Below the pieces are notes generated by a model. That model had not been told where the DNA came from, ran no database searches, and saw only the letters and a program-made list of their open reading frames with translations. A stretch of DNA of 64,000 nucleotides from assembly GCA_965214705.1 (NCBI GenBank), contig CBDCCI010000002.1:768001-832000 (forward strand), in the 5' to 3' direction. The stretch is from Alphaproteobacteria bacterium. Lineage in GTDB: Bacteria; Pseudomonadota; Alphaproteobacteria; UBA828. The position numbers and the translations under genes were made by a program. This document shows positions 1 to 64,000 of the stretch, piece after piece (positions within the stretch are counted from its first letter, which is position 1; the number at the start of each line of letters is the position of its first letter).

Positions 1-294
1 TCCACTCTATCGAAGATCTTCCTCAGGCTCGCCAGGCAAATCGGCCACCGTGGCGGTCCCGGGGAGCCCGGCTCTCGATTGCACGACTTGCGGCACGGAT
101 TCGCCACGCGTTCGCTTGAGAACGCGGTCGTAGCCGATCGCGACAGCGTCAGCCGACACGTTCTGGCGCTATCCACTTATCTGGGGCACGTCAACATGGC
201 CTCCACCTACTGGTATCTGGAGGCCACGCCGGTCCTGCTCCGCGGGATCGCCCGAGCTGCGGAAGCCACACATGCAGGGAGGGCGACCCGATGA
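1..294 (+). CDS. Tyrosine recombinase, C-terminal part (RIT element middle gene); truncated by the window edge
   Basis: Frame is open from base 1. Contains LHDLRHGFA and LSTYLGHVNMASTYWYL (HxxR, H and catalytic Y). The stop overlaps the start of the next recombinase (ATGA). Confidence 0.85.
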   Translation, partial: STLSKIFLRLARQIGHRGGPGEPGSRLHDLRHGFATRSLENAVVADRDSVSRHVLALSTYLGHVNMASTYWYLEATPVLLRGIARAAEATHAGRATR

Positions 295-906
295 CCGAGC
301 TCGCGCCCTATATCAGCGCGTTCCTTGGGGAGCATCTACCCCGCGATCGCGGTGCCAGCCGCCACATGATCGAAAGTTACGCCGTGAGCTTCACTCAGCT
401 CGTCTGCTTTGCGGAAGCCAGATACGGCGTTCGTCCCTGCAAGATCATGATCGAACAGTTGACGGCCGATCTGATCCTCGACTTCCTGGAATATCTGGAG
501 CGTGATCGGGGAGCCACAATCGGGACACGCAACGTACGGTTGGCTGCGTTCAAATCCTTCTTCCGATACCTCGAGTACAGGGTTCCATCCTGTCTCGCCC
601 TGGCCGGTCAGGTCCACGCGATCCCACTCAAGCGGCGAAACGAGCCAGTGGTCGATTATCTCGATCATGACGAGATACAGGCCCTGCTGGACGCGCCCGA
701 TCCGGGGACGCGTTCCGGGATACGCGATCGCGCAATGCTGCACCTTGCGTACGCCGCCGGGCTGCGCGTGTCGGAGTTGGTTGGAATCGCATGCAACGAT
801 GTCGAACAACCCGGCCTCGACGCCGTCCGCATCCATGGAAAGGGGCGTCGAGAACGCTCGTTGCCGCTGTGGACGCAAACGCGATCCGTCATCCGGGACT
901 GGCTAG

Positions 907-2519
907 CCCGACCTATTCATGGAGAGCCTTGCACATGAGGCTCGGCTGAGGGGTCGCGTCGTGGCCTGACGCGGTTTGGCGCCGGGATCTGAGGATGGGT
1001 CGCTATTGGGTTGAGGGTTGAACGAGCCTGGGTTGTCGGGGCACATCGCCCCGGCGCTCAGGGGCCTGCTGCGGCGAGGCGGCCTGCGAGCAGTCGGAAG
1101 AGAGCGGCGTCCGGGCAGGCCGAGGCGAAGTGGATGCGGACGCGGGTGGCCTTCTCGATGACGCGGGCGCCGATCTTGAGGAGGCGCAGCCTGAGGGTTG
1201 CAAACTCGGCGCGGGCGAGCGGCGCTGTGCGGGGAATGGCGTCGCGGAGCGCGAGCATCAGCCAGTAGGCTGCGGTGTGGAGCACCAGCCTGAGCTGGTT
1301 GGCGAGCGGGCTCTGGCAGGAGGTGCGGTCCGAGGCGAGCTGGCCCTTGTGCATCTTGATCAGGTTTTCGGCCTGGCCGCGGGCGCAGTAGATGTCTTCG
1401 TAGAGGTGGCGGGGCTCGCCCTTGAGCGAGGTGACGACATAGCGGGCATCGAAGCCGCGCGTCGTCGCCTCCAGCCGAGCCACGACCCGGCGTTCGCGGC
1501 TCCAGGAGCGGGCGGCATAGGCGAAGGCGGCGAAGCTGCGCATCCTGTCCGCGCCGGCCTCGGCGCGGCGGACCTTGAGATCGTCGGCCACCTCGTAGGC
1601 CAAGGCGTTGAGCGCGCGGTTGCCCGCGAGGCCGAAGATGTAGTCGACGCCGTTCTGCTCGCACCAGGCCATGGCTTGCGCGCGGCCATAGTGGCTGTCT
1701 CCCCGGAAGACGATCCGAGTGTGCGGCCAGTGGCGGCGGATGCGGCGGACCAGGTGCTTGATGAGGGTGCGGACCTCGATCCCCGAGGGCGTCTTGCCGG
1801 GGCGCAGGAGGACCGCCACCGGCTTGCCGCTTTCCACGTGATAGACGTGGATGGGGAGGAAGCAGCGGGTGTCGTAATGAGCGTTGAACAGCGACAGCTG
1901 CTGGTGCCCGTGCACGGCATCGCAGGTGTCGTCGATATCCAGCGTGATGGCGGCGGGTGGGGCTGAGAAGGAGCGGCAGAAGAGATCGACCAGGGCGGCC
2001 GTCATGCGCGCCACCTCGATGCGAGACGGAGCGTTCTCCAGGCGGCTCATGGTGGGCTGGGAACAGAGATCGCGGCCGTTCTCCGGCGCCCGGCCTGAGG
2101 CCAGCTTGAACAGAGGGTCCGCGCGCAGCGTGTCGCAGTCGTCGGCGTCCTCGTACCCGCAGGCGATGGCCAACATGCGAAAGCGGAGCATGGCCGAGAG
2201 CGAGTGGATCACCTGCGCCTGATTGCGCCGGTCCCGGATGCAGCCCGCCAGGGTCTCGGCGAGACGCAAGCGGCGTTCCGCTTCGCGCAGCAGGACGAGG
2301 CCGCCGTCAGACGAGATCAGGCCGCCGTCGAAGGCGGCGCTCACCTTCTTGCGCGCGACGGCTGGCAGATCGAAGGGGAGAAGGCTATCGTCGGTCATGG
2401 CGGGCGTGGCGTGGCGTGGCTCGGAGAGGAAGACGCTCGGACAACGAATTCCTACCCGATGGCAACGGCTTACGCTACGTTCGCCACCCCAAAATCAGAC
2501 CTGCCATGAATAATCCGGG
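907..2519 (-). mobile_element. IS1380-family element, copy A
   Basis: Terminal inverted repeats CCCGACCTATTCATGG / CCATGAATAATCCGGG. Target duplication CTAG at 903-906 and 2520-2523. Confidence 0.93.
1058..2398 (-). CDS. IS1380-family DDE transposase (446 aa)
   Basis: FDGGLISSDGG, GYEDADD, SQPTMSRLEN, LDIDDT, RGDSHY and RGQAENLIK motifs. Confidence 0.95.
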   Translation of the reverse strand: MTDDSLLPFDLPAVARKKVSAAFDGGLISSDGGLVLLREAERRLRLAETLAGCIRDRRNQAQVIHSLSAMLRFRMLAIACGYEDADDCDTLRADPLFKLASGRAPENGRDLCSQPTMSRLENAPSRIEVARMTAALVDLFCRSFSAPPAAITLDIDDTCDAVHGHQQLSLFNAHYDTRCFLPIHVYHVESGKPVAVLLRPGKTPSGIEVRTLIKHLVRRIRRHWPHTRIVFRGDSHYGRAQAMAWCEQNGVDYIFGLAGNRALNALAYEVADDLKVRRAEAGADRMRSFAAFAYAARSWSRERRVVARLEATTRGFDARYVVTSLKGEPRHLYEDIYCARGQAENLIKMHKGQLASDRTSCQSPLANQLRLVLHTAAYWLMLALRDAIPRTAPLARAEFATLRLRLLKIGARVIEKATRVRIHFASACPDAALFRLLAGRLAAAGP

Positions 2520-2992
2520 CTAGCAATCCGTCCCGACGGATCAAGCGACCATCTGTTCCTCAACGCCCGCGGCGTCGGCATGACGCGACACGGCTTCGCT
2601 CACCGTCTGAAGCTACATGCTGCGACGGCGCGGCGAGCCGCACCATCCATCGCCACCAAGCGCATTAGCCCGCATGTGCTTCGACACGCCTGCGCGATCC
2701 ACACCCTGGAAGCCACGCGCGACATCCGCAAAATGTCTCTCTGGCTGGGTCATGCAAGCGTTCAGAGCACGGAGATCTACCTCCGGGCCGATCCCGTGGA
2801 CAAGCTGGATGTCCTTGCTGCGCGGCAACCACCGTCGGTGCGGAAGGGAGTCTTCATGGGTGCGACCGACCGTCTGATGGCGATATTGCACGACGTGAAG
2901 CGCCAATAGAAATGGTGAGCGGCTCCGGCCCTGAAGCCCGGTCTTGCAGGGTCGCGGCGCACCTACTCTCCATTATCTAGCCGTCACCATTA

Positions 2993-3193
2993 CACAGCGT
3001 CGATCGCCACATCGGCTGCGACGGCGGTGCGATGGCAGCGCTGCGCCGAAGCCCGAAGCCAGTCATATTGCTCCGCAGACATGAACACGAACTCACGGCG
3101 CCCATGCCGGGTAATCTCCACCGGCTCGCGCTGCGCTTCATGCTGGAACCGACCGAACTTCTACTGGAACTCGAAGGCGCTCACGGTGGGCAT
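2993..3193 (-). pseudogene. Phd/YefM-type antitoxin with an internal stop, truncated by the RIT end
   Basis: Manual translation: MPTVSAFEFQ*KFGRFQHEAQREPVEITRHGRREFVFMSAEQYDWL. Confidence 0.75.
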
Positions 3194-3342
3194 GGCAGCC
3201 TTTCCAGGTAACAGGTACCTGCCTCAATATACAATCCCTAGGAACGAAATAGGCAGGCGAAGGCAACCTTCGCGCGGTTGGTGGGGCGATGTCAGAAATC
3301 GCTCTGATTCGTGTCCAGCGGGGCTCCGGAGACGCGTTCCGG

Positions 3343-3831
3343 TTAGCAGACCCATGCAGAAGCGACGGACGATGCGGCCGAGCGCATCAGCGCCTCGACC
3401 TGATCGGCGATCCTCTGTGCGGGCTCGCGAAGCTGGGCGATGGTCCAATCTGCGGCATAGCCTCCGGTGACATCGTTGGGCCGCGCGTGGTTGGCCAGCC
3501 GCTTGGTCAGCGAGGGAGGCAGCATCAGCTCGCGCTCGGCGACGGTAATGAAGGAATTGCGCAGTCCGTGGAACCAGAACCTGGCGCCGCCGGCCTCTCC
3601 GATGCGGGCGTAGAGATGATGCGGGTCCTGGACATGGCCGGTGGCGGCGGTGCGCGAGGGGAACACCCAGTCGCGGACATCGACCGGGTAGTCGCCGGCC
3701 TCGGCCTGCCGGCGCTTGAGAATGGCTGCGAGCTGCCGGGTGGTGTGCCAATCCTTCTCGATGAAGGACGGGTCGACGGCGAGCTCCGTGGCGACCGCCT
3801 CAAGAAGCTCTTGACCGGGAGAGTCGCTCAA
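3343..3831 (-). pseudogene. Chimera: AbiEii-type nucleotidyltransferase N-terminus fused to a tyrosine integrase C-terminus
   Basis: The first ~29 aa (ELLEAVATELAVDPSFIEKDWH) look like an AbiEii start. The rest has integrase motifs WVFPS, FHGLRNSF and NHARPNDVTGGY. Confidence 0.75.
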
Positions 3832-4234
3832 AGGAGACGTATTTTCCGTCGTAGCCGATCTTGCGGGAGATGCGGCTCCGGACGGCGATCACGCGTCCGG
3901 TGGGGACTTGGGTGCTGGTGCCTGCACTATTGGCCTGGGCAAATGTGGATGGCATCGCTTGCACGTCGAGCCGCTCCAGAGCTTCAAGCGTAAGCGCGGG
4001 GAGGGGCTTGGCGACGACAGTCCTGCCGGATATTGGCGAAATGGCGGTGCGGGCATACAGGCCATAACCGATCTTGACGAGGCGGCCCTTGGCGGTAAGG
4101 CATTTCAGCGCGCGACCGACCTGGTCGTAACCGCCAAGATCCTCGAAGTCACGGCGCAGGAAGACATTGGCCTTCTTGCACGCAATGCGCCGGGCGATCC
4201 GCTTCTCCAAAGGCTGAGGTCGTGAGGATGCCAT
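3800..4234 (-). CDS. AbiEi-like / DUF6088 type IV TA antitoxin (wHTH)
   Basis: VFLRRDFEDLGGYDQVGRALKCL...LVKIGYGLYAR and STQVP. Overlaps the AbiEii-like start. Confidence 0.75.
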   Translation of the reverse strand: MASSRPQPLEKRIARRIACKKANVFLRRDFEDLGGYDQVGRALKCLTAKGRLVKIGYGLYARTAISPISGRTVVAKPLPALTLEALERLDVQAMPSTFAQANSAGTSTQVPTGRVIAVRSRISRKIGYDGKYVSFERLSRSRAS

Positions 4235-4474
4235 GGTTGCCAGCTTGCAAAAATACGACACTCGGCAGCACACGGATATGGTGTGAGCGGGCTGCTGTCA
4301 ACAGCTTGGGAGGAGGGCTCACCGGGTCGAAACGGACATACAACCCGAACCGTAGAACCCGCCCGTCTTCCAGAATTCCGATCCGACGGCGGCCGCCTCC
4401 GAGGTCAAGCCGTCGAGGATCGTGCGGACAGGCAGCTCAAGAGCCCCCCTACACGGGGATCGGAACGAAACGCA

Positions 4475-6946
4475 TCATCCGACCTCCGGCAGGCGTGGGC
4501 GGCTCAGCAGGTCATTGCCGGCGATCTCTGGCGAAGCGGCGCCCGACCTCTCGACGGTGTAGCCAAGGCTTTCATACCCTCGGACGCGCTTCTCGCTCAT
4601 GCGCATGAGCGTCGGCACGGCCTGGTCGACATAGTCGTGGACCAGCACTTCGTGCTTCGCGGCGTGCAGGCGGTGGAGGCGGCCGACATATTGCGCGAGC
4701 GTGCCCTTCCACGAAATCGGCATCGTCAGGAACAGGGTGTCGAGGCGGGCGTCGTCGAAGCCTTCGCCGACATAGCGGCCTGTCGCGATCAGCACCCGCT
4801 CTTCCGTCTCGGGGATGTCTTCGAGACGCTGCATGATCTCGCGGCGCTGCCTGGTCCCCATGCCTCCGCGGAGAACGAGCACGTTCCGGGCAAAGCGGCC
4901 GAGCCGCTCCGCAAGGCGGTGGGCATGGTCCTTGCGTTCGGTGAGCAGGATCGGCGAGCGGCCCGCCTCCAGCGCCTGCAGCACATCGTCGAAGATCATG
5001 TCGTTGCGATCCTCGTCCGAGGCCAGCGCGGCGTATACATGCTGGATGAGCGGGCGCTCCGCGTCCATGCCGGCCGGCAGCCGGAATTCCGTCGGGCGCA
5101 GGATCGCCCGGTGTCCGAAGGGTCGTTGCCGGGCCTGCGCCTTCGCGCTGGTGCTGAACCGGACAGGACCGCACTGCATGAAGACGATCGGATGGTGACC
5201 ATCCCGGCGCGTGACCGTTGCAGACAGACCGAGGACGTATTTCGCCTTCGCCCGGCGCGCGACCGCCTCGAAGCTGACGGCGGAGATATGGTGGCACTCG
5301 TCGACCACGAGATGTCCGTAATCGGCGACGATGTCGTCGACCTCGCCCTTGCGCACCAGGCTCTGGATGACACCGACATCGACGATGCCGCCCGGTTTGC
5401 GCCTGCCGCCGCCGATTTGCCCGATCGCGGCGACCGGAAGATCGAGAAACGCCGCGAGCCGCGCGATCCATTGTTCCATGAGCTGGCGCCGGTGGACCAG
5501 CACCAGCGTGTTGGTCCGGCGGGCGGCGATGACGGCCGCGGCGATGACCGTCTTGCCGAACCCGGTCGCCGCCGCGAGCACGCCGATGTCGTGCGGCAAC
5601 AGTGCATCGGCGGCGGATTGCTGCTCCGGAGTCAGGCTTCCGAGAAACGTCGTTTCTACCGGACGGCCGGGATTGCGCTCGTCGCGCATGTCCAAAGGGA
5701 TGCCCAGTTCTTCCAGCAACCCCTCCATCGCCTCGCCGCAGCCGCGAGGCAGGGCAATGTGGTGAGACAGCAACTCGGCGCAGGCGACGATGCGCGGGAT
5801 GCCGAAGGTGGAGCGCCGCATCGCCTGAGCGCTGTAGAAGGCCGGGTTCTGGAAGGCCGCGAGACGGATGAGCCGGTTGACCAGACCCGGCGGCAAATTG
5901 GCGCGCGGGATGTAGATCTGGTCGCCCCGAACCGCGTCGATCCGCTCCGGCAGCGGTCCGGCAATCTCGGGCAGCGGCCGGCGCCGCGACGGCGGCGCGC
6001 TCCAGGGCTCGTCGTCCTCTTCGTCGAGCGGCAAACGCAGCCCGACAACCCGGCCCTGCCGGCCAGCCTCGTCAACGATGGCGGTCGCCTCGGCCAGGGA
6101 GAGGCGGCGCATGGAGGAGAGGAAAGCCCACTGGTCGGCATGGGGCTCGAAACTGTCGTCCAGAAAGACGCTGTTGCCGTCCTCGCGCGGACCGCCCTGC
6201 AGCGGCAGCGCGATGAGATTGCCGAAGCCGCCCGCGGGCACGGTGTCCTGGCTCGGGAAGAACCGGTCGTAGGACGCGAACCCGATATCCGGGTTGCGCT
6301 CCATCGTCTCGGTGACCAGATGGGCGCCGAGACGGCGGGCGAGGGCGGCGGGCACCGGCTCGACGAAGAAGATCCAGACATGCCCGCCATTGCCCGAACG
6401 CGAGCGTTCGAGAGCCGCCGGCACGCCCTTCAAGCGGCAGGCTTCGAGAAAGGCGCCCGCGTCCCGTCGCCAGCTCGCCTTATCGAAGTCGGCGGCGAGA
6501 ATCCGGCAGGTGTCGTCCGGGAGCATGGGATAGACGCCGATCGTGTGGCGGCCGCGCAGATGCCCGTCGATCGCCTCGTCCGTCACCTCCCGGAACGCCT
6601 GGTTGGGACAGGCGCCGCACTTGACGCGCGGCTTGCCACAGATGCGGGGCGCCCACTCATTGGCGCAGACCGGTGCGTATCCCGCCTTGCCTGTCCCGGC
6701 GTTGTCCCAGCGCTTCGGATAGACGTCCTCGCGGCCGCGAAACAGGGATCTGAACAGCGCGATCTTGTCGTGTGCCGACGAACGGTTGGTGATCGGTCCC
6801 GCGGACGGCAGGACATCCTTCAACGCGGTGGGCGGATTCCCAATCTCAGCGAGACGGGCCTCAAGGGTCGCCTTCTCGGCCTCAAGACGCGCAAGCCGCT
6901 CGCGTATGAGCGCGGCTTCCTCGTCGTGGGATGAAGCGTGCGCCAA
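4475..6946 (-). CDS. AEP-primase-like (TOTE type) domain fused to an SF2 DEAD/DEAH helicase
   Basis: LFRGREDVY, IGVYPM, AADFD, ERSRSGNGGHVWIFF; Walker A ATGFGKT, DECHH, SAT, GEGFD, QYVGRLHR. A TTG start at 6946 after GGGGA was chosen; the start is uncertain. Confidence 0.88.
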   Translation of the reverse strand: MAHASSHDEEAALIRERLARLEAEKATLEARLAEIGNPPTALKDVLPSAGPITNRSSAHDKIALFRSLFRGREDVYPKRWDNAGTGKAGYAPVCANEWAPRICGKPRVKCGACPNQAFREVTDEAIDGHLRGRHTIGVYPMLPDDTCRILAADFDKASWRRDAGAFLEACRLKGVPAALERSRSGNGGHVWIFFVEPVPAALARRLGAHLVTETMERNPDIGFASYDRFFPSQDTVPAGGFGNLIALPLQGGPREDGNSVFLDDSFEPHADQWAFLSSMRRLSLAEATAIVDEAGRQGRVVGLRLPLDEEDDEPWSAPPSRRRPLPEIAGPLPERIDAVRGDQIYIPRANLPPGLVNRLIRLAAFQNPAFYSAQAMRRSTFGIPRIVACAELLSHHIALPRGCGEAMEGLLEELGIPLDMRDERNPGRPVETTFLGSLTPEQQSAADALLPHDIGVLAAATGFGKTVIAAAVIAARRTNTLVLVHRRQLMEQWIARLAAFLDLPVAAIGQIGGGRRKPGGIVDVGVIQSLVRKGEVDDIVADYGHLVVDECHHISAVSFEAVARRAKAKYVLGLSATVTRRDGHHPIVFMQCGPVRFSTSAKAQARQRPFGHRAILRPTEFRLPAGMDAERPLIQHVYAALASDEDRNDMIFDDVLQALEAGRSPILLTERKDHAHRLAERLGRFARNVLVLRGGMGTRQRREIMQRLEDIPETEERVLIATGRYVGEGFDDARLDTLFLTMPISWKGTLAQYVGRLHRLHAAKHEVLVHDYVDQAVPTLMRMSEKRVRGYESLGYTVERSGAASPEIAGNDLLSRPRLPEVG

Positions 6947-7161
6947 GTCGTCCCCGTTTCGTAGATCGACCCGCAAATGCCGGCGAGGGAGCAGGATAGT
7001 GCGCCCCGAAAGCCCCGGTAAACATCGCCACCGCCGCGTACCGTTCAGCCCGCGCCTCCTCCAGCTCCTGCTCCGCATTGGTTCTGGGCGCTCTTTGAAT
7101 GTCCGGGGCGTACGCTTCTTCCACCGAATCCGTGAAACAGCATGAGCCGGACCGGAAGCGG

Positions 7162-8457
7162 CTAGTCGCGGACAACGAGGATAGCCGAGAGAGAGCCAAG
7201 CGGATCCGCATTTTCGAGCCGGTTGGCCAGCAGGTAGAGATCCCGGGCGTGCATCCCGAGTCTCCGGTGCCGCCACACCAGACACTGCACGCCGTTCAGC
7301 GTTCCGTGGCCATCCGTCGGGCTTTGTTCCCCTGCCCCATAGAAGAGAAGTGTGTTTCCCCCGTACATCCAGTCCGCACGGAGGGCCGGAGGATGCTCGG
7401 ACAGCAGCTTCTCGAAGGAAGCCAGATCCTCGCCCTCGGCGCTTGTTCCGGCCGGCTGGGGCACGCTCACGACGCATAGGCCGAGGGAAGACGGCACCAC
7501 GCCCCAGTCGCCGTGATTGTCGTTGCCGGGTTCCCGAGCGCCGTGCTGCACGTCGCCGCCGCGTCGCCGGAGCCGCTCGTGTCCGGAGAAATACCGATAG
7601 GCCTCGATCTGCGCGGACACGATCTCCGGAAGAAACGTCGGGTACGGCGTGTCGGCCTTGACCAGGTTGGCTCCGTGAACGCTGTCGCCACGCCTGAACC
7701 GCGTCGTCGGCTCCGCATAGTAACGAGAGTCTGTGTAGACCCCGCTGCTCGAACCGTAGGTGCTGTTATACCTCCCCAGAATGGCTTCCACGGTTGGGGG
7801 CTCGATGCCGAGGGCCGTCAGGTTGGTGTTCAGGTATGACTTGGAAAACACGGCGTCGATCCGGTCGCGATGAGCGGGATGGAGCGCCTTGTACAGTCGT
7901 AGGAGGGAATGCCCGGACGCGTCCTTGTCGTCCCTCGTCAGGCAGGCCTTGAACCCCAGTTCGGCGGCCGTGACGAGGAGGTGCAGCGCAAGCATGATCT
8001 CGACCAGACTGGCCGGCAGTCGTCCGGCCGGCACAGCAGCGTTGTAGAGCCTGAAATACTGCTCCGCGAACTCGAGCATGAGATCGGGGTCGCCGTGGCG
8101 GTCGATGACCGTGCCGTCCTGCACGTTGCCCTCGAATGTGGGCCACAGCGCGTTCCGGCCGGCCCGATAGGCGGCGGGGAACTGGACGGACACGAAGTCT
8201 CGCCTGTCCGCGGGCAGGTTGTGGAGCATCACCTGCCGGCGGCGCACATCGCCGGTTCGGGTGTCGCCGTCCGCGGCGCGTTCCACCGGCGTTTCGTGCG
8301 CCAGGGGATCGTCCGTAGTCCGCCGACCGCATGCGGGGCAGAGATACTCTGTCTCCTCTTTGACCAGATTCCCGAGGAGCCGAAGTCCGAACCGGAACGC
8401 CTTGGGCGTGGCGATCAGCTCGGTATCGGTGCATGCGTCGCAAACACGGTTCATCAA
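7162..8457 (-). CDS. Hypothetical protein with an N-terminal Zn ribbon and a HEPN-like domain
   Basis: CDAC...CPAC; AAELGFKACL...GHSLLRLY...DSRY resembles the HEPN ELxxK / GHxL / RY pattern. Confidence 0.6.
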   Translation of the reverse strand: MMNRVCDACTDTELIATPKAFRFGLRLLGNLVKEETEYLCPACGRRTTDDPLAHETPVERAADGDTRTGDVRRRQVMLHNLPADRRDFVSVQFPAAYRAGRNALWPTFEGNVQDGTVIDRHGDPDLMLEFAEQYFRLYNAAVPAGRLPASLVEIMLALHLLVTAAELGFKACLTRDDKDASGHSLLRLYKALHPAHRDRIDAVFSKSYLNTNLTALGIEPPTVEAILGRYNSTYGSSSGVYTDSRYYAEPTTRFRRGDSVHGANLVKADTPYPTFLPEIVSAQIEAYRYFSGHERLRRRGGDVQHGAREPGNDNHGDWGVVPSSLGLCVVSVPQPAGTSAEGEDLASFEKLLSEHPPALRADWMYGGNTLLFYGAGEQSPTDGHGTLNGVQCLVWRHRRLGMHARDLYLLANRLENADPLGSLSAILVVRD

Positions 8458-8749
8458 GGTTCTCCGCAGAGGAATAGCTCAGGCCGCTCCGATTTCGGGA
8501 CGGCACGTTACCCTTTTCGGACTCACCCCGCGCGGGACGAAGACGGCTCGCCGATACTGCCCGGAGAGCCGCACCCCTCGGCCTGCGGGCAGGCTGTCCG
8601 GCAGTGCGGCCGCCGGGCGAATGCGACCTTGTAGATGCGACAGTTGCCCATGCAGGGCGTGCCCCGAGTGTTGGCGGACAATTCCGGGCCGACGAGGCTC
8701 CGGGAGACAATGAAGATGGGATCGGAGTAGGCGAGCGGGCCAAGTCTTT

Positions 8750-9508
8750 CTACGTTAGTTGATACACGGTGCGAAGAAGATCGGCTGCCTCATCCCGGGT
8801 GAAGGGAACGTCAAATGCCCTAGGATCGAGAGTCTGGTCGGCGTGAGCCTGGTCGACGAAAGCGCTAAGGTCTTGGCGGACGGATTCGGGCAGTGCGACC
8901 CGTGTGTCCTCGGGCAGGAGTTGCGCGAGCCGGAAGACATCGTTGCGATGCTTCCTGATGTCCCTTCGGTCGACGTTCGCGCCTTCCTCGGACCGAGCGG
9001 TGAGGTCGAGAACTGCGCGGGCCTTGAACGGTATGAGCAGGGTCTCGTCGACGATCGTGACGCCCTCGACTTGGCGCTTGGCGGCCTGGAGCGCCGCGAA
9101 ATAGGCATCGTCCAGCAGGATTGCCGAAAGGCTGACGATGTCCTGGTCTACCGGTACCCGCGCGTAGATCGCGCCTTCGGGCAGGTCGAGGTTCACCGGG
9201 CGCCGCGCAAAGAGCTCAATCATGAAAGGGAAGCTCCGGTCGGTCGGACGGTGAAATCGGCAGAATTCCCTTCGACCGTCGCTCCGTTCGCGGGCTTGAT
9301 ATCCGCCTGCATCAAGGAACGTTTGGAAGGCCTTTCCGAATTCGGCGTCGACCACCTCGATGCAAAGCACCATGTCGATGTCCCTGGTCGCCCTGAAATC
9401 GAGACCAGCTGCGTCGAACAGCAGGTCGCAAGCGGTGCCGCCGATGATGGCGTATTGCCCCTCGTGGGCTGCGAAGTGTTCGCGAAACTTGTCGATTCCG
9501 GTTACCAC
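8750..9508 (-). CDS. Nucleotidyltransferase-fold protein (AbiEii-like toxin)
   Basis: IIGGTAC, RATRDIDMV, PFKARA and KHRNDVFRL motifs. Confidence 0.8.
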   Translation of the reverse strand: MVTGIDKFREHFAAHEGQYAIIGGTACDLLFDAAGLDFRATRDIDMVLCIEVVDAEFGKAFQTFLDAGGYQARERSDGRREFCRFHRPTDRSFPFMIELFARRPVNLDLPEGAIYARVPVDQDIVSLSAILLDDAYFAALQAAKRQVEGVTIVDETLLIPFKARAVLDLTARSEEGANVDRRDIRKHRNDVFRLAQLLPEDTRVALPESVRQDLSAFVDQAHADQTLDPRAFDVPFTRDEAADLLRTVYQLT

Positions 9509-10479
9509 GGCATTCCGTCCAACAGTCGTTCCGCCGCCATGGAAACGCGCTCATCGCGGTGATCGCGGAACTGCGCGTAGAGCGACAGCGGATCCACGGT
9601 GCGCGCAGTGGACAAGGCGGCCGGGTCATATGACCAGGTTTCCACGATATGGGAAGCTTGATCCCGGTCGGTTTCGAACAGCCCATGGGTCTGGGCGACA
9701 ATCTTCCAATCGCTGGCCGCGACCGCGAAAGCCGGCAGCGGCGGCGGGGACAGGTCTGTGAGATCGGCGAGCGCGCTCTCGCCTGCGTGTTTCAAAGGCG
9801 GAGGGGGGTGAGCGTCTCGAATGAACTTCTCGGTGCGCACAGGGCTGCGGAGCAGGTCGTGCGCGGCATCGAACAGTTGCCTGCCCTCGGCCTGGAATCG
9901 GATATGCCGCTCCTTGCCGTGTCTTTCGGTATGGGCCAGCCCGGCACCGACCAGATCGTCGAACGCGCGGCCGATCGACATGGCCGAGTAGTGCAGCTGT
10001 GCCGCTACGAGGGATGGGGCTGTCACGGTCTCGTCGAGCCGCAGGAGGCGATGGAACAATACCGCCTGGGCCGCCGGCGAGAGGCCGGCTGCGCGACGTG
10101 GCTTCGGCGTGCGGAAGCGTTCGCGCAAGTCCATCGCGAGGTCAGGGATGTAGAGCTGCTTGCCGGGCACGACGAACGGGATTCGTCGTTCGATGAGGCG
10201 CGAGCGGTTGTGCGCGCTCAGCCACGGAGCGACGAAGACGACGATCGCGTCAACGGCGGGGCGGACCAGGGCGACATGCTTGGCGATGTCGGATGGCGTG
10301 GCGGCGTTGTCGACGGTCGCAAGGAAGATGCATCGCCTTCCAGCCACGTGGCCTTCAAGGAGGCTGTACATGCGGGAAAGAAATGATGGGAGGCCGGGCG
10401 CGCCGTCGAGCGCAGCGACCCTTGCGGGTTCGTGAAGGGTATCTTCGAGATAGCGCTGGAGCGCGGCGGCGATTGGCAT
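9502..10479 (-). CDS. wHTH-containing partner of the nucleotidyltransferase (AbiEi-like antitoxin)
   Basis: IPFVVPGKQLYIP, HTH segment LHYSAMSIGRAFDDL, AGESALA, VDPLSLY...DERV. Overlaps the downstream gene. Confidence 0.7.
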   Translation of the reverse strand: MPIAAALQRYLEDTLHEPARVAALDGAPGLPSFLSRMYSLLEGHVAGRRCIFLATVDNAATPSDIAKHVALVRPAVDAIVVFVAPWLSAHNRSRLIERRIPFVVPGKQLYIPDLAMDLRERFRTPKPRRAAGLSPAAQAVLFHRLLRLDETVTAPSLVAAQLHYSAMSIGRAFDDLVGAGLAHTERHGKERHIRFQAEGRQLFDAAHDLLRSPVRTEKFIRDAHPPPPLKHAGESALADLTDLSPPPLPAFAVAASDWKIVAQTHGLFETDRDQASHIVETWSYDPAALSTARTVDPLSLYAQFRDHRDERVSMAAERLLDGMPW

Positions 10480-10774
10480 TGCCAACGTTTCGCGGTTTAT
10501 TACTAACGTCATAATGCATGCTAACACTATCAATGTTAGTGTGCAAAGATGTCGTTACAGACGTGTCGGTTCGCCGCAAAATGCCCTCCCGAGTCGGGCT
10601 CGCGGATGTCGCGCACCGCCTTGAGGCGGTCGGGCATGTGCTCGGGCCTGGTGGCGTACTGGTTGCGCCCGCTCTTCAGACGGTGCAACCAACGCTCAAC
10701 CAACCACATTCGATCCGAACTTCTCGACGCTACGGTTGGGGCGGGTCGGGCTGTCGATCCTTCCCGCCGTCGCG

Positions 10775-11191
10775 CTACGCGCCGCCGGGTGCATCCAGCC
10801 CGACGGCCTGCGCCGCAGCGGCCAGCGCCCGGTCCAGGGTCGCAAGCGGCAGCCGCATGCGCAGCGCGAGCTCGAGATTCATAGCATCGTAGACGGAGAG
10901 GTTGTGCTCGTCGGCGAGAGCGAGCGCAGGGCCCCATACGCGGGATGCAGATACCGGGTCGATCTCGATGGGCAGCGCTTCCAGGCTGGCGCACACGGCG
11001 GGCCACTCGTCCGCGCGAAGGCGGCCGCGTTTGGTAGCTGCGAGCAACACGCTGCCGACCTCGACCGGCCAGAGGGAGGGGACGAAGGCGCGGTCGTCGA
11101 TGAGGGAGTCCCGCAAGCGGGCCGTCGCCTCGGTCGCCTCGTCGGCGAAAACCCATGCCATGGAGACCGAGCAGTCGAGGACGAAGGGCAT
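10775..11191 (-). CDS. vapC: PIN-domain VapC toxin
   Basis: FVLDCS, LWPVE, LSVYDA and LATLD acidic PIN motifs. Confidence 0.9.
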   Translation of the reverse strand: MPFVLDCSVSMAWVFADEATEATARLRDSLIDDRAFVPSLWPVEVGSVLLAATKRGRLRADEWPAVCASLEALPIEIDPVSASRVWGPALALADEHNLSVYDAMNLELALRMRLPLATLDRALAAAAQAVGLDAPGGA

Positions 11192-11421
11192 CAGTACCTG
11201 CGCGCTTCCTCGACGATACTGCGCACCGACAGCCCTCCGAGGCTGTGGGTCTCCTGGAACGCTCTCAGGGTGTCGATCGCGCTCCGCACCTTGGCGGCAT
11301 CGCGCTGCCGGAAGGGAATGAGCTCGGCCACCGGACGGCTGTGCTTGGTGATGACGAAGCGTTCGCCCGCTTCGACGCGCTGGAGTAGCTTGGGCAAATG
11401 CGTCTTGGCCTCGAATGCGCC
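11191..11421 (-). pseudogene. Phd/YefM antitoxin missing its start codon
   Basis: GAFEAKTHLPKLLQRVEAGERFVITKHSRPVAEL; the 5' end is replaced by IS1595 sequence. Confidence 0.85.
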
Positions 11422-12066
11422 GAACTCGGCCGCCGGCTGGGGGTCAAGCAGCCGACGGCCTGGGCCATGAAGCACAAGATCATGGCGGTGATGGCGCGGC
11501 GCGAGGGACAGACGCGGCTCGACGGGCGGGTGGAGATGGACGACGCCTATCTCGGCGGCAGGCGTTCCGGCGGCAAGCGGGGCCGGGGCGCAGCCGGCAA
11601 GACGCCCTTCGTGGCGGCGGTCTCGACCGGCCCCAAGGGGCGCCCGCGCAAGCTCAAGCTGGTGCCGGTCAGGGGCTTCCGCAAGCGCGAGATCGCGCGC
11701 GGCGCCCCGCGCTGGCTGGCTCCCGGATCGGAGGTCGTCACCGATGGTCTCGGCTGTTGGCGTGTGCTCGGCGAGGGCCCCTGCAGCCATCGCCCAGTCC
11801 TCACCGGCTCGGGACCCAAGGCGGCCCGCGCGCCGTCTTTCAAATGGGTCAACACAACGCTGGGCAACATCAAGAGCGCGATCACCGGAACCTACCGCAA
11901 GACCGGCCCCGATCATGCCGAGCGCTACCTCGCCAGCTTCGCCTGGCGCTACAACCGGCGCTACCACCTCAGGACCATGATCCCGCGCTTCGTCCACAGC
12001 GCCGCACGAACCAGCCCCGTGCCCTAACAAACCCTCATCACTGGATGAAAATCACGGATAAGCAGG
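11422..12066 (+). mobile_element. IS1595-family remnant (5'-truncated transposase, right end retained)
   Basis: ELGRRLGVKQPTAW, VEMDDAYLGG, GKRGRGAAGKTP, VTDG, YLASFAWRYNRR. No N-terminal Zn ribbon. Ends in GGATAAGCAGG. Confidence 0.85.
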
Positions 12067-12444
12067 TTCAAAAATGTAGATATCACAATCTCAGTGTGCG
12101 GCAAGCGCTCAGCTTCGCGCCGGAGAAACCGCGCACCTTGATATGGCACAGGGTCCCGCCTCCGCTCGCAAGCAACGGGCCGGTGGTGCCCGTCACGCAA
12201 TGAAGAAGCTCGTGGCCGCTCAACGCGACCAGTTGCGAGCTCTTCGCGCTTGGGTGGCGACACCGCTACGACGATTTCCCAAGCCGAGATGCCCGGACAT
12301 GGTTGAGCGTTCCGAAAGAATTGTTGATGAGTGCCCTGACTCTCTTATATATGCATTTCAGGCATCTTATCCATAAGATTAACGCATAATAAATCGCTGC
12401 ATGTCTCACCCGAGAAAGGAGACAGGCGACCTGGCGGCAGGGGC

Positions 12445-15400
12445 GTGAACGACAACGATGGGATGGCAACGTTCCCGGCACTTTTGACGCGGGTCTCGGC
12501 TGTCCTTGCTTGTCTCGTCGGCCTGATGTCGGCGGCCGAGCCAGCCGGGGCCGACCAACTGACGTCCTCGGCAGGCGGCATCCGCGCCGGTTTCGTCGAT
12601 GTGACCGAGACGGTCGGCCTGAGCTATCGCGTCAAGACGGGCGACGAGGAAGCCGCTCCGGAATTGAGCGAGGGAGGCCGGGAGGACGGCGGCCTCGCCC
12701 TTGCCGATGTTGACGGCGACGGCTGGCCCGAGCTCTACGTCGCCCACGGGGCCGGCGAGCCCGGCCGGCTCTTCAGCTGGAACGGACGCCGCTTCGTCCG
12801 CAGCCCCGAGAATGGCGGCATCGCGCCGGCGGCGATGGACCGGGCCGGCTACTTCATCGACCTCGACGAGGACGCCGTTCTGGATTTCCTTTCGATTCAC
12901 GCGGAGGGAACGCAGGCGTTCCGTAACGACGGCAGCGGGCGGTTTAGGGAGTTGCCCACCCCGTTCGGCGCCGGAACCGACCGCTCCGTCTATTCGATGG
13001 CCGCCGCGGATTACGACGGCGACGGCGACCTCGACCCCTTCTTCGCCCACTGGAACCTGCCCTGGAACGGGATCAGGCCGCCCGCCCGCTATCTCTGGCG
13101 CAACGACGGCAAGGGACGCTACGAGGACGTGAGCCACATGGTGCCGGTGCGCCCCGGTGTGGTCCCCCGCACCGGTGACACGCGCGAATTCTCCTTCACG
13201 CCGACCTTCGCCGACATCGACGGCGACGGCGACCCCGACATCCTGCTGGCCGCCGACTTCGGCGCGAGCCAGGTGCTGCGCAACGAAGCCGGCGCCGCCT
13301 TCACCGACATCACCGGTTCCGCCATCACCGACGAGAATGGCATGGGTGCCGCGGTGGGCGACTACGACCTCGACGGGGACATGGACTGGTTCGTTACCAG
13401 CATCCACGATGCGGAGGGCAGCTCCGGCTACGGCCCCACGGGCAACCGGCTCTATCGCAACCTCGGCGATGGCGTGTTCGAGGACGCGACCGACGCCGCC
13501 GGCGTGCGCGAAGGCGGTTGGGGCTGGGGCACCTGCCTCGCCGACTTCGACAACGACGGCCACCGGGATCTGTTCCTCACCAACGGCTGGTTCGGCGAAT
13601 ACGTCGAGGACGCGGACGGCAAGGAGCGGGAGATCACCGCGTTCCTCGAGGACCCGTCGCGGCTCTTCATGGCCAACGGCGACGGCACCTTCACGGAGCG
13701 TGGCGCGGCGCTGGGCATCCGCCACACCGGCCAGGGCCGGGGCGTGGTCTGCGCCGACTACGACGGCGACGGCCGGGTGGACATCCTCATCGCCAACCAC
13801 GGTGCCGCGCCCACGGTCTATCGCAACGTCTTCGAGAGCGGACACCACTGGCTTGCCATCGATCTCGCAGGCCAGCACGCCAACCCGCAAGCCATCGGCG
13901 CGCGGGTCACGGTGCGGACGGCCTCGGGCGACCAGGTGCAGGAGGTGCGGCTCGGGACCGCCTATCTCTCCCAGGCGCCGGCGACGCTGCACTTCGGGCT
14001 GGGCACCGACGAGGCAGCGCACGCCATCGAGGTGCGCTGGCCCGGCCCCGGCAACCAGGTCAGCCGGCTCGGAGCCATCGCCGCCGACCGGCGCATCACC
14101 ATCGACCAGGCGGAGCCCGAGGGTCATCTGCTGCGCGTCGCGCGCGGAACTGGCGCCGGCCTCTATGGCGAAGGCGAGCGGGCCGCCATCAGCGCGGAGC
14201 CGGCCCGCGGCCACTATCGCTTCAGTCACTGGAGCGCCGAGGGCCGCGGTGCGTTCGCCGATGCGCGCGCGCCGGTCACGACCTTCGCTATGCCGGCGGG
14301 GCCCGCGACCGTGTTCGCCTACTACCTGCCCGGCCCGGCGCGGGCGGATGCAGGCGTCTCGGTGGCGCGGCGCTGGATGGAGGTGCTGCTGCAGGCGATC
14401 CGCGACGACTTCGCCCGTCCCACGGTCCATGCCCGCAACCTCTTCCACCTCTCGGCCGCGATGTACGACGCCTGGACCGCATGGTCGACGGCGTCGTCCC
14501 CCTATCACTTTGGCGAGAGCGGTGCCCCCTGCCCGGCCGCGGACCCGCCGGCAGAGGCCGGCGACCTGAGACGCGCGCGTGCGGAGGCGATCAGTCACGC
14601 CGCCTGGCGGCTCGTCCGCCACCGCTTCCAGCATTCGCCGGGCGCCGCCTCGACGCTGCGCAATGCGGACACGCTGATGGCTGCGCTGGGTTTCGATACG
14701 GGCGCCGGTGCGGCCCTCGGGCCGGCGGCGGCGCTCGGCGCCTGCATCGGCGCGTTCTACATCGCTCGAGGGCTCGAGGACGGATCGAACGAAGCCAATG
14801 ACTACGCGAGCATCGCCTATCGCCCGGTCAACGAGGCGCTGGAGCCCGCCGAACCGGGCAATCCCGCGCTCACCGACCCCGACCGCTGGCAGCCCCTCGA
14901 CCTGGAGGTGTTCGTCGGCCAGTCGGGCATCGTCGAAGACGACATTCCCGAATTCGTGTCGCCCGAGTGGGGCCTGGTCACGCCGTTCGCGCTGGCCGAG
15001 GAGGACCTCACGGTCCATCACCGGGACGACACCGACTGGCTCGTCTATCACGACCCCGGCCCGCCGCCGTCTCTGCAGGGCCCGCTCGCCGAGCACTACA
15101 AGTGGGGTTTTGCACTGGTCGCCCGCTGGTCGGCCGCGCTCTCGCCCGAGGACGGGGTGCTTATCGATATCGCGCCGTCGGGCATCGGCAACATCGGCGC
15201 CCTGCCCCGGTCCATCGACGACTACCCCGCCTTCTACGACGGCAACCCGCACGGCCCCGGCCACGCGGTCAATCCCGCCACGGCTGAGCCCTACGCGCCC
15301 CAGGTCGTGCCGCTCGGCGACTACACCCGCGTGCTTGCGGAGTTCTGGGCCGACGGGCCCGATTCCGAGACCCCGCCCGGCCACTGGTTCGTGATCCTGA

Positions 15401-16176
15401 ACGCGGTGAGCGACCATCCGGCGCTGGTCAGGCGGCTCGGCGGCTCGGGGCCGGTGCTCGACCCGCTGGAATGGGAAGTGAAGACCTACTTCGCGCTGGG
15501 CGGCGCGATGCACGACGCCGCCATTGCCTCCTGGGGGATCAAGGGCTGGTACGACTACGTCCGGCCGATCTCGGCGCTCAGGTTCATGGCGGACCGGGGC
15601 CAGTCCAGCGACCCCGCGCTGCCCTCATGGTCGCCGGACGGCATCCCGCTCTCGCCCGGCCTCATCGAGCTGGTCGGCCCCGACGACCCCCTCGCGGGCG
15701 AGGACGGCGCGCATGTGGGAAAGATCAAGTTCCTGGCTTGGCGCGGGCCCGATCATGTGGCGGATCCCGCGACCGACGCAGCCGGCGTCGGCTGGAGCCT
15801 GGCGGAGACCTGGTGGCCCTACCAGCGGCCCTCCTTCGTCACGCCGCCCTTCGCAGGCTACGTCTCCGGCCATTCCACCTACTCGAGGGCTGCGGCGGAG
15901 GTGCTGACGGTGCTCACCGGCGACCCTTTCTTCCCCGGCGGCATGAGCGCGTTCCCGGCTCCGGCGAACGACTTCCTGGTCTTCGAGCGCGGGCCCTCGG
16001 TCGACATGACCCTGCAGTGGGCCACCTACCGCGACGCTGCCGACCAGTGCAGCCTGTCCCGCATCTGGGGTGGCATCCACCCCCCGGCCGATGACATTCC
16101 CGGCCGCCTGATCGGGGAGCGGGTGGGCCGCGATGCCGTCAAGCTGGCGCTATCGCTCTTCGCTGGTGGCGAATAA
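12445..16176 (+). CDS. Secreted FG-GAP/CRTAC1 (ASPIC-UnbV) protein fused to a vanadium haloperoxidase/PAP2-like domain (~1240 aa)
   Basis: Signal-like N-terminus; repeated DxDGDGxxD loops; AIGARV...YLSQ...LHFGLG; short beta repeat (YRFSHWS); C-terminal YDYVRPIS, PPFAGYVSGHS and SRIWGGIH. The start may be ATG 12463. Confidence 0.9.
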   Translation: MNDNDGMATFPALLTRVSAVLACLVGLMSAAEPAGADQLTSSAGGIRAGFVDVTETVGLSYRVKTGDEEAAPELSEGGREDGGLALADVDGDGWPELYVAHGAGEPGRLFSWNGRRFVRSPENGGIAPAAMDRAGYFIDLDEDAVLDFLSIHAEGTQAFRNDGSGRFRELPTPFGAGTDRSVYSMAAADYDGDGDLDPFFAHWNLPWNGIRPPARYLWRNDGKGRYEDVSHMVPVRPGVVPRTGDTREFSFTPTFADIDGDGDPDILLAADFGASQVLRNEAGAAFTDITGSAITDENGMGAAVGDYDLDGDMDWFVTSIHDAEGSSGYGPTGNRLYRNLGDGVFEDATDAAGVREGGWGWGTCLADFDNDGHRDLFLTNGWFGEYVEDADGKEREITAFLEDPSRLFMANGDGTFTERGAALGIRHTGQGRGVVCADYDGDGRVDILIANHGAAPTVYRNVFESGHHWLAIDLAGQHANPQAIGARVTVRTASGDQVQEVRLGTAYLSQAPATLHFGLGTDEAAHAIEVRWPGPGNQVSRLGAIAADRRITIDQAEPEGHLLRVARGTGAGLYGEGERAAISAEPARGHYRFSHWSAEGRGAFADARAPVTTFAMPAGPATVFAYYLPGPARADAGVSVARRWMEVLLQAIRDDFARPTVHARNLFHLSAAMYDAWTAWSTASSPYHFGESGAPCPAADPPAEAGDLRRARAEAISHAAWRLVRHRFQHSPGAASTLRNADTLMAALGFDTGAGAALGPAAALGACIGAFYIARGLEDGSNEANDYASIAYRPVNEALEPAEPGNPALTDPDRWQPLDLEVFVGQSGIVEDDIPEFVSPEWGLVTPFALAEEDLTVHHRDDTDWLVYHDPGPPPSLQGPLAEHYKWGFALVARWSAALSPEDGVLIDIAPSGIGNIGALPRSIDDYPAFYDGNPHGPGHAVNPATAEPYAPQVVPLGDYTRVLAEFWADGPDSETPPGHWFVILNAVSDHPALVRRLGGSGPVLDPLEWEVKTYFALGGAMHDAAIASWGIKGWYDYVRPISALRFMADRGQSSDPALPSWSPDGIPLSPGLIELVGPDDPLAGEDGAHVGKIKFLAWRGPDHVADPATDAAGVGWSLAETWWPYQRPSFVTPPFAGYVSGHSTYSRAAAEVLTVLTGDPFFPGGMSAFPAPANDFLVFERGPSVDMTLQWATYRDAADQCSLSRIWGGIHPPADDIPGRLIGERVGRDAVKLALSLFAGGE

Positions 16177-16284
16177 TCCCGGCGCGACGATTCGCCTGTC
16201 TGCGACACCTCGCCGGTCCTGAATCAATCCCGCCGCCGCCGCGCAGACCGTGGCCGCGGTGAGAAACGAGGGTTCAGCGTGCGG

Positions 16285-16604
16285 CAAGTCATTGTCAGGC
16301 GGCAAAGAGTGCCGCTGCGGCGGCTCATAGGAAATTGCGATTACAGGTATAATTATAAAGTATAGATATAGCTATAACGAATGTACTAGGCTGCGCGTAT
16401 GAGACGGTGCATGTCGCGAGCGGCGATGGAGACGGGTCACCCGAGGGTGCCGCGCCTCCCGGTGCGGGGCCGGCCCTACCGCTTTCGCAACGCGAATTCG
16501 ACGAACCACCCGGCGGCGCAACGAAGGGGCCCGGCAGGCCTTGCCGAGTCGGCTCATCACCCATGCCGCCACCCTGCTCCCAGCCTCCAGAAAGGAAGCG
16601 TGAA
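16285..16604 (+). promoter_or_regulatory. Duplicated promoter/leader of Cys-rich gene 1
   Basis: AT-rich block GGTATAATTATAAAGTATAGATATA, a ~200-nt GC-rich leader and RBS AAAGGAAG. Repeated at 19525-19545 plus 21164-21461. Confidence 0.75.
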
Positions 16605-17219
16605 ATGAGGACGCGACATTCGATTCTTGGCCTGTTGGCATTCGCATTGATCGTGGCCGTTGCGGGCGCAGCCTACGCCGCCTCCTGCAGCGGCTCCAAC
16701 CGGGTGTTCCATTCAAATGCCGAATGCCTGCACGGTTGGTGGGACAACAACGAGTGGCCCAAGGATTCGACGTTCGGAGTTCAAGGCTCCTGTTCAGACT
16801 GGGGCACGGTGGTCGCCAAGATCGAACTCGTCGGGGCGATGGACCGGACCTGGCACTTGAACAACGACAACAAACGAAGGGGTAGTTCAAGCTCAAGAGT
16901 CAATGGCATTCACTGCTGCAAGGATGTCGGTGACCTCTGCAATCACGACGACATGATGACCCCGGACAACTGTAAGAGCCAGTTTGAAGACAGCCCGGCC
17001 GCCAATACCTGTTATCTTTCAGGTGGCCAGTACTATGGCTCGGACGGTCTTTCTCCGGTCAGTGTGTTTGGCGAAGATTGCCACTTCTGGGCGAAGTGCG
17101 AGTACTACGACGAAAACTGGCTCAAACAAGAGAACGAAACCTCGATCGAAGGTGTCTGGTACCCCGATGCCGATACCCTGCGCAACTGTGATGGGGAGTT
17201 GAAGATAGGTAGATGTTGA
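16605..17219 (+). CDS. Secreted cysteine-rich protein 1 (204 aa, 12 Cys, C-terminal Cys)
   Basis: RBS, Sec signal ending AYA, lower GC than the flanks, paralog at 21462-24721. Confidence 0.9.
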   Translation: MRTRHSILGLLAFALIVAVAGAAYAASCSGSNRVFHSNAECLHGWWDNNEWPKDSTFGVQGSCSDWGTVVAKIELVGAMDRTWHLNNDNKRRGSSSSRVNGIHCCKDVGDLCNHDDMMTPDNCKSQFEDSPAANTCYLSGGQYYGSDGLSPVSVFGEDCHFWAKCEYYDENWLKQENETSIEGVWYPDADTLRNCDGELKIGRC

Positions 17220-17257
17220 AGCGAGGTTGAAGACCAAGTGCTTGACGCAAGTTCATT

Positions 17258-18936
17258 GGGTGTGATTCTCGTATGGCGATATGCCAGTCGTGATGGCGCT
17301 AAAGGATATGGGCTGGTTCATTTTGGTCAAGCAGCGAGTGCCAGGACTTCGGTTGGGCTGATGTTGTCGTTAGCTGGTCCGGATCGGGCGTCCATGAGCG
17401 CATCCCATGCCCGGTCGAAGAGGCCGGATTTGATCAGGGCGCGGAAGGTCAGAACCGCCTGCCCGCCGTCGATCCGCCAGCGCATGCCCGAGCGTTTCAA
17501 GCGCTGCGCGACGAGGGTCTTGCAGGCCGCCTCGACCACACCCGAGCCGATGGCGATGCCCTCTTCCTTCAGGGCGTGGTAGCGCATCCGATGGCGGTGC
17601 TTTCGGAAGAAGGCCAGTTCGCGCTCGATCTCGGCCGGGTCCCCCTTTGCCCTGTCCAGGAGGTAGCGCAGTGCCCGGATCACCTTGTCGACGCCGCGGG
17701 GGTCGTGGCGCAGGATTTCGCGGTGCTTCTCGAACCAGTGGCGCGCCACCGCATGGTCAGAGGCCACGCGGAGATGCTCGCAAGCGTGCCAGAAGTCGAT
17801 GACCTCGGTCTCGGGCGAGAGGCTTTCGAGGAAGGTCCAGTTGTCGGCGGCCCCGTCGGCGACGGCGCCGATCCTGATCTTCGGGCTCACACGGCGGATA
17901 TGGGCGACCTCGCTTGCAAGTTGCGCTTTCAGCGCGGCCTTGCCGCTCTCGGGCATACGGCCGAGATAGAGGGTCTTCAGCCGTTGGCCCTCGGCGTCGT
18001 GGAAGGAGACCGTGCCGCAAGAGGCCTCGCGCCAGCACGCCTCGGCACGGCCGTCCTCGCCGGCCCGCAGCGCCACCATGACGCCGTCAAGGGAGACGGA
18101 CGCGGTGACCGCATCGGGCGGTATGCCCTGGGTTTCACGGATGCTGGCCAGCGTCTCCGGGGCGACGCTCTCCCAGTGCTCATGCATGCTCAGGGCCAGG
18201 CGCTGCAGCGTGCTCACCGACGGCGTCATTCCGCCCATTTTCGCGAAGAACTCCTCCGCTTCACGCGGCGTACAGTGGCCCATCATCATCAGCCCGAGCT
18301 GCGCCGCCGGCCGCGTCAGGTAGTCGTCGATGAGGCCCAGGCTCTCGTCCACCGGCACCAGCGACGTGCTGCTCGCGCCGCTGCGATAGCGCGCACGCCG
18401 ATAGGTCACGGGACCGAGCGTCGTCATGATCGTCTTCGGCGTCGCCGCCACCCGGACCCAGCTCTGTCCGTCGCGCTCGATCCGGCTCGCACCGTCGTCG
18501 CGGCTCTCGGCGAAGGCCCCAAGGAGCTTGCAACCCAAGCCGTTCATGGCGTCCCGCAGCCCCGTCTCAACCGTTTCGAACGTCTCGGCAGACGGGTCAG
18601 ACCCAGCCTGTTCGCGACAGAACTCCACCACCTGGGCGACCGCTTCGGCGACTTCGGCAGGCAGGCCCAAAAGGTCGATGGACGAGGCGATGAGAGACTG
18701 CGACACTGGCATGGGAACGCTCCTGATGTTGGGTCTGATGTTGGGTTGTCGGCGCGGCATCCTACCGCATCTCGCGGTGCGGAGCGTTCCCACCCACCAC
18801 TGCTGGATGCCGCCGTTGTGACAAAATCCGGCCCTGCACCGGCCGATTGTCACGAAAACCCGATTCTGGCTGCCTACGGCCACCCGCCAATCGCGCTAAA
18901 TCAATGACTTACGATCGCCATGCCAGACCTACACCC
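17258..18936 (-). mobile_element. ISKra4/ISLre2-like (Mutator-type) insertion sequence
   Basis: Imperfect 23-bp TIRs GGGTGT...ATGGCGAT. 8-bp target duplication AGTTCATT at 17250-17257 and 18937-18944. Confidence 0.9.
17327..18712 (-). CDS. ISKra4-like DDE transposase
   Basis: SLDGVMV, ADGAADNW, IDFWHACEHL, IGSGVVEAACK...RLKRSGMRW. AGGAG precedes ATG 18712. Confidence 0.88.
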   Translation of the reverse strand: MPVSQSLIASSIDLLGLPAEVAEAVAQVVEFCREQAGSDPSAETFETVETGLRDAMNGLGCKLLGAFAESRDDGASRIERDGQSWVRVAATPKTIMTTLGPVTYRRARYRSGASSTSLVPVDESLGLIDDYLTRPAAQLGLMMMGHCTPREAEEFFAKMGGMTPSVSTLQRLALSMHEHWESVAPETLASIRETQGIPPDAVTASVSLDGVMVALRAGEDGRAEACWREASCGTVSFHDAEGQRLKTLYLGRMPESGKAALKAQLASEVAHIRRVSPKIRIGAVADGAADNWTFLESLSPETEVIDFWHACEHLRVASDHAVARHWFEKHREILRHDPRGVDKVIRALRYLLDRAKGDPAEIERELAFFRKHRHRMRYHALKEEGIAIGSGVVEAACKTLVAQRLKRSGMRWRIDGGQAVLTFRALIKSGLFDRAWDALMDARSGPANDNISPTEVLALAA

Positions 18937-19084
18937 AGTTCATTCCAAGTAGGCTAGTTGGGGAGGGGAGCCCGCAGGATGAACACCGGAGCGTGGAGAA
19001 ACCGGACATCGGTATCTTTCGTATTCCGTCTTCTCATGCTGGCCGGCACCTTGAAATCCGCCGCCTGAACATGTCCGGCCCTAG

Positions 19085-19375
19085 CCCGGCTTTCTCACCA
19101 AGGTCATGGTCTGCGCGGCGCTGTCCGGGCGACAGGGCAGGAAAGGCGCGCAGCGCGATGCAGGGACATCGGGCAAGCGACTTGACGAACCCTGTCGCCC
19201 GGAGAGCGCCGCCCTTCGGGTCGCGCCCAGGCGCCCGCCCGCGTCGCGCGTTCCACGCGCGCGGGAGCGCGCGATGCGGGCCTCAACCGTATTCCCCGAT
19301 ACGCTTTTCGGCCCGCTTCTTGCGGATAGAACACCTGGGAGCGACGCAGGCCGTGACATTGGTGAGAAATCCGGG
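19085..19375. mobile_element. Putative MITE (291 bp, non-coding)
   Basis: ~31-bp imperfect TIRs CCCGGCTTTCTCACCAAGGTCATGGTCTGCG / CGCAGGCCGTGACATTGGTGAGAAATCCGGG, flanked by CTAG and CTAA. Confidence 0.75.
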
Positions 19376-19420
19376 CTAAGGGTCCACTCCGATAAGGGCT
19401 AATATTCCACGCTCAAGAAC

Positions 19421-19494
19421 TGCTCACCGGCGATTCCTTCTTCCTCGGCGGGATGAGCGAATTCGAGTTCCCGGCGAACGACTTCCTGGTCTTC
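19421..19494 (+). repeat. Relic of a second haloperoxidase gene 3' region
   Basis: Gap-free match to 15911-15984; translates LTGDSFFLGGMSEFEFPANDFLVF versus LTGDPFFPGGMSAFPAPANDFLVF. Confidence 0.85.
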
Positions 19495-19545
19495 AGGCTC
19501 GGACCAGCCCGCCTAGGGCACCGTAAGTCGTTGTCAGGAGGCTAA

Positions 19546-21159
19546 CCCGACTTATTCACGGAGAACCTTGCGGTTGAGGCTGGGTTGTCGGGTCGCGTCG
19601 TGGCCTGACGCGGTTTGGCGCCGGGATCTGAGGATGGGTCGCTATTGGGTTGAGGGTTGAACGAGCCTGGGTTGTCGGGGCACATCGCCCCGGCGCTCAG
19701 GGGCCTGCTGCGGCGAGGCGGCCTGCGAGCAGTCGGAAGAGAGCGGCGTCCGGGCAGGCCGAGGTGAAGTGGATGCGGACGCGGGTGGCCTTCTCGATGA
19801 CGCGGGTGCCGATCTTGAGGAGGCGCAGCCTGAGGGTTGCGAACTCTGCACGGGCGAGCGGCGCCGTGCGGGGAATGGCGTCGCGCAGCGCGAGCATCAT
19901 CCAGTAGGCTGCGGTGTGGAGCACCAGCCTGAGCTGGTTGGCGAGCGGGCTCTGGCAGGAGGTGCGGTCCGAGGCGAGCTGGCCCTTGTGCATCTTGATC
20001 AGGTTTTCGGCCTGGCCTCGGGCACAGTAGATGTCTTCGTAGAGACGGCGGGGCTCGCCCTTGAGCGAGGTGACGATATAGCGCGCGTCGAAGCCGCGCG
20101 TCGTCGCCTCGAGCCGGGCAACGACCCGGCGTTCGCGGCTCCAGGAGCGGGCGGCGTAGGCGAAGGCGGCGAAGCTGCGCATCCTGTCCGCGCCGGCCTC
20201 GGCGCGGCGGACCTTGAGGTCGTCGGCCACCTCGTAGGCCAAGGCGTTGAGCGCGCGGTTGCCCGCGAGGCCGAAGATGTAGTCGACGCCGTTCTCCTCG
20301 CACCAGGCCATGGCTTGCGGGCGGCCGTAGTGCGCATCTCCCCGGAAGACGATCCGGGTGTGCGGCCAGTGGCGGCGGATGCGGCCGACCAGATGCTTGA
20401 TGAGGGTGCGGACCTCGGGCCCCGACGGCGTCTTGCCCGGACGCAGGAGAACCGCCACCGGCTTGCCGCTCTCGACATGATAGACGTGGACGGGGAGGAA
20501 GCAGCGCGTGTCGTAATGAGCGTTGAACAGCGACAGCTGCTGGTGCCCGTGCACGGCATCGCAGGTGTCGTCGATATCCAGCGTGATGGCGGCAGGTGGG
20601 GCTGAGAAGGAGCGGCAGAAGAGATCGACCAGGGCGGCCGTCATGCGCGCCACCTCGATGCGAGACGGCGCGTTCTCCAGGCGGCTCATGGTCGGTTGAG
20701 AACACAGGTCGCGGCTGCTTTCCGGCGCCTTGCCTGAGGCCAGCTTGAACAGCGGGTCCGTGCGCAGCGCGTCGCAGTCGTCGCCATCCTCGTAACCGCA
20801 GGCGATGGCCAGCATGCGAAAGCGCAGCATGGCGGAGAGCGGGTGGACCACCTGCGCCTGATTGCGCCGGTCGCGGATGCAGCCCGCCAGGGTCTCGGCC
20901 AGACGTAAACTGCGCTCCGCCTCGCGCAACAGGACCAGGCCGCCGTCAGACGAGATCAGGCCGCCGTCGAAGGCGGCGCTCACCCTCTTGCGTTGGACGC
21001 TTGGCAGATCGAAGGGGAGAAGGCTATCGTCGGTCATGGCGGGCGTGGCTTTTTCGTTGTTCGGAGAGGAAGACGCCTCGACAACGAATTCCTACCCGAT
21101 GGCAACGGCTTACGCTACGTCCGCCACCCCAAAATCAGACCCGCCACGAATAATCCGGG
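19546..21159 (-). mobile_element. IS1380-family element, copy B (diverged isoform of copy A)
   Basis: Ends CCCGACTTATTC / GAATAATCCGGG. Target duplication CTAA at 19542-19545 and 21160-21163. Confidence 0.93.
19697..21037 (-). CDS. IS1380-family transposase (446 aa)
   Basis: Near-identical to the 1058-2398 protein. Confidence 0.95.
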   Translation of the reverse strand: MTDDSLLPFDLPSVQRKRVSAAFDGGLISSDGGLVLLREAERSLRLAETLAGCIRDRRNQAQVVHPLSAMLRFRMLAIACGYEDGDDCDALRTDPLFKLASGKAPESSRDLCSQPTMSRLENAPSRIEVARMTAALVDLFCRSFSAPPAAITLDIDDTCDAVHGHQQLSLFNAHYDTRCFLPVHVYHVESGKPVAVLLRPGKTPSGPEVRTLIKHLVGRIRRHWPHTRIVFRGDAHYGRPQAMAWCEENGVDYIFGLAGNRALNALAYEVADDLKVRRAEAGADRMRSFAAFAYAARSWSRERRVVARLEATTRGFDARYIVTSLKGEPRRLYEDIYCARGQAENLIKMHKGQLASDRTSCQSPLANQLRLVLHTAAYWMMLALRDAIPRTAPLARAEFATLRLRLLKIGTRVIEKATRVRIHFTSACPDAALFRLLAGRLAAAGP

Positions 21160-21163
21160 CTAA

Positions 21164-21461
21164 GAGTGCCGCTGTGGCGGCTCATAGGAAATTGCGATTG
21201 CAGGTATAATTATAAAGTATAGATATATCCATAAGGAATATAATAGGCTGCGAGTATGAGACGGTGCATGGCGCGAGCGGCGATGGAGACGGGTCACCCG
21301 AGGGCGCCGCGCTTCCCGGTGCGGGGTCAGCCCCACCGCTTTCGCAACGCGAATGCGACGAACGACCCGGCGGCGCAACGAGCGGGCCCGGCAGGCCTTG
21401 CCGAGTCGGCTCTTCACGCACGCCGCCACCCTGCTCCCAGCCTCCGGAAAGGAAATGTGAA
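21164..21461 (+). promoter_or_regulatory. Duplicated promoter/leader of Cys-rich gene 2
   Basis: About 16 mismatches and no indels over 209 nt versus 16399-16607 (hand count). Same AT-rich block. Confidence 0.75.
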
Positions 21462-22071
21462 ATGAAGACGCGACATTCAATTATTGGCTTGTTGGCATTC
21501 GCATTCATCGCGGCCGTTGCGGGCGAAGCCTGGGCCGCGTGCACGGGCAGCAACAGGATAGATCACAGCGATGCCGAGTGTCTGCATGGCTGGTGGGACA
21601 ACAACAGTTGGCCAAGGGAGTCGACCTTTGGCGCGCAGAACCTGTGCCCGGACTGGGGCACGGTCGTCGCGAAGGTGGATATCGCAGGAACCAGCGACAG
21701 GACGTGGCATCTCGCCAACGGCGACAAGAGGCGCGGCAGAACCTCGTTCACGGTTCGGGACATGGTTAAGGGTTGGGCAGGCTCTCTCTCGAGAGCCTGC
21801 CCAACCCTTTTGAACGAAGCCGCGGGCCACGAGAGGCGAAGTTGAGCTATGTGGAAAGTGCGCTGATGTCAGCGTCAGGCGGCATCCACCGGCAGCAGAG
21901 TTGCGCATAAAATCGACGCTCGCGCCGGTCTTTCGGCAGGCATGCGGGCGCACGCTGCGAGGACTGAGCGGGGTGTGAGCCGAGGGCTGTCAGCCCGGCT
22001 CAAGCGGAGACAGGTTCGGTCGTGCGTCGGCGCTTTGGCGCCGTTGCGCGGGGCCGAAGCGAGCGGGCGTC

Positions 22072-23313
22072 TCACGGTTTCCCCCTGTGGGTCGGCGGCA
22101 GCGCCGGCGGGCCGCGCGTCGAGCGGGGCTCATGGCGGCGGCGGATTTCGCGGACGAGGCGCATGACGCCGCCGCAGTGGGGGCAGGCCACGGGCGCGGT
22201 GCCGATCTCGGGCTCTTCGTCGGGCTCGGCCTGAGCGCCGTCCACGCTTCCCTCGGGGGCGGCGCAGCCGAGGGCGCCGAGAGCCTGGCGTGCTCTCTCC
22301 AGCGTGCTGGCGCGGCAGCCGTTGGCGAGGATGCCGAAGTAGCGAATGCGGTGCATGCCGTCCGGCAGGACGTGCCTCAGGAAGCGGCGGATGAACTCGT
22401 CGGCGCTCACGGTGGCGATGCCGTAGCGCGGCTTTCTCTGCCCCGGCGCCTTGGGCTTTCGGTGGCGGAAGGAGACCGTCTCGCCGTCGAAGGAGACGAT
22501 GCGGCTGTCGGAGATGGCGATCCTGTGCGTGTAGTGCGAGAGGTACCGGAAGACCTGCTCAGGCCCGCGGAAGGGCCGCTTGGCGTAGACCACCCAGTCC
22601 CTGGCCCGGGCGGCGGCAAGCGTGGCGTGGAACTCGCCGGGATTGGCGAGGTGGGCGAGGGTGCCGTGGAACTCCAGGTCCCCCCGGCCGTGGGCGCGGG
22701 CGAGCTCCTTGAGGAAGAGGCGGCGGAACAGGCTGCCGAGGACCTTGACGGGGGCGAGGAAGGTGGTGCTCCCCGTCTTCCACTCGCCACTGTCTACGTC
22801 GAAGCCCGCGTTGGGCACGACCACGTGCAGGTGCGGGTGGAAGCGGAGCTTCTGATCCCAGGTATGGAGGACCGCGGTGCCGCCGATGCGCATGCCGCCG
22901 TGGCGGGGATCGGCGGCGATGGTGCGCAGGGTCTCGGCGACGGCCCGGAAGAGGATGTCGAACACCACCCTGCGGTTGCAGAAGGCAATGGCGGCAACCT
23001 CCTTGGGCAGGGTGAAGACCACATGGAAGTAGGGCACCGGCAGGATGTCCCCGGCGCGCTCCTCGCTCCAGAGGTTGGCGGCGAGACCCTGGCAGGTGGG
23101 GCAGTGGCGGTTGCGGCAGGAGTTGAAGAGCGGATGCTCGCGCCCGCAGCCCTCGCAGGCGTACATGTGGCCGCCGAGCACGGCGGTGCGGCACGCCTCG
23201 ATGGCGCCCATGACCTTGAGCCGGGCGGCGTCGATGCGCCCTTTGTGGCGCTCACGGAAAGCGGCGCCGGCGCGGCGGAAGATCTCCGCCACGCCCGCGC
23301 GTTCGGCCTCCAC
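22072..23313 (-). CDS. IS91-family (Y2/HUH) transposase
   Basis: CRT..LGG, NSCRNRHCPTCQ, YFHVVFTLP, LHTW, HPHLH, YLSHYTHR and RIRYFG motifs. Confidence 0.95.
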   Translation of the reverse strand: MEAERAGVAEIFRRAGAAFRERHKGRIDAARLKVMGAIEACRTAVLGGHMYACEGCGREHPLFNSCRNRHCPTCQGLAANLWSEERAGDILPVPYFHVVFTLPKEVAAIAFCNRRVVFDILFRAVAETLRTIAADPRHGGMRIGGTAVLHTWDQKLRFHPHLHVVVPNAGFDVDSGEWKTGSTTFLAPVKVLGSLFRRLFLKELARAHGRGDLEFHGTLAHLANPGEFHATLAAARARDWVVYAKRPFRGPEQVFRYLSHYTHRIAISDSRIVSFDGETVSFRHRKPKAPGQRKPRYGIATVSADEFIRRFLRHVLPDGMHRIRYFGILANGCRASTLERARQALGALGCAAPEGSVDGAQAEPDEEPEIGTAPVACPHCGGVMRLVREIRRRHEPRSTRGPPALPPTHRGKP

Positions 23314-23319
23314 GCGCCG

Positions 23320-24198
23320 TCAGTTGCGCAACGCTGCGAAGCCTGAGATCGGGTGGTCGAGGCCCTCGAACATCTTGCCGGTGACGCGGGCGTAGTGACG
23401 GGTCGTGTTCGCGCTTCGATGGCCGAGCATGTCCCGGATCACCTCGATATCGCCGCCGCGCTCGAGGAGATGGGTCGCCGCCGAATGGCGCAGGCAATGG
23501 AAGGTGTAGCTGCGGTCGAGCTCGGCAATGTCGCGCGCCCTCCTGAAGGCGGCCTGCAAGGTCTCCGTTGCGATGGGCCTGTCGAGCGAGACGCCGTAGA
23601 AGAGCCAGTTCGTCGGACGCGGCCAGATGTTCCTGTAGTAGACGCGCAAGTAGTGGATGACGATGTCCGGCAACGGTGCCATTCTCTCGGTGCCGCCTTT
23701 GCCGGAGGGGATGTGCAGCAGCTTCTTCTCCGACAGGATGTCGCCGACCTTGATGGCCAAGGTCTCGGAGATGCGGAGCCCGCCGCCATAGCCGGTGACA
23801 ATGGCAGCACGGTGGCGGAGGTCGGGTGTCGCAAGGATGAGGTGCTCGACCTCCTGCTCCGACATGTAGCGCGGCAGCTTGCCGGGCTTCTTGCGGGAGC
23901 GCAGGCCGGCGACATGGTCAGGCCAGCCGAGTGTGTCGATGTAGAGGAAGTTCAGCGCGGCGAAGGAGACGTTGGTCGTGCCCGGACTGAGCCCCTTGTC
24001 GATCCGCCCCAGGTACCACTGGCGCACCTGCTCGGCGTCGAGCTCGTCCGGCGAGGCGTCGTAGTACCTGGCCAGGTTCTTGATCTCGCAGATGTAGGCC
24101 TTGGACGTGCTCGCGGCCAGATTGGCGATGCGGAGCTGCTCCTCCATGCGCTGGCGAAGAGGGGTGACGGTGTTCGTGTCGCACGCGGTCCCGGTCAT
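23320..24198 (-). CDS. Tyrosine recombinase of the IS91-like element
   Basis: TPLRQRM, GLRISE, GKGG, FHCLRHSAATHLLE and LGH...TTRHY motifs. Confidence 0.93.
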   Translation of the reverse strand: MTGTACDTNTVTPLRQRMEEQLRIANLAASTSKAYICEIKNLARYYDASPDELDAEQVRQWYLGRIDKGLSPGTTNVSFAALNFLYIDTLGWPDHVAGLRSRKKPGKLPRYMSEQEVEHLILATPDLRHRAAIVTGYGGGLRISETLAIKVGDILSEKKLLHIPSGKGGTERMAPLPDIVIHYLRVYYRNIWPRPTNWLFYGVSLDRPIATETLQAAFRRARDIAELDRSYTFHCLRHSAATHLLERGGDIEVIRDMLGHRSANTTRHYARVTGKMFEGLDHPISGFAALRN

Positions 24199-25286
24199 TA
24201 TCGATCTCCCTGGATCGCGACGGCGCGCCGCCGGACCGATCCGGCGACGGTCCGTCGCAGGGGTCGATGCTAACCACTGGTGATCGGGAGGCTGCTGGGG
24301 ATCCGCCACCCGACGGGCGGAGCGCCACTGACGCAACCGGGAAGCGAACGCACAGAACAAACGGCACCCGCGACGCCTCGGAAATGAATGAACTCTACGC
24401 CGCTAACTCCGCGTAGCGGCTTCGTTCAAATACTGCTGCAAGGACCTCGCCGACAACTTTTGCGACAAGACTGACCTGGTTTCGGTGGCGAGTTGCACGG
24501 ATCAGTTCGAGGACAGCGAGGCCGCCGACGACTGCGTTCTAGACGGCAACCCGACGGTCAATAACACGCACTGCGTGTTCGATCTGACGTGCGAGTATAC
24601 AGCGGACGGGACAGATCACGAGCACAGCTCCACGTACACTATAATCTGGTACCGCGCAGATGATATCCAATTCTGCGTCCAACATACCGGAAATGTAGGG
24701 ATATACATCAACACCTGCTGAGTGCCTGACGATGGCCGATAGCGGCGCGGCGGCATGTTCGTGGGCCGGCGACGAGCGCCGCACGATCGGGTGCCGGCGC
24801 GATTGCAGGGGCCTTGGACAGTAGCCTTCGGAGGGCGTGGGCCGGCGCCCTCCAAGGTGCCGGTATCGGCTCCCGGTCGGCTGCCCCGGAATATCGTCGG
24901 CCGCTGTCTTGCCGCTCAAGATCACGGACTTGCGATCCGGTCGTTCGGTTGCCGCACCTCCCTCGCAGAACAATCCCTCTACTATCCTCGACGAGACAGG
25001 TCTTGGCACCGTTGGGGACTGTCCGATTCGATACTTGAATAAGCGCTCTATTCATATACTGTATTTATATAATCAATAGTTATGTCGTGCGCCGACGGGT
25101 GCCGCGGCTGGCGTGCCGACATGGGAGACACGGATTTCGGTTCATCCAGAAGACGCGGGCGACGCCCGCGCGGCGCTTGCTCGGCGACGACAGGGCTGAC
25201 CGCATGGTCGTGATCGGCGCCGGTCGTCGCAGGTCGTTTCGTCCAGGCGAAATCCTGTCCGGGCCGGAGCGGCCCGGTTGCGCACG

Positions 25287-26753
25287 ATGAGCGAAGACGA
25301 ACGGCGCCGACGGTCCTGGCGGGTCGCCATCCTCCCGACGCGGCCCTGCATACCCGCGTTCGTGCTGCTGCTCATGGTGCCGCTGTTGTTTGCCTCCTGG
25401 TCGCCGGCGTCTGGCCAGGGGCAGGAGGGCGCCGACGAGGCGGCACTCGAGCTGACGCTGGACGACGCGATCCGGCTCGCGCTGCAGAACAACCGGAACC
25501 TGCTCGATGCCCGGCTCGCGCGCACTCTTCAGGAGTTCGCGCTGGACGTAGCCGAGGACCGCTACCGGCCGACGGCCGCCTTCAGCCCGGTCGTGCGGGC
25601 GGCGAGGGAGCAGGACACGACGGCGGAGCTTGCCGCCGAAACGGGGCTCCGGGTCGAGACCGGCGGGCAGTTCTCGCTGCGCTTCTCGCAGCCCGTTGCG
25701 GGCCCGGACGACGCCGACGGGAGCGTCTCGCTCAACTTCTCGCAGCCGCTGCTGCGGGGCTTCGGGATCGACATCGATACCGCCCCGCTCCGCATCGCGC
25801 GCCTCGGCGACAGGATCGGCGTTCTGGCGTTCCGCGAGACGATTGCCGGCGTCGTGGTCTCCACCATCAATGCGTGGCGGAACCTGGTGCGGGCCAGACG
25901 GCAACTGGAGATCGGCGAGGCCTCGCTGGTGCGCGCCCGCCAGCAGCTCGAGACCAACCGCACGCTGATCGAGGCGGGCCAGATGGCGGCACGCGAGATC
26001 CTGCAGAGCGAGGCGGACGTCGCCGACCGCGAGCTTGGCCTGGTGCAGACGCGGAACGTCGTGACGACGGCCAACTTCGGGCTGATCGGCATCCTCGATA
26101 TCGACAGCGCGACGGTGGTCCGACCGATGGAGGTGCCGTCCGCACCGCGGCCAACGCTCTCGCTGGCCGACGCGATCGAGACGGCGCTCCGTCATTCGCC
26201 CCGCTATACGCGCGCGCTGCTGGGCAAAGAGATCGCGGAAATCGACCTGGAGGTGGCCGAGGACGACCAGCTCTGGGATCTGTCGCTGGATGCCGACGTG
26301 TCGCGGGGCGTGGGCGGGGGTGCCGGGCAGACGGACTATTCCGCGGGCCTGCGTCTGACCATCCCGCTGTGGGACCGCGGGCCCGAGCTCGGTCTCAGAG
26401 CCGCGCAGGCCGACGTCACGCAGGCCGAACGCGGCCTGGTAGAGCTGCGCCAGTCGATGGACATCCAAGTGCGCCAGGCGGTGCACGACGTGGAGGTGGG
26501 CCTCAGGCAGATCGAGCTTGCCCGGCAAGCGCTCAGGCTTGCGGAGGAGAAGCTCGCGATCGAGCGGAGCAAGCTGCAGCAGGGGCTGTCGTCCATCTTC
26601 CAGCTCGCCCGCTTCGAGGATGACCTGGTGCGGGCGCAGAACGCCGAGGTGGACGCGCTCGTCGACTACGAGAACGCCCTGACGGCGCTGGACCAGACTC
26701 TGGGCACGACGCTCGAGACCTGGGGCATCACGGTCGAGCAGGTCGGGCGATGA
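25287..26753 (+). CDS. TolC-family outer membrane export protein
   Basis: Signal region, LTLDDAIRLALQNN, two OEP-like repeats (LSLADAIETAL; LTIPLWD; ERSKLQQGLSS). Confidence 0.9.
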   Translation: MSEDERRRRSWRVAILPTRPCIPAFVLLLMVPLLFASWSPASGQGQEGADEAALELTLDDAIRLALQNNRNLLDARLARTLQEFALDVAEDRYRPTAAFSPVVRAAREQDTTAELAAETGLRVETGGQFSLRFSQPVAGPDDADGSVSLNFSQPLLRGFGIDIDTAPLRIARLGDRIGVLAFRETIAGVVVSTINAWRNLVRARRQLEIGEASLVRARQQLETNRTLIEAGQMAAREILQSEADVADRELGLVQTRNVVTTANFGLIGILDIDSATVVRPMEVPSAPRPTLSLADAIETALRHSPRYTRALLGKEIAEIDLEVAEDDQLWDLSLDADVSRGVGGGAGQTDYSAGLRLTIPLWDRGPELGLRAAQADVTQAERGLVELRQSMDIQVRQAVHDVEVGLRQIELARQALRLAEEKLAIERSKLQQGLSSIFQLARFEDDLVRAQNAEVDALVDYENALTALDQTLGTTLETWGITVEQVGR

Positions 26754-27801
26754 TGGAGCCGCACACCGACGTCCACGGGCGTGTGCTGGAGAACCTGCTG
26801 GACGGGGTGATGGTGGTCGAGCGCGGCGGCACCATCGCGGTGTTCAATGGTGCGGCCGGCCGCATCCTGGGCATGGCGCCGGACGAGGTGCTGGGGAAGA
26901 GCTTCGCCGAGCTGTTCGTCCCGCACGACGAGCTGGAAGAGTTCAGCGAGCTCGTGCTGGGCACGGTTGCGGGCGAGAGCGAGAGCGGCCGGCAGGTGGT
27001 GACGCTCGATCCCGGCGGCCAGCCGCGCTCGCTCTCGGTATCGACGTCCTACATCAGGCAGACCGTCGGCGGCGTGTCCGAGCCGATGGCGCTGATCGCC
27101 GTCTTCAGCGACATCACTGAGATCAGGGAACTGCGCGAGACCGAGCTTCGCATGGCGAAGGAGGTGGAAGCGCAGCACGCCGAGCTGCAGTCGGCCTACC
27201 GGCAGATCGAGGAGCGCAGCGAGACCCTGGCCCGGACACTGAAGAAGGTCCAGGTGGCGCGGATCATGGCGACGGTGCTGGTGATCGGGGTGTTCCTGGG
27301 CGCCGGCGCCTACGTGTGGCGGCCGTTCGACCACGTCGATGTGCCGTTCATCGGCGGCTCGTCGGGCTCGTCGATGATCGCCGAGGCCGACGCCGATACC
27401 GCGAGCGGCCTTTACACCCTGACGGTGGAGCCCGAGCCGGTGCGCGAGACGATCTCGCTGGCGGGAACGCTCGAGCCGTGGCGCTCGGTGTCGGTCGCGA
27501 GCCCGCTTGAGAGCCACATCGCCGTCGTGCACTTCCGCCAGGGCCAGGCGGTGACGGAGGGCGACCTCCTGATCGAGCTCAACACCTCGGAGACGGTTCG
27601 CCTGCACCGCGAGGCGCAGGTGAAGCACATCGAGGCGCTGAGGGCGTTCGAGACCGTCAGGGACTGGGAGAGCGGGCCCGAGATGGCCGAGGCGCGGCGC
27701 TCGTTTGCGCGGGCGCGGATGGCGCTGGAAAGCCAGGAGAAGCAGCTGAAGCGGACTGCATTCCTGCTGGAGCAGGGGCTCGTTCCCGCATCGGATCACG
27801 A

Positions 27802-29961
27802 CCCAAGTTGGCACTTTTCCGCTGCCTGTGTTCCCTATTGGTTTGATTCAACGCGATATTTTTCTCGGTCGATTCCAACATGGCCCCACATTTTGTGAGA
27901 TTCTGTCAGCTCATCAGACGGGTCCTCGTGCGGTGGATGGCGGGGTCCACGCCCGCCGCCGAGGAGATTGCGGCAACCTCGGCGGCCGGGCGCGTGTCCT
28001 GGCGGTTGACGATCAAGGTGCCGTCGGTCTGGCGCAGGCGCGTGGTGATCCGCACCCAGGTCCGCATGCTCTCGCGGATCGACGCCCAGCACTTGTGGAT
28101 GCCGCGCGCGGCCAGCCGGGTACGGATCAGATGCACGGCGTGGTAGGCCAGCACGGCGATCAGCAGGTGGGCCGCGATGCGCCGGTCGAGCTGGTGCCAG
28201 ATCGGGCGAAGGCCGAGCTCGGATTTCAGGCTCCGGAATGTCGCCTCGATATCCGTGATCCGCCAGTACGTCCGCAGGACCGTCTCGATGTCCCAGTCGA
28301 CGTGGCTGGTGCGCAGCACATAGGCACCGGCGCCCTCATCGGCCTCGTCGTATCGCGGCCTGCGCTTGAAGCGCACGGCGGTGGCATTGGGGCCGGTTTT
28401 CGCCCTCTCGACCGTGATCTCGTAGTGCCTGGCGACGGCGGAGAAGCGCTGCTTGAGGCGGCCTATGCTCTCCAGCACCTTGTCGTAGCGCTTGAGGCGG
28501 CCCTTGACCGGGAGGCCGCCGTGGAGCCTTTCCAGCGCCGCCTCGAAGCGGTTCCGCCTCAGGCCGATGATCGCGTTCTCGGCCTTCTTCTTGCCCTCGC
28601 TGACGACGTAGAGCCGCGCCTCGCCGTCCTCGCTGGCAAGCCGCCAGGCCCGCACCTCGTGGCGCGCGCTGGTGATCAGCAGGGCCTCGGGTCCGCCCTC
28701 GGGCGGCGCAGGCCTGGCACCGCGGCTGACCGCGATCCAGTCGTAGCCCTGCTCGCCCAGCCACGCGATGTTTTTCTCGGTGGCGATGCCCGCGTCCATG
28801 ACCACCGTGGGCTTCGGCGCCGTGCCGCCGCACACCGCCTCGAGCCGCGCCAGCGCCTCGTGCAGCGTGCCCGGCTCGCTCACGTTGCCCGGCAGGATCT
28901 CGCAACTGCGCGGGAAGCCCGCGCCGTCGAGCGCCAGCGCCAGCGTGATGAGGGGACAGTCGTCGCGCTTCTGCTTGGAGCGCCCGAACCTGGGAAGCTC
29001 GCCGCCCGTGTGGCCGTGGTAGTGGACGTTGGTGAGATCGTAGAAGGCGATCGTCTCGGGCAGGTCGAGCAGTGCGCGCTCACGGTTGAACAGCTCCCGC
29101 TGGATGGCGGCGCGGTGGCGCCAGAGCAGGTCGCCGATGCGGTAGAGCGTCTTGCGCCGCAGCGCCTTGCGGTCGCCCTCCAGGCCCAGGAGCTCGGCGG
29201 CCGCGCTGTCGTGGCGGAGCCAGCGGCTGGTATCACGCTCGCTGGCGGGATGGACCATCCTGGCGACGATCAGCGCGCTGGCGATGCGCCCGTCGCGGCC
29301 CTTGATGTCGAGGCCGTGGAGGATTTCGGCGAAGCCGAGGGCGTCGAGGGCCTTGAGGCACAGGCGCTCGCAGCCGACCGTGCGCGGGTTCTCGTGCTCC
29401 AGGGTATCGAGGTCGACGGTGGCGATGTCGGGCTTGCGCGCCTCTTCCTGCATCGCCTCGACGCGGAACCCCCTGGCCCTGAGCTTGGCGACGATGTCCT
29501 CGGCTGCGGCCCGCACATCCGCCTCGCCCTCGAACAGCGGCGGCTTGCCGTGAAGCAGCGCCTCGGCGAGTTCGGTGACGGCCTTCCACTTCTCGCGCGG
29601 CACCGGATAGTCGGTGCCGAGATTGAGCAGCGTCCTGTGGCGCACCTTGTCGCCGACGCGCTGGGCGAGCACGAGGCGATGGCTTCGGACCGGCTGGCCG
29701 GCCTTGTCGGTGTGTGTCCTGGTTGCCTTGATGTACATGGCGGCGCCGTTTCTGCGATGCCTGTTTCGCATACACGGCGTTCGCGGCATCTGGCAAGAGG
29801 GATATCGACTCAACTCCAAAGTCCTGGCCCCACAATTGGCTTCCAGGACCACGAATGGCAAATGTGGGTCTCAGGTGTCCTCCAACCCCAACATCTAGTG
29901 GTTCAGCGCCGCAAAACTGGCTCGAACAGGCTCGGCTGGTCGGAAAAAGTGCCAACTTGGG
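27802..29961 (-). mobile_element. IS1634-family element
   Basis: TIRs CCCAAGTTGGCACTTTT / AAAAGTGCCAACTTGGG. Duplication ACGA at 27798-27801 and 29962-29965. Confidence 0.92.
27906..29738 (-). CDS. IS1634-family transposase
   Basis: RTLLNLG, FYDLTN, FGRSKQKRDD, VMDAG and IEATFRSLKSELGLRPIWH motifs. Confidence 0.92.
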   Translation of the reverse strand: MYIKATRTHTDKAGQPVRSHRLVLAQRVGDKVRHRTLLNLGTDYPVPREKWKAVTELAEALLHGKPPLFEGEADVRAAAEDIVAKLRARGFRVEAMQEEARKPDIATVDLDTLEHENPRTVGCERLCLKALDALGFAEILHGLDIKGRDGRIASALIVARMVHPASERDTSRWLRHDSAAAELLGLEGDRKALRRKTLYRIGDLLWRHRAAIQRELFNRERALLDLPETIAFYDLTNVHYHGHTGGELPRFGRSKQKRDDCPLITLALALDGAGFPRSCEILPGNVSEPGTLHEALARLEAVCGGTAPKPTVVMDAGIATEKNIAWLGEQGYDWIAVSRGARPAPPEGGPEALLITSARHEVRAWRLASEDGEARLYVVSEGKKKAENAIIGLRRNRFEAALERLHGGLPVKGRLKRYDKVLESIGRLKQRFSAVARHYEITVERAKTGPNATAVRFKRRPRYDEADEGAGAYVLRTSHVDWDIETVLRTYWRITDIEATFRSLKSELGLRPIWHQLDRRIAAHLLIAVLAYHAVHLIRTRLAARGIHKCWASIRESMRTWVRITTRLRQTDGTLIVNRQDTRPAAEVAAISSAAGVDPAIHRTRTRLMS

Positions 29962-30712
29962 ACGAGGATGCGGAGCGCCAGTATCGGGGCCAGCTCCTGG
30001 ATTTCGAGGCAGCCCAGGAGGACCTCGCCGCGGCGCGTGCCAGGGGCGGCCAGGAGGCACTGGACAAGGTGGCGCTGGAGCTGAGCACCGCCGAAGAGGA
30101 GTTGCAGGAGCTGGCGGAGAGCCTCGGCCAGAGCCGAATCCATGCGCCGCTCTCGGGTGTCGTGCTGGCCGGGTCCGGCCGCGCAGGCTTGTCGGAGGGC
30201 AGCAAGGTCGGCAAGGGCCAGGTGGTGGCGACTATCGGCGACTTCAGCCGCATGGCGGCTACGGCCAAGGTCGACGAGGTCGACGTGGTGCGGATCGCGG
30301 TCGGCCAGGCGGTCACCGTGACCGGCAACGCCTTCGGCGGCCTGCGCCTGCGAGGGACCGTGACTCACGTCGCCTCCCAGCCCGATCCCCGCTCGCGGGG
30401 CACGCCCCAGTTCGACGTGGCGGTGACGCTGGATCCGCTCGATGAGGAGCAGATGGAGCGGATCCGCGCCGGCATGTCGAGCCGCCTCAGGATCGTGGTT
30501 TACAGCAAGGAGGCGGCGCTGATGGTGCCGCTCGAGGCGGTGGAGGATCGGGGGCGCTCCTACTGGGTGAGCGTGGTCGACCCGTCGACCCGGGAGGTGG
30601 GCGAGCGGGAGGTGGTCATCGGACCGACCACCCAGGATTCGGTCGAGATCACGGCCGGGCTGCAGGCCGGCGACGAGATCGTGATTCGGGAACGATAGCC
30701 ATAAGCCTCGCA

Positions 30713-31405
30713 ATGCTGCGGCTGGTTGACATCCAAAAATCCTTCAGGCTGGGCACGATCGACGTGGAGGTTCTACGCGGCGTCAACCTGGAGGTGGCGG
30801 AGGGCGAGCTGCTCTCGATCATGGGCCCGTCCGGCAGCGGCAAGTCCACGCTGATGAACATCATCGGCCTGCTGGGCAGGCCCACGGCGGGCTCCTACTT
30901 CCTCGACGGGCGCGATGTCTCGTCGATGAAGGACCGGGAGCTGTCGGCCTTCCGCAACATGCACATCGGCTTCGTGTTCCAGTCCTTCAACCTGCTGGAC
31001 CACCTGACGGCGCTGGAGAACGTGGCGGTGCCGCTGGTCTATCGCGGTCTGGGCCGGGGCGAGATCAGGCGCCGGGCGCGGGAGATGCTGGAGAAGGTCG
31101 GCATGGAAGACCGGCTCGGCCACAAGCCGGACCAGCTCTCGGGCGGGCAGAAGCAGCGGGTGGCGATCGCCCGTGCGCTGGTGGGGAAGCCCTCGGTGGT
31201 ACTCGCCGACGAGCCGACGGGTGCGCTCGATTCGGACACCGCCGAGGAGGTCATGCAGCTCCTCATCCGCCTCAACCGGGAGGACCGGATCACGATCCTG
31301 ATCATCACCCACGACCTCCTGGTCTCACGGCTCTGCGAGCGTCAAACCATGATCCGCGGCGGCGCTCTGCTGGGAGGCCTGCACCAGGCCGAAGCGGCGG
31401 AGTGA
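30713..31405 (+). CDS. ABC exporter ATP-binding subunit (MacB/LolD type)
   Basis: GPSGSGKST, IGFVFQSFNL, LSGGQKQR and LADEPTGALD motifs. Confidence 0.95.
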   Translation: MLRLVDIQKSFRLGTIDVEVLRGVNLEVAEGELLSIMGPSGSGKSTLMNIIGLLGRPTAGSYFLDGRDVSSMKDRELSAFRNMHIGFVFQSFNLLDHLTALENVAVPLVYRGLGRGEIRRRAREMLEKVGMEDRLGHKPDQLSGGQKQRVAIARALVGKPSVVLADEPTGALDSDTAEEVMQLLIRLNREDRITILIITHDLLVSRLCERQTMIRGGALLGGLHQAEAAE

Positions 31406-31411
31406 GGCGCC

Positions 31412-32623
31412 GTGCGGAGCGTGCGCACGGCCCTTACGTCCACGCTGCGCGAGGCGGTGCGCAGCCTCTACGGCGCCCGGCTGCGCACGCTGCTGGGGCT
31501 GATCGGCATCATGATCGGCATTGCCTCGGTGATCACCATGATCTCGATCGGCGAGATCGCGAAGTCCCAGTCGCGCAAGGATTTCGAGGCGCTGGGCACG
31601 GACATTCTCACCGTCAAGCCGCCGGACCACCTGATCGGCAGCCCCAGCCGTGCGACCATCGGGCTCGACGACGCGCTCTCCTTGGCGGAGGTGCTGCCGT
31701 CCGTCTCGGTGGCAGCGCCCCGGATCGAGACGCAGGGCACCTTCCGCTACGCAGGCAGGCGTGTCGGCAGCGGCTCGGTGCAGGGGGTCTCCGCCTCGTT
31801 CGCAGAGGTGAACAAGCTAACGATGGCCGAGGGGCGGTTCGTCTCGAACCTCGACAGGGGCCGCTACTTCGCGGTGGTCGGCGCGGATGTGGCAAACGCC
31901 ATGCGCCGGCGCGGCGCCGGTACCGTGGTAGGCCAGATCCTGCAGGTGGGCGGGCGCCTCTACACGGTACTCGGCGCGCTCGAGTCCGCGCCGGAGACCT
32001 ATGCGCTGCCGTTCTCGGTGGATGCGAACCGCTCGATCTTCGTGCCCATCACCACCGTGCGCCGCACCGAGCCCGAGGCGCAGATCGAGCTGATCATCGC
32101 CCGCGCGGCGCCGGGCGTGCACTACGCCGATGCCACGCGCGACGTGCAGGCCTACTTCGCTAAGCGCGCCAGGGGGCTCGAGCTCGAGGTCGTCAGCGCC
32201 GAGCAGCTCATCGAGCAGATGGAATCGCAGCTCGGGCTGATGACCCTGCTGCTGGCCGCCGTCGGCTGCGTCAGCCTGATCGTCGGCGGCATCGGGGTGA
32301 TGAACATCATGCTGATCTCGGTGGCCGAGCGGCGCCGCGAGATCGGTGTCCGCCGAGCGCTCGGCGCGAACCGCGGTGACATCCAGCGCCAATTCCTGAT
32401 CGAAGCCCTGATCCTGACCCTCGGCGGCGGCATCGCCGGGGTGATCGCCGGCACCGGCGCGGCTTACGGGATCGCCCACATTTACGCCTGGGAGTTCTTC
32501 ATCTCCCCGGCCTCGATCGTCGTCGGCGTCGGCGTCTCTACGGCAGTCGGAATCTTCTTCGGCTTCCAGCCCGCCTATCAGGCCTCCCGCCTCGACCCCA
32601 TCGTTGCCCTGCAGGGGGAATAG
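31412..32623 (+). CDS. ABC exporter permease (MacB/FtsX type)
   Basis: LIGIMIGIASV, VGGIGVMNIMLISVAERRREIGVRRALGA and PAYQASRLDP motifs. Confidence 0.95.
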   Translation: MRSVRTALTSTLREAVRSLYGARLRTLLGLIGIMIGIASVITMISIGEIAKSQSRKDFEALGTDILTVKPPDHLIGSPSRATIGLDDALSLAEVLPSVSVAAPRIETQGTFRYAGRRVGSGSVQGVSASFAEVNKLTMAEGRFVSNLDRGRYFAVVGADVANAMRRRGAGTVVGQILQVGGRLYTVLGALESAPETYALPFSVDANRSIFVPITTVRRTEPEAQIELIIARAAPGVHYADATRDVQAYFAKRARGLELEVVSAEQLIEQMESQLGLMTLLLAAVGCVSLIVGGIGVMNIMLISVAERRREIGVRRALGANRGDIQRQFLIEALILTLGGGIAGVIAGTGAAYGIAHIYAWEFFISPASIVVGVGVSTAVGIFFGFQPAYQASRLDPIVALQGE

Positions 32624-32647
32624 TTTGGGCGCACGCACCGAGCAGCG

Positions 32648-34231
32648 GTGACGCACCCAACCACCCGCGCGGCCGATGCCATGACAGGTGCATTCGGCCG
32701 CATCCGCACTCTCGCCGCCCGGCCGGTCTCCGGCCAGTCTCTCGCCGTCTTCCGCATCGCCTTCGGCCTGCTGATGCTCAACGACGTCGTGCACCTGCTG
32801 AGGCACGACTGGCTCACGGGCTTCTATATCGACCGCGCCATCCTGTTCCCCTACTACGGGCTGGAGGTGCCGGCGCTGCCGGCCCCCTGGCTGCACCTGC
32901 TGTGGGGCCTCTGCGGACTCTGCTGCGTGGCAGTGGCGCTCGGCGCCTTCTACCGGATCGCGATCTGGGGCTTCAACGCGATCTTCATCTACGTCTTCCT
33001 GCTCGATCAGCTGCTCTACCTCAACCACTTCTACATGATCGCGCTCTTCGGGCTGCTGCTGGGCTGCACCGACGCGCATCGCTGCTGGTCGGTGGACCGC
33101 AGGCTCGGGCGCATCGGCGGCACGACGAAGGTGCCGCTCTGGAACCTGTTCATCCTTCAGTTCCAGGTGGAGGTGATCCTGATCTTCGCCGGCCTCGTGA
33201 AGATCGAGATCGACTGGCTGCGGGGTGAGCCGCTCAGGACCTGGATGCTGGAGCGCCCGTGGTCGCCCTTGTCTTCCCTGTTCGAGGTGCACTGGATCAC
33301 GCTCGCGGCGCCCGTGCTGATCATCCTGCTCCACACCGTGGGCGCGCCGCTGCTGCTCTGGTCGAAGACCCGGCTCTGGGTGTTCCTGCTCTATTGCGCC
33401 TTCCACGTGACCAATGCCCATCTGTTCAACATCGGCGTCTTCCCATGGATGACGATCGCGGCCACGACGATCCTGTTCTCTCCGGAATGGCCCACCGTCC
33501 TCGGCAGGCGGATCGGCGCCTTCCTGACGTGGCTCCGGCTGCCACGGCCGCCCGTGCCGGCGTGGATCGGCCACACGGTACGGATCGTCGGCGGCAGGCC
33601 GGCGGCTGGTGAGGGAGGGCACGCCGCCTTCCGGCCCCTGCACCCGGCGGCGCTTGCGGCGCTCGTCCTCTACGCCCTGGTTCAGGTCTGGCTGCCGGTC
33701 CGCGACACCCTCTTCGAGGGATACGTGGGATGGACGGAAGAGGGCCAAAAATTCTCGTGGCGCATGATGCTCTACGTCCACGGCGCGGACGGGCGCCTCA
33801 TCGCCGTCACGCCGGAGGGCGAGGCCTGGGTCATCGACATGCCGGCGCACCTCGACCCCTTGCAGACCTGGATGGTGTTCGCCAAGCCGGAGATGCTGCT
33901 GCACTTCGCTCATCTGATGAAGGCGCACTACGCGGAGACCGACGTCGGCGAGGTGCGGATCTACGCCGACGTCGTCAAGAACGTGAACGGCCAGCCCTAT
34001 CGGCGCCTCATCGACCCTGACGTGGACCTCGCCGCCGTCGAAGGGATGAACTGGTTCGCAGACGACCCCTGGGTGCTCCGCCCCGAACGGATGCAGGCTG
34101 CCGAGGGTCTGGTCCCCGACTGGTATCCGCCCATCACTGCCGACCGCTTCGACGCCATGCTGGATGCGTTCGGGAATGCGGAGCCATCCCCGCAAAGCGG
34201 GACCGCCGCCGCCCGCAAGGCGCAGGAGTGA
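32648..34231 (+). CDS. HTTM / vitamin-K-dependent gamma-carboxylase-like membrane protein
   Basis: LAVFRIAFG, YLNHFY, AGLVKIEIDW, FHVTNAHLFNIGVFP and FSWRMML parallel the GGCX motifs. The start may be ATG 32681. Confidence 0.9.
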   Translation: MTHPTTRAADAMTGAFGRIRTLAARPVSGQSLAVFRIAFGLLMLNDVVHLLRHDWLTGFYIDRAILFPYYGLEVPALPAPWLHLLWGLCGLCCVAVALGAFYRIAIWGFNAIFIYVFLLDQLLYLNHFYMIALFGLLLGCTDAHRCWSVDRRLGRIGGTTKVPLWNLFILQFQVEVILIFAGLVKIEIDWLRGEPLRTWMLERPWSPLSSLFEVHWITLAAPVLIILLHTVGAPLLLWSKTRLWVFLLYCAFHVTNAHLFNIGVFPWMTIAATTILFSPEWPTVLGRRIGAFLTWLRLPRPPVPAWIGHTVRIVGGRPAAGEGGHAAFRPLHPAALAALVLYALVQVWLPVRDTLFEGYVGWTEEGQKFSWRMMLYVHGADGRLIAVTPEGEAWVIDMPAHLDPLQTWMVFAKPEMLLHFAHLMKAHYAETDVGEVRIYADVVKNVNGQPYRRLIDPDVDLAAVEGMNWFADDPWVLRPERMQAAEGLVPDWYPPITADRFDAMLDAFGNAEPSPQSGTAAARKAQE

Positions 34232-34246
34232 TCCGATGGCGCGGCC

Positions 34247-34657
34247 TCAGTCCCGGAAGCGCGGCGTGCCCTTGACCAGCAACGCCGCGCGCCGGAGCCG
34301 GCGCAGCCAGGGGTAGACCGCGCGCACCCGTGCAGGGCTCGATGCGAACCAGCGCGCGAACGTGTTGAAGCGGCCGGGGCTGGCGGCCATCGCCTTGAGC
34401 GCGATCATCGCCGCGGCGCCGTGATAGTGCCGGCCGTCGAGTGCCAGGATCATCCCCTGCTCGAGATCGAAGCCGTCACGCCGCAGCCGGGCGACGAGGC
34501 CGGGCGCCTCCCTGCCGTCGATAAGCGTCAGAGGACGACCGGTGTGCGTCTCGAACCGGGACTTCGCGACATAGTAGCTGCAGAACGGGCATTCGCCGTC
34601 ATAGAGCAGGAAGGGGTCCGGCGGGCAGGTGGCTGCGGCGTCGTCCGTCTCGGCCAT
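34247..34657 (-). CDS. DCC1-like (DUF393) thiol-disulfide oxidoreductase
   Basis: LLYDGECPFC (DxxCxxC), YHGAAA and YPWL motifs. Confidence 0.88.
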   Translation of the reverse strand: MAETDDAAATCPPDPFLLYDGECPFCSYYVAKSRFETHTGRPLTLIDGREAPGLVARLRRDGFDLEQGMILALDGRHYHGAAAMIALKAMAASPGRFNTFARWFASSPARVRAVYPWLRRLRRAALLVKGTPRFRD

Positions 34658-34734
34658 CCGTAGGGTCACTCTGGCTTCCGCTCCCCGTTTCACCCGCGAA
34701 CAGTGTGCCAACCGAGCGTGGAGAACAATACGGC

Positions 34735-34874
34735 ATGGTCAGGCCCTGGCCGTGAAGAAATTCTGCCCGCCGCAACGGGCTCACAATTTTCTCAAGCTTG
34801 TAACGCTTCCTTGCCATCGCCGGCCCTCCTCTTTCCATAACCCAAGGGTGGACCAATCCCATGGGGGAGGATCA
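34735..34874 (-). mobile_element. IS3-family left end and OrfA start (remnant)
   Basis: Begins TGATCCTCCCCC on the minus strand; MARKRYKLEKIVSPLRRAEFLHGQG. Confidence 0.7.
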
Positions 34875-35125
34875 CCCCGAACCAGGGCAGGATCTGGTTC
34901 CGGTAGTAGCCTTGGTTGACCCTGAGCACCGGGGGATTCCAGTGGCGGGCGTGGCGCCGGAAGACTTCATCGGCGACTATCTCGAACGGGGTGTCCAGCG
35001 GCGTCCCGGCCTCATCGTGGTTTCTGCTGCGGATCGATGCCAACAGGGTTCTGGCCCGGTCACGGGCCTCGTCCGCGCCGATGGACCCGGCCTGGCCAAC
35101 GATCTTCCAGAAGAGGCTGTCGGGG
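34875..35125 (-). pseudogene. Integrase N-terminal fragment
   Basis: DEARDRARTLLASIR...TPFEIVADEVFRRHARHW...YRNQILPWFG resembles the arm/SAM region of tyrosine integrases; cut by the IS3 end. Confidence 0.55.
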
Positions 35126-35210
35126 AGAGGGTCCGGTTGAGGACCGATTCGGCGGCGGAACGGCGGGCGGCAGGTTGCGCTGAACGTCGTTCTTGTGTAT
35201 ATAATTGCGC

Positions 35211-35393
35211 ATGCTGCGCAGCAGCCGCGAGATCGTCAAGCGTCTCAAGGCCGAAGGCTTCGAGCTGGTGAGCGTCAAGGGCTCCCACCACAAGTTCAGA
35301 AAGGGCGAGATCACCGTGGTGGTGCCGCACCCGAAGAAGGACTTGCCGCTGGGCACGGCGCGGAGCATCGCATGGCGGGTCGGCTGGATCTGA
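35211..35393 (+). CDS. hicA: HicA toxin
   Basis: GFELVSVKGSHHKF and VPHPKKDLPLGT motifs. Confidence 0.92.
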   Translation: MLRSSREIVKRLKAEGFELVSVKGSHHKFRKGEITVVVPHPKKDLPLGTARSIAWRVGWI

Positions 35394-35403
35394 GGAGGCA
35401 GGC

Positions 35404-35793
35404 ATGCACTACGTGGCCGTCATCGACAAGGAACCCGGCAGCGCCTACGGGATCCAGTTCCCCGAGGTGCCGGGATGCTATTCGGCCGCCGATAGCTTCG
35501 AGGAAATCGTTCCCAATGCGATCGAGGCATTAAGCCTGTTCTTCGAGGACGGCGAGCCGGTGCCTCCGCGGGGCATGGAAGCGGTGCGTGATGAGGTTGC
35601 GGAAAGCACCGCGGAGGGTGCGGTCCTCATGATGATTCCGTACGTCCGGGACCGGAGAAGGGTCGTGCGGGTCAACCTGAGCCTGGAGAAGGGGTTCCTC
35701 GATACGCTGGACGAGGCGGCGAGGATGCGCGGGATGACGCGCTCGGCGTTCGTCCAGAAGGCCGCGACGCGGGAAATCATCGACCCGGCCTGA
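35404..35793 (+). CDS. hicB: HicB antitoxin
   Basis: YGIQFPEVPGCYSAAD; C-terminal RHH RVNLSL...TRSAF. Confidence 0.92.
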   Translation: MHYVAVIDKEPGSAYGIQFPEVPGCYSAADSFEEIVPNAIEALSLFFEDGEPVPPRGMEAVRDEVAESTAEGAVLMMIPYVRDRRRVVRVNLSLEKGFLDTLDEAARMRGMTRSAFVQKAATREIIDPA

Positions 35794-35829
35794 CGCGGGC
35801 ATGGGTGGTGGCGCCCGTCTCGGGTGCCT

Positions 35830-35975
35830 GCTTTGTCATCATCTCCAGGACCTCGTGGCGCTCCATGACCGGCCTCCCTCCGGCTGTCGTAGCGTTGGCA
35901 GTCGGCCACGGGCTGGTGGCGCAGCTGCAGGCCCTCGGGTGTCGGGATGGTCGCCGTCGTCGCAGCTGGAGAGAC
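35830..35975 (-). mobile_element. IS21-family scar (istA end / istB start)
   Basis: IPTPEGLQLRHQPVADCQRYDS followed by MERHEVLEMMTK. Confidence 0.65.
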
Positions 35976-36206
35976 GGGTTCGCAGGCGGCCGAGTGTGTC
36001 GGGCAGCCGCCGGCCGGATGCTTACTGTCCGAACGCAGGGTGATTTCGCGTCTGGCAAACTACTGGTAAACAATGGGATTCCACATTCGGTCGGCGAATG
36101 GCGATGTTTCCGAGCGCCACCGCACCTGCTGGTGATCTTCTCTGTCGATACGCCAGACCGACTTGACGTGAGGCGCGGCCGGAGAACGATGCGCCGGCGG
36201 GGGCGT

Positions 36207-37232
36207 TCAGGGAGGGCCGTCGCGGTAGCCGTAAGGGGCGGTCTCCGCCTCGCACGCCTGCCAGGTGCCGATGGTGCCGTTGGTGTCGAGGCTCCCCAGG
36301 CATACCGCCGCCACGGAGACCGCGAGTTCGAGGCCGCGCGGCACCGGCCACCCTTCGTGCAGGCCGTAGACGAGCCCGGCCGCGAAGGCGTCGCCTGCGC
36401 CGACCGCGCTCACGATGCGCGAATCGGGCCAGCGCACGGCCGCCTGCGCGTGTAGCGCGCCCTCCGTATCGACCGCGACCGCGCCCTCGGGGAAGTGGAT
36501 AGCTGCCACCTGCCGGACCCCCATCTCACGGAGCCGCCGGCACGCCCGCCCCGCTGCCTCCCAGTCGAGGACCCCCTCGGGGCGGATATCGATCTCCGTC
36601 ACCGCCTCGCCCTCCAGGTCGTTGATGACGATGCTGTCGAGCAGGGGAAGGCACGGCCGCACGATGGGGCGCAGGATGTCGCCCTCCAGGCTCGCCATCT
36701 CCATGTTCGTGCGGAAGCCGAGCGCGCGGGCGCGCGCCAGGACCCGCGTCCAGCCGTTGCCGCCGTCCGGATGCGGCCGGTCCAGGCGAGGGTGAAGCCC
36801 AGGGGCGCCCACGTGGAAGATGCGGGCGCGCGACGCGCCGGGGTCGGCGTGGCTCTCATCCAGCAGGTCGGCGGTTCCGCGGAAGAAGAAGAAGGTCCGA
36901 CGCCCGGTCGCCTGCGACGCCATGACCTCGACGTAGACCTGCGGCGCCTTGGCCGTGAGGGTCATCCCGTCCGCCGAGATGCCGTGCCGGGCGAGCGCGT
37001 CAAGCACCACCTGGCCGTTCTCGTCGTCGCCGACGAGGCCGTGGCACTCGACCCGCATGTCCGGATCGAGCCGGCGCAGGTTCGCCGCGATGTTGTAGCC
37101 CGGCCCGCCGGCCGCGAGATGGCGGTCGGCGATGAAGGTCGTCTGGTCCTCGGGCGGATAGTGCTCGATGGCGAGGTTGTGGTCGGTGATGAAGGACCCG
37201 AAGGTCAACACGCCGCTTCTTCGTTCCGCCAT
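36207..37232 (-). CDS. PfkB-family carbohydrate kinase
   Basis: GGPGYN, GLVGDDENG, NDLE and VGAGDAFAAG motifs. Confidence 0.9.
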   Translation of the reverse strand: MAERRSGVLTFGSFITDHNLAIEHYPPEDQTTFIADRHLAAGGPGYNIAANLRRLDPDMRVECHGLVGDDENGQVVLDALARHGISADGMTLTAKAPQVYVEVMASQATGRRTFFFFRGTADLLDESHADPGASRARIFHVGAPGLHPRLDRPHPDGGNGWTRVLARARALGFRTNMEMASLEGDILRPIVRPCLPLLDSIVINDLEGEAVTEIDIRPEGVLDWEAAGRACRRLREMGVRQVAAIHFPEGAVAVDTEGALHAQAAVRWPDSRIVSAVGAGDAFAAGLVYGLHEGWPVPRGLELAVSVAAVCLGSLDTNGTIGTWQACEAETAPYGYRDGPP

Positions 37233-37282
37233 CCGTCGTGCCTCCGCCCTGCCTCCGGCTCCTTCCGGTCGTCTCGTGCCGC

Positions 37283-38278
37283 TCAAGCGCCGGGCAGGAG
37301 GGCCGGCTCGGTGATCCGCAGGTCCTCGTCGAGGGCGCGGGCCGGCACGAGGCCGTCCGCCCGGATCGCGGCGTGATACGCCTGGACGGCCTCCTCCGGC
37401 GACAGCTCTCCGTCAACCACCTGTCGCATGTGGCGGACCATCTCAAGCGGAGACTCCGCGAGCTTGATCTTGCGGCCGAAGAGGGCCACCCAGGCGCCGT
37501 CCCGCTGGGCGTCGCTAAGGAGCTGGAAGGTGTCTCGATTGGTCCCCGCCGCGCCGCCGAGGATTCCCACGACCAGCTCGGGGTCGTAGGAGCAGAGCTC
37601 GGTCATCGCGCGCGGGCCGTTGTAGGCGATCTTGAGGAAGCTGGGCCGCTCCGCTCGCGTCAGCCCCGCGAGGCAGCGGATGATGCAGTCCCCGACGTAG
37701 GCACCGGTCTCCTCCAGCGAGGCGAGGCCTGCGTCGACGTTGGGGTTGAACACCTCCAGGAAGTAGCGCATGCAGCAGCGCGCCGCGTCCTCGCGGAAGT
37801 CCGCGAACGCTTCGAGACTCCGCAGGTCGTCGTCCACGCTGTTGTTGAAGGTGATCGAGTAGAGACAGAGGTCGCACCCGAGGTCGCGCGCGCGGTTGAG
37901 CGGAGCGCTGCGGAACGGCCGCGACGGCGCGAGCGGGTAGGCGCCTCCCCGTACGCCCCAGATGTCCGTCGTGTCGTTGGCGCGTATGGCGGGGGTGACC
38001 GGCGAGCTCTCGAAGATTTCCTTCCCGAGCCGCTCAAGAGTCGAGGACGAGACGAGCATCACGTCGACGATTCCCTGATCGGTGATCGCCCGGATTTCGT
38101 CGAGGTATCCGGCGAGCGGCCGGACCGTGTCGAGCGGTCGCCCGTCCGTGCCGCGCTCCGGGCCGGGGGCGGGCCGCCCGCCACCCATGTCGGCGTCCTT
38201 GGCGTCCGCAATGATGAAGTCGGTCCTCGCACCGCTTCCCCGGAGGATTGCGCCGAGCTTTCGATCCAGTGTTTTCAT
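37283..38278 (-). CDS. Uncharacterised class I aldolase-like TIM-barrel protein
   Basis: FIIADAKDADM, RANDTTDIW, FLEVFNPN, FLKIAYNG, GILGG, ALFGRKI. The fold assignment is an inference. Confidence 0.65.
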   Translation of the reverse strand: MKTLDRKLGAILRGSGARTDFIIADAKDADMGGGRPAPGPERGTDGRPLDTVRPLAGYLDEIRAITDQGIVDVMLVSSSTLERLGKEIFESSPVTPAIRANDTTDIWGVRGGAYPLAPSRPFRSAPLNRARDLGCDLCLYSITFNNSVDDDLRSLEAFADFREDAARCCMRYFLEVFNPNVDAGLASLEETGAYVGDCIIRCLAGLTRAERPSFLKIAYNGPRAMTELCSYDPELVVGILGGAAGTNRDTFQLLSDAQRDGAWVALFGRKIKLAESPLEMVRHMRQVVDGELSPEEAVQAYHAAIRADGLVPARALDEDLRITEPALLPGA

Positions 38279-38464
38279 GCAGGTGGCCCCCCAGGGTCTT
38301 GTCGTCCGCCTCGTTCCGCGTCGCATCGACGGGCCGGATTCTCCGGATTCGCAAATCCTGGCGCAACCGAGCCGAAGGGCGCGATCGCGGAAGCGGCCTC
38401 TAGGCTTGCCTTGCGGCGGTCGGGAGTGACAAGATTCCGGGGCGCAGCAGGAAGGAGCCCTGCC

Positions 38465-39307
38465 ATACTCTCGCGCCGTCGCTTTCTCGCAATCTCGGCC
38501 GCAGCGGCGCTGCTGCCCTCGGCGGCCCGCGCCGCCGCCGCGCCGCTGCCGATCTTCGACGCCCATATCCATTTCAGCCACGACGCAGCCAAGCGGTTAT
38601 CCGCCGGCGAAGCCGTCGCGATTCTGGAGACGGCGGGGCTGAAGCGAGCGCTGGTGTCGAGCTCGGGCGATGCCGGCACCCGCGCGCTCTACGCCGCCGC
38701 GCCGGACCTTGTCCTGCCCAGCCTGCGCCCCTACCGCCGGCGTGGTGAGATCAGCAGCTGGGTCGACGATCCGTCGGTGATCGACTTCCTCGAGGACCGT
38801 CTGACGCGCTTCAAGTGGGTCGCGGTGGGCGAATTCCACCTCTTCGCCGGGCAGACCGACAAGGCCGTGCCGCGCCGCATGATCGAGCTGGCACGGCAGC
38901 ACAATCTTCTCCTGCACGCCCATTCGGACGCCGGCGCGGTGGACGCGATCTTCGCGCAATGGCCGGAGGCGCGGGTGCTGTGGGCCCATGCCGGCTTCGT
39001 CGGCCCGGATACCGTCGGCCCGATGCTCGGGAAGCACGCGAAGCTCTGGACCGATCTGGCCTTCCGCAGCGAGCACGCCCATGGCGGCCTGGTCGACGAC
39101 GACTGGCGAGGCCTGTTCGCCGCCTTCCCGGACCGCGTCATGGTCGGCACCGACACCTTCACGCCCGAGCGCTGGCACTATGTCGTCCAGCACGCCGAAT
39201 GGTCCCGGCAATGGCTGGCCGACCTGCCGCCCGACCTCGCCGAGAAGATCGCCTGGCGCAACGGCGAGGCGATGGTCCGGCCGCACCTCGCAAACCTCCG
39301 AAAATAA
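38465..39307 (+). CDS. Tat-exported amidohydrolase-family protein (start codon reads ATA)
   Basis: SRRRFL Tat motif, DAHIH, GEFH, HAH, WAHAG and GTD motifs. AAGGAG lies 7 nt upstream of ATA. Confidence 0.8.
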   Translation: MLSRRRFLAISAAAALLPSAARAAAAPLPIFDAHIHFSHDAAKRLSAGEAVAILETAGLKRALVSSSGDAGTRALYAAAPDLVLPSLRPYRRRGEISSWVDDPSVIDFLEDRLTRFKWVAVGEFHLFAGQTDKAVPRRMIELARQHNLLLHAHSDAGAVDAIFAQWPEARVLWAHAGFVGPDTVGPMLGKHAKLWTDLAFRSEHAHGGLVDDDWRGLFAAFPDRVMVGTDTFTPERWHYVVQHAEWSRQWLADLPPDLAEKIAWRNGEAMVRPHLANLRK

Positions 39308-39309
39308 CC

Positions 39310-39720
39310 GTGGCCCGGTGGCGCCTCGGCGGACCGGCGCTGGCGGCCGCACTAGCGCTCGTCCTCGCGGCCGGCCAGGCGGCGGCCTGCGACCGTCCGG
39401 AGGGCTGGACCGGCGGCACGAAAATCGCCGGCGAGCGATGGACGGCATGGTGGCGCTCGGAACCCGCCGCCATCCCGGTCGGCGCGCATTTTTCCGTCCG
39501 TTTTCATCTGTGCGGGCCGCCGGTCGACCGGGTCAAGGTGCGCGGCTGGATGCCGGACCATCGGCACGGCATGAACTATCGGCCCGGGGTGACTCTGGAC
39601 GGCCTGTCCGGAACGGCCGAGGGCCTGATGTTCCATATGCCGGGTCGCTGGCAGCTAATCCTGGATGTCCGCGGTAAGGCGGGCCGGGAGACGCTGATCG
39701 CCGAGACGGTGCTGGAGTGA
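39310..39720 (+). CDS. Secreted YtkA/FixH-like small protein
   Basis: Signal peptide, WMPDHRHGMNYRP and GLMFHMPGRWQL motifs. Confidence 0.75.
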   Translation: MARWRLGGPALAAALALVLAAGQAAACDRPEGWTGGTKIAGERWTAWWRSEPAAIPVGAHFSVRFHLCGPPVDRVKVRGWMPDHRHGMNYRPGVTLDGLSGTAEGLMFHMPGRWQLILDVRGKAGRETLIAETVLE

Positions 39721-40940
39721 CGCCTAGGCGCTCCGGCGCGTCTGTTGCCGTTTGGCTGGCCGCCGGTCTGTCGGGATTTGCGATCGTATTTTGTCTGCTT
39801 TCCGGCATCGCCGCGCGGGCGCCGGCACTCGATTTCACTGCCGAGGAGGAACGCCGGATCCTGCGCCATGGGCCGTGGCCGCCGGCCTCGCAGCTCGATC
39901 CGAGCAACCGGGTTTCCGGCGAACCGGCCGCCATCGCCTTCGGCCGGGCGCTGTTCTTCGATCCGCGCCTGTCGCGCTCCGGCGAAGTCTCCTGCGCAAC
40001 CTGCCACCCGCCGGACCGGGCCTGGACCGACGGCCTGCCGCGCAGCCGCGGGCAGCGGACTGTCGACCGCAACGCGCCCAGCCTGTTCAATTTGCGCTTC
40101 AACCGCTGGTTCGGCTGGGACGGCGCGCAGGACTCGCTGTGGGCGCAAAACCTGCGGCCCCTGCTGGACGGCCGCGAGATGGGCGTGGGCCCCGGCGGCG
40201 CGGCGCGGCTGGTCCGCTCCGACCGGCAGCTTTCCTGCGGCTACCGGCGTGCTTTCGGCGAAGCGCCCGACGCAGACGACGAACGGATATTCGTCGATCT
40301 CGGCAAAGCGCTGGCGGCGTTCCTGGAAACGCAAGTCACCGGCCGCACGCCGTTCGACGAATTCCGCGACGCCCTGGCGCGCGACGATGCGGCCGGCCAG
40401 GCCCGCTATCCCGCCGCCGCCCAGCGCGGCCTGCGTCTGTTCGTGGGCCGGGGCAACTGCGCCTTCTGCCATTTCGGCCCGGCCTTCACCAACGGCGAGT
40501 TCGCCGATGCCGGCGTGCCGCATTTCATCGAACCCGGCCGGGTCGATCCCGGCCGGCACGGCGGCATTCGCAAACTGCGCGAGAGCCCGTACACCCTGCT
40601 GGGCCGCTTCAACGACGATGCAGGGCGCTCCACCGCCGCCAAGACCCGCTATGTCGACCTGCGCCAGAGCAACTTCGGCGAGTTCCGGGTGCCGGGCCTG
40701 CGCAACGTGGCGCTCACAGCGCCCTACATGCATGCCGGCAGCCTCGAGACGCTCGCCGACGTCGCCCAACACTATTCGACGATCGACGAGGAACGGCTGC
40801 ACGCCGGAGGTGAACGGATTCTGCGCCGCCTGGACCTGAGCGCGCGCGAACAGGCCGATCTCGTCGCCTTTCTCGAAACACTGACGGAAACGACCCCGCG
40901 TCACGAATTCGTAGAGAAACCAGCAGAAGCCTTGTGCTGA
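39717..40940 (+). CDS. Di-heme cytochrome c peroxidase/MauG-family protein
   Basis: LFFDPRLS, CATCH, RNAPSL, WDG, CAFCH and LRNVALTAPYMHAG motifs. Confidence 0.92.
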   Translation: MTPRRSGASVAVWLAAGLSGFAIVFCLLSGIAARAPALDFTAEEERRILRHGPWPPASQLDPSNRVSGEPAAIAFGRALFFDPRLSRSGEVSCATCHPPDRAWTDGLPRSRGQRTVDRNAPSLFNLRFNRWFGWDGAQDSLWAQNLRPLLDGREMGVGPGGAARLVRSDRQLSCGYRRAFGEAPDADDERIFVDLGKALAAFLETQVTGRTPFDEFRDALARDDAAGQARYPAAAQRGLRLFVGRGNCAFCHFGPAFTNGEFADAGVPHFIEPGRVDPGRHGGIRKLRESPYTLLGRFNDDAGRSTAAKTRYVDLRQSNFGEFRVPGLRNVALTAPYMHAGSLETLADVAQHYSTIDEERLHAGGERILRRLDLSAREQADLVAFLETLTETTPRHEFVEKPAEALC

Positions 40941-41000
40941 AAGGGAGCATGCCCGTCTGCCCGGATCAGGGACACTCATGCCGGCCGAACGATATGGGCC

Positions 41001-41471
41001 TCAATCCCCCGCGAACGCGATCAATCGCCCACAGACAAGTGCTCCAAGCCAGCAAACCGTCGAGAGGACGGCGTGACCGATGAGGCGGGTGCGCGGGGCG
41101 TCCTTGAGCAGGAACCCGTGGGACCAACACAGAGCAAGCGTAGACAGGACCCCGATGGCGATGAAGGCCAGCTTGAGCTGCAGGAATTCAACGCCACTGT
41201 ATTCCTGAGCCCGGACCGAGAACAGCAGCGGTCCCGTGATCAGAGCAAGGGTCAGCCCGCTCGCCGCAACGGGTGCGAGCACCCGCACCAGCGCTTCGCG
41301 AGAGATACCGCGCCACACGCCAAAGAGCCGCAAATTGAGCGGGACGACGGATCCAATCAGCAAGGCGATTGCGACGATGTGCGCGGCGTTGAGGGCGGCA
41401 TAGCCCCAGCGGGAGCCCCGCAGAGCCTGCGCCAGGGTCGTCCCCTCGAGCGCTGCGAACAGGGCCTCCAA
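41001..41471 (-). CDS. DUF2214/DUF6644-like membrane protein
   Basis: Four hydrophobic segments, AHIVAIALLIGS, TGPLLF, FLQLK. Confidence 0.7.
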   Translation of the reverse strand: MEALFAALEGTTLAQALRGSRWGYAALNAAHIVAIALLIGSVVPLNLRLFGVWRGISREALVRVLAPVAASGLTLALITGPLLFSVRAQEYSGVEFLQLKLAFIAIGVLSTLALCWSHGFLLKDAPRTRLIGHAVLSTVCWLGALVCGRLIAFAGD

Positions 41472-41475
41472 GGTC

Positions 41476-41844
41476 TCAGTCGCGACCGGGGTAAAGGACG
41501 TACTCTCGTTTGCCCAGGAACAGCCGTTCCACCTTGACCAGTCTTTCCGACAAGTCGGCGGCCGGCTCGCCGATCACCCGGATCTCGACCCCTTCAGCCA
41601 GATCGCCGTCCTCTAGGCCGGCGCGTTCGTTGCGCCATGGCTGCCCGACCTCGGCCGTCCATACCTCGCCCTCCACGTCGATCTTCAGGATGCCGTGGGG
41701 ATTGCCCAGGCGGACGGTCTTGATGATGCCGGTCAGATCGATATTACCGCCGGTCGTCCACGACCAGCCGTGATGGGCCAGAGCCCCGACCGTCGGAGCC
41801 GTGAGTCCCAGGGCCAAGACCGTGATGAACAAGAGCCTCTTCAT
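41476..41844 (-). CDS. DUF6152-like secreted OB-fold protein
   Basis: Signal peptide ending ALA-HHGW; NPHG and WTAE motifs. Confidence 0.75.
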   Translation of the reverse strand: MKRLLFITVLALGLTAPTVGALAHHGWSWTTGGNIDLTGIIKTVRLGNPHGILKIDVEGEVWTAEVGQPWRNERAGLEDGDLAEGVEIRVIGEPAADLSERLVKVERLFLGKREYVLYPGRD

Positions 41845-42002
41845 CGTGCTCCTCCGATGCCTCAAGCGTTCCCGGGAAGGTCGCGTCATTCGGCCGGACA
41901 TTCCAGCCGACACTTCCCGGACAGCCTTCAAGTCCATGACGATAATACTCTTGGAGAACAGATGACCGTACGGTTTAGCGAGGTATTTGCTTGGTGGGGT
42001 AT

Positions 42003-42200
42003 TATGCCGCCGCCCGGCGCGGCCTGCGCCTGTTCGCGGACGGGGGCAACTACGCCTTCTGCCATTTCGGTCCGGCCCTTACCAACGGCGAGTTCGCCGA
42101 TGCCGACATGCCGCATTTCGTCGGGCCCGGCAGGGTCGATCCCGGCCGGCACGGCGGCATCCGCAAACTGCGCGAGAGCAACTTCGGCGAGTTCCGGGTG
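42003..42200 (+). pseudogene. Duplicated, internally deleted fragment of the MauG-like gene
   Basis: Matches ~40408-40587 and then jumps to ~40671-40691 at shared AGAGC. The heme motif has decayed to YAFCH. Confidence 0.85.
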
Positions 42201-42225
42201 GGGGGCGTCCCTCCGAGGCGACTCT

Positions 42226-42489
42226 TCAAGGCGTCTGCCGATAGGCGTCCCGTCGGTGCGTGATGCGAACCACCAGAACGACGAGCTCATCGTCCCGGAT
42301 TTCGTACACCACGCGGTAGTCCTCAACCCGGAGCCGCCGCAAGCCCCGCATGTCGCCTTTCAGCACGGCACCGAGATGAGGGGTTTCGGCCAGCCGGTCG
42401 ATGGCCGCAACGATCCGCGCCCGATCCGGCTTCGCCACACGCCTCAGCTCTTTGGCGGCGCTCTCCTTAATCCGTATCGAGAAGCTCAC
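42226..42489 (-). CDS. RelE/ParE-family toxin
   Basis: AAKELRRV and LKGDMRGLRRLRVEDYRVVYEI...HRRDAY motifs. Confidence 0.9.
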   Translation of the reverse strand: MSFSIRIKESAAKELRRVAKPDRARIVAAIDRLAETPHLGAVLKGDMRGLRRLRVEDYRVVYEIRDDELVVLVVRITHRRDAYRQTP

Positions 42490-42691
42490 GCCGAACTTGG
42501 TCCCAGTCCAATACCGGATCGCTCGGATCGCGGAGCCGGTCGATGGCGACGGAGAGATCGTCGAAGTCCTCGAGATAGTGCTCGACGGCGAGGCGGATGA
42601 CGTCCGCGCGGCTGCGTCTTAGCTGTTGCGCGGCCGTGTCCAGCGCATCGACCACCGGGTCTGGCAATCGCGCGGTCACCTGTTGGGGCAT
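42467..42691 (-). CDS. RHH/CopG antitoxin
   Basis: QVTARLPD...RSRADVIRLAVEHYLEDFDDL; overlaps the toxin. Confidence 0.88.
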   Translation of the reverse strand: MPQQVTARLPDPVVDALDTAAQQLRRSRADVIRLAVEHYLEDFDDLSVAIDRLRDPSDPVLDWDQVRRELLDTD

Positions 42692-42706
42692 GGCGGTTCC
42701 AACGTG

Positions 42707-42748
42707 GCAATTGGAGTGAATGAGATTACTTTACTTCACTCCAATTGC
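42707..42748. promoter_or_regulatory. Perfect 14-bp inverted repeat upstream of the TA operon (probable operator)
   Basis: GCAATTGGAGTGAA-N14-TTCACTCCAATTGC. Confidence 0.65.
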
Positions 42749-42829
42749 GGGGTCAATCGGGTTTGAAAGCCAGACGAGCAGGTAGACGGAACCTCGCCCT
42801 CCCTGCCTCGGCGCGCTCGCCGCGCCCGG

Positions 42830-44731
42830 TCAGATCAGTGCGCGCACGTAGCGGTCTTGCACGTCGTCGCACCAGTTGCCGACGTTCCAGCGGCCGTAGG
42901 CCCCCATGCCGCCCCGTGGGTCGTCCCCGAAGTAGACCGGGACGTGGATGAGACTGAGGCCGTCGTAGTCGAACGCCTCTTCGAGCGCCGCGGTGAGCGA
43001 AGACGGGTCGAACCCGCCCGAGAGCGCCTTCACCCCCGGCACAGACGCCGCCATTTGCACGTAGTCCACCGGCACGGAGTCCCAGGTGCGGAAATCCGCT
43101 CCGTACTGCGCCTGCTGCAACTGGCTGATCGCGCCCATGCGGCGGTTGTCGAACAGGACGATGGCACCGCGCACGCCGTGCTCCACGCCGTCGATCAGGA
43201 CCTGCGGGTTCATGGTGAACGATCCGTCGCCGGTGAAGGCGACGCCATAGCGCCCGTTCTCGGCCAGCGCGCCGGCGAGCAGGGCCGACACCGAGAACCC
43301 CATGTAGGACGCGCCCGCCTCGGTGAAGGTTTCGTATGGCTCGTCGTCCTCGACGATCTGGAAGCCGTTGGCCTGCACGTCGCCGGCGTCGAAGAACTTG
43401 ATGGCAGCGCGCGCCTTGCAGAACGCCGCGGTCACCGCGATTGCCTGGGGCTGGGTCAGCACCTCACGTTGCCAGACCGTGTCGACGGGTTGGGCGGCAT
43501 CGAGCTGCGCGGTCCTGAACGCCCGCCACTCGGCCTTCTTCGCGGCGCAGGCGTCGAGCCACTCACGCTTGCGCGCCGATGCCTCGGCATGATCGCGGCG
43601 CAGCACGTCGTTCAGGCGCTCCAGCACCGCGCCGGCATCGCCGCACAGCGCAGACGTGCGGTTGTAGTGCTGGACGTCCTCCGGATCGGCGTTGATGTTG
43701 ACGACGTGGCGGACCTTCGGCCATCCGGTTCCCGAGCAGTCGCTCTGGCACACCGCGCGGCTGCCGATGACCACCAACAGGTCGGCTTCTTCCATCGCGA
43801 AGTTGCCGCTGATGCTCCCCTTGGAGCCGCCGACGTGCAGGTTCTGCGGGTGGTCGTCGGGCAGCACCCCGGTCGAGCCGGGGCTGAGCACCACCGACGC
43901 GCCTGCCAGCTCCGCGAACTCCCGGATTTCGCGCGCGAAGGGCCGCGCCCCGCCGCCCGCCTTGACCGCGACGCGCCGGGCGCCGGCGACGAGCGCCGCG
44001 GCCTCGGCATAAGCCTCCTCGTCGGCAGGCGCAGCGGGGGCGAACGCGGGCGCCGCCGGCAGGGTATCGAGCCGGATCAGGGTCTCCGCAGGTTGCGTGT
44101 TGAGCGGCAGGTTGAGGTAGAACGGCCCAGCCTTCCACGGGTGGAACACCGTCATCGCGCCCCGGCGCAGCGCCGCCCGCAGCCCGCCGGGACTGTGCAG
44201 AGTCCAGGACTCGCCCATCAGCGCGGTCATCTGCCCGAACAGACCCTGCGCCGGCTTCGGCACCTGCTGCATGTTGTAGCCTTCGCCATGCGTGGTCTCG
44301 TCGCCGTAGAGGTGATAGACGCCGATCCCGTTGGAGGCCGCCGCCAGCGATCCGGCCATCGCCTGCATCGCGCCTGGCCCGATGGACGTGACCACGGCGG
44401 AAGGCTCCCCGTAGACCCAGCGGAGCGCCGTAGCGGCGTGGGCCATCGCGACCTCGTTGCGGAACTGCCAGCACCGGACCAGACCGTGGGCTTGGTAGAC
44501 CCGCAGCACCTCGCCGACCGCGGTGGAGCCGTGCCCGAAGATCGCGAGGTATTTCGTCACGCCCTGACGCATCAGGCCCAGCACCAGCGCCTCGGCGAGG
44601 GGAAGGGCGACCGCCTCGCCGAGCCGCCCTGCGTCGATGGCCGCGTTCAGGCCGCCCGCATCGGCGAGCCATGCGGCTCTGCCGTCCATCGAAGATGGCA
44701 GCGGTCCGGGCGTGCCAGCAGTGTTCGTCAT
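42830..44731 (-). CDS. ThDP-dependent enzyme, IolD-like ring-opening hydrolase
   Basis: IFGHG, RNEVAMAH, TSIGPG, SYMGF and GDGSF...DN motifs. Confidence 0.85.
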   Translation of the reverse strand: MTNTAGTPGPLPSSMDGRAAWLADAGGLNAAIDAGRLGEAVALPLAEALVLGLMRQGVTKYLAIFGHGSTAVGEVLRVYQAHGLVRCWQFRNEVAMAHAATALRWVYGEPSAVVTSIGPGAMQAMAGSLAAASNGIGVYHLYGDETTHGEGYNMQQVPKPAQGLFGQMTALMGESWTLHSPGGLRAALRRGAMTVFHPWKAGPFYLNLPLNTQPAETLIRLDTLPAAPAFAPAAPADEEAYAEAAALVAGARRVAVKAGGGARPFAREIREFAELAGASVVLSPGSTGVLPDDHPQNLHVGGSKGSISGNFAMEEADLLVVIGSRAVCQSDCSGTGWPKVRHVVNINADPEDVQHYNRTSALCGDAGAVLERLNDVLRRDHAEASARKREWLDACAAKKAEWRAFRTAQLDAAQPVDTVWQREVLTQPQAIAVTAAFCKARAAIKFFDAGDVQANGFQIVEDDEPYETFTEAGASYMGFSVSALLAGALAENGRYGVAFTGDGSFTMNPQVLIDGVEHGVRGAIVLFDNRRMGAISQLQQAQYGADFRTWDSVPVDYVQMAASVPGVKALSGGFDPSSLTAALEEAFDYDGLSLIHVPVYFGDDPRGGMGAYGRWNVGNWCDDVQDRYVRALI

Positions 44732-45822
44732 GCGCTCGTTCCTCCCTCGGCAGCGACCGGCACCGGCCTGCCCGCCTGAGCGGACTCGAGCGCGGCGAGG
44801 GCGAAGCGCAGCACCTGCCGGCCCTCGCGCGCGGTCAGCACCGGCCGCCCGCCCTCGGACAGCACCTCCAGAAAGTGGCGAGTGGAAAGCACGAAGCTCT
44901 GCTCCCAGCCGGTCTCAACGTCGCGGAACTCGGTGAGCGCGCCGTCCCGGTAGAGCGTGACCGGCGGCGTGTCCCCCAGCCGTCCGTGGCCGCCGTTCAT
45001 CCAGATCACGCCCTTGCTGCCGGTGATCTCCACGCGGTCGTCCTGGGCATAGTGCCGGGTCGCGATTTCGAGCTCCGGCGAATGGACGATCTCCAGGTTG
45101 CCGATGCGGTTGCCGGGAAAGCGGAACGACACGATCGAGGGCGCATCCAGCCGCTCGCGGTGGTCCGCCGTCTCGGTCTCCCCTATGAAGGCGTGGACCT
45201 CCTCCGGCTCGCCCATGAAGTGCCAGGCAAGGGCGAACTTGTGGTGGCCGTCGTCGAACACCAGCGGCCCGCCGCCGGCGTGCTCGGGCCGCTGCCGCCA
45301 GGCGAGGGCGCTGGCCGGCACATCCCAGGCGGTCGCGCTCCGTCCCGGATTGCTCTTGATGCGGATGGAGAGCGGCGTGCCGATCGCGTCTTCGGCGATC
45401 AGCTCCCGCGCGCGGACGACCGGGGGGTAGAACAGGAAGTTCTCGAACACCTTGAACGGGCGGTCCGAGGCGTCGGCGGCGGCGACCAGGCGGTCGGCCT
45501 CCGCAAGCGAGATGCACATCGGCTTCTGGAGCGAGACGATCTTGCCGGCATCGACGGCCTTCAGCGCCGCTTCGAGATGCAGGTGATGGGGCAGCAGGAT
45601 CTCGACGAGATCCACGTCCGGGCGGGCGAGCAGGGCGTCGATGTCGTCGCAGATGGCGACGTCGCCCAAGCCCCAAGCCGCCGCCCGATCCGCCGCCCGC
45701 GCTGGGTCCACGTCGCAGAGCGCCACGATCCGCGCCAGCGGGCTGGCCAGGTACTCGATGGCGTGCAGATCGGAGATGCGGCCCGTGCCCACGATGCCGA
45801 CTCCGATGGGACTGCTCTGCAT
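44728..45822 (-). CDS. Gfo/Idh/MocA oxidoreductase
   Basis: GIVGTGRIS, PHHLH, QKP and DDGHH motifs. Confidence 0.9.
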   Translation of the reverse strand: MQSSPIGVGIVGTGRISDLHAIEYLASPLARIVALCDVDPARAADRAAAWGLGDVAICDDIDALLARPDVDLVEILLPHHLHLEAALKAVDAGKIVSLQKPMCISLAEADRLVAAADASDRPFKVFENFLFYPPVVRARELIAEDAIGTPLSIRIKSNPGRSATAWDVPASALAWRQRPEHAGGGPLVFDDGHHKFALAWHFMGEPEEVHAFIGETETADHRERLDAPSIVSFRFPGNRIGNLEIVHSPELEIATRHYAQDDRVEITGSKGVIWMNGGHGRLGDTPPVTLYRDGALTEFRDVETGWEQSFVLSTRHFLEVLSEGGRPVLTAREGRQVLRFALAALESAQAGRPVPVAAEGGTSA

Positions 45823-46086
45823 TGCTCGTCAACTCCCGTCGCGGCAGCGGGTGAACACGTCGGTCACGCGGGGTCGTCCCGTGTGGCCGATACGCCGCGA
45901 ACCTAGGCGGTTTCCACGCCGTCGCGCAACGAATGCCGCCGATGCTTGAGCGACAGTTCGGCATGCTCTGGCGCGATACCACGGCGAATCCGCCCCGTTT
46001 TCGTTGACTCTGCGCGGAGCGATGCGCTTGACTTCCAGGGCGCTCATAGAAAGCGCTGGCATACTAACCGCACGGGGGAAAATTCC

Positions 46087-47358
46087 ATGATCACTCTCAA
46101 CAGGCGCGGGCTGCTGGCCGCCGTGGCGGTCGTGCCCGCGCTGGCGTTCGGCGCGCCCGCATTCGCGCAGGGCGGCGACGTCACGCTCACGCACTACTTC
46201 ACCGGCGAGTTCGGACTCAAGATCTTCAACGAGCAGGTCGCGAAGTTCGAAGCCGCCACCGACTACACCATCAAGAACAGCCCGATCGGGCACGAGGACT
46301 TCAAGACCGATATCCTGGTGCGCGCGGCCGGCGACAGCCTGCCCGACGTCTTCAGCTACTGGGCCGGCGCGCGGACGCAGTTCGTCGTCGATTCCGGAAG
46401 TCTCCACACCATCGACGACATGTGGGCCCGTGACGGCCTCGACGACGTCGTCGCGAAGTCCGTGGCCGACAGCGCCACCATGTACAACGGCGCGCGCTAC
46501 CTGGTGCCGTTCAACTACCACTACGCGGGCATGTTCTATAACACCCAGGTGCTCGCGGACGCGGGCGTCACCGAGATGCCGACGACCTGGGACGGGTTCC
46601 TCGCGCTCTGCGAGACCCTGAAGGGTAAGGGCGTGACCCCGATCGCGCTCGGCTCGAAGAATCGCTGGCCCGCCCAGTTCTGGTTCGACTATCTGCTGCT
46701 CGGCACCGCAGGCCCCGATTATCGTGCCGGTCTGATGAACGGCTCCGCGTCTTACGACGACGCCGAGGTCAAGGCCGCCATGGCGATGTGGAAGGACCTG
46801 GCGGACAAGGGCTACTTCGCGCCCAACGCCAACGCCGATTCATGGACCGATGCGTCGGACAAGGTGGCCCGAGGCGATGCGGCGATGACCCTGATGGGCA
46901 CCTGGATCACCGGCTACTGGAACGGACTGGGGCTCGAGCCCGGCACGGACTACGACTTCTTCCCGTTCCCGGCCATCGCCGACGGCGTTCCCGTCTCGGT
47001 GGTCGGCCCGGTGGACGGCCTGGTCATCTCAAACGACGGAGAGAACCGCGCCGGCGCAGAGGCGTTCCTCAGCTTCATGATGTCGAACGCCGACGTGCAG
47101 GCGAGCTGGACCGGCGCATACGGGGCGCTCAGTGCCAACGTCAACGTCGATCCGGCGAACTACAACGTCGTGATGCAGCGGGTCTCCGGCATCGTGGCCG
47201 GGGCGGACAACTTCGCGTTCAACTACGACCTCGCGACGCCGCCTCCGGTGGCGGAGGTCGGGCTCTCCATGTTCTCGCGCTTCATGGACGACCCGAGCCA
47301 GGTGGACGACATCCTGGCACAGGTCGCCGCGGACGCAGCGCAAGCGTTCACGGAGTAG
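46087..47358 (+). CDS. Carbohydrate ABC transporter substrate-binding protein
   Basis: Tat-like NRRGLL signal; PDVF, MFYN, PTTWD and GDAAMTLMGTW motifs. Confidence 0.92.
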   Translation: MITLNRRGLLAAVAVVPALAFGAPAFAQGGDVTLTHYFTGEFGLKIFNEQVAKFEAATDYTIKNSPIGHEDFKTDILVRAAGDSLPDVFSYWAGARTQFVVDSGSLHTIDDMWARDGLDDVVAKSVADSATMYNGARYLVPFNYHYAGMFYNTQVLADAGVTEMPTTWDGFLALCETLKGKGVTPIALGSKNRWPAQFWFDYLLLGTAGPDYRAGLMNGSASYDDAEVKAAMAMWKDLADKGYFAPNANADSWTDASDKVARGDAAMTLMGTWITGYWNGLGLEPGTDYDFFPFPAIADGVPVSVVGPVDGLVISNDGENRAGAEAFLSFMMSNADVQASWTGAYGALSANVNVDPANYNVVMQRVSGIVAGADNFAFNYDLATPPPVAEVGLSMFSRFMDDPSQVDDILAQVAADAAQAFTE

Positions 47359-47435
47359 GCGCGGTTTCGTGCGGGCGGGCCGCCGGGCAGTACATACCCG
47401 GCGGCCCGTTCACGTTCCGCCATGATCAGTGACCG

Positions 47436-48317
47436 ATGGAACGGGAGAACCGCTTCTGGCGGGTGATTCTGCTGGCGCTGCCGCTTGCGGTGTTCGCGGC
47501 GTTCGTGGTCTGGCCGCTTGCGAGCTCCTTCTACTACAGCTTCACCAACTGGAACGGCTTCAACCCCGACTACGACTTCGTCGGCTTCGATAACTTCCTC
47601 AAGATCCACACCGACAAGCTGTTCCTCAACGCCACGATCAACACGGCGTTCTGGATCGTGGCAGCGATCGTCGTGCCGACCGCTTTGGGGCTCGGGCTCG
47701 CGCTCCTGATCGACAGCCGCATTCCCGGCGGCCCGGTGTTCAAGTCGATCTTCTACCTGCCCATTTGCCTCTCCGCAGTGGTGGTCGGGCAGATCTGGGT
47801 GTGGATCTACCAGCCGGACTGGGGGCTGCTGAACACCGTGGTGGAGGCGGTGACCGGCGAGAACTTCAACTACGCGTGGCTGGCGAAGCCGGATAGCGCG
47901 CTCTGGTCGGTGATCCTCGCTTGGTCATGGCAGCAGACCGGGCTCTCCATGGTGATCTTCCTGGCCGGGCTTACCACCATCCCCGAGGAGCTGCTGGAGG
48001 TGTGCGAGATCGAGGGCGCCAAGGCCTTTCAGCGCATCCGCCTGGTGGTCATCCCCCTGCTCACGCCGGCCACCGTGGTGGTGATCGCGCTCAACGTGAT
48101 CAACTCGCTCAAGGGATTCGACATCCTCTACACCATGACCGGCGGCGGTCCGTTCAACAGCTCCGACACGCTGGCCATGCACATGTACAACGAGTCCTTC
48201 AAGAAGTACTTGATGGGCTACGGCAGCGCGATCTCGGTGGTCCTGTTCCTGATCGCGCTGACCATCATCCGCCTCTACTTCCGCCAGCTGCGCAAGGTGG
48301 ACGAGCTCCATGGCTGA
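47436..48317 (+). CDS. Carbohydrate ABC permease
   Basis: SFTNWNG, FVGFDNF and an EAA-like loop (IPEELLEVCEIEGA). Confidence 0.93.
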   Translation: MERENRFWRVILLALPLAVFAAFVVWPLASSFYYSFTNWNGFNPDYDFVGFDNFLKIHTDKLFLNATINTAFWIVAAIVVPTALGLGLALLIDSRIPGGPVFKSIFYLPICLSAVVVGQIWVWIYQPDWGLLNTVVEAVTGENFNYAWLAKPDSALWSVILAWSWQQTGLSMVIFLAGLTTIPEELLEVCEIEGAKAFQRIRLVVIPLLTPATVVVIALNVINSLKGFDILYTMTGGGPFNSSDTLAMHMYNESFKKYLMGYGSAISVVLFLIALTIIRLYFRQLRKVDELHG

Positions 48318-49170
48318 CGTGGCGCTCATCCCCGCTTCTGGCAGGCGGTTCAACCCGTGGCCTGCGGTGATCTTCGTCTCGCTCGCGGTCCTCGCGCTGC
48401 TGTTCCTGGCACCCACCGCCGGCGTGCTGCTGTCGTCGATCAAGACCACCCGCGACATCGCGCTCGGCCAGCTGTGGACGATCCCGTCGGAGCTTTTCTG
48501 GGGCAACTATGCCGAGGTGCTCGCCAACCCGGCCGTGCACCGCTACTTCGCCAATACGTTTATCGTCACCGCTCCCGCGACGGTGGCCTCGATCGCGCTG
48601 GGCTCGCTGGCCGGCTACGTCTTCGCCAAGCTGCCGTTTCGCGGCAGCAACCTGCTCTTCCTCGTCATCGTCTCCGGCATGTTCTTCCCGCCGCAGGTGA
48701 TCCTGATCCCGTTGTTCCGGCTCTTCAACGCCATGGATCTGATCGACACCCTCTACCCCATCATCATCATCCACACCGCGATGGGCATCCCCATCTGCAC
48801 GCTCCTCATGCGCAACTTCTTCGCGACCGTCCCGAATGCGCTGCGCGAGGCGGCGATCCTGGAAGGCGCGAACGAGTGGCAGGTGCTGACCCGCGTGGCG
48901 CTGCCGCTCAGCCTGCCGGCGCTGGCGGTGCTGGCGACGCTCCAGTTCACCTGGATCTGGAACGACTTCCTCTGGCCGCTGATCTTCACCCAGTCCGACG
49001 AGAAGCGGACCATCATGCTGGGAATCGTGAACCTGCAGGGGCAGTACTCGGTAGCCTGGGGCGTGCAGGGTTCGCTGTCGCTGATCGCGAGCCTGCCGAC
49101 GCTCATCGTGTTCCTGTTCTTCCAGCGCTACTTCATCAAGGGGATGACCATGGGCGCGGTGAAGGGGTAG
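48310..49170 (+). CDS. Carbohydrate ABC permease
   Basis: EAAILEGA, WNDFLWPL and QRYFIKGMTMGAVKG motifs. Confidence 0.93.
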   Translation: MADVALIPASGRRFNPWPAVIFVSLAVLALLFLAPTAGVLLSSIKTTRDIALGQLWTIPSELFWGNYAEVLANPAVHRYFANTFIVTAPATVASIALGSLAGYVFAKLPFRGSNLLFLVIVSGMFFPPQVILIPLFRLFNAMDLIDTLYPIIIIHTAMGIPICTLLMRNFFATVPNALREAAILEGANEWQVLTRVALPLSLPALAVLATLQFTWIWNDFLWPLIFTQSDEKRTIMLGIVNLQGQYSVAWGVQGSLSLIASLPTLIVFLFFQRYFIKGMTMGAVKG

Positions 49171-49172
49171 CG

Positions 49173-51697
<2,525 letters not shown>

Positions 51698-51774
51698 GCT
51701 AGCCCGCATGTCTCGCCGGGGTCACGGCCAGCGCGGCACTGGCGCTGCGCGAACAGGACCAGATATGTTCATCC

Positions 51775-53343
51775 ATGGGCGCGAGAGATTCGGCGCCGCG
51801 CACGGTCGACCTGCTCGTCATCGGCGGCGGCATCAACGGCACCGGCATCGCGCGGGACGCAGCGGGGCGCGGCCTCGACGTGCTGCTGTGCGAGCAGGAC
51901 GATCTGGCCGCGCACACCTCCTCGGCCAGCACCAAGCTGATCCACGGCGGGCTTCGCTACCTGGAGCACCGCGACTTCCGGCTCGTGCGCCAGTCCTTGC
52001 GCGAGCGCGCGGTGCTCTTACGCATCGCCCCGCACATCGTCTGGCCGCTGCGCTTCGTGCTGCCGCATCACGCCGGGCTGCGCCCCTGGTGGATGATCCG
52101 GCTGGGGCTCTTTCTCTACGACCGCCTGGGCGGGCGTGGCCCGCTGCCGCCGTGTGCGAGCGTCGACCTCGGCAGCCACGCGAGCGGGCGCGCGTTGCAG
52201 GGGTGCTATCGCCGGGCCTTCGAATACTCCGACTGCTGGGTGCAGGATTCGCGGCTGGTGGTGCTGAACGCCCGCGATGCGCACGCCAGGGGCGCGGAGG
52301 TCCGCACCCGCACAGCGTGCGTCTCGCTCGCGTCCAGTGGCTCGACGTGGACGGCAGTCCTTGAGGACAAAGAGTCAAGAAAGCGCATCACCGTCGAGGC
52401 GCGGGGCGTCGTCAACGCGAGCGGGCCCTGGGTCGGGCGCGTCCGCTCGCTCGCGGGCGGGACCGAGGCGAAGCACGGGGTCAGGCTCGACAAGGGCAGC
52501 CACATCGTGGTGCGCCGGCTCTTCGACCACCCGCACCCCTACATCTTCCAGACCGGAGACGGCCGCGTACTGTTCGCGATCCCCTACGAGGAGGACTACA
52601 CCCTGCTCGGCACGACCGATGTCGAGTTCGAGGACGAGCCGGGGCGGGTCCATATCACGCCCGAGGAGGTCGACTACATCTGCGCCGCCGCCAATCTCTA
52701 TTTCGAGACTCCCGTCGCCCCGGACGACGTGGTGTGGAGCTACGCCGGCATCCGTCCGCTGCTCGACGATCACGCCGAGAACGCGAGCGAGGTTACCCGC
52801 GACTACGTGCTGCACCTCGATCAGGCTTCGGCGCCAATGCTCTCGGTCTACGGCGGCAAGATCACGACCTACCGCAGGCTTGCCGAGCAGGCGGTGGACC
52901 TGCTGGCGGGGCCTCTCGGTATCAGTGGATCGCGTTGGACGAGCGACGCGCCTCTCCCCGGCGGAGACATCCCCGGCGCGGACATCGGCGAATTCACCGC
53001 GCAATGCGCCGCGCGGTACTCATGGCTGCCGGAGGGGCTGCTCCGTCATTTCGTGCGCCACTACGGCACCGAGATGCACGTGCTGCTCAACGGCTGCGGC
53101 AGCATCGACGACCTAGGCGAGCACCTCGGGGCCGGGCTTTACGCGGCGGAGGTCGCGTATCTGGTCGAGCACGAGTGGGCCCGGACAGCCGAGGACATCC
53201 TGTGGCGCCGCACGCGCAAGGGCCTGGGCGTCTCCGCAGGCGGCGTCGAGCGACTGCAGGCGTACCTTGGGGAGACGTACGGCGAGCGGTTATTCTGTCT
53301 TAGCCCTCGCCCCGGTCTCGGCCGACGACCATCTCGCCCTTGA
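51775..53343 (+). CDS. glpD: FAD-dependent glycerol-3-phosphate dehydrogenase
   Basis: IGGGINGTGIARDAAGRG, TSSASTKLIHGGLRYLE and GGKITTYR motifs. Confidence 0.95.
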   Translation: MGARDSAPRTVDLLVIGGGINGTGIARDAAGRGLDVLLCEQDDLAAHTSSASTKLIHGGLRYLEHRDFRLVRQSLRERAVLLRIAPHIVWPLRFVLPHHAGLRPWWMIRLGLFLYDRLGGRGPLPPCASVDLGSHASGRALQGCYRRAFEYSDCWVQDSRLVVLNARDAHARGAEVRTRTACVSLASSGSTWTAVLEDKESRKRITVEARGVVNASGPWVGRVRSLAGGTEAKHGVRLDKGSHIVVRRLFDHPHPYIFQTGDGRVLFAIPYEEDYTLLGTTDVEFEDEPGRVHITPEEVDYICAAANLYFETPVAPDDVVWSYAGIRPLLDDHAENASEVTRDYVLHLDQASAPMLSVYGGKITTYRRLAEQAVDLLAGPLGISGSRWTSDAPLPGGDIPGADIGEFTAQCAARYSWLPEGLLRHFVRHYGTEMHVLLNGCGSIDDLGEHLGAGLYAAEVAYLVEHEWARTAEDILWRRTRKGLGVSAGGVERLQAYLGETYGERLFCLSPRPGLGRRPSRP

Positions 53344-54637
53344 CGTAGACTGCGCGGACGGCGCGGTCGTCGCCCAGCATCATCAGCGCGAACAGCATGT
53401 CCTCCAGGCTCTCGGAGAGCTCGTTGCGGGCGGCCAGCACCGGCGTCGCGCACGGATCGAGGACGACGACATCGGCCCAGCATCCGGCATCGAGCGTGCC
53501 GATCTCGCTGTCGAGCCGAAGGCCACGCGCATTGCCCAGGGTGGCGAGGTAAAACCCGTCGAAGGCGTTGAAGCTGCAGCCCTTCAGCCTGGCGATCTTG
53601 TAGGCTTCGGCGAGCGTCTGGAGCAAGGAGTAGCTGGTGCCGCCGCCGATGTCGGTGGCGATGCCGACCCTGACCGGGCGCCGCGCCGCGCCCACGTGTT
53701 CGATGTCGAACAGGCCCGATCCCAGAAAGGCGTTCGAGGTCGGGCAGTGAACCACCAACGAGCCCGCGTCGTGCAAGGCCTGGCACTCGCGTTCCGAGAG
53801 GTGGATGCCGTGGGCGAAGACGCCGGTCTCGCCCACGAGGCCGAAACGCGCATAGACGTCGGTATAGTCCTTCGACCAGGGAAACAGCCGCTGCACTAAC
53901 TCGATTTCGGCGGCGCTCTCCGAGAGATGCGTGTGGAGCAGGCATCCGGGATGGTCCGCCAGCAGCGCGCCGGCCAGTCGAAGCTGCTCTTCGCTCGACG
54001 TGACGGCGAAGCGCACCGTGAGCGCGTAGCGTAGGCGGTCCACCTCGTGCCACGAGGCGATGAGCTCGGCGCTCTCCCGGGCGCTCGCCTCGGCGTTCTG
54101 AGTCACGGCCGGGGGCGCGTTGCAGTCCATCATGGTCGCCCCCGTCATCAGACAGAGGCCGCGCCGATTTGCCGCCCGAAAGAGGCAGTCGGCCGCGTTA
54201 CCGTGCACGGTGGAGAAGACGAGGGCGCTGGTGGTGCCGTGGCTCACGAGCTTGTCGAGAAAGCTCTCCGCAGCGGCCGCAGCATGGCCCTCGTCGGCGT
54301 ATCCCGCCTCCTCGGGGAAGGCGAATCGCTCGAGCCATTCAAGCAGGTCGTGCGCAGGCGCCGCCAGCATGCGGTGTTGCGGAAAGTGAACGTGCGCATC
54401 GATCAATCCCGGCAGAATGACCTCGCGGTCATAACGCTCGCAGGGAGCCTCGGCGTGCTCCCGCGGCAGCTCGGCGAAGGCGCCGTGCCACAGGATCCGG
54501 CCCTGCTGGCCCACGACCACCGCCCCGTCCTCGTGGCTCTGCATCGCCTGGTCGGGGCCGACGACGCGGGGATCGTCCCGGAAACTTACCGTGCGGCCGC
54601 GCAGAACCCGCGCCGCGGCATCGGCGCCCGCCGTCAT
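53300..54637 (-). CDS. guaD: Guanine deaminase
   Basis: PGLIDAHVHFPQ, LLEWLERFAFPEE, THLSE, HCPTSNAFLGSG and TDIGGGTS motifs. Confidence 0.93.
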   Translation of the reverse strand: MTAGADAAARVLRGRTVSFRDDPRVVGPDQAMQSHEDGAVVVGQQGRILWHGAFAELPREHAEAPCERYDREVILPGLIDAHVHFPQHRMLAAPAHDLLEWLERFAFPEEAGYADEGHAAAAAESFLDKLVSHGTTSALVFSTVHGNAADCLFRAANRRGLCLMTGATMMDCNAPPAVTQNAEASARESAELIASWHEVDRLRYALTVRFAVTSSEEQLRLAGALLADHPGCLLHTHLSESAAEIELVQRLFPWSKDYTDVYARFGLVGETGVFAHGIHLSERECQALHDAGSLVVHCPTSNAFLGSGLFDIEHVGAARRPVRVGIATDIGGGTSYSLLQTLAEAYKIARLKGCSFNAFDGFYLATLGNARGLRLDSEIGTLDAGCWADVVVLDPCATPVLAARNELSESLEDMLFALMMLGDDRAVRAVYVKGEMVVGRDRGEG

Positions 54638-55146
54638 CCCGCGACCCGATCCTCGATGCGGAAGCGCATGATGCGGCAGACGTTGTCGATCGCGTTCTCG
54701 ACTTCGACCTCTCGCCCGTTGGCGATACGCTCCTCGAAGGCGGCGAGGATCATCGCCGCCGTCGCGCCCTTGACCGCGAAGATGAAGGGAATCGCGAAGC
54801 GTTCCTTGTAGGCGGCATTGAGCGCGGTGAAGCGCTCGAACTCCTCTGGCGTCAGCCGGTCGAGGCCCGCGCCCGCCTGCTCCTTGCGGGAGTCCTCGCT
54901 CAAGTCGCCGGCGATCGCCGCCCGACCGGCGAGATCCGGATGCGCGCGCAGCACGGCCAGCCGTTCCTCCCGCGAAGCGTCGCGCAGGGCGGCGGCAAAG
55001 GCATCGGCGACCGCGTCACGGTCGGCGAAGGGGCGGGCGCCGGCGGCACGCTCGGCCACCCAGGGCGAATGCTCCGCCACGTCGCCGAACCGGGTGATGA
55101 AATCGGAGACGGCCATCCGGTTGAGATCGTCGATGGAGAGGAGCAT
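54634..55146 (-). CDS. uraD: OHCU decarboxylase
   Basis: EHSPW, AHPDLA, EQAGAGL and NAAYKERFAIPFI motifs. Confidence 0.93.
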   Translation of the reverse strand: MLLSIDDLNRMAVSDFITRFGDVAEHSPWVAERAAGARPFADRDAVADAFAAALRDASREERLAVLRAHPDLAGRAAIAGDLSEDSRKEQAGAGLDRLTPEEFERFTALNAAYKERFAIPFIFAVKGATAAMILAAFEERIANGREVEVENAIDNVCRIMRFRIEDRVAG

Positions 55147-55171
55147 GCCTGCCGCCTTGCCGCCCATCGTC

Positions 55172-56353
55172 CTACTTGTTGTCGTCGATCCAAGCGCCGA
55201 GTTGCGCGCGCTCTTCGTCCGTCATTTCGGTCTCGTTGCCCAGCGGCATGGTGCGGGTCTGAACCGTGAATTTGTCCACAAGTTCCGCGTGACGGTGAAG
55301 GTCGTCGATGGTTTCCAGCACCATGTCCTTGGGCGGCGTGTCGAAGCTCTCGTGGCTCGGGCTCGCGGCGTGGCAGGACACGCAGTGTTTGTCGACGATG
55401 GCCATGACCTCCACGTCTGAAACGTCGAGGTCCAGGCTCTCCCGCTGCTGAGGCGAGGTCAGCCACACTGCCGCGGCGAGGGCGACCAGCATGACAGGCA
55501 GAGTCCAGACGTATCGGGGAAACGGGTCGCCGGCCTCGTGGCGGACAAAGGCGTGGCGTAGGCCGGCACCGCCGACGATGACGAAGGCGACGATCAGCCA
55601 GGCTTGCGGGTGCGCCGACAGCATCGGGTAATGCCCGCCCACCATGGTCACGAGCACCGGCAGCGTCAGATAAGTGTTGTGGACCGAGCGCTGCTTGCCG
55701 ATGGCGCCGAACTTCGGGTCCGGCTCTTTCCCCTCCAGCAGCGCCTTGGTGATCTTCTTCTGGTTGGGAATGATCACCGCGAACACGTTGGCCGCCATGA
55801 GGGTGCCGATGAAGGCGCCGACATGGATCAACGCGGCGCGGCCGGAGAACACGTTGGTGTAGAGGTACGCCGCCAGGAGAATCCACAGGAATGTTACGAT
55901 GGCGAGCAGGGTGGGCCGCTTGCCGACGGGCGAGCGGCAGAGGCCGTCATAAGCGAACCAGCCGACGGCGAGGCTCCCCACCGAGATGCCGACCGCGTGC
56001 AGGGGCTCGAGGTCCAGGACCGCGGGATCGATCATCCACGTCCCGGCACTGAGGTAAAACTGGACGATCAGGAGCAGGAAGCCGGTGAACCAGGTCAGAT
56101 AGGCTTCCCACTTGAACCAGACCAGGTCGCCGGGCAGTTCCTTCGGCGCAACGGTGAACTTCTCGACATGATAGAAGCCGCCGCCGTGCACCTGCCACGC
56201 GGTGCCCAGCACGCCTTCCTTCATCTTCTCCCGCTTCCTCAGCTTGACGTCGAGAGCGATGAAATAGAACGAGGTGCCGATCCAGCCGATGCCGGCGATC
56301 ATGTGCGCCCAGCGAATCAGGAGATTGAGCCAGTCGAGGGCGAAGGCGGCCAA
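55172..56353 (-). CDS. puuD: Membrane urate oxidase with a C-terminal cytochrome c
   Basis: RWAHMIAGIGWIGTSFYF, WQVHGGGFY, WFKWEAY, RSVHNTY, CVSCH and MPLGN motifs. Confidence 0.93.
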   Translation of the reverse strand: MAAFALDWLNLLIRWAHMIAGIGWIGTSFYFIALDVKLRKREKMKEGVLGTAWQVHGGGFYHVEKFTVAPKELPGDLVWFKWEAYLTWFTGFLLLIVQFYLSAGTWMIDPAVLDLEPLHAVGISVGSLAVGWFAYDGLCRSPVGKRPTLLAIVTFLWILLAAYLYTNVFSGRAALIHVGAFIGTLMAANVFAVIIPNQKKITKALLEGKEPDPKFGAIGKQRSVHNTYLTLPVLVTMVGGHYPMLSAHPQAWLIVAFVIVGGAGLRHAFVRHEAGDPFPRYVWTLPVMLVALAAAVWLTSPQQRESLDLDVSDVEVMAIVDKHCVSCHAASPSHESFDTPPKDMVLETIDDLHRHAELVDKFTVQTRTMPLGNETEMTDEERAQLGAWIDDNK

Positions 56354-56456
56354 GCGCGTGTCTCCTCGCCTTCACGCTAGAGCATTATCCGAGCGAATAG
56401 GGGTCGTGCCCGGTCGGCGCACGGTCCCTGTCTCGCACGCAGTGCGGCCCGAGAAC

Positions 56457-56568
56457 CCCCACCTCACCCCGGCCCTCTCCGCCCCCAGGGGCGGAGAGGG
56501 AGAGAAGGCTGTTGCCGTCTACGTCCCCCCTCCGCCCTCTGGGGGGAGGGGGACAGGGGGAGGTGGGA
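56457..56568. repeat. REP-like inverted pair of GC-rich hairpins
   Basis: CCCACCTCACCCCGGCCCTCTCCGCCCCCAGGGGCGGAGAGGG and a diverged inverted copy ending GGGGAGGTGGG. Confidence 0.7.
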
Positions 56569-56704
56569 GTACCGCTCAGGCCGCCATGGTCCGGTACGGT
56601 CGAAATATGCACTAGCCCGGTTGTCTCATCGCGGTCGTGAGCTGACCGGCGCACCGGGCCCGCCTCGCGGCAGGAACGGTGCGCCGGCCAGTATCGGTAA
56701 CGGA

Positions 56705-57775
56705 CTATTCAGGCAAGGTGTCGTCGACGCCCTGGACATACCAGTTGATGCCCGCGAGCGTCCCGTCGTCCATGACCTCGCCTTCGGGCACGGCCAACGT
56801 GCCGTCCTGCTTGTACACGGGCCCGGCGAAGGGGTTGAGCTCGCCGGAGGCGATTGCGGCTGCCGTCTCCGCTGCCGCCGCCGCGACGTCATCGGGCATG
56901 CTGGTGTAAGGCGCCATCACCACCGTGCCCGCGGCCATCCCGGTCCATGTGTCCCCCGACTCCCAGGTCCCGTCGAGCACCGCTTGGGCGCGCTCAACGT
57001 AGTAGGGGCCCCACTCGTCGATGATCGCCGTGAGCTGCGCCTTGGGCGCGAAGTGGATCATGTCGGAGGCCTGACCGAAGCCGAGCACGCCCTGTTCTTC
57101 GGCGATCTGCAGCGGCGCCGTCGAATCGGTGTGCTGGGTGATGATGTCGGCACCCTGGCCGATCAGCACCTTGGCGGCATCGGCTTCCTTGCCTGGATCG
57201 AACCACGTGTTGACCCAGACCACCTTGAGCTTGAAGTCCGGGTTCACGGTCTGCGCGCCCAGGATGAACGCGTTGATGCCCATCACGACCTCCGGAATTG
57301 GGAAGGACGCGATGTAGCCGGCAACCCCCGACTTCGACATCTTCGCGGCGATCTGGCCGATGACGTATCGGCCTTCATGGAAGCGCGCGTTGTAGGACGC
57401 GACGTTCTCGGACTGCTTGTAGCCGGTCGCGTGCTCGAACTTCACGTCGGGAAATCGCTTGGCGACCTTGATCGTCGGGTCCATGTAGCCGAAGGACGTG
57501 GTGAAGATCAGCCCGACACCCTGGCGCGCCAGTCGCTCGATCGCGCGTTCGGCATCCGGCCCCTCCGGCACGTTTTCGACGTACACGGTCTCGACCTGGT
57601 CACCCAGTGCCTCCTCGACCGCGAGACGCCCCTGGTCATGGGCGTAGGTCCAGCCATGATCGCCGATGGGCCCGATATAGATGAACCCAACCTTGAGCTT
57701 GTCGGCAGCGGACGCGGCACCCGCGGCGAATGTCATCGCCAGCGCGAGCGCGACCATTCCAATGAGCTTCTTCAT
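56705..57775 (-). CDS. BMP-family purine/nucleoside ABC substrate-binding protein
   Basis: GFIYIGPIGDHGW, TTSFGY, EHATGY, WFDPGKE and QHTDS motifs. Confidence 0.93.
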   Translation of the reverse strand: MKKLIGMVALALAMTFAAGAASAADKLKVGFIYIGPIGDHGWTYAHDQGRLAVEEALGDQVETVYVENVPEGPDAERAIERLARQGVGLIFTTSFGYMDPTIKVAKRFPDVKFEHATGYKQSENVASYNARFHEGRYVIGQIAAKMSKSGVAGYIASFPIPEVVMGINAFILGAQTVNPDFKLKVVWVNTWFDPGKEADAAKVLIGQGADIITQHTDSTAPLQIAEEQGVLGFGQASDMIHFAPKAQLTAIIDEWGPYYVERAQAVLDGTWESGDTWTGMAAGTVVMAPYTSMPDDVAAAAAETAAAIASGELNPFAGPVYKQDGTLAVPEGEVMDDGTLAGINWYVQGVDDTLPE

Positions 57776-57868
57776 GATGCCTCCTTTCACGTCAGCAAGT
57801 TTTCTTGCGGTGCAACGATTCATTCCGCCAACGTTCATCGTAACGCGCCGGCGGCCGGCCGTCCCACT

Positions 57869-58789
57869 CTACCTCTCGGGCGCGAAGGGCTGCCCGATCA
57901 TTGCGGGCGTGTTCATCCTGATCAAAGACCTGTTCCCAGAAATGATCACCAGCACCACTATCGTGACGAGGTAGGGCAGGGACGACAATAGCTGGGACGG
58001 GATTCCGACACCCAGACCCTGGACGTAGAGGCCCATGATCCAGACCGTGCCGAAGAGATAGGCCCCGATCAGCAGACGCCCGGGCAGCCACGTGGAAAAG
58101 ACCACCAGCGCGAGCGCGATCCAGCCGCGGCCCGCGCTCATGTTCTCGATCCACTGCGGTGTGTAGGCGAGCGCCAGATACGCGCCGGCGAGGCCCGAGC
58201 AGGCGCCGCCGAAGGCGATGCAGGCGTAGCGCACCCTGACCACGCCGTAGCCGAGCGCATGGGCGGAATGGTGATTGTTGCCCACTGCGTTGATGACCAG
58301 GCCGATCCGGGTGCGAAACAGCACGTAGCTGACCGCCGCGATCAGCGCCAGCGAGATGTAAACCAGGATGTCCTGGCCGAACAGGATCGGTCCGATGAAG
58401 GGGATGTCAGTGAGCAGGGGGATGTGGATCGATTCGAGCTTCTCGCCGGGAAGCCCCGTGAACCCTTCGCCAATCAGGCCGGACAGCCCCAGGCCCAGCA
58501 GAGTGAGCGACAGCCCGGTCGCAACCTGCGAAGTCATCAAGGTTTGGGTCAGAAAGGCGAAGAGCATCGACGTGGCGACGCCCGCGTAGAGCCCGACCAG
58601 AATGCCGAGCAGTGCCGAGCCGGTCGTGTAGGCGGCGGCGAAGCTGCAGACCGCGCCCATGATCATCATACCCTCGACGCCGAGGTTGAGGACGCCCGAG
58701 CGTTCCGTGACGAGCTCTCCGGTCGCCGCCAGCAGCAATGGCGTGGACGCCGTGATGATCGTCAGAATGACGGCTTCGAGGGCTTCCAT
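57869..58789 (-). CDS. Nucleoside ABC permease
   Basis: ERSGVLNLGVEGMM, AGRGWIALALVVF and LPY motifs. Confidence 0.93.
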   Translation of the reverse strand: MEALEAVILTIITASTPLLLAATGELVTERSGVLNLGVEGMMIMGAVCSFAAAYTTGSALLGILVGLYAGVATSMLFAFLTQTLMTSQVATGLSLTLLGLGLSGLIGEGFTGLPGEKLESIHIPLLTDIPFIGPILFGQDILVYISLALIAAVSYVLFRTRIGLVINAVGNNHHSAHALGYGVVRVRYACIAFGGACSGLAGAYLALAYTPQWIENMSAGRGWIALALVVFSTWLPGRLLIGAYLFGTVWIMGLYVQGLGVGIPSQLLSSLPYLVTIVVLVIISGNRSLIRMNTPAMIGQPFAPER

Positions 58790-58870
58790 TGACCGCTTCT
58801 CAGACCTCCCTGGCCATCGTCTGGTATTGGGTCTCGGAACTAAGGACCAATAGTAGCAACGCCCCCTTCT

Positions 58871-58960
58871 CGTCATGGCCGGGCTTGTCCCGGCCATCCA
58901 CCAGGGCACCCCCGTCTCGCCCGGCGGATCTGGATGCCCGGAACGAGTCCGGGCATGACG
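58871..58960. repeat. Alphaproteobacterial intergenic palindromic repeat
   Basis: CGTCATGGCCGGGCTTGTCCCGGCCATCCA...TGGATGCCCGGAACGAGTCCGGGCATGACG. Confidence 0.8.
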
Positions 58961-59003
58961 GTAGAAGGTGGAAATTACTCATGCGCATTTCCGGGACTCG
59001 ACA

Positions 59004-60062
59004 TCAGTTGCGCACGAGCCTGATGCGGTAACGGATCAGCGTGTCGCAGGCCAGGATGAGGAACAGCAGCATGCCCTGGAACACCTGGGTCGTCTTGTCG
59101 GAGATGCCGAGTATCACCTGCACCCCCTCTCCGCCCATGTAGCTGATCGCGAGCAGGACGCCCGCGAAGAAGACGCCGATTGGGTTCAGGCGACCGAGAA
59201 AGGCGACGATGATCGCGGTGAAACCGTAGCCCGGCGAGACGTTCGGTTGCAGTTGCCCGCTCGGGCCCGCGACTTCGCAGATGCCGGCCAGCCCCGCGAG
59301 AGCGCCTGACAGCATGAAGCAGAACAAGACCACCCGCTTCCCCTTGAAGCCGGCGAACGAGCCGGCGCGCGGCGAGGTGCCGACGACGCGGATCTCGAAT
59401 CCGCGCAGCGTCCGTCCCATCATGAAGGCGACGATGATGACGGCGACGATGGCGAAGATGGCGCCGATATGCACCCGTCCCTCGCCCAGAGGCGGTATGA
59501 CCTGCCAGCCCTCGAACAATATGGACTGAGGGAAGTTGTAGCCGTCGGGGTCCCGCCAGGGGCCCCGTATCAGCCAGTCCAGCAGCAGCTGGGCGACGTA
59601 GACCAGCATCAGGCTGGTCAGGATCTCGTTGGCGGAGAAACGGTTCTTCAGGAACGCCGGGATCGCGGCGAAGAGCGCACCGCCCGCGATGCCGAGAACG
59701 AGCATGAGGATCAGGACCAGCGGCGACTGCCAGTCGGGGAAATAGATCGGGATGGAGGCGCCGATCAGGGCGCCCATCGTAAGCTGGCCCTCCGCACCGA
59801 TGTTCCAGACATTGGCGGTGTAGCAGACGGCGAGGCCGACTCCGATCAGGATGAGCGGCGCGGCCTTGACGATTACCTCTTCGATGGACCAGGCGCTGGT
59901 CAGCGGGTCGATGAAGTAGATGTAGAGCGCTTCGCCGGGATCGAACCCCAAGGCCACGAACATGATGGCGCCGAGCGCGAGCGTGATGCCGATCGCCAGC
60001 ACAGGCGACAGAAACGCCATCAGCGTCGAACGCTGGCTGCGCCTTTCCAGCCTGAGAATCAC
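59004..60062 (-). CDS. Nucleoside ABC permease
   Basis: WNIGAEGQ, NEILTSLML and GYGFTAIIVAFLGRLNP motifs. Confidence 0.93.
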   Translation of the reverse strand: MILRLERRSQRSTLMAFLSPVLAIGITLALGAIMFVALGFDPGEALYIYFIDPLTSAWSIEEVIVKAAPLILIGVGLAVCYTANVWNIGAEGQLTMGALIGASIPIYFPDWQSPLVLILMLVLGIAGGALFAAIPAFLKNRFSANEILTSLMLVYVAQLLLDWLIRGPWRDPDGYNFPQSILFEGWQVIPPLGEGRVHIGAIFAIVAVIIVAFMMGRTLRGFEIRVVGTSPRAGSFAGFKGKRVVLFCFMLSGALAGLAGICEVAGPSGQLQPNVSPGYGFTAIIVAFLGRLNPIGVFFAGVLLAISYMGGEGVQVILGISDKTTQVFQGMLLFLILACDTLIRYRIRLVRN

Positions 60063-61633
60063 GCCTCTGCCCCGCGCTCGACATCCCGGCCAGCTCTCTC
60101 GTGGGTGCCCGCCATCAGCAGGCCGATCCGTTCCGGGCTGAGCTCTCCCGCCGGGTAGGCGTCCGACAGCTCGCCGCGCGAGATCACCGCGATGCGATCG
60201 GCGACCTCGAAGATCTCGTCGAGGTCCTGGCTGATCATCAGCACCGCCGAGCCGCTCCGCGCCATGTCCACCAGGGACTGGCGAATGAACGCCGCCGCGC
60301 CCGCATCGACTCCCCAGGTCGGCTGATGCACCACCAGGATGCGAGGCCTGCGGGTCATCTCGCGGCCGACGACGAACTTCTGCAGGTTGCCGCCGGAGAG
60401 CGCGCTCGCTTCAGGATCGGCCAGGTTCTTGCGCACGTCGTAGTGCTCGGCGACGCCGGCCATCACATCCTTTGCCGCGCTACGGTTGATCAGGCCGTGC
60501 CGCACGACATCGTTACCGACGGCATGGTGGGTGAGAACGAGGTTCTCCGAGAGCGGAAGGTCCGCAATGGCGGCGTGGCCGACGCGCTCCTCCGGCACGA
60601 AGGCGGCATCGCGTCGGCGCCTCTGCGTGATGTTATCGCGGCCGCAGGGTGCGCCCGCCAGCTTGACCGCATCCGCAGACTTGCTCGTTCGCTCGCCCGA
60701 GATGGCGTCGAAGAGCTCCGACTGGCCGTTGCCCGCGACCCCCGCGATCGCGACGATCTCGCCGGACCGAACCGCGAGATCGATGCTCTTCAACGCAACG
60801 CCGAAGGGGTCATCGGTCGGCATGGAGAGGCCGTCGAGCTCGAGCAGAGGCGCCCCGGTTGCCGCACCGCTCCCCGACTGGAGTGCTGCGACGTCGGTGC
60901 CGATCATGTGCCTGGCGAGGGAGGCGGCGGATTCCTGCTGTGGATCGACCCGCGCCACCAGGCGTCCCAGGCGCAGGATCGTCGCGTCGTGGCAGAGGCG
61001 CTTCACCTCTTCCAGGCGGTGGGAGATGTAGAGCACCGCGCAGCCTTCGCCGGCCAGGCGCTCCAGGGTGACGAAGAGCTGATCCGCCTCCTGTGGAGTC
61101 AGGACTGCGGTGGGCTCGTCCAGGATCAGTAGGCGCGGCTCCTGCAAGAGGCAGCGCACGACCTCGATGCGCTGGCGCTCGCCCACCGAAAGATCCGCCA
61201 CGAGCGCGCCGGGCCGAAGCGGCAGGCCGTAGTCGGCGGAGACCGTCTCGATCCGCCCGGCCAGCGCCTTCAGGTCCCGCTCCCCCTTGAGCGCAAGCGC
61301 GATGTTCTGCGTGACGGTGAGCGCATCGAACAGCGAGAAGTGCTGGAACACCATGCCAATGCCCAGATCCCGCGCTGCCGCCGGATTCGAGATCGTCACC
61401 GGCGCGCCCTGCCAGAAGAGCGCTCCCGACGTGGGCTGCAGGGCACCGTAGATGATCTTCACCAGGGTGGACTTGCCGGCGCCGTTCTCCCCCAGCAGCG
61501 CGTGTATCTCGCCGGGCTTCAGGCTCAAGTCGATATCGTCATTGGCCCGAAGATCGCCGAAGAGCTTGACGATGTTGCGGGCTTCGAGAATGTACGCGCC
61601 CGCAGCCGTCTCGTTGCCGTTGTCCGCTGACAT
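60059..61633 (-). CDS. Nucleoside/sugar ABC ATP-binding protein (two ATPase domains)
   Basis: GENGAGKST, LSVGERQR, DEPTAVL and LSGGNLQK motifs. Confidence 0.95.
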   Translation of the reverse strand: MSADNGNETAAGAYILEARNIVKLFGDLRANDDIDLSLKPGEIHALLGENGAGKSTLVKIIYGALQPTSGALFWQGAPVTISNPAAARDLGIGMVFQHFSLFDALTVTQNIALALKGERDLKALAGRIETVSADYGLPLRPGALVADLSVGERQRIEVVRCLLQEPRLLILDEPTAVLTPQEADQLFVTLERLAGEGCAVLYISHRLEEVKRLCHDATILRLGRLVARVDPQQESAASLARHMIGTDVAALQSGSGAATGAPLLELDGLSMPTDDPFGVALKSIDLAVRSGEIVAIAGVAGNGQSELFDAISGERTSKSADAVKLAGAPCGRDNITQRRRRDAAFVPEERVGHAAIADLPLSENLVLTHHAVGNDVVRHGLINRSAAKDVMAGVAEHYDVRKNLADPEASALSGGNLQKFVVGREMTRRPRILVVHQPTWGVDAGAAAFIRQSLVDMARSGSAVLMISQDLDEIFEVADRIAVISRGELSDAYPAGELSPERIGLLMAGTHERAGRDVERGAEA

Positions 61634-61674
61634 CGCGCTTATGTTCGTCCGCTCCGGCCCCGCGGCACGGGGCC

Positions 61675-62664
61675 TTAGGGCGAGGCTTCCGCGCTGTGTG
61701 CCGAGAGCGTCATCGCATCCCTGCGACGCAGCAGATCCGCGACCACCGATGCGGCAATGACCGCCGGCTGTTTCGACGTAACGCCGTCGATGCCGATGGG
61801 GCAGACCAACCGCTCGATATCGTCGCCCGCCAGGCCCGCCTGCCGCATGCGGCTGATAAAGCGAGCCTTCTTCGACGCCGAGCCGATCAGGCCAACATAG
61901 CCGAACCGCCTTGCCCTGAGCGCAGCGCGGACCACGTCGAAGTCGAGCGCATGGCTATGCGACATCACCAGCACGAAAGCACCGTCGGGCACCCCGTCAA
62001 GCTCGGCCGCCGGTTCCGCCGCCACGACGACCCGCACGTCGCCCGGTACGATGGCAGGAAATTCGTTCTTCCGAGGATCGATCCACACCACGCTGAAGTC
62101 GAGCGGCGCGAGCGCGATGATCATGGCGCGGCCGACATGGCCGGCGCCGATCAGCGCCAGAACCTGTTTACGTGTCCCGAAGCGCTCCAGCAGACGTCCG
62201 TCCGCCGCAAACAGGCTGTCTTCGCCGCCCGGCAGATCGCGCTCCAGAATGGTCCGCTCCACGCACTGCTCGGTGATGCGGCCCTCGGTGGTGAAAAGTC
62301 CGGCCTTTTCGGCTTCGGCGAGCGCCTGCACCTCGGAGGTCCGTTCGGGCGTGAACACTTCCAGCAGCATGCGCACCGAGCCGCCGCAGCACTGGCCGAG
62401 ATCGGGGCCGAGCGCCATTCGGGATAGACTCACCGGAGGAGCGTCCCCCTCTGCTACGCCCTTCGCCAACGCTGCGCGGGCGCGCTCGATCGCCTGCCAT
62501 TCCAGCGTGCCGCCGCCGATGGTGCCGGCGAACGAGCCGTTCTCCAGCACGACCATGCGCGCGCCGGGTTCGCGCGGCGCCGAGCCCTTAGCGTCGACGA
62601 TGCTGACCAGGGCGCAGTTCTGCTCTTCGCGGAGCGCCCGGCCGATGGTCGCCCAGGTCTTCAT
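61675..62664 (-). CDS. xdhC: Xanthine dehydrogenase accessory protein
   Basis: GSAPRE, GTIGGGTLE, LGQCCGG, GAGHVG, GLIGSASK and CPIG motifs. Confidence 0.93.
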   Translation of the reverse strand: MKTWATIGRALREEQNCALVSIVDAKGSAPREPGARMVVLENGSFAGTIGGGTLEWQAIERARAALAKGVAEGDAPPVSLSRMALGPDLGQCCGGSVRMLLEVFTPERTSEVQALAEAEKAGLFTTEGRITEQCVERTILERDLPGGEDSLFAADGRLLERFGTRKQVLALIGAGHVGRAMIIALAPLDFSVVWIDPRKNEFPAIVPGDVRVVVAAEPAAELDGVPDGAFVLVMSHSHALDFDVVRAALRARRFGYVGLIGSASKKARFISRMRQAGLAGDDIERLVCPIGIDGVTSKQPAVIAASVVADLLRRRDAMTLSAHSAEASP

Positions 62665-62673
62665 CTCATCACC

Positions 62674-64000
62674 TCACGCATCCCGCATGGAGCGGATCGC
62701 GCGGGTGATTGCTTCCGGCGTCGCCGGCGCGTCGAGCGCCGGCACCCGCCCAGGATTGAGGCTGGCGATGGCGTTCGAGATCGCCGAGAACACCGAGATC
62801 GCCAGCATCAGGGGCGGCTCGCCCACCGCCTTCGAGCGGTAGATGGTCGCCTCCCTGTTGCCCTTGGACTTCCACAGCGAAACCCGGAAGTCCTCCGGCA
62901 CATCGCTCGCGACCGGTATCTTGTAGGTGGAGGGCGCGTGGGTGGTGAGCCGGCCCTTCGCATCGAACACCAGCTCTTCGGTGGTGAGCCAGCCCATGCC
63001 CTGCACGAAGCCGCCTTCGATCTGGCCGATGTCGATCGCGGGATTGAGCGAATTGCCGACATCGTGCAGAAGGTCCACCCGATCCACTCGCATCTCTCCG
63101 GTCAGCGTATCGATCGTCACCTCCGAGCAGGCGGCGCCGTAGGCGAAGTAGAGGAACGGCCGACCGCTCGCCGACGCACGGTCCCAGGTGATCTTCGGCG
63201 TCGCGAAGTAACCGGTCGAAGAGAGCGAGACCCGTTCGAGGAAGCAGGTCTTGGCCAGCTCGGCGAAGGGGATGTCCCGCTTGCCGACCGTGACCGTGCC
63301 ACCAGCGAAGCGGACCTGCGCCTTGGGCACCTGGTAGAGCCGGCCGGCCAGAGCGGCCATGCGGTCCTTGATTGTGGCGGCTGCCCGCTTCGCCGCCATG
63401 CCGTTCAGATCGGAGCCCGACGACGCGGCTGTGGGGGTGGTGTTGGGCACCATGTCGGTCTTGGTCGCAGTGATCCTCACCTGCTCGAAGTCGATGCCGA
63501 ACTCCTCCGCCACCACCTGCGCCACCTTGGTGTGGAGCCCCTGCCCCATCTCGGTGCCGCCGTGGTTCACCAGCACGGAGCCGTCGGTATAGACGTGCAC
63601 CAGCGCGCCCGCCTGGTTGAGGTGCTTCAGCGTGAAGGCGATCCCGAACTTCACGGGCGTGAGCGACATCCCTTTCTTAAGAAAGCGGTTGCTCTCGTTG
63701 AAAGCGGCGATGCCGCTGCGCCGCTCCCGGTAGCCGCTGGTCTTCTCCAGCTCGCGCACCAGCCGCGGCAGGATGTTGTCGCCCACCTTCATGCCATAGG
63801 GCGTGATGTCCCGCCCGCGGCCGTAGAGGTTGCGCTTGCGCACGTCCAGCGGGTCGAGGCCGAGCCTGCAGGCGATGTCGTCCATCATCCGCTCGGCCAG
63901 CATCATGCCTTGCGGCCCGCCGAACCCCCTGAACGCAGTGTTCGAGACCGTGTCGGTCTTGACCCGCCGCGAAAGGATCCGCGCGCTCGGATAGAAGTAG
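62674..64000 (-). CDS. xdhB: Xanthine dehydrogenase molybdopterin subunit; 5' part lies outside the window
   Basis: NTAFRGFGGPQG, PVKFGIAF, HGGTEMGQG, TAASSGSDLNG, GQIEGGFVQG and SKAVGEPP motifs. Confidence 0.96.
   Translation of the reverse strand, partial: YFYPSARILSRRVKTDTVSNTAFRGFGGPQGMMLAERMMDDIACRLGLDPLDVRKRNLYGRGRDITPYGMKVGDNILPRLVRELEKTSGYRERRSGIAAFNESNRFLKKGMSLTPVKFGIAFTLKHLNQAGALVHVYTDGSVLVNHGGTEMGQGLHTKVAQVVAEEFGIDFEQVRITATKTDMVPNTTPTAASSGSDLNGMAAKRAAATIKDRMAALAGRLYQVPKAQVRFAGGTVTVGKRDIPFAELAKTCFLERVSLSSTGYFATPKITWDRASASGRPFLYFAYGAACSEVTIDTLTGEMRVDRVDLLHDVGNSLNPAIDIGQIEGGFVQGMGWLTTEELVFDAKGRLTTHAPSTYKIPVASDVPEDFRVSLWKSKGNREATIYRSKAVGEPPLMLAISVFSAISNAIASLNPGRVPALDAPATPEAITRAIRSMRDA

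Follow-up and report, generated by a model that had tools for sequence, protein, structure and literature searches.

The locus at positions 12445..34657 is best explained as a degenerating copy of a gene cluster, conserved and laterally mobile, that occurs in metagenome-assembled Alphaproteobacteria and Binatia. It lies in the window, the 64,000-nt stretch of DNA that was analysed (Alphaproteobacteria bacterium, UBA828; GCA_965214705.1, CBDCCI010000002.1, 768,001-832,000, forward strand), and its host is a marine bacterium, apparently associated with sponges. The core of the cluster would be one to three tandem genes for acidic, 12-cysteine proteins of ~20 kDa, together with a dedicated MacB-type tripartite pump (TolC-like duct, PAS-adaptor, ABC ATPase and MacB permease). 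We tentatively favour, at a little less than an even chance, a route in which the Cys-rich proteins would be exported by Sec, folded with disulfides in the periplasm and expelled by the pump, with optional enzymatic tailoring. The features of the locus are listed below; limits of inserted elements were set by copies elsewhere in the genome.

12445..16176, plus strand: secreted fusion, 1243 aa, with FG-GAP, ASPIC/UnbV, Flg_new_2 and a C-terminal vanadium-haloperoxidase-like (PAP2-superfamily) domain (Pfam)
16605..17219, plus strand: Cys-rich gene 1, intact, 204 aa, without a Pfam family
17257..18937, minus strand: insertion sequence (IS) with a UPF0236 (ISLre2-like) transposase (17327-18883; Pfam), up to 26 genome copies
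19421..19505, plus strand: relic of a second haloperoxidase fusion, 3′ region only, 81% identical over 85 bp to 15911-15995
19540..21166, minus strand: IS1380-family element (transposase 19697-21037; DDE_Tnp_1_4, E 4e-161), up to 10 copies elsewhere
21462..21751, plus strand: 5′ part of Cys-rich gene 2, subtype B, recognized by similarity to gene 1 and cut by the composite element
21752..24438, minus strand: composite of an IS91-family transposase (22072-23313) and a tyrosine integrase (23320-24360), with Pfam matches Y2_Tnp, Zn_Tnp_IS91 and Phage_integrase, up to 108 copies
24439..24721, plus strand: 3′ part of Cys-rich gene 2, aligned to L021 11982-12351
25278..26753, plus strand: TolC-family outer-membrane factor, 491 aa (OEP, E 2e-35)
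26750..27798, plus strand: 5′ part of the adaptor (membrane fusion protein; PAS, E 8e-12; Biotin_lipoyl_2)
27799..29967, minus strand: IS4-family element (transposase 27906-29861; DDE_Tnp_1) splitting the adaptor gene, up to 66 copies
29968..30698, plus strand: 3′ part of the adaptor, HlyD_3/HlyD_D23 (Pfam on the long frame), 91% identical to L021
30713..31405, plus strand: ABC ATPase, MacB/LolD type, 230 aa (ABC_tran, E 3e-35)
31412..32623, plus strand: MacB-type permease, 403 aa (MacB_PCD, E 2e-33; FtsX, E 1e-23)
32648..34231, plus strand: full-length GGCX-like membrane protein, 527 aa (HTTM, E 2e-67; VKGC lumenal domain, E 3e-31)
34247..34711, minus strand: DCC1-like thiol-disulfide oxidoreductase, 154 aa from TTG, with an ATG at 34657 (PF04134, 36.6 bits, cut-off 27.8)

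The plus strand reads fusion, Cys-rich gene 1, haloperoxidase relic, Cys-rich gene 2, TolC, PAS-adaptor, ABC ATPase, MacB permease and GGCX-like HTTM, and the convergent DCC1 gene closes the locus; Pfam searches found every gene named in the preliminary description where it had been placed. The tight TolC-HTTM packing claimed there is borne out by the ORF coordinates, with a 4-bp overlap followed by gaps of 14, 6 and 24 bp, and a further 15 bp precede DCC1. Five inserted elements had been proposed; four lie within the locus, and five are reached only if the IS91 transposase and integrase are split or an element fragment just beyond the edge (11422-12066, recognized by copies elsewhere in the genome) is included. 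The direct repeat GTTCAT flanks the 17257-18937 element, and another copy of the IS1380-family element lies in the window at 1058-2398.

Two insertions were checked against the intact orthologous locus L021, where window segments 21389-21763 and 24427-24783 join without interruption, as do 25211-27801 and 29962-34730, the IS4-family element being absent. The reported haloperoxidase relic is genuine yet tiny (72% identity over 29 aa by tblastn). Because it and positions 21167-21470, which are 92% identical to the region upstream of Cys-rich gene 1, match the intact copy, a tandem duplication of the fusion 3′ end and the Cys gene is indicated. Since IS elements split both the adaptor gene and Cys-rich gene 2, the system is probably out of use in this genome. 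The surroundings form an island that carries a TOTE defence gene and toxin-antitoxin genes besides numerous IS.

An intact syntenic locus is present in the same-genus genome G036, where three Cys genes are followed by TolC, PAS-adaptor, ABC, MacB and HTTM and then convergent DCC1; the proteins from TolC to DCC1 are 80-93% identical (TolC, 91%). Among 14 Cys-bearing regions from 11 genomes, each covered over a neighbourhood of ~10 kb, pump genes (TolC/PAS-adaptor/ABC/MacB) lie near Cys genes in nine, in several gene orders, the fusion in seven, HTTM in six and DCC1 in seven. These counts are biased because several regions were fetched for HTTM or the fusion (one of the 14 for its HTTM gene; three others as known Cys-gene sites, of which two lie near an HTTM match). 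The nine regions that a Cys pattern scan alone found are less biased; among them the pump occurs in 4/9, the fusion in 4/9, HTTM in 2/9 and DCC1 in 3/9. The anticipated co-occurrence of the components in other genomes is seen in part: linkage recurs, but order is shuffled and some Cys genes stand alone. In five of the 14 regions the 10-kb neighbourhood lacks a pump gene, and four of these have no other cluster gene either; there the Cys genes lie next to integrases or recombinases, or among unrelated genes. In the Binatia locus L007, three Cys genes accompany the fusion, and no MacB pump lies within 10 kb.

Such solitary Cys genes would suit a picture in which Cys genes, pump, fusion and the HTTM-DCC1 pair are independent accessory modules sharing mobile, IS-rich islands of co-habiting symbionts, which we regard as unlikely. 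The island setting of the window and the deviant composition of the Cys genes (GC3 0.69-0.77 versus 0.89-0.92 for neighbours) also favour it, as do the location of the G036 fusion gene on a different contig from the Cys/pump/HTTM locus and the occurrence of HTTM and DCC1 as a two-gene unit among housekeeping genes, with no other cluster gene, in the distant alphaproteobacteria G323 and G316. Yet linkage survives several different rearrangements, MAGs of Alphaproteobacteria and of Binatia alike contain the pairing of Cys gene and fusion, all three full-length HTTM genes found in the genus sit in a Cys cluster, and the TolC-HTTM packing is operon-like. A conserved, mobile cluster remains the preferred reading.

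By sequence, the Cys-rich proteins are an undescribed family with a signal peptide, ~180 mature residues and 12 cysteines, and no Pfam model. The gene 1 product has a signal peptide and a mature form of 179 aa (20.0 kDa, pI 4.69) with 12 Cys and 8 Trp; it matched no Pfam or NCBIfam family. The 5′ part of gene 2 is 66-68% identical to gene 1 over 100 aa, and the ORF at 24485-24721 has the arrangement of Cys residues seen at the C-terminus of subtype B. Gene 1 has 36 homologues at E<=0.01, a profile search gathered 304 representative clusters, and across 72 sequences eight cysteines are invariant and four more nearly so. The gene 1 product was modelled with AF2 (pLDDT 89.6); the family proteins consist of two domains, a beta-sandwich and a small, beta-rich one that weakly resembles cyanovirin. 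Calx-beta domains occur in 10 of the 18 longer relatives scanned.

In the proposed export route, Sec would carry these proteins over the inner membrane, with removal of the signal peptide, and six disulfides would form in the periplasm, where a ScsC/DsbA-like protein, encoded in four related loci and in L020, could assist. The pump would then carry the protein, already folded, across the outer membrane, in the way that MacAB-TolC handles STII and Aat handles dispersin/CexE, while the PAS domain would gate it from the cytoplasm. According to PMC5985334, STII and dispersin are exported by Sec, folded by Dsb proteins and picked up in the periplasm by MacB pumps, in line with the earlier statement that MacAB-TolC-type pumps can export folded periplasmic peptides; the same source describes that such a pump can be controlled by the cytoplasmic N-terminus of its adaptor. 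Aat is described as modifying as well as secreting CexE (PMC7943197). The 5′ part of the window adaptor encodes a PAS domain (cytoplasmic), one hydrophobic stretch (read by eye) and the start of a periplasmic adaptor. Its L021 orthologue is intact (594 aa), all intact adaptors of the examined loci keep the N-terminal PAS region, and the architecture is that of a populated family (259 clusters at E<=1e-10). The TIGR01844 score of the TolC-family protein falls under cut-off, the ATPase finds its best NCBIfam rows in the N-terminal half of MacB and in LolD (in each case under the equivalog cut-off), and the permease is the single genome copy at E<=1e-5. The pump family far exceeds the close Cys family in size, so many of its members may have other substrates.

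Size counts against pump export: the proposed cargo, at 20 kDa, is larger than the known MacB protein substrates described in PMC5985334, for which 10-kDa dispersin is a possible upper bound. The pump might then be a self-protection or small-molecule device that clears antagonistic Cys proteins, reactive halogen products of the haloperoxidase-like enzyme or a small product from the envelope, instead of secreting the Cys proteins. There is precedent in YknXYZ, which guards Bacillus against SDP, and in MacB-family pumps that guard against endogenous peptide toxins or export small molecules, pyoverdine among them (PMC5985334); in B. subtilis, the Sec-exported, 203-aa SdpC requires SdpA and SdpB for maturation (PMC6818787). 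Against this, none of the examined loci contains small-molecule biosynthetic genes, no toxin domain was detected in the Cys proteins, and the fold leads favour binding modules over membrane-active peptides. Such a role is quite unlikely, and export of the Cys-rich proteins is preferred.

In some genomes the core is accompanied by two accessory modules. One is a secreted propeller with a vanadium-haloperoxidase-like domain that retains intact active-site motifs; the other, which may tailor the cargo, is the GGCX-like HTTM with its DCC1 partner. The HTTM protein aligns with human GGCX (E 4e-45 over ~460 residues), has no NCBIfam match at E<=0.001 and, by eye, retains the Lys218 equivalent, the FH..N motif and the SW.MM stretch (residue numbers from PMC13486548). 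Also kept is a region that, as described in the same source, is required for carboxylation and absent from the epoxidase-only homologues of giant viruses. DCC1, with a D-x-x-C-x-x-C motif, adjoins HTTM in every context examined, and an HTTM-DCC1 fusion is on record (bioRxiv 10.64898/2026.08.19.745780). The latter source agrees with the preliminary description that MloH carboxylates Asp, and HTTM enzymes recur in peptide-maturation loci (PMC9927463, PMC6818787).

Carboxylation of the Cys proteins, as earlier proposed, nevertheless has no direct support. Besides the free-standing HTTM-DCC1 pairs, HTTM was not found in three of seven other Cys-bearing genomes; the conserved acidic residues of the Cys family are nearly all Asp, its alignment has no conserved Glu, and no acidic column is specific to HTTM-linked proteins. 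In the 98.5%-complete window genome, menaquinone pathway markers were missing (no MenB over cut-off, no MqnA-type match).

The fusion contains FG-GAP_3 (six stretches, E 3e-41), UnbV_ASPIC, Flg_new_2 and VCPO_2nd (32.8 bits, cut-off 27), and all five PDB matches of its C-terminal half at E<=1 are bacterial vanadium haloperoxidases and NapH proteins (E 5e-10 to 0.057). The motifs K-x6-RP, SGH and SR-x5-H-x3-D are invariant in 8/8 orthologues (67-78% identical). Sequence alone cannot tell whether the domain is a haloperoxidase, a PAP2 phosphatase or a non-halogenating relative. NapH3 has a non-halogenating activity, so this enzyme family includes non-halogenating members. Nothing connects the domain with protein halogenation, a claim that likewise has no direct support, and the suggested conotoxin comparison stays an analogy. 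The full scheme, in which the GGCX-like protein carboxylates Asp/Glu and the haloperoxidase-like protein halogenates aromatics of the Cys proteins before pump-dependent export, is the least probable reading and a very doubtful one: the retained carboxylation region, HTTM inside six Cys clusters and the abundance of Asp, Glu and Trp in the Cys proteins speak for it, the points above against it.

SdpB is an HTTM protein. SdpB, the linaridin HTTM proteins and MloH resemble the window HTTM in being encoded beside a secreted or exported product needing maturation (PMC6818787, PMC9927463, bioRxiv 10.64898/2026.08.19.745780), whereas the window protein is of GGCX length with a lumenal domain, and the candidates for its substrate are folded proteins of 20 kDa instead of short peptides or a polyketide-peptide. 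Human GGCX shares full-length similarity, including the lumenal domain and catalytic-lysine equivalent, although its Asp263 position is unmatched in the alignment. The adjacent CxxC partner DCC1, with a DsbA-like protein nearby in related loci, recalls a quinone-recycling partner; DCC1 is unrelated to VKOR, both activities here are putative, and unlike in the human system no Gla domain or propeptide was recognised in the cluster. NapH1/NapH3 and the Zobellia iodoperoxidase are the best PDB matches of the fusion, which keeps all phosphate/vanadate-binding motifs at low overall similarity but has the domain preceded by a signal peptide and an FG-GAP/ASPIC propeller region of 640 residues.

In Aat (AatPABCD), too, a dedicated MacB-like pump is encoded together with its small, Sec-exported cargo, which a membrane enzyme from that locus modifies before export (PMC7943197, PMC5985334). 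The enzyme is an acyltransferase whose target is an N-terminal glycine. No acyltransferase was seen in the examined Cys loci, and the candidate modifiers here are the GGCX-like HTTM and haloperoxidase-like proteins; the cargo families are unrelated. MacAB-TolC with STII offers Sec-exported, disulfide-bonded cargo, a MacB permease/ATPase, a hexameric adaptor and a TolC duct (PMC5985334), and all four pump parts are present in the window locus. STII is ~5 kDa with two disulfides, against ~20 kDa and 12 Cys for the proposed cargo; here the ATPase and permease are separate genes, the adaptor bears a cytoplasmic PAS domain, and the pump is encoded next to its presumed cargo.

The plus-strand gene order claimed in the preliminary description is borne out by the ORF listing and by Pfam. 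The genes of the locus are conserved and linked, and intact catalytic motifs are present. From the TolC-family gene to the convergent DCC1-like gene, ORF coordinates give one 4-bp overlap and otherwise gaps of 6–24 bp. We read this cluster as a putative MacB-type secretion locus, dedicated to a new family of candidate cargo (the 12-cysteine proteins) and equipped with unusual accessory enzymes.

Genes of the locus (window coordinates, strand, product)
12445–16176, +, fusion of FG-GAP repeats, ASPIC/UnbV, Flg_new_2 and a vanadium-chloroperoxidase-type domain, 1243 aa (Pfam)
16605–17219, +, Cys-rich protein 1, 204 aa (ORF listing)
21462–21751 and 24439–24721, +, Cys-rich gene 2, in two pieces
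25278–26753, +, TolC-family gene (OEP)
26750–27798 and 29968–30698, +, PAS-bearing adaptor, in two pieces (HlyD_3/HlyD_D23)
30713–31405, +, ABC ATPase (ABC_tran)
31412–32623, +, MacB permease (MacB_PCD, E 2e-33; FtsX, E 1e-23)
32648–34231, +, HTTM protein with VKGC lumenal domain (PF05090, 227.7 bits; PF22777, 108.7 bits)
34247–34711, −, DCC1-like gene, convergent (PF04134, 36.6 bits against a cut-off of 27.8)

Inserted elements were defined by their copies elsewhere in the genome. Four repeated elements lie inside the locus and one fragment sits at its edge.

Inserted elements (window coordinates, element, copies in the genome)
11422–12066, repeated-element fragment at the edge of the locus
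17257–18937, ISLre2-like element, up to 26 copies
19540–21166, IS1380 element, up to 10 copies
21752–24438, composite of IS91 transposase and integrase, up to 108 near-identical copies
27799–29967, IS4-family element, up to 66 copies

An intact syntenic locus in a genome of the same genus (locus L021 of genome G036) joins window segments 21389–21763 and 24427–24783, and likewise 25211–27801 and 29962–34730. True insertions therefore interrupt both the adaptor gene and Cys-rich gene 2. The haloperoxidase relic noted from the sequence is real, an 85-bp remnant (19421–19505) 81% identical to 15911–15995. On its 3' side, past the IS1380 element, 304 bp are 92% identical to the region upstream of Cys-rich gene 1, and together these remains point to an old tandem duplication of the fusion gene with a Cys-rich gene. 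With the adaptor and Cys-rich gene 2 both broken, the locus is probably decaying alongside a general IS expansion. Read contigs on 16300–31000 are short only; three from other runs lose their fit exactly at IS boundaries and extend 116–225 letters beyond (X5 at 21763 and 27797; X7 at 24430). They hint at IS-free alleles, with no bridging joint among the 15 of 57 joints listed.

The window genome (67% G+C, three contigs, contamination estimate 8.7%) is 7.9 Mb, against 2.8–6.3 Mb in the 20 other species of its genus, and has a very heavy IS load. Elsewhere in it (G000:C1:1745587–1745967 and C1:1752436–1753581) there may be another decayed locus, where fragments of a further propeller region of the fusion type (71–74% identity over 38–118 aa) lie ~6 kb from a homologue of the LuxR-type regulator of related clusters. 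A PIN-domain toxin (10775–11191, −) and a HicB-like antitoxin (35404–35793, +) flank the cluster, as fits a mobile accessory island. A defence-island neighbour of the cluster (4475–7477, −, with 7162–10533, −) is a 1000-aa protein that combines a TOTE conflict-system archaeo-eukaryotic primase domain (E 5e-96) with a ResIII/DEAD helicase; three ORFs upstream of it have no Pfam family. Further along (53300–63906, −) lies an ordinary purine/urate catabolism block of amidohydrolase, OHCU decarboxylase, membrane urate oxidase, PnrA-type ABC uptake, XdhC and xanthine dehydrogenase Mo-subunit.

Mature Cys-rich protein 1 has 179 residues (20.0 kDa, pI 4.69), among them 12 Cys, 8 Trp and 28 Asp plus Glu. 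It has no Pfam or NCBIfam match, and no Pfam model covers the family. A word-indexed search returned 36 homologues, nearly all metagenomic, and a profile search of 1.84 billion representatives gave 304 clusters at E≤0.001, 204 at 1e-10 and 52 at 1e-30. Across 72 sequences, eight cysteines are invariant and four further ones nearly so. There are two subtypes, A and B, frequently in tandem; the N-terminal module also occurs singly or repeated, and 10 of 18 longer relatives scanned carry Calx-beta domains. Third-position G+C of the Cys-rich genes is 0.62–0.77 as against 0.8–0.93 for all neighbours, in every genome examined (the window and fetched loci L002–L011); for the window's own Cys-rich genes the values are 0.69–0.77, with 0.89–0.92 in the adjacent genes. 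We considered and dropped the idea that the invariant Cys following the signal peptide marks these proteins as lipoproteins: Tyr or His at −3, and in some members Asp at −1, departs from the lipobox pattern, whereas A-x-A suits signal peptidase I. Two short genes of another genome (16755–17015 and 18289–18594 of locus L020, G007:C5:2458000–2477000) encode the N-terminal Cys module only; they adjoin a complete set of TolC, PAS-bearing adaptor, ABC, MacB, HTTM, DCC1, ScsC and STAS genes, ~50 kb from that genome's other Cys-rich/fusion locus.

AlphaFold2 with the 72-sequence alignment gives a confident two-domain model (pLDDT 89.6, pTM 0.75) of a protein with a signal peptide and conserved cysteines. 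It supersedes an earlier model from 23 sequences, in which the N-terminal half was poor (pLDDT 68.7). The N-domain (about residues 32–106) resembles generic beta-sandwiches, tendamistat being the best (Z 5.8). The C-domain (model residues 128–203) weakly resembles four cyanovirin-N homology (CVNH) entries (Z 5.0–5.3, r.m.s.d. 2.3–3.0 Å, 49–56 residues aligned), with no chain at Z 8. Foldseek searches of the PDB with both models returned nothing at E≤0.001, and the CVNH profile PF08881 is unlisted for all 23 members at E≤10. Independently, CVNH clusters lead the ESM Atlas matches, but their score of 0.80 is also attained by one in three shuffled proteins. All of these fold similarities are weak, and binding in the manner of a lectin is therefore no more than a lead.

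The preliminary description also proposed a test of whether the components recur together, and in part they do, in shuffled order. A pattern scan of species-representative genomes gave 11 loci in seven MAGs, titled as Alphaproteobacteria, one Thalassobaculaceae and two Candidatus Binatia. We also searched 49 genomes of the window's order. Here the Cys-rich family occurs in 10, all of the window's own genus (10 of 21 counting the window), the haloperoxidase half in nine (one a fragment) and the HTTM protein in four (one a C-terminal piece only). In all, 14 Cys-bearing regions from 11 genomes were examined, nine of them from the Cys pattern scan alone. Locus L020 was fetched for its HTTM gene, and L021, L023 and L025 for their Cys-rich genes, which in two of these three loci have an HTTM match nearby; this choice biases the 14-region counts upward.

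Components within about 10 kb of Cys-rich genes (all regions; scan-only regions)
Pump genes, 9/14; 4/9
Haloperoxidase fusion, 7/14; 4/9
HTTM, 6/14; 2/9
DCC1, 7/14; 3/9

The arrangements differ. G036 has three Cys-rich genes followed by TolC, adaptor, ABC, MacB and HTTM genes with convergent DCC1, and its fusion is on another contig. Genome G055, without an HTTM match, has a reversed pump, three Cys-rich genes, the fusion and STAS. The Thalassobaculaceae MAG reads Cys-B, fusion, adaptor, MacB, HTTM, Cys-A, LuxR, TolC and ABC, followed by a convergent DCC1 and, after it, ScsC, and in a Binatia locus three Cys-rich genes flank the fusion. Linkage that survives such rearrangement argues for functional coupling, and it is strongest between the Cys-rich genes and either the pump or the fusion. 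Against a cargo relationship, Cys-rich genes also exist without the pump: five of the 14 regions lack pump genes, and in four of the five the Cys-rich genes are the sole part of the cluster seen, with genes for integrases, recombinases, a giant adhesin-like protein or metabolic functions of no evident relation around them.

Related loci add a LuxR-type regulator, a ScsC/DsbA-like periplasmic thioredoxin and a double-STAS protein; tblastn finds no match to these in the window, and homologues lie elsewhere in the genome. The double-STAS protein adjoins a pump with PAS-bearing adaptor in four fetched loci (L005 3186–3884, L008 12522–13244, L020 7207–7920 and L025 13596–14270), and its nearest homologue in the window genome is ~2 kb from the best ABC paralogue (C1:3835271–3838374). 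It could be a regulatory partner.

The C-terminal half of the fusion is a haloperoxidase-like domain of the VCPO helical-bundle type. VCPO_2nd scores over its Pfam cut-off, and the only five PDB matches at E≤1 are all vanadium haloperoxidases or NapH (best E 5e-10). Its orthologues are 67–78% identical, even between alphaproteobacterial and Binatia MAGs. The phosphate/vanadate-binding stretches K-x6-RP, SGH and SR-x5-H-x3-D, which we take to be the vanadium-haloperoxidase motifs, are invariant in all eight orthologues. PAP2 phosphatases use the same motifs, and the sequence is compatible alike with halogenation, phosphatase activity or other chemistry.

The HTTM protein aligns with human GGCX chains over about 460 residues (E 4e-45), and seven orthologues are 66–89% identical. 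In one pairwise HMMER alignment, read by eye, the equivalents of Lys218 and Asn290 are kept and Asp263 aligns to Thr; the SW.MM stretch of the 384–415 region is kept as well. PMC13486548 assigns roles to Lys218, Asp263 and Asn290, describes the 384–415 region as needed for carboxylation and mentions giant-virus homologues that are epoxidase-only and lack this region. A GGCX-like homologue is present in only four of 401 sampled genomes of the class, the window's included. In the two of these with usable context, DCC1 directly adjoins HTTM amid unrelated genes; the two thus form a module of their own, joined to the cluster in some genomes. A 2026 preprint reports an HTTM–DCC1 fusion protein and presents such a carboxylase-homologue complex as a structure-based hypothesis (bioRxiv 10.64898/2026.08.19.745780). 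The DCC1 translation contains the D-x-x-C-x-x-C motif. At E≤0.001, NCBIfam has no match for the fusion, Cys-rich protein 1, the HTTM protein or DCC1.

A bolder reading, which we consider improbable, makes the cluster a complete bacterial equivalent of the vitamin K cycle of animals, acting on secreted proteins. In the periplasm the GGCX-like enzyme would carboxylate the 12-cysteine proteins on acidic residues; DCC1, with ScsC/DsbA-like proteins in related loci, would recycle the quinone and feed disulfide formation; the haloperoxidase-like fusion would supply a second modification; and a PAS-gated MacB pump would release the finished protein into the host matrix. The carboxylation suggested in the preliminary description finds nothing in the acidic-column comparison that ties HTTM chemistry to the Cys-rich proteins: no acidic column is specific to those linked to HTTM, and nearly every acidic column conserved in the family holds Asp. 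Two complex predictions that paired the GGCX-like protein (alignment of 7 rows) and mature Cys-rich protein 1 (alignment of 72 rows) both scored 0.00 and speak neither for nor against an interaction. In this 98.5%-complete genome, searched for two markers, the best MenB match reaches 153.6 bits against a cut-off of 342.7 and there is no PF02621 (MqnA-type) match, so the usual cofactor may not be made; the GGCX-like enzyme may depend on cofactor uptake or use another quinol. If true, this vitamin-K-cycle reading would identify, for the first time, a natural protein on which a bacterial homologue of the gamma-carboxylase acts. We found no paper, in open-access full text and bioRxiv, that names a natural protein substrate of bacterial vitamin K carboxylase homologues; the Cys-rich family, whose genes neighbour that of such an enzyme, is a concrete candidate.

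The organism is likely to be sponge-associated. The stretch 12445–17250 is nearly complete (word shares 0.97–0.99) in four runs that belong to a single study and may number the source sample among them, and partial (0.24–0.37) in runs labelled sponge metagenome from three studies; contigs of one such run are almost identical to the locus, one of them differing at 2 of 718 bases. This occurrence, together with sharing between MAGs titled Alphaproteobacteria and Candidatus Binatia, makes the Cys-rich family, pump and fusion candidate factors of host or community interaction. The enzymes all fall within known superfamilies, as does the pump. Within open-access full text and bioRxiv, no paper was found on the Cys-rich family, the propeller–haloperoxidase fusion or the PAS-adaptor pump unit, which so far are undescribed, or on recruitment of the GGCX-like/DCC1 pair to such a cluster.

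The pump genes are those of a MacB-type tripartite efflux pump (type VII ABC). The permease has a MacB periplasmic core and C-terminal FtsX domain, and the ATPase, adaptor (intact in L021, IS-split here) and TolC-family duct share the pump operon. We infer that the Cys-rich proteins are the pump's cargo, with an extracellular role, and that the HTTM protein or the fusion would act on them. By analogy with known MacB systems, the best-supported model is that the cargo would be delivered by Sec, folded in the periplasm by disulfide enzymes and expelled, folded, through TolC by the MacB-type pump. STII follows this path, being Sec-delivered, periplasm-folded and expelled through TolC, and an adaptor's cytoplasmic N-terminus can control pump activity (PMC5985334). 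This precedent makes it plausible that the conserved PAS domain gates the pump; the PAS-adaptor architecture is common (259 clusters). For modification en route, the Aat system provides a membrane enzyme that acts on the cargo (PMC7943197). Cargo size counts against the model: dispersin may be near the upper limit of MacB systems, according to PMC5985334, whereas the proposed Cys-rich cargo is twice its size. If the pump does export a folded protein of 20 kDa, the known size range of MacB-type secretion would be extended.
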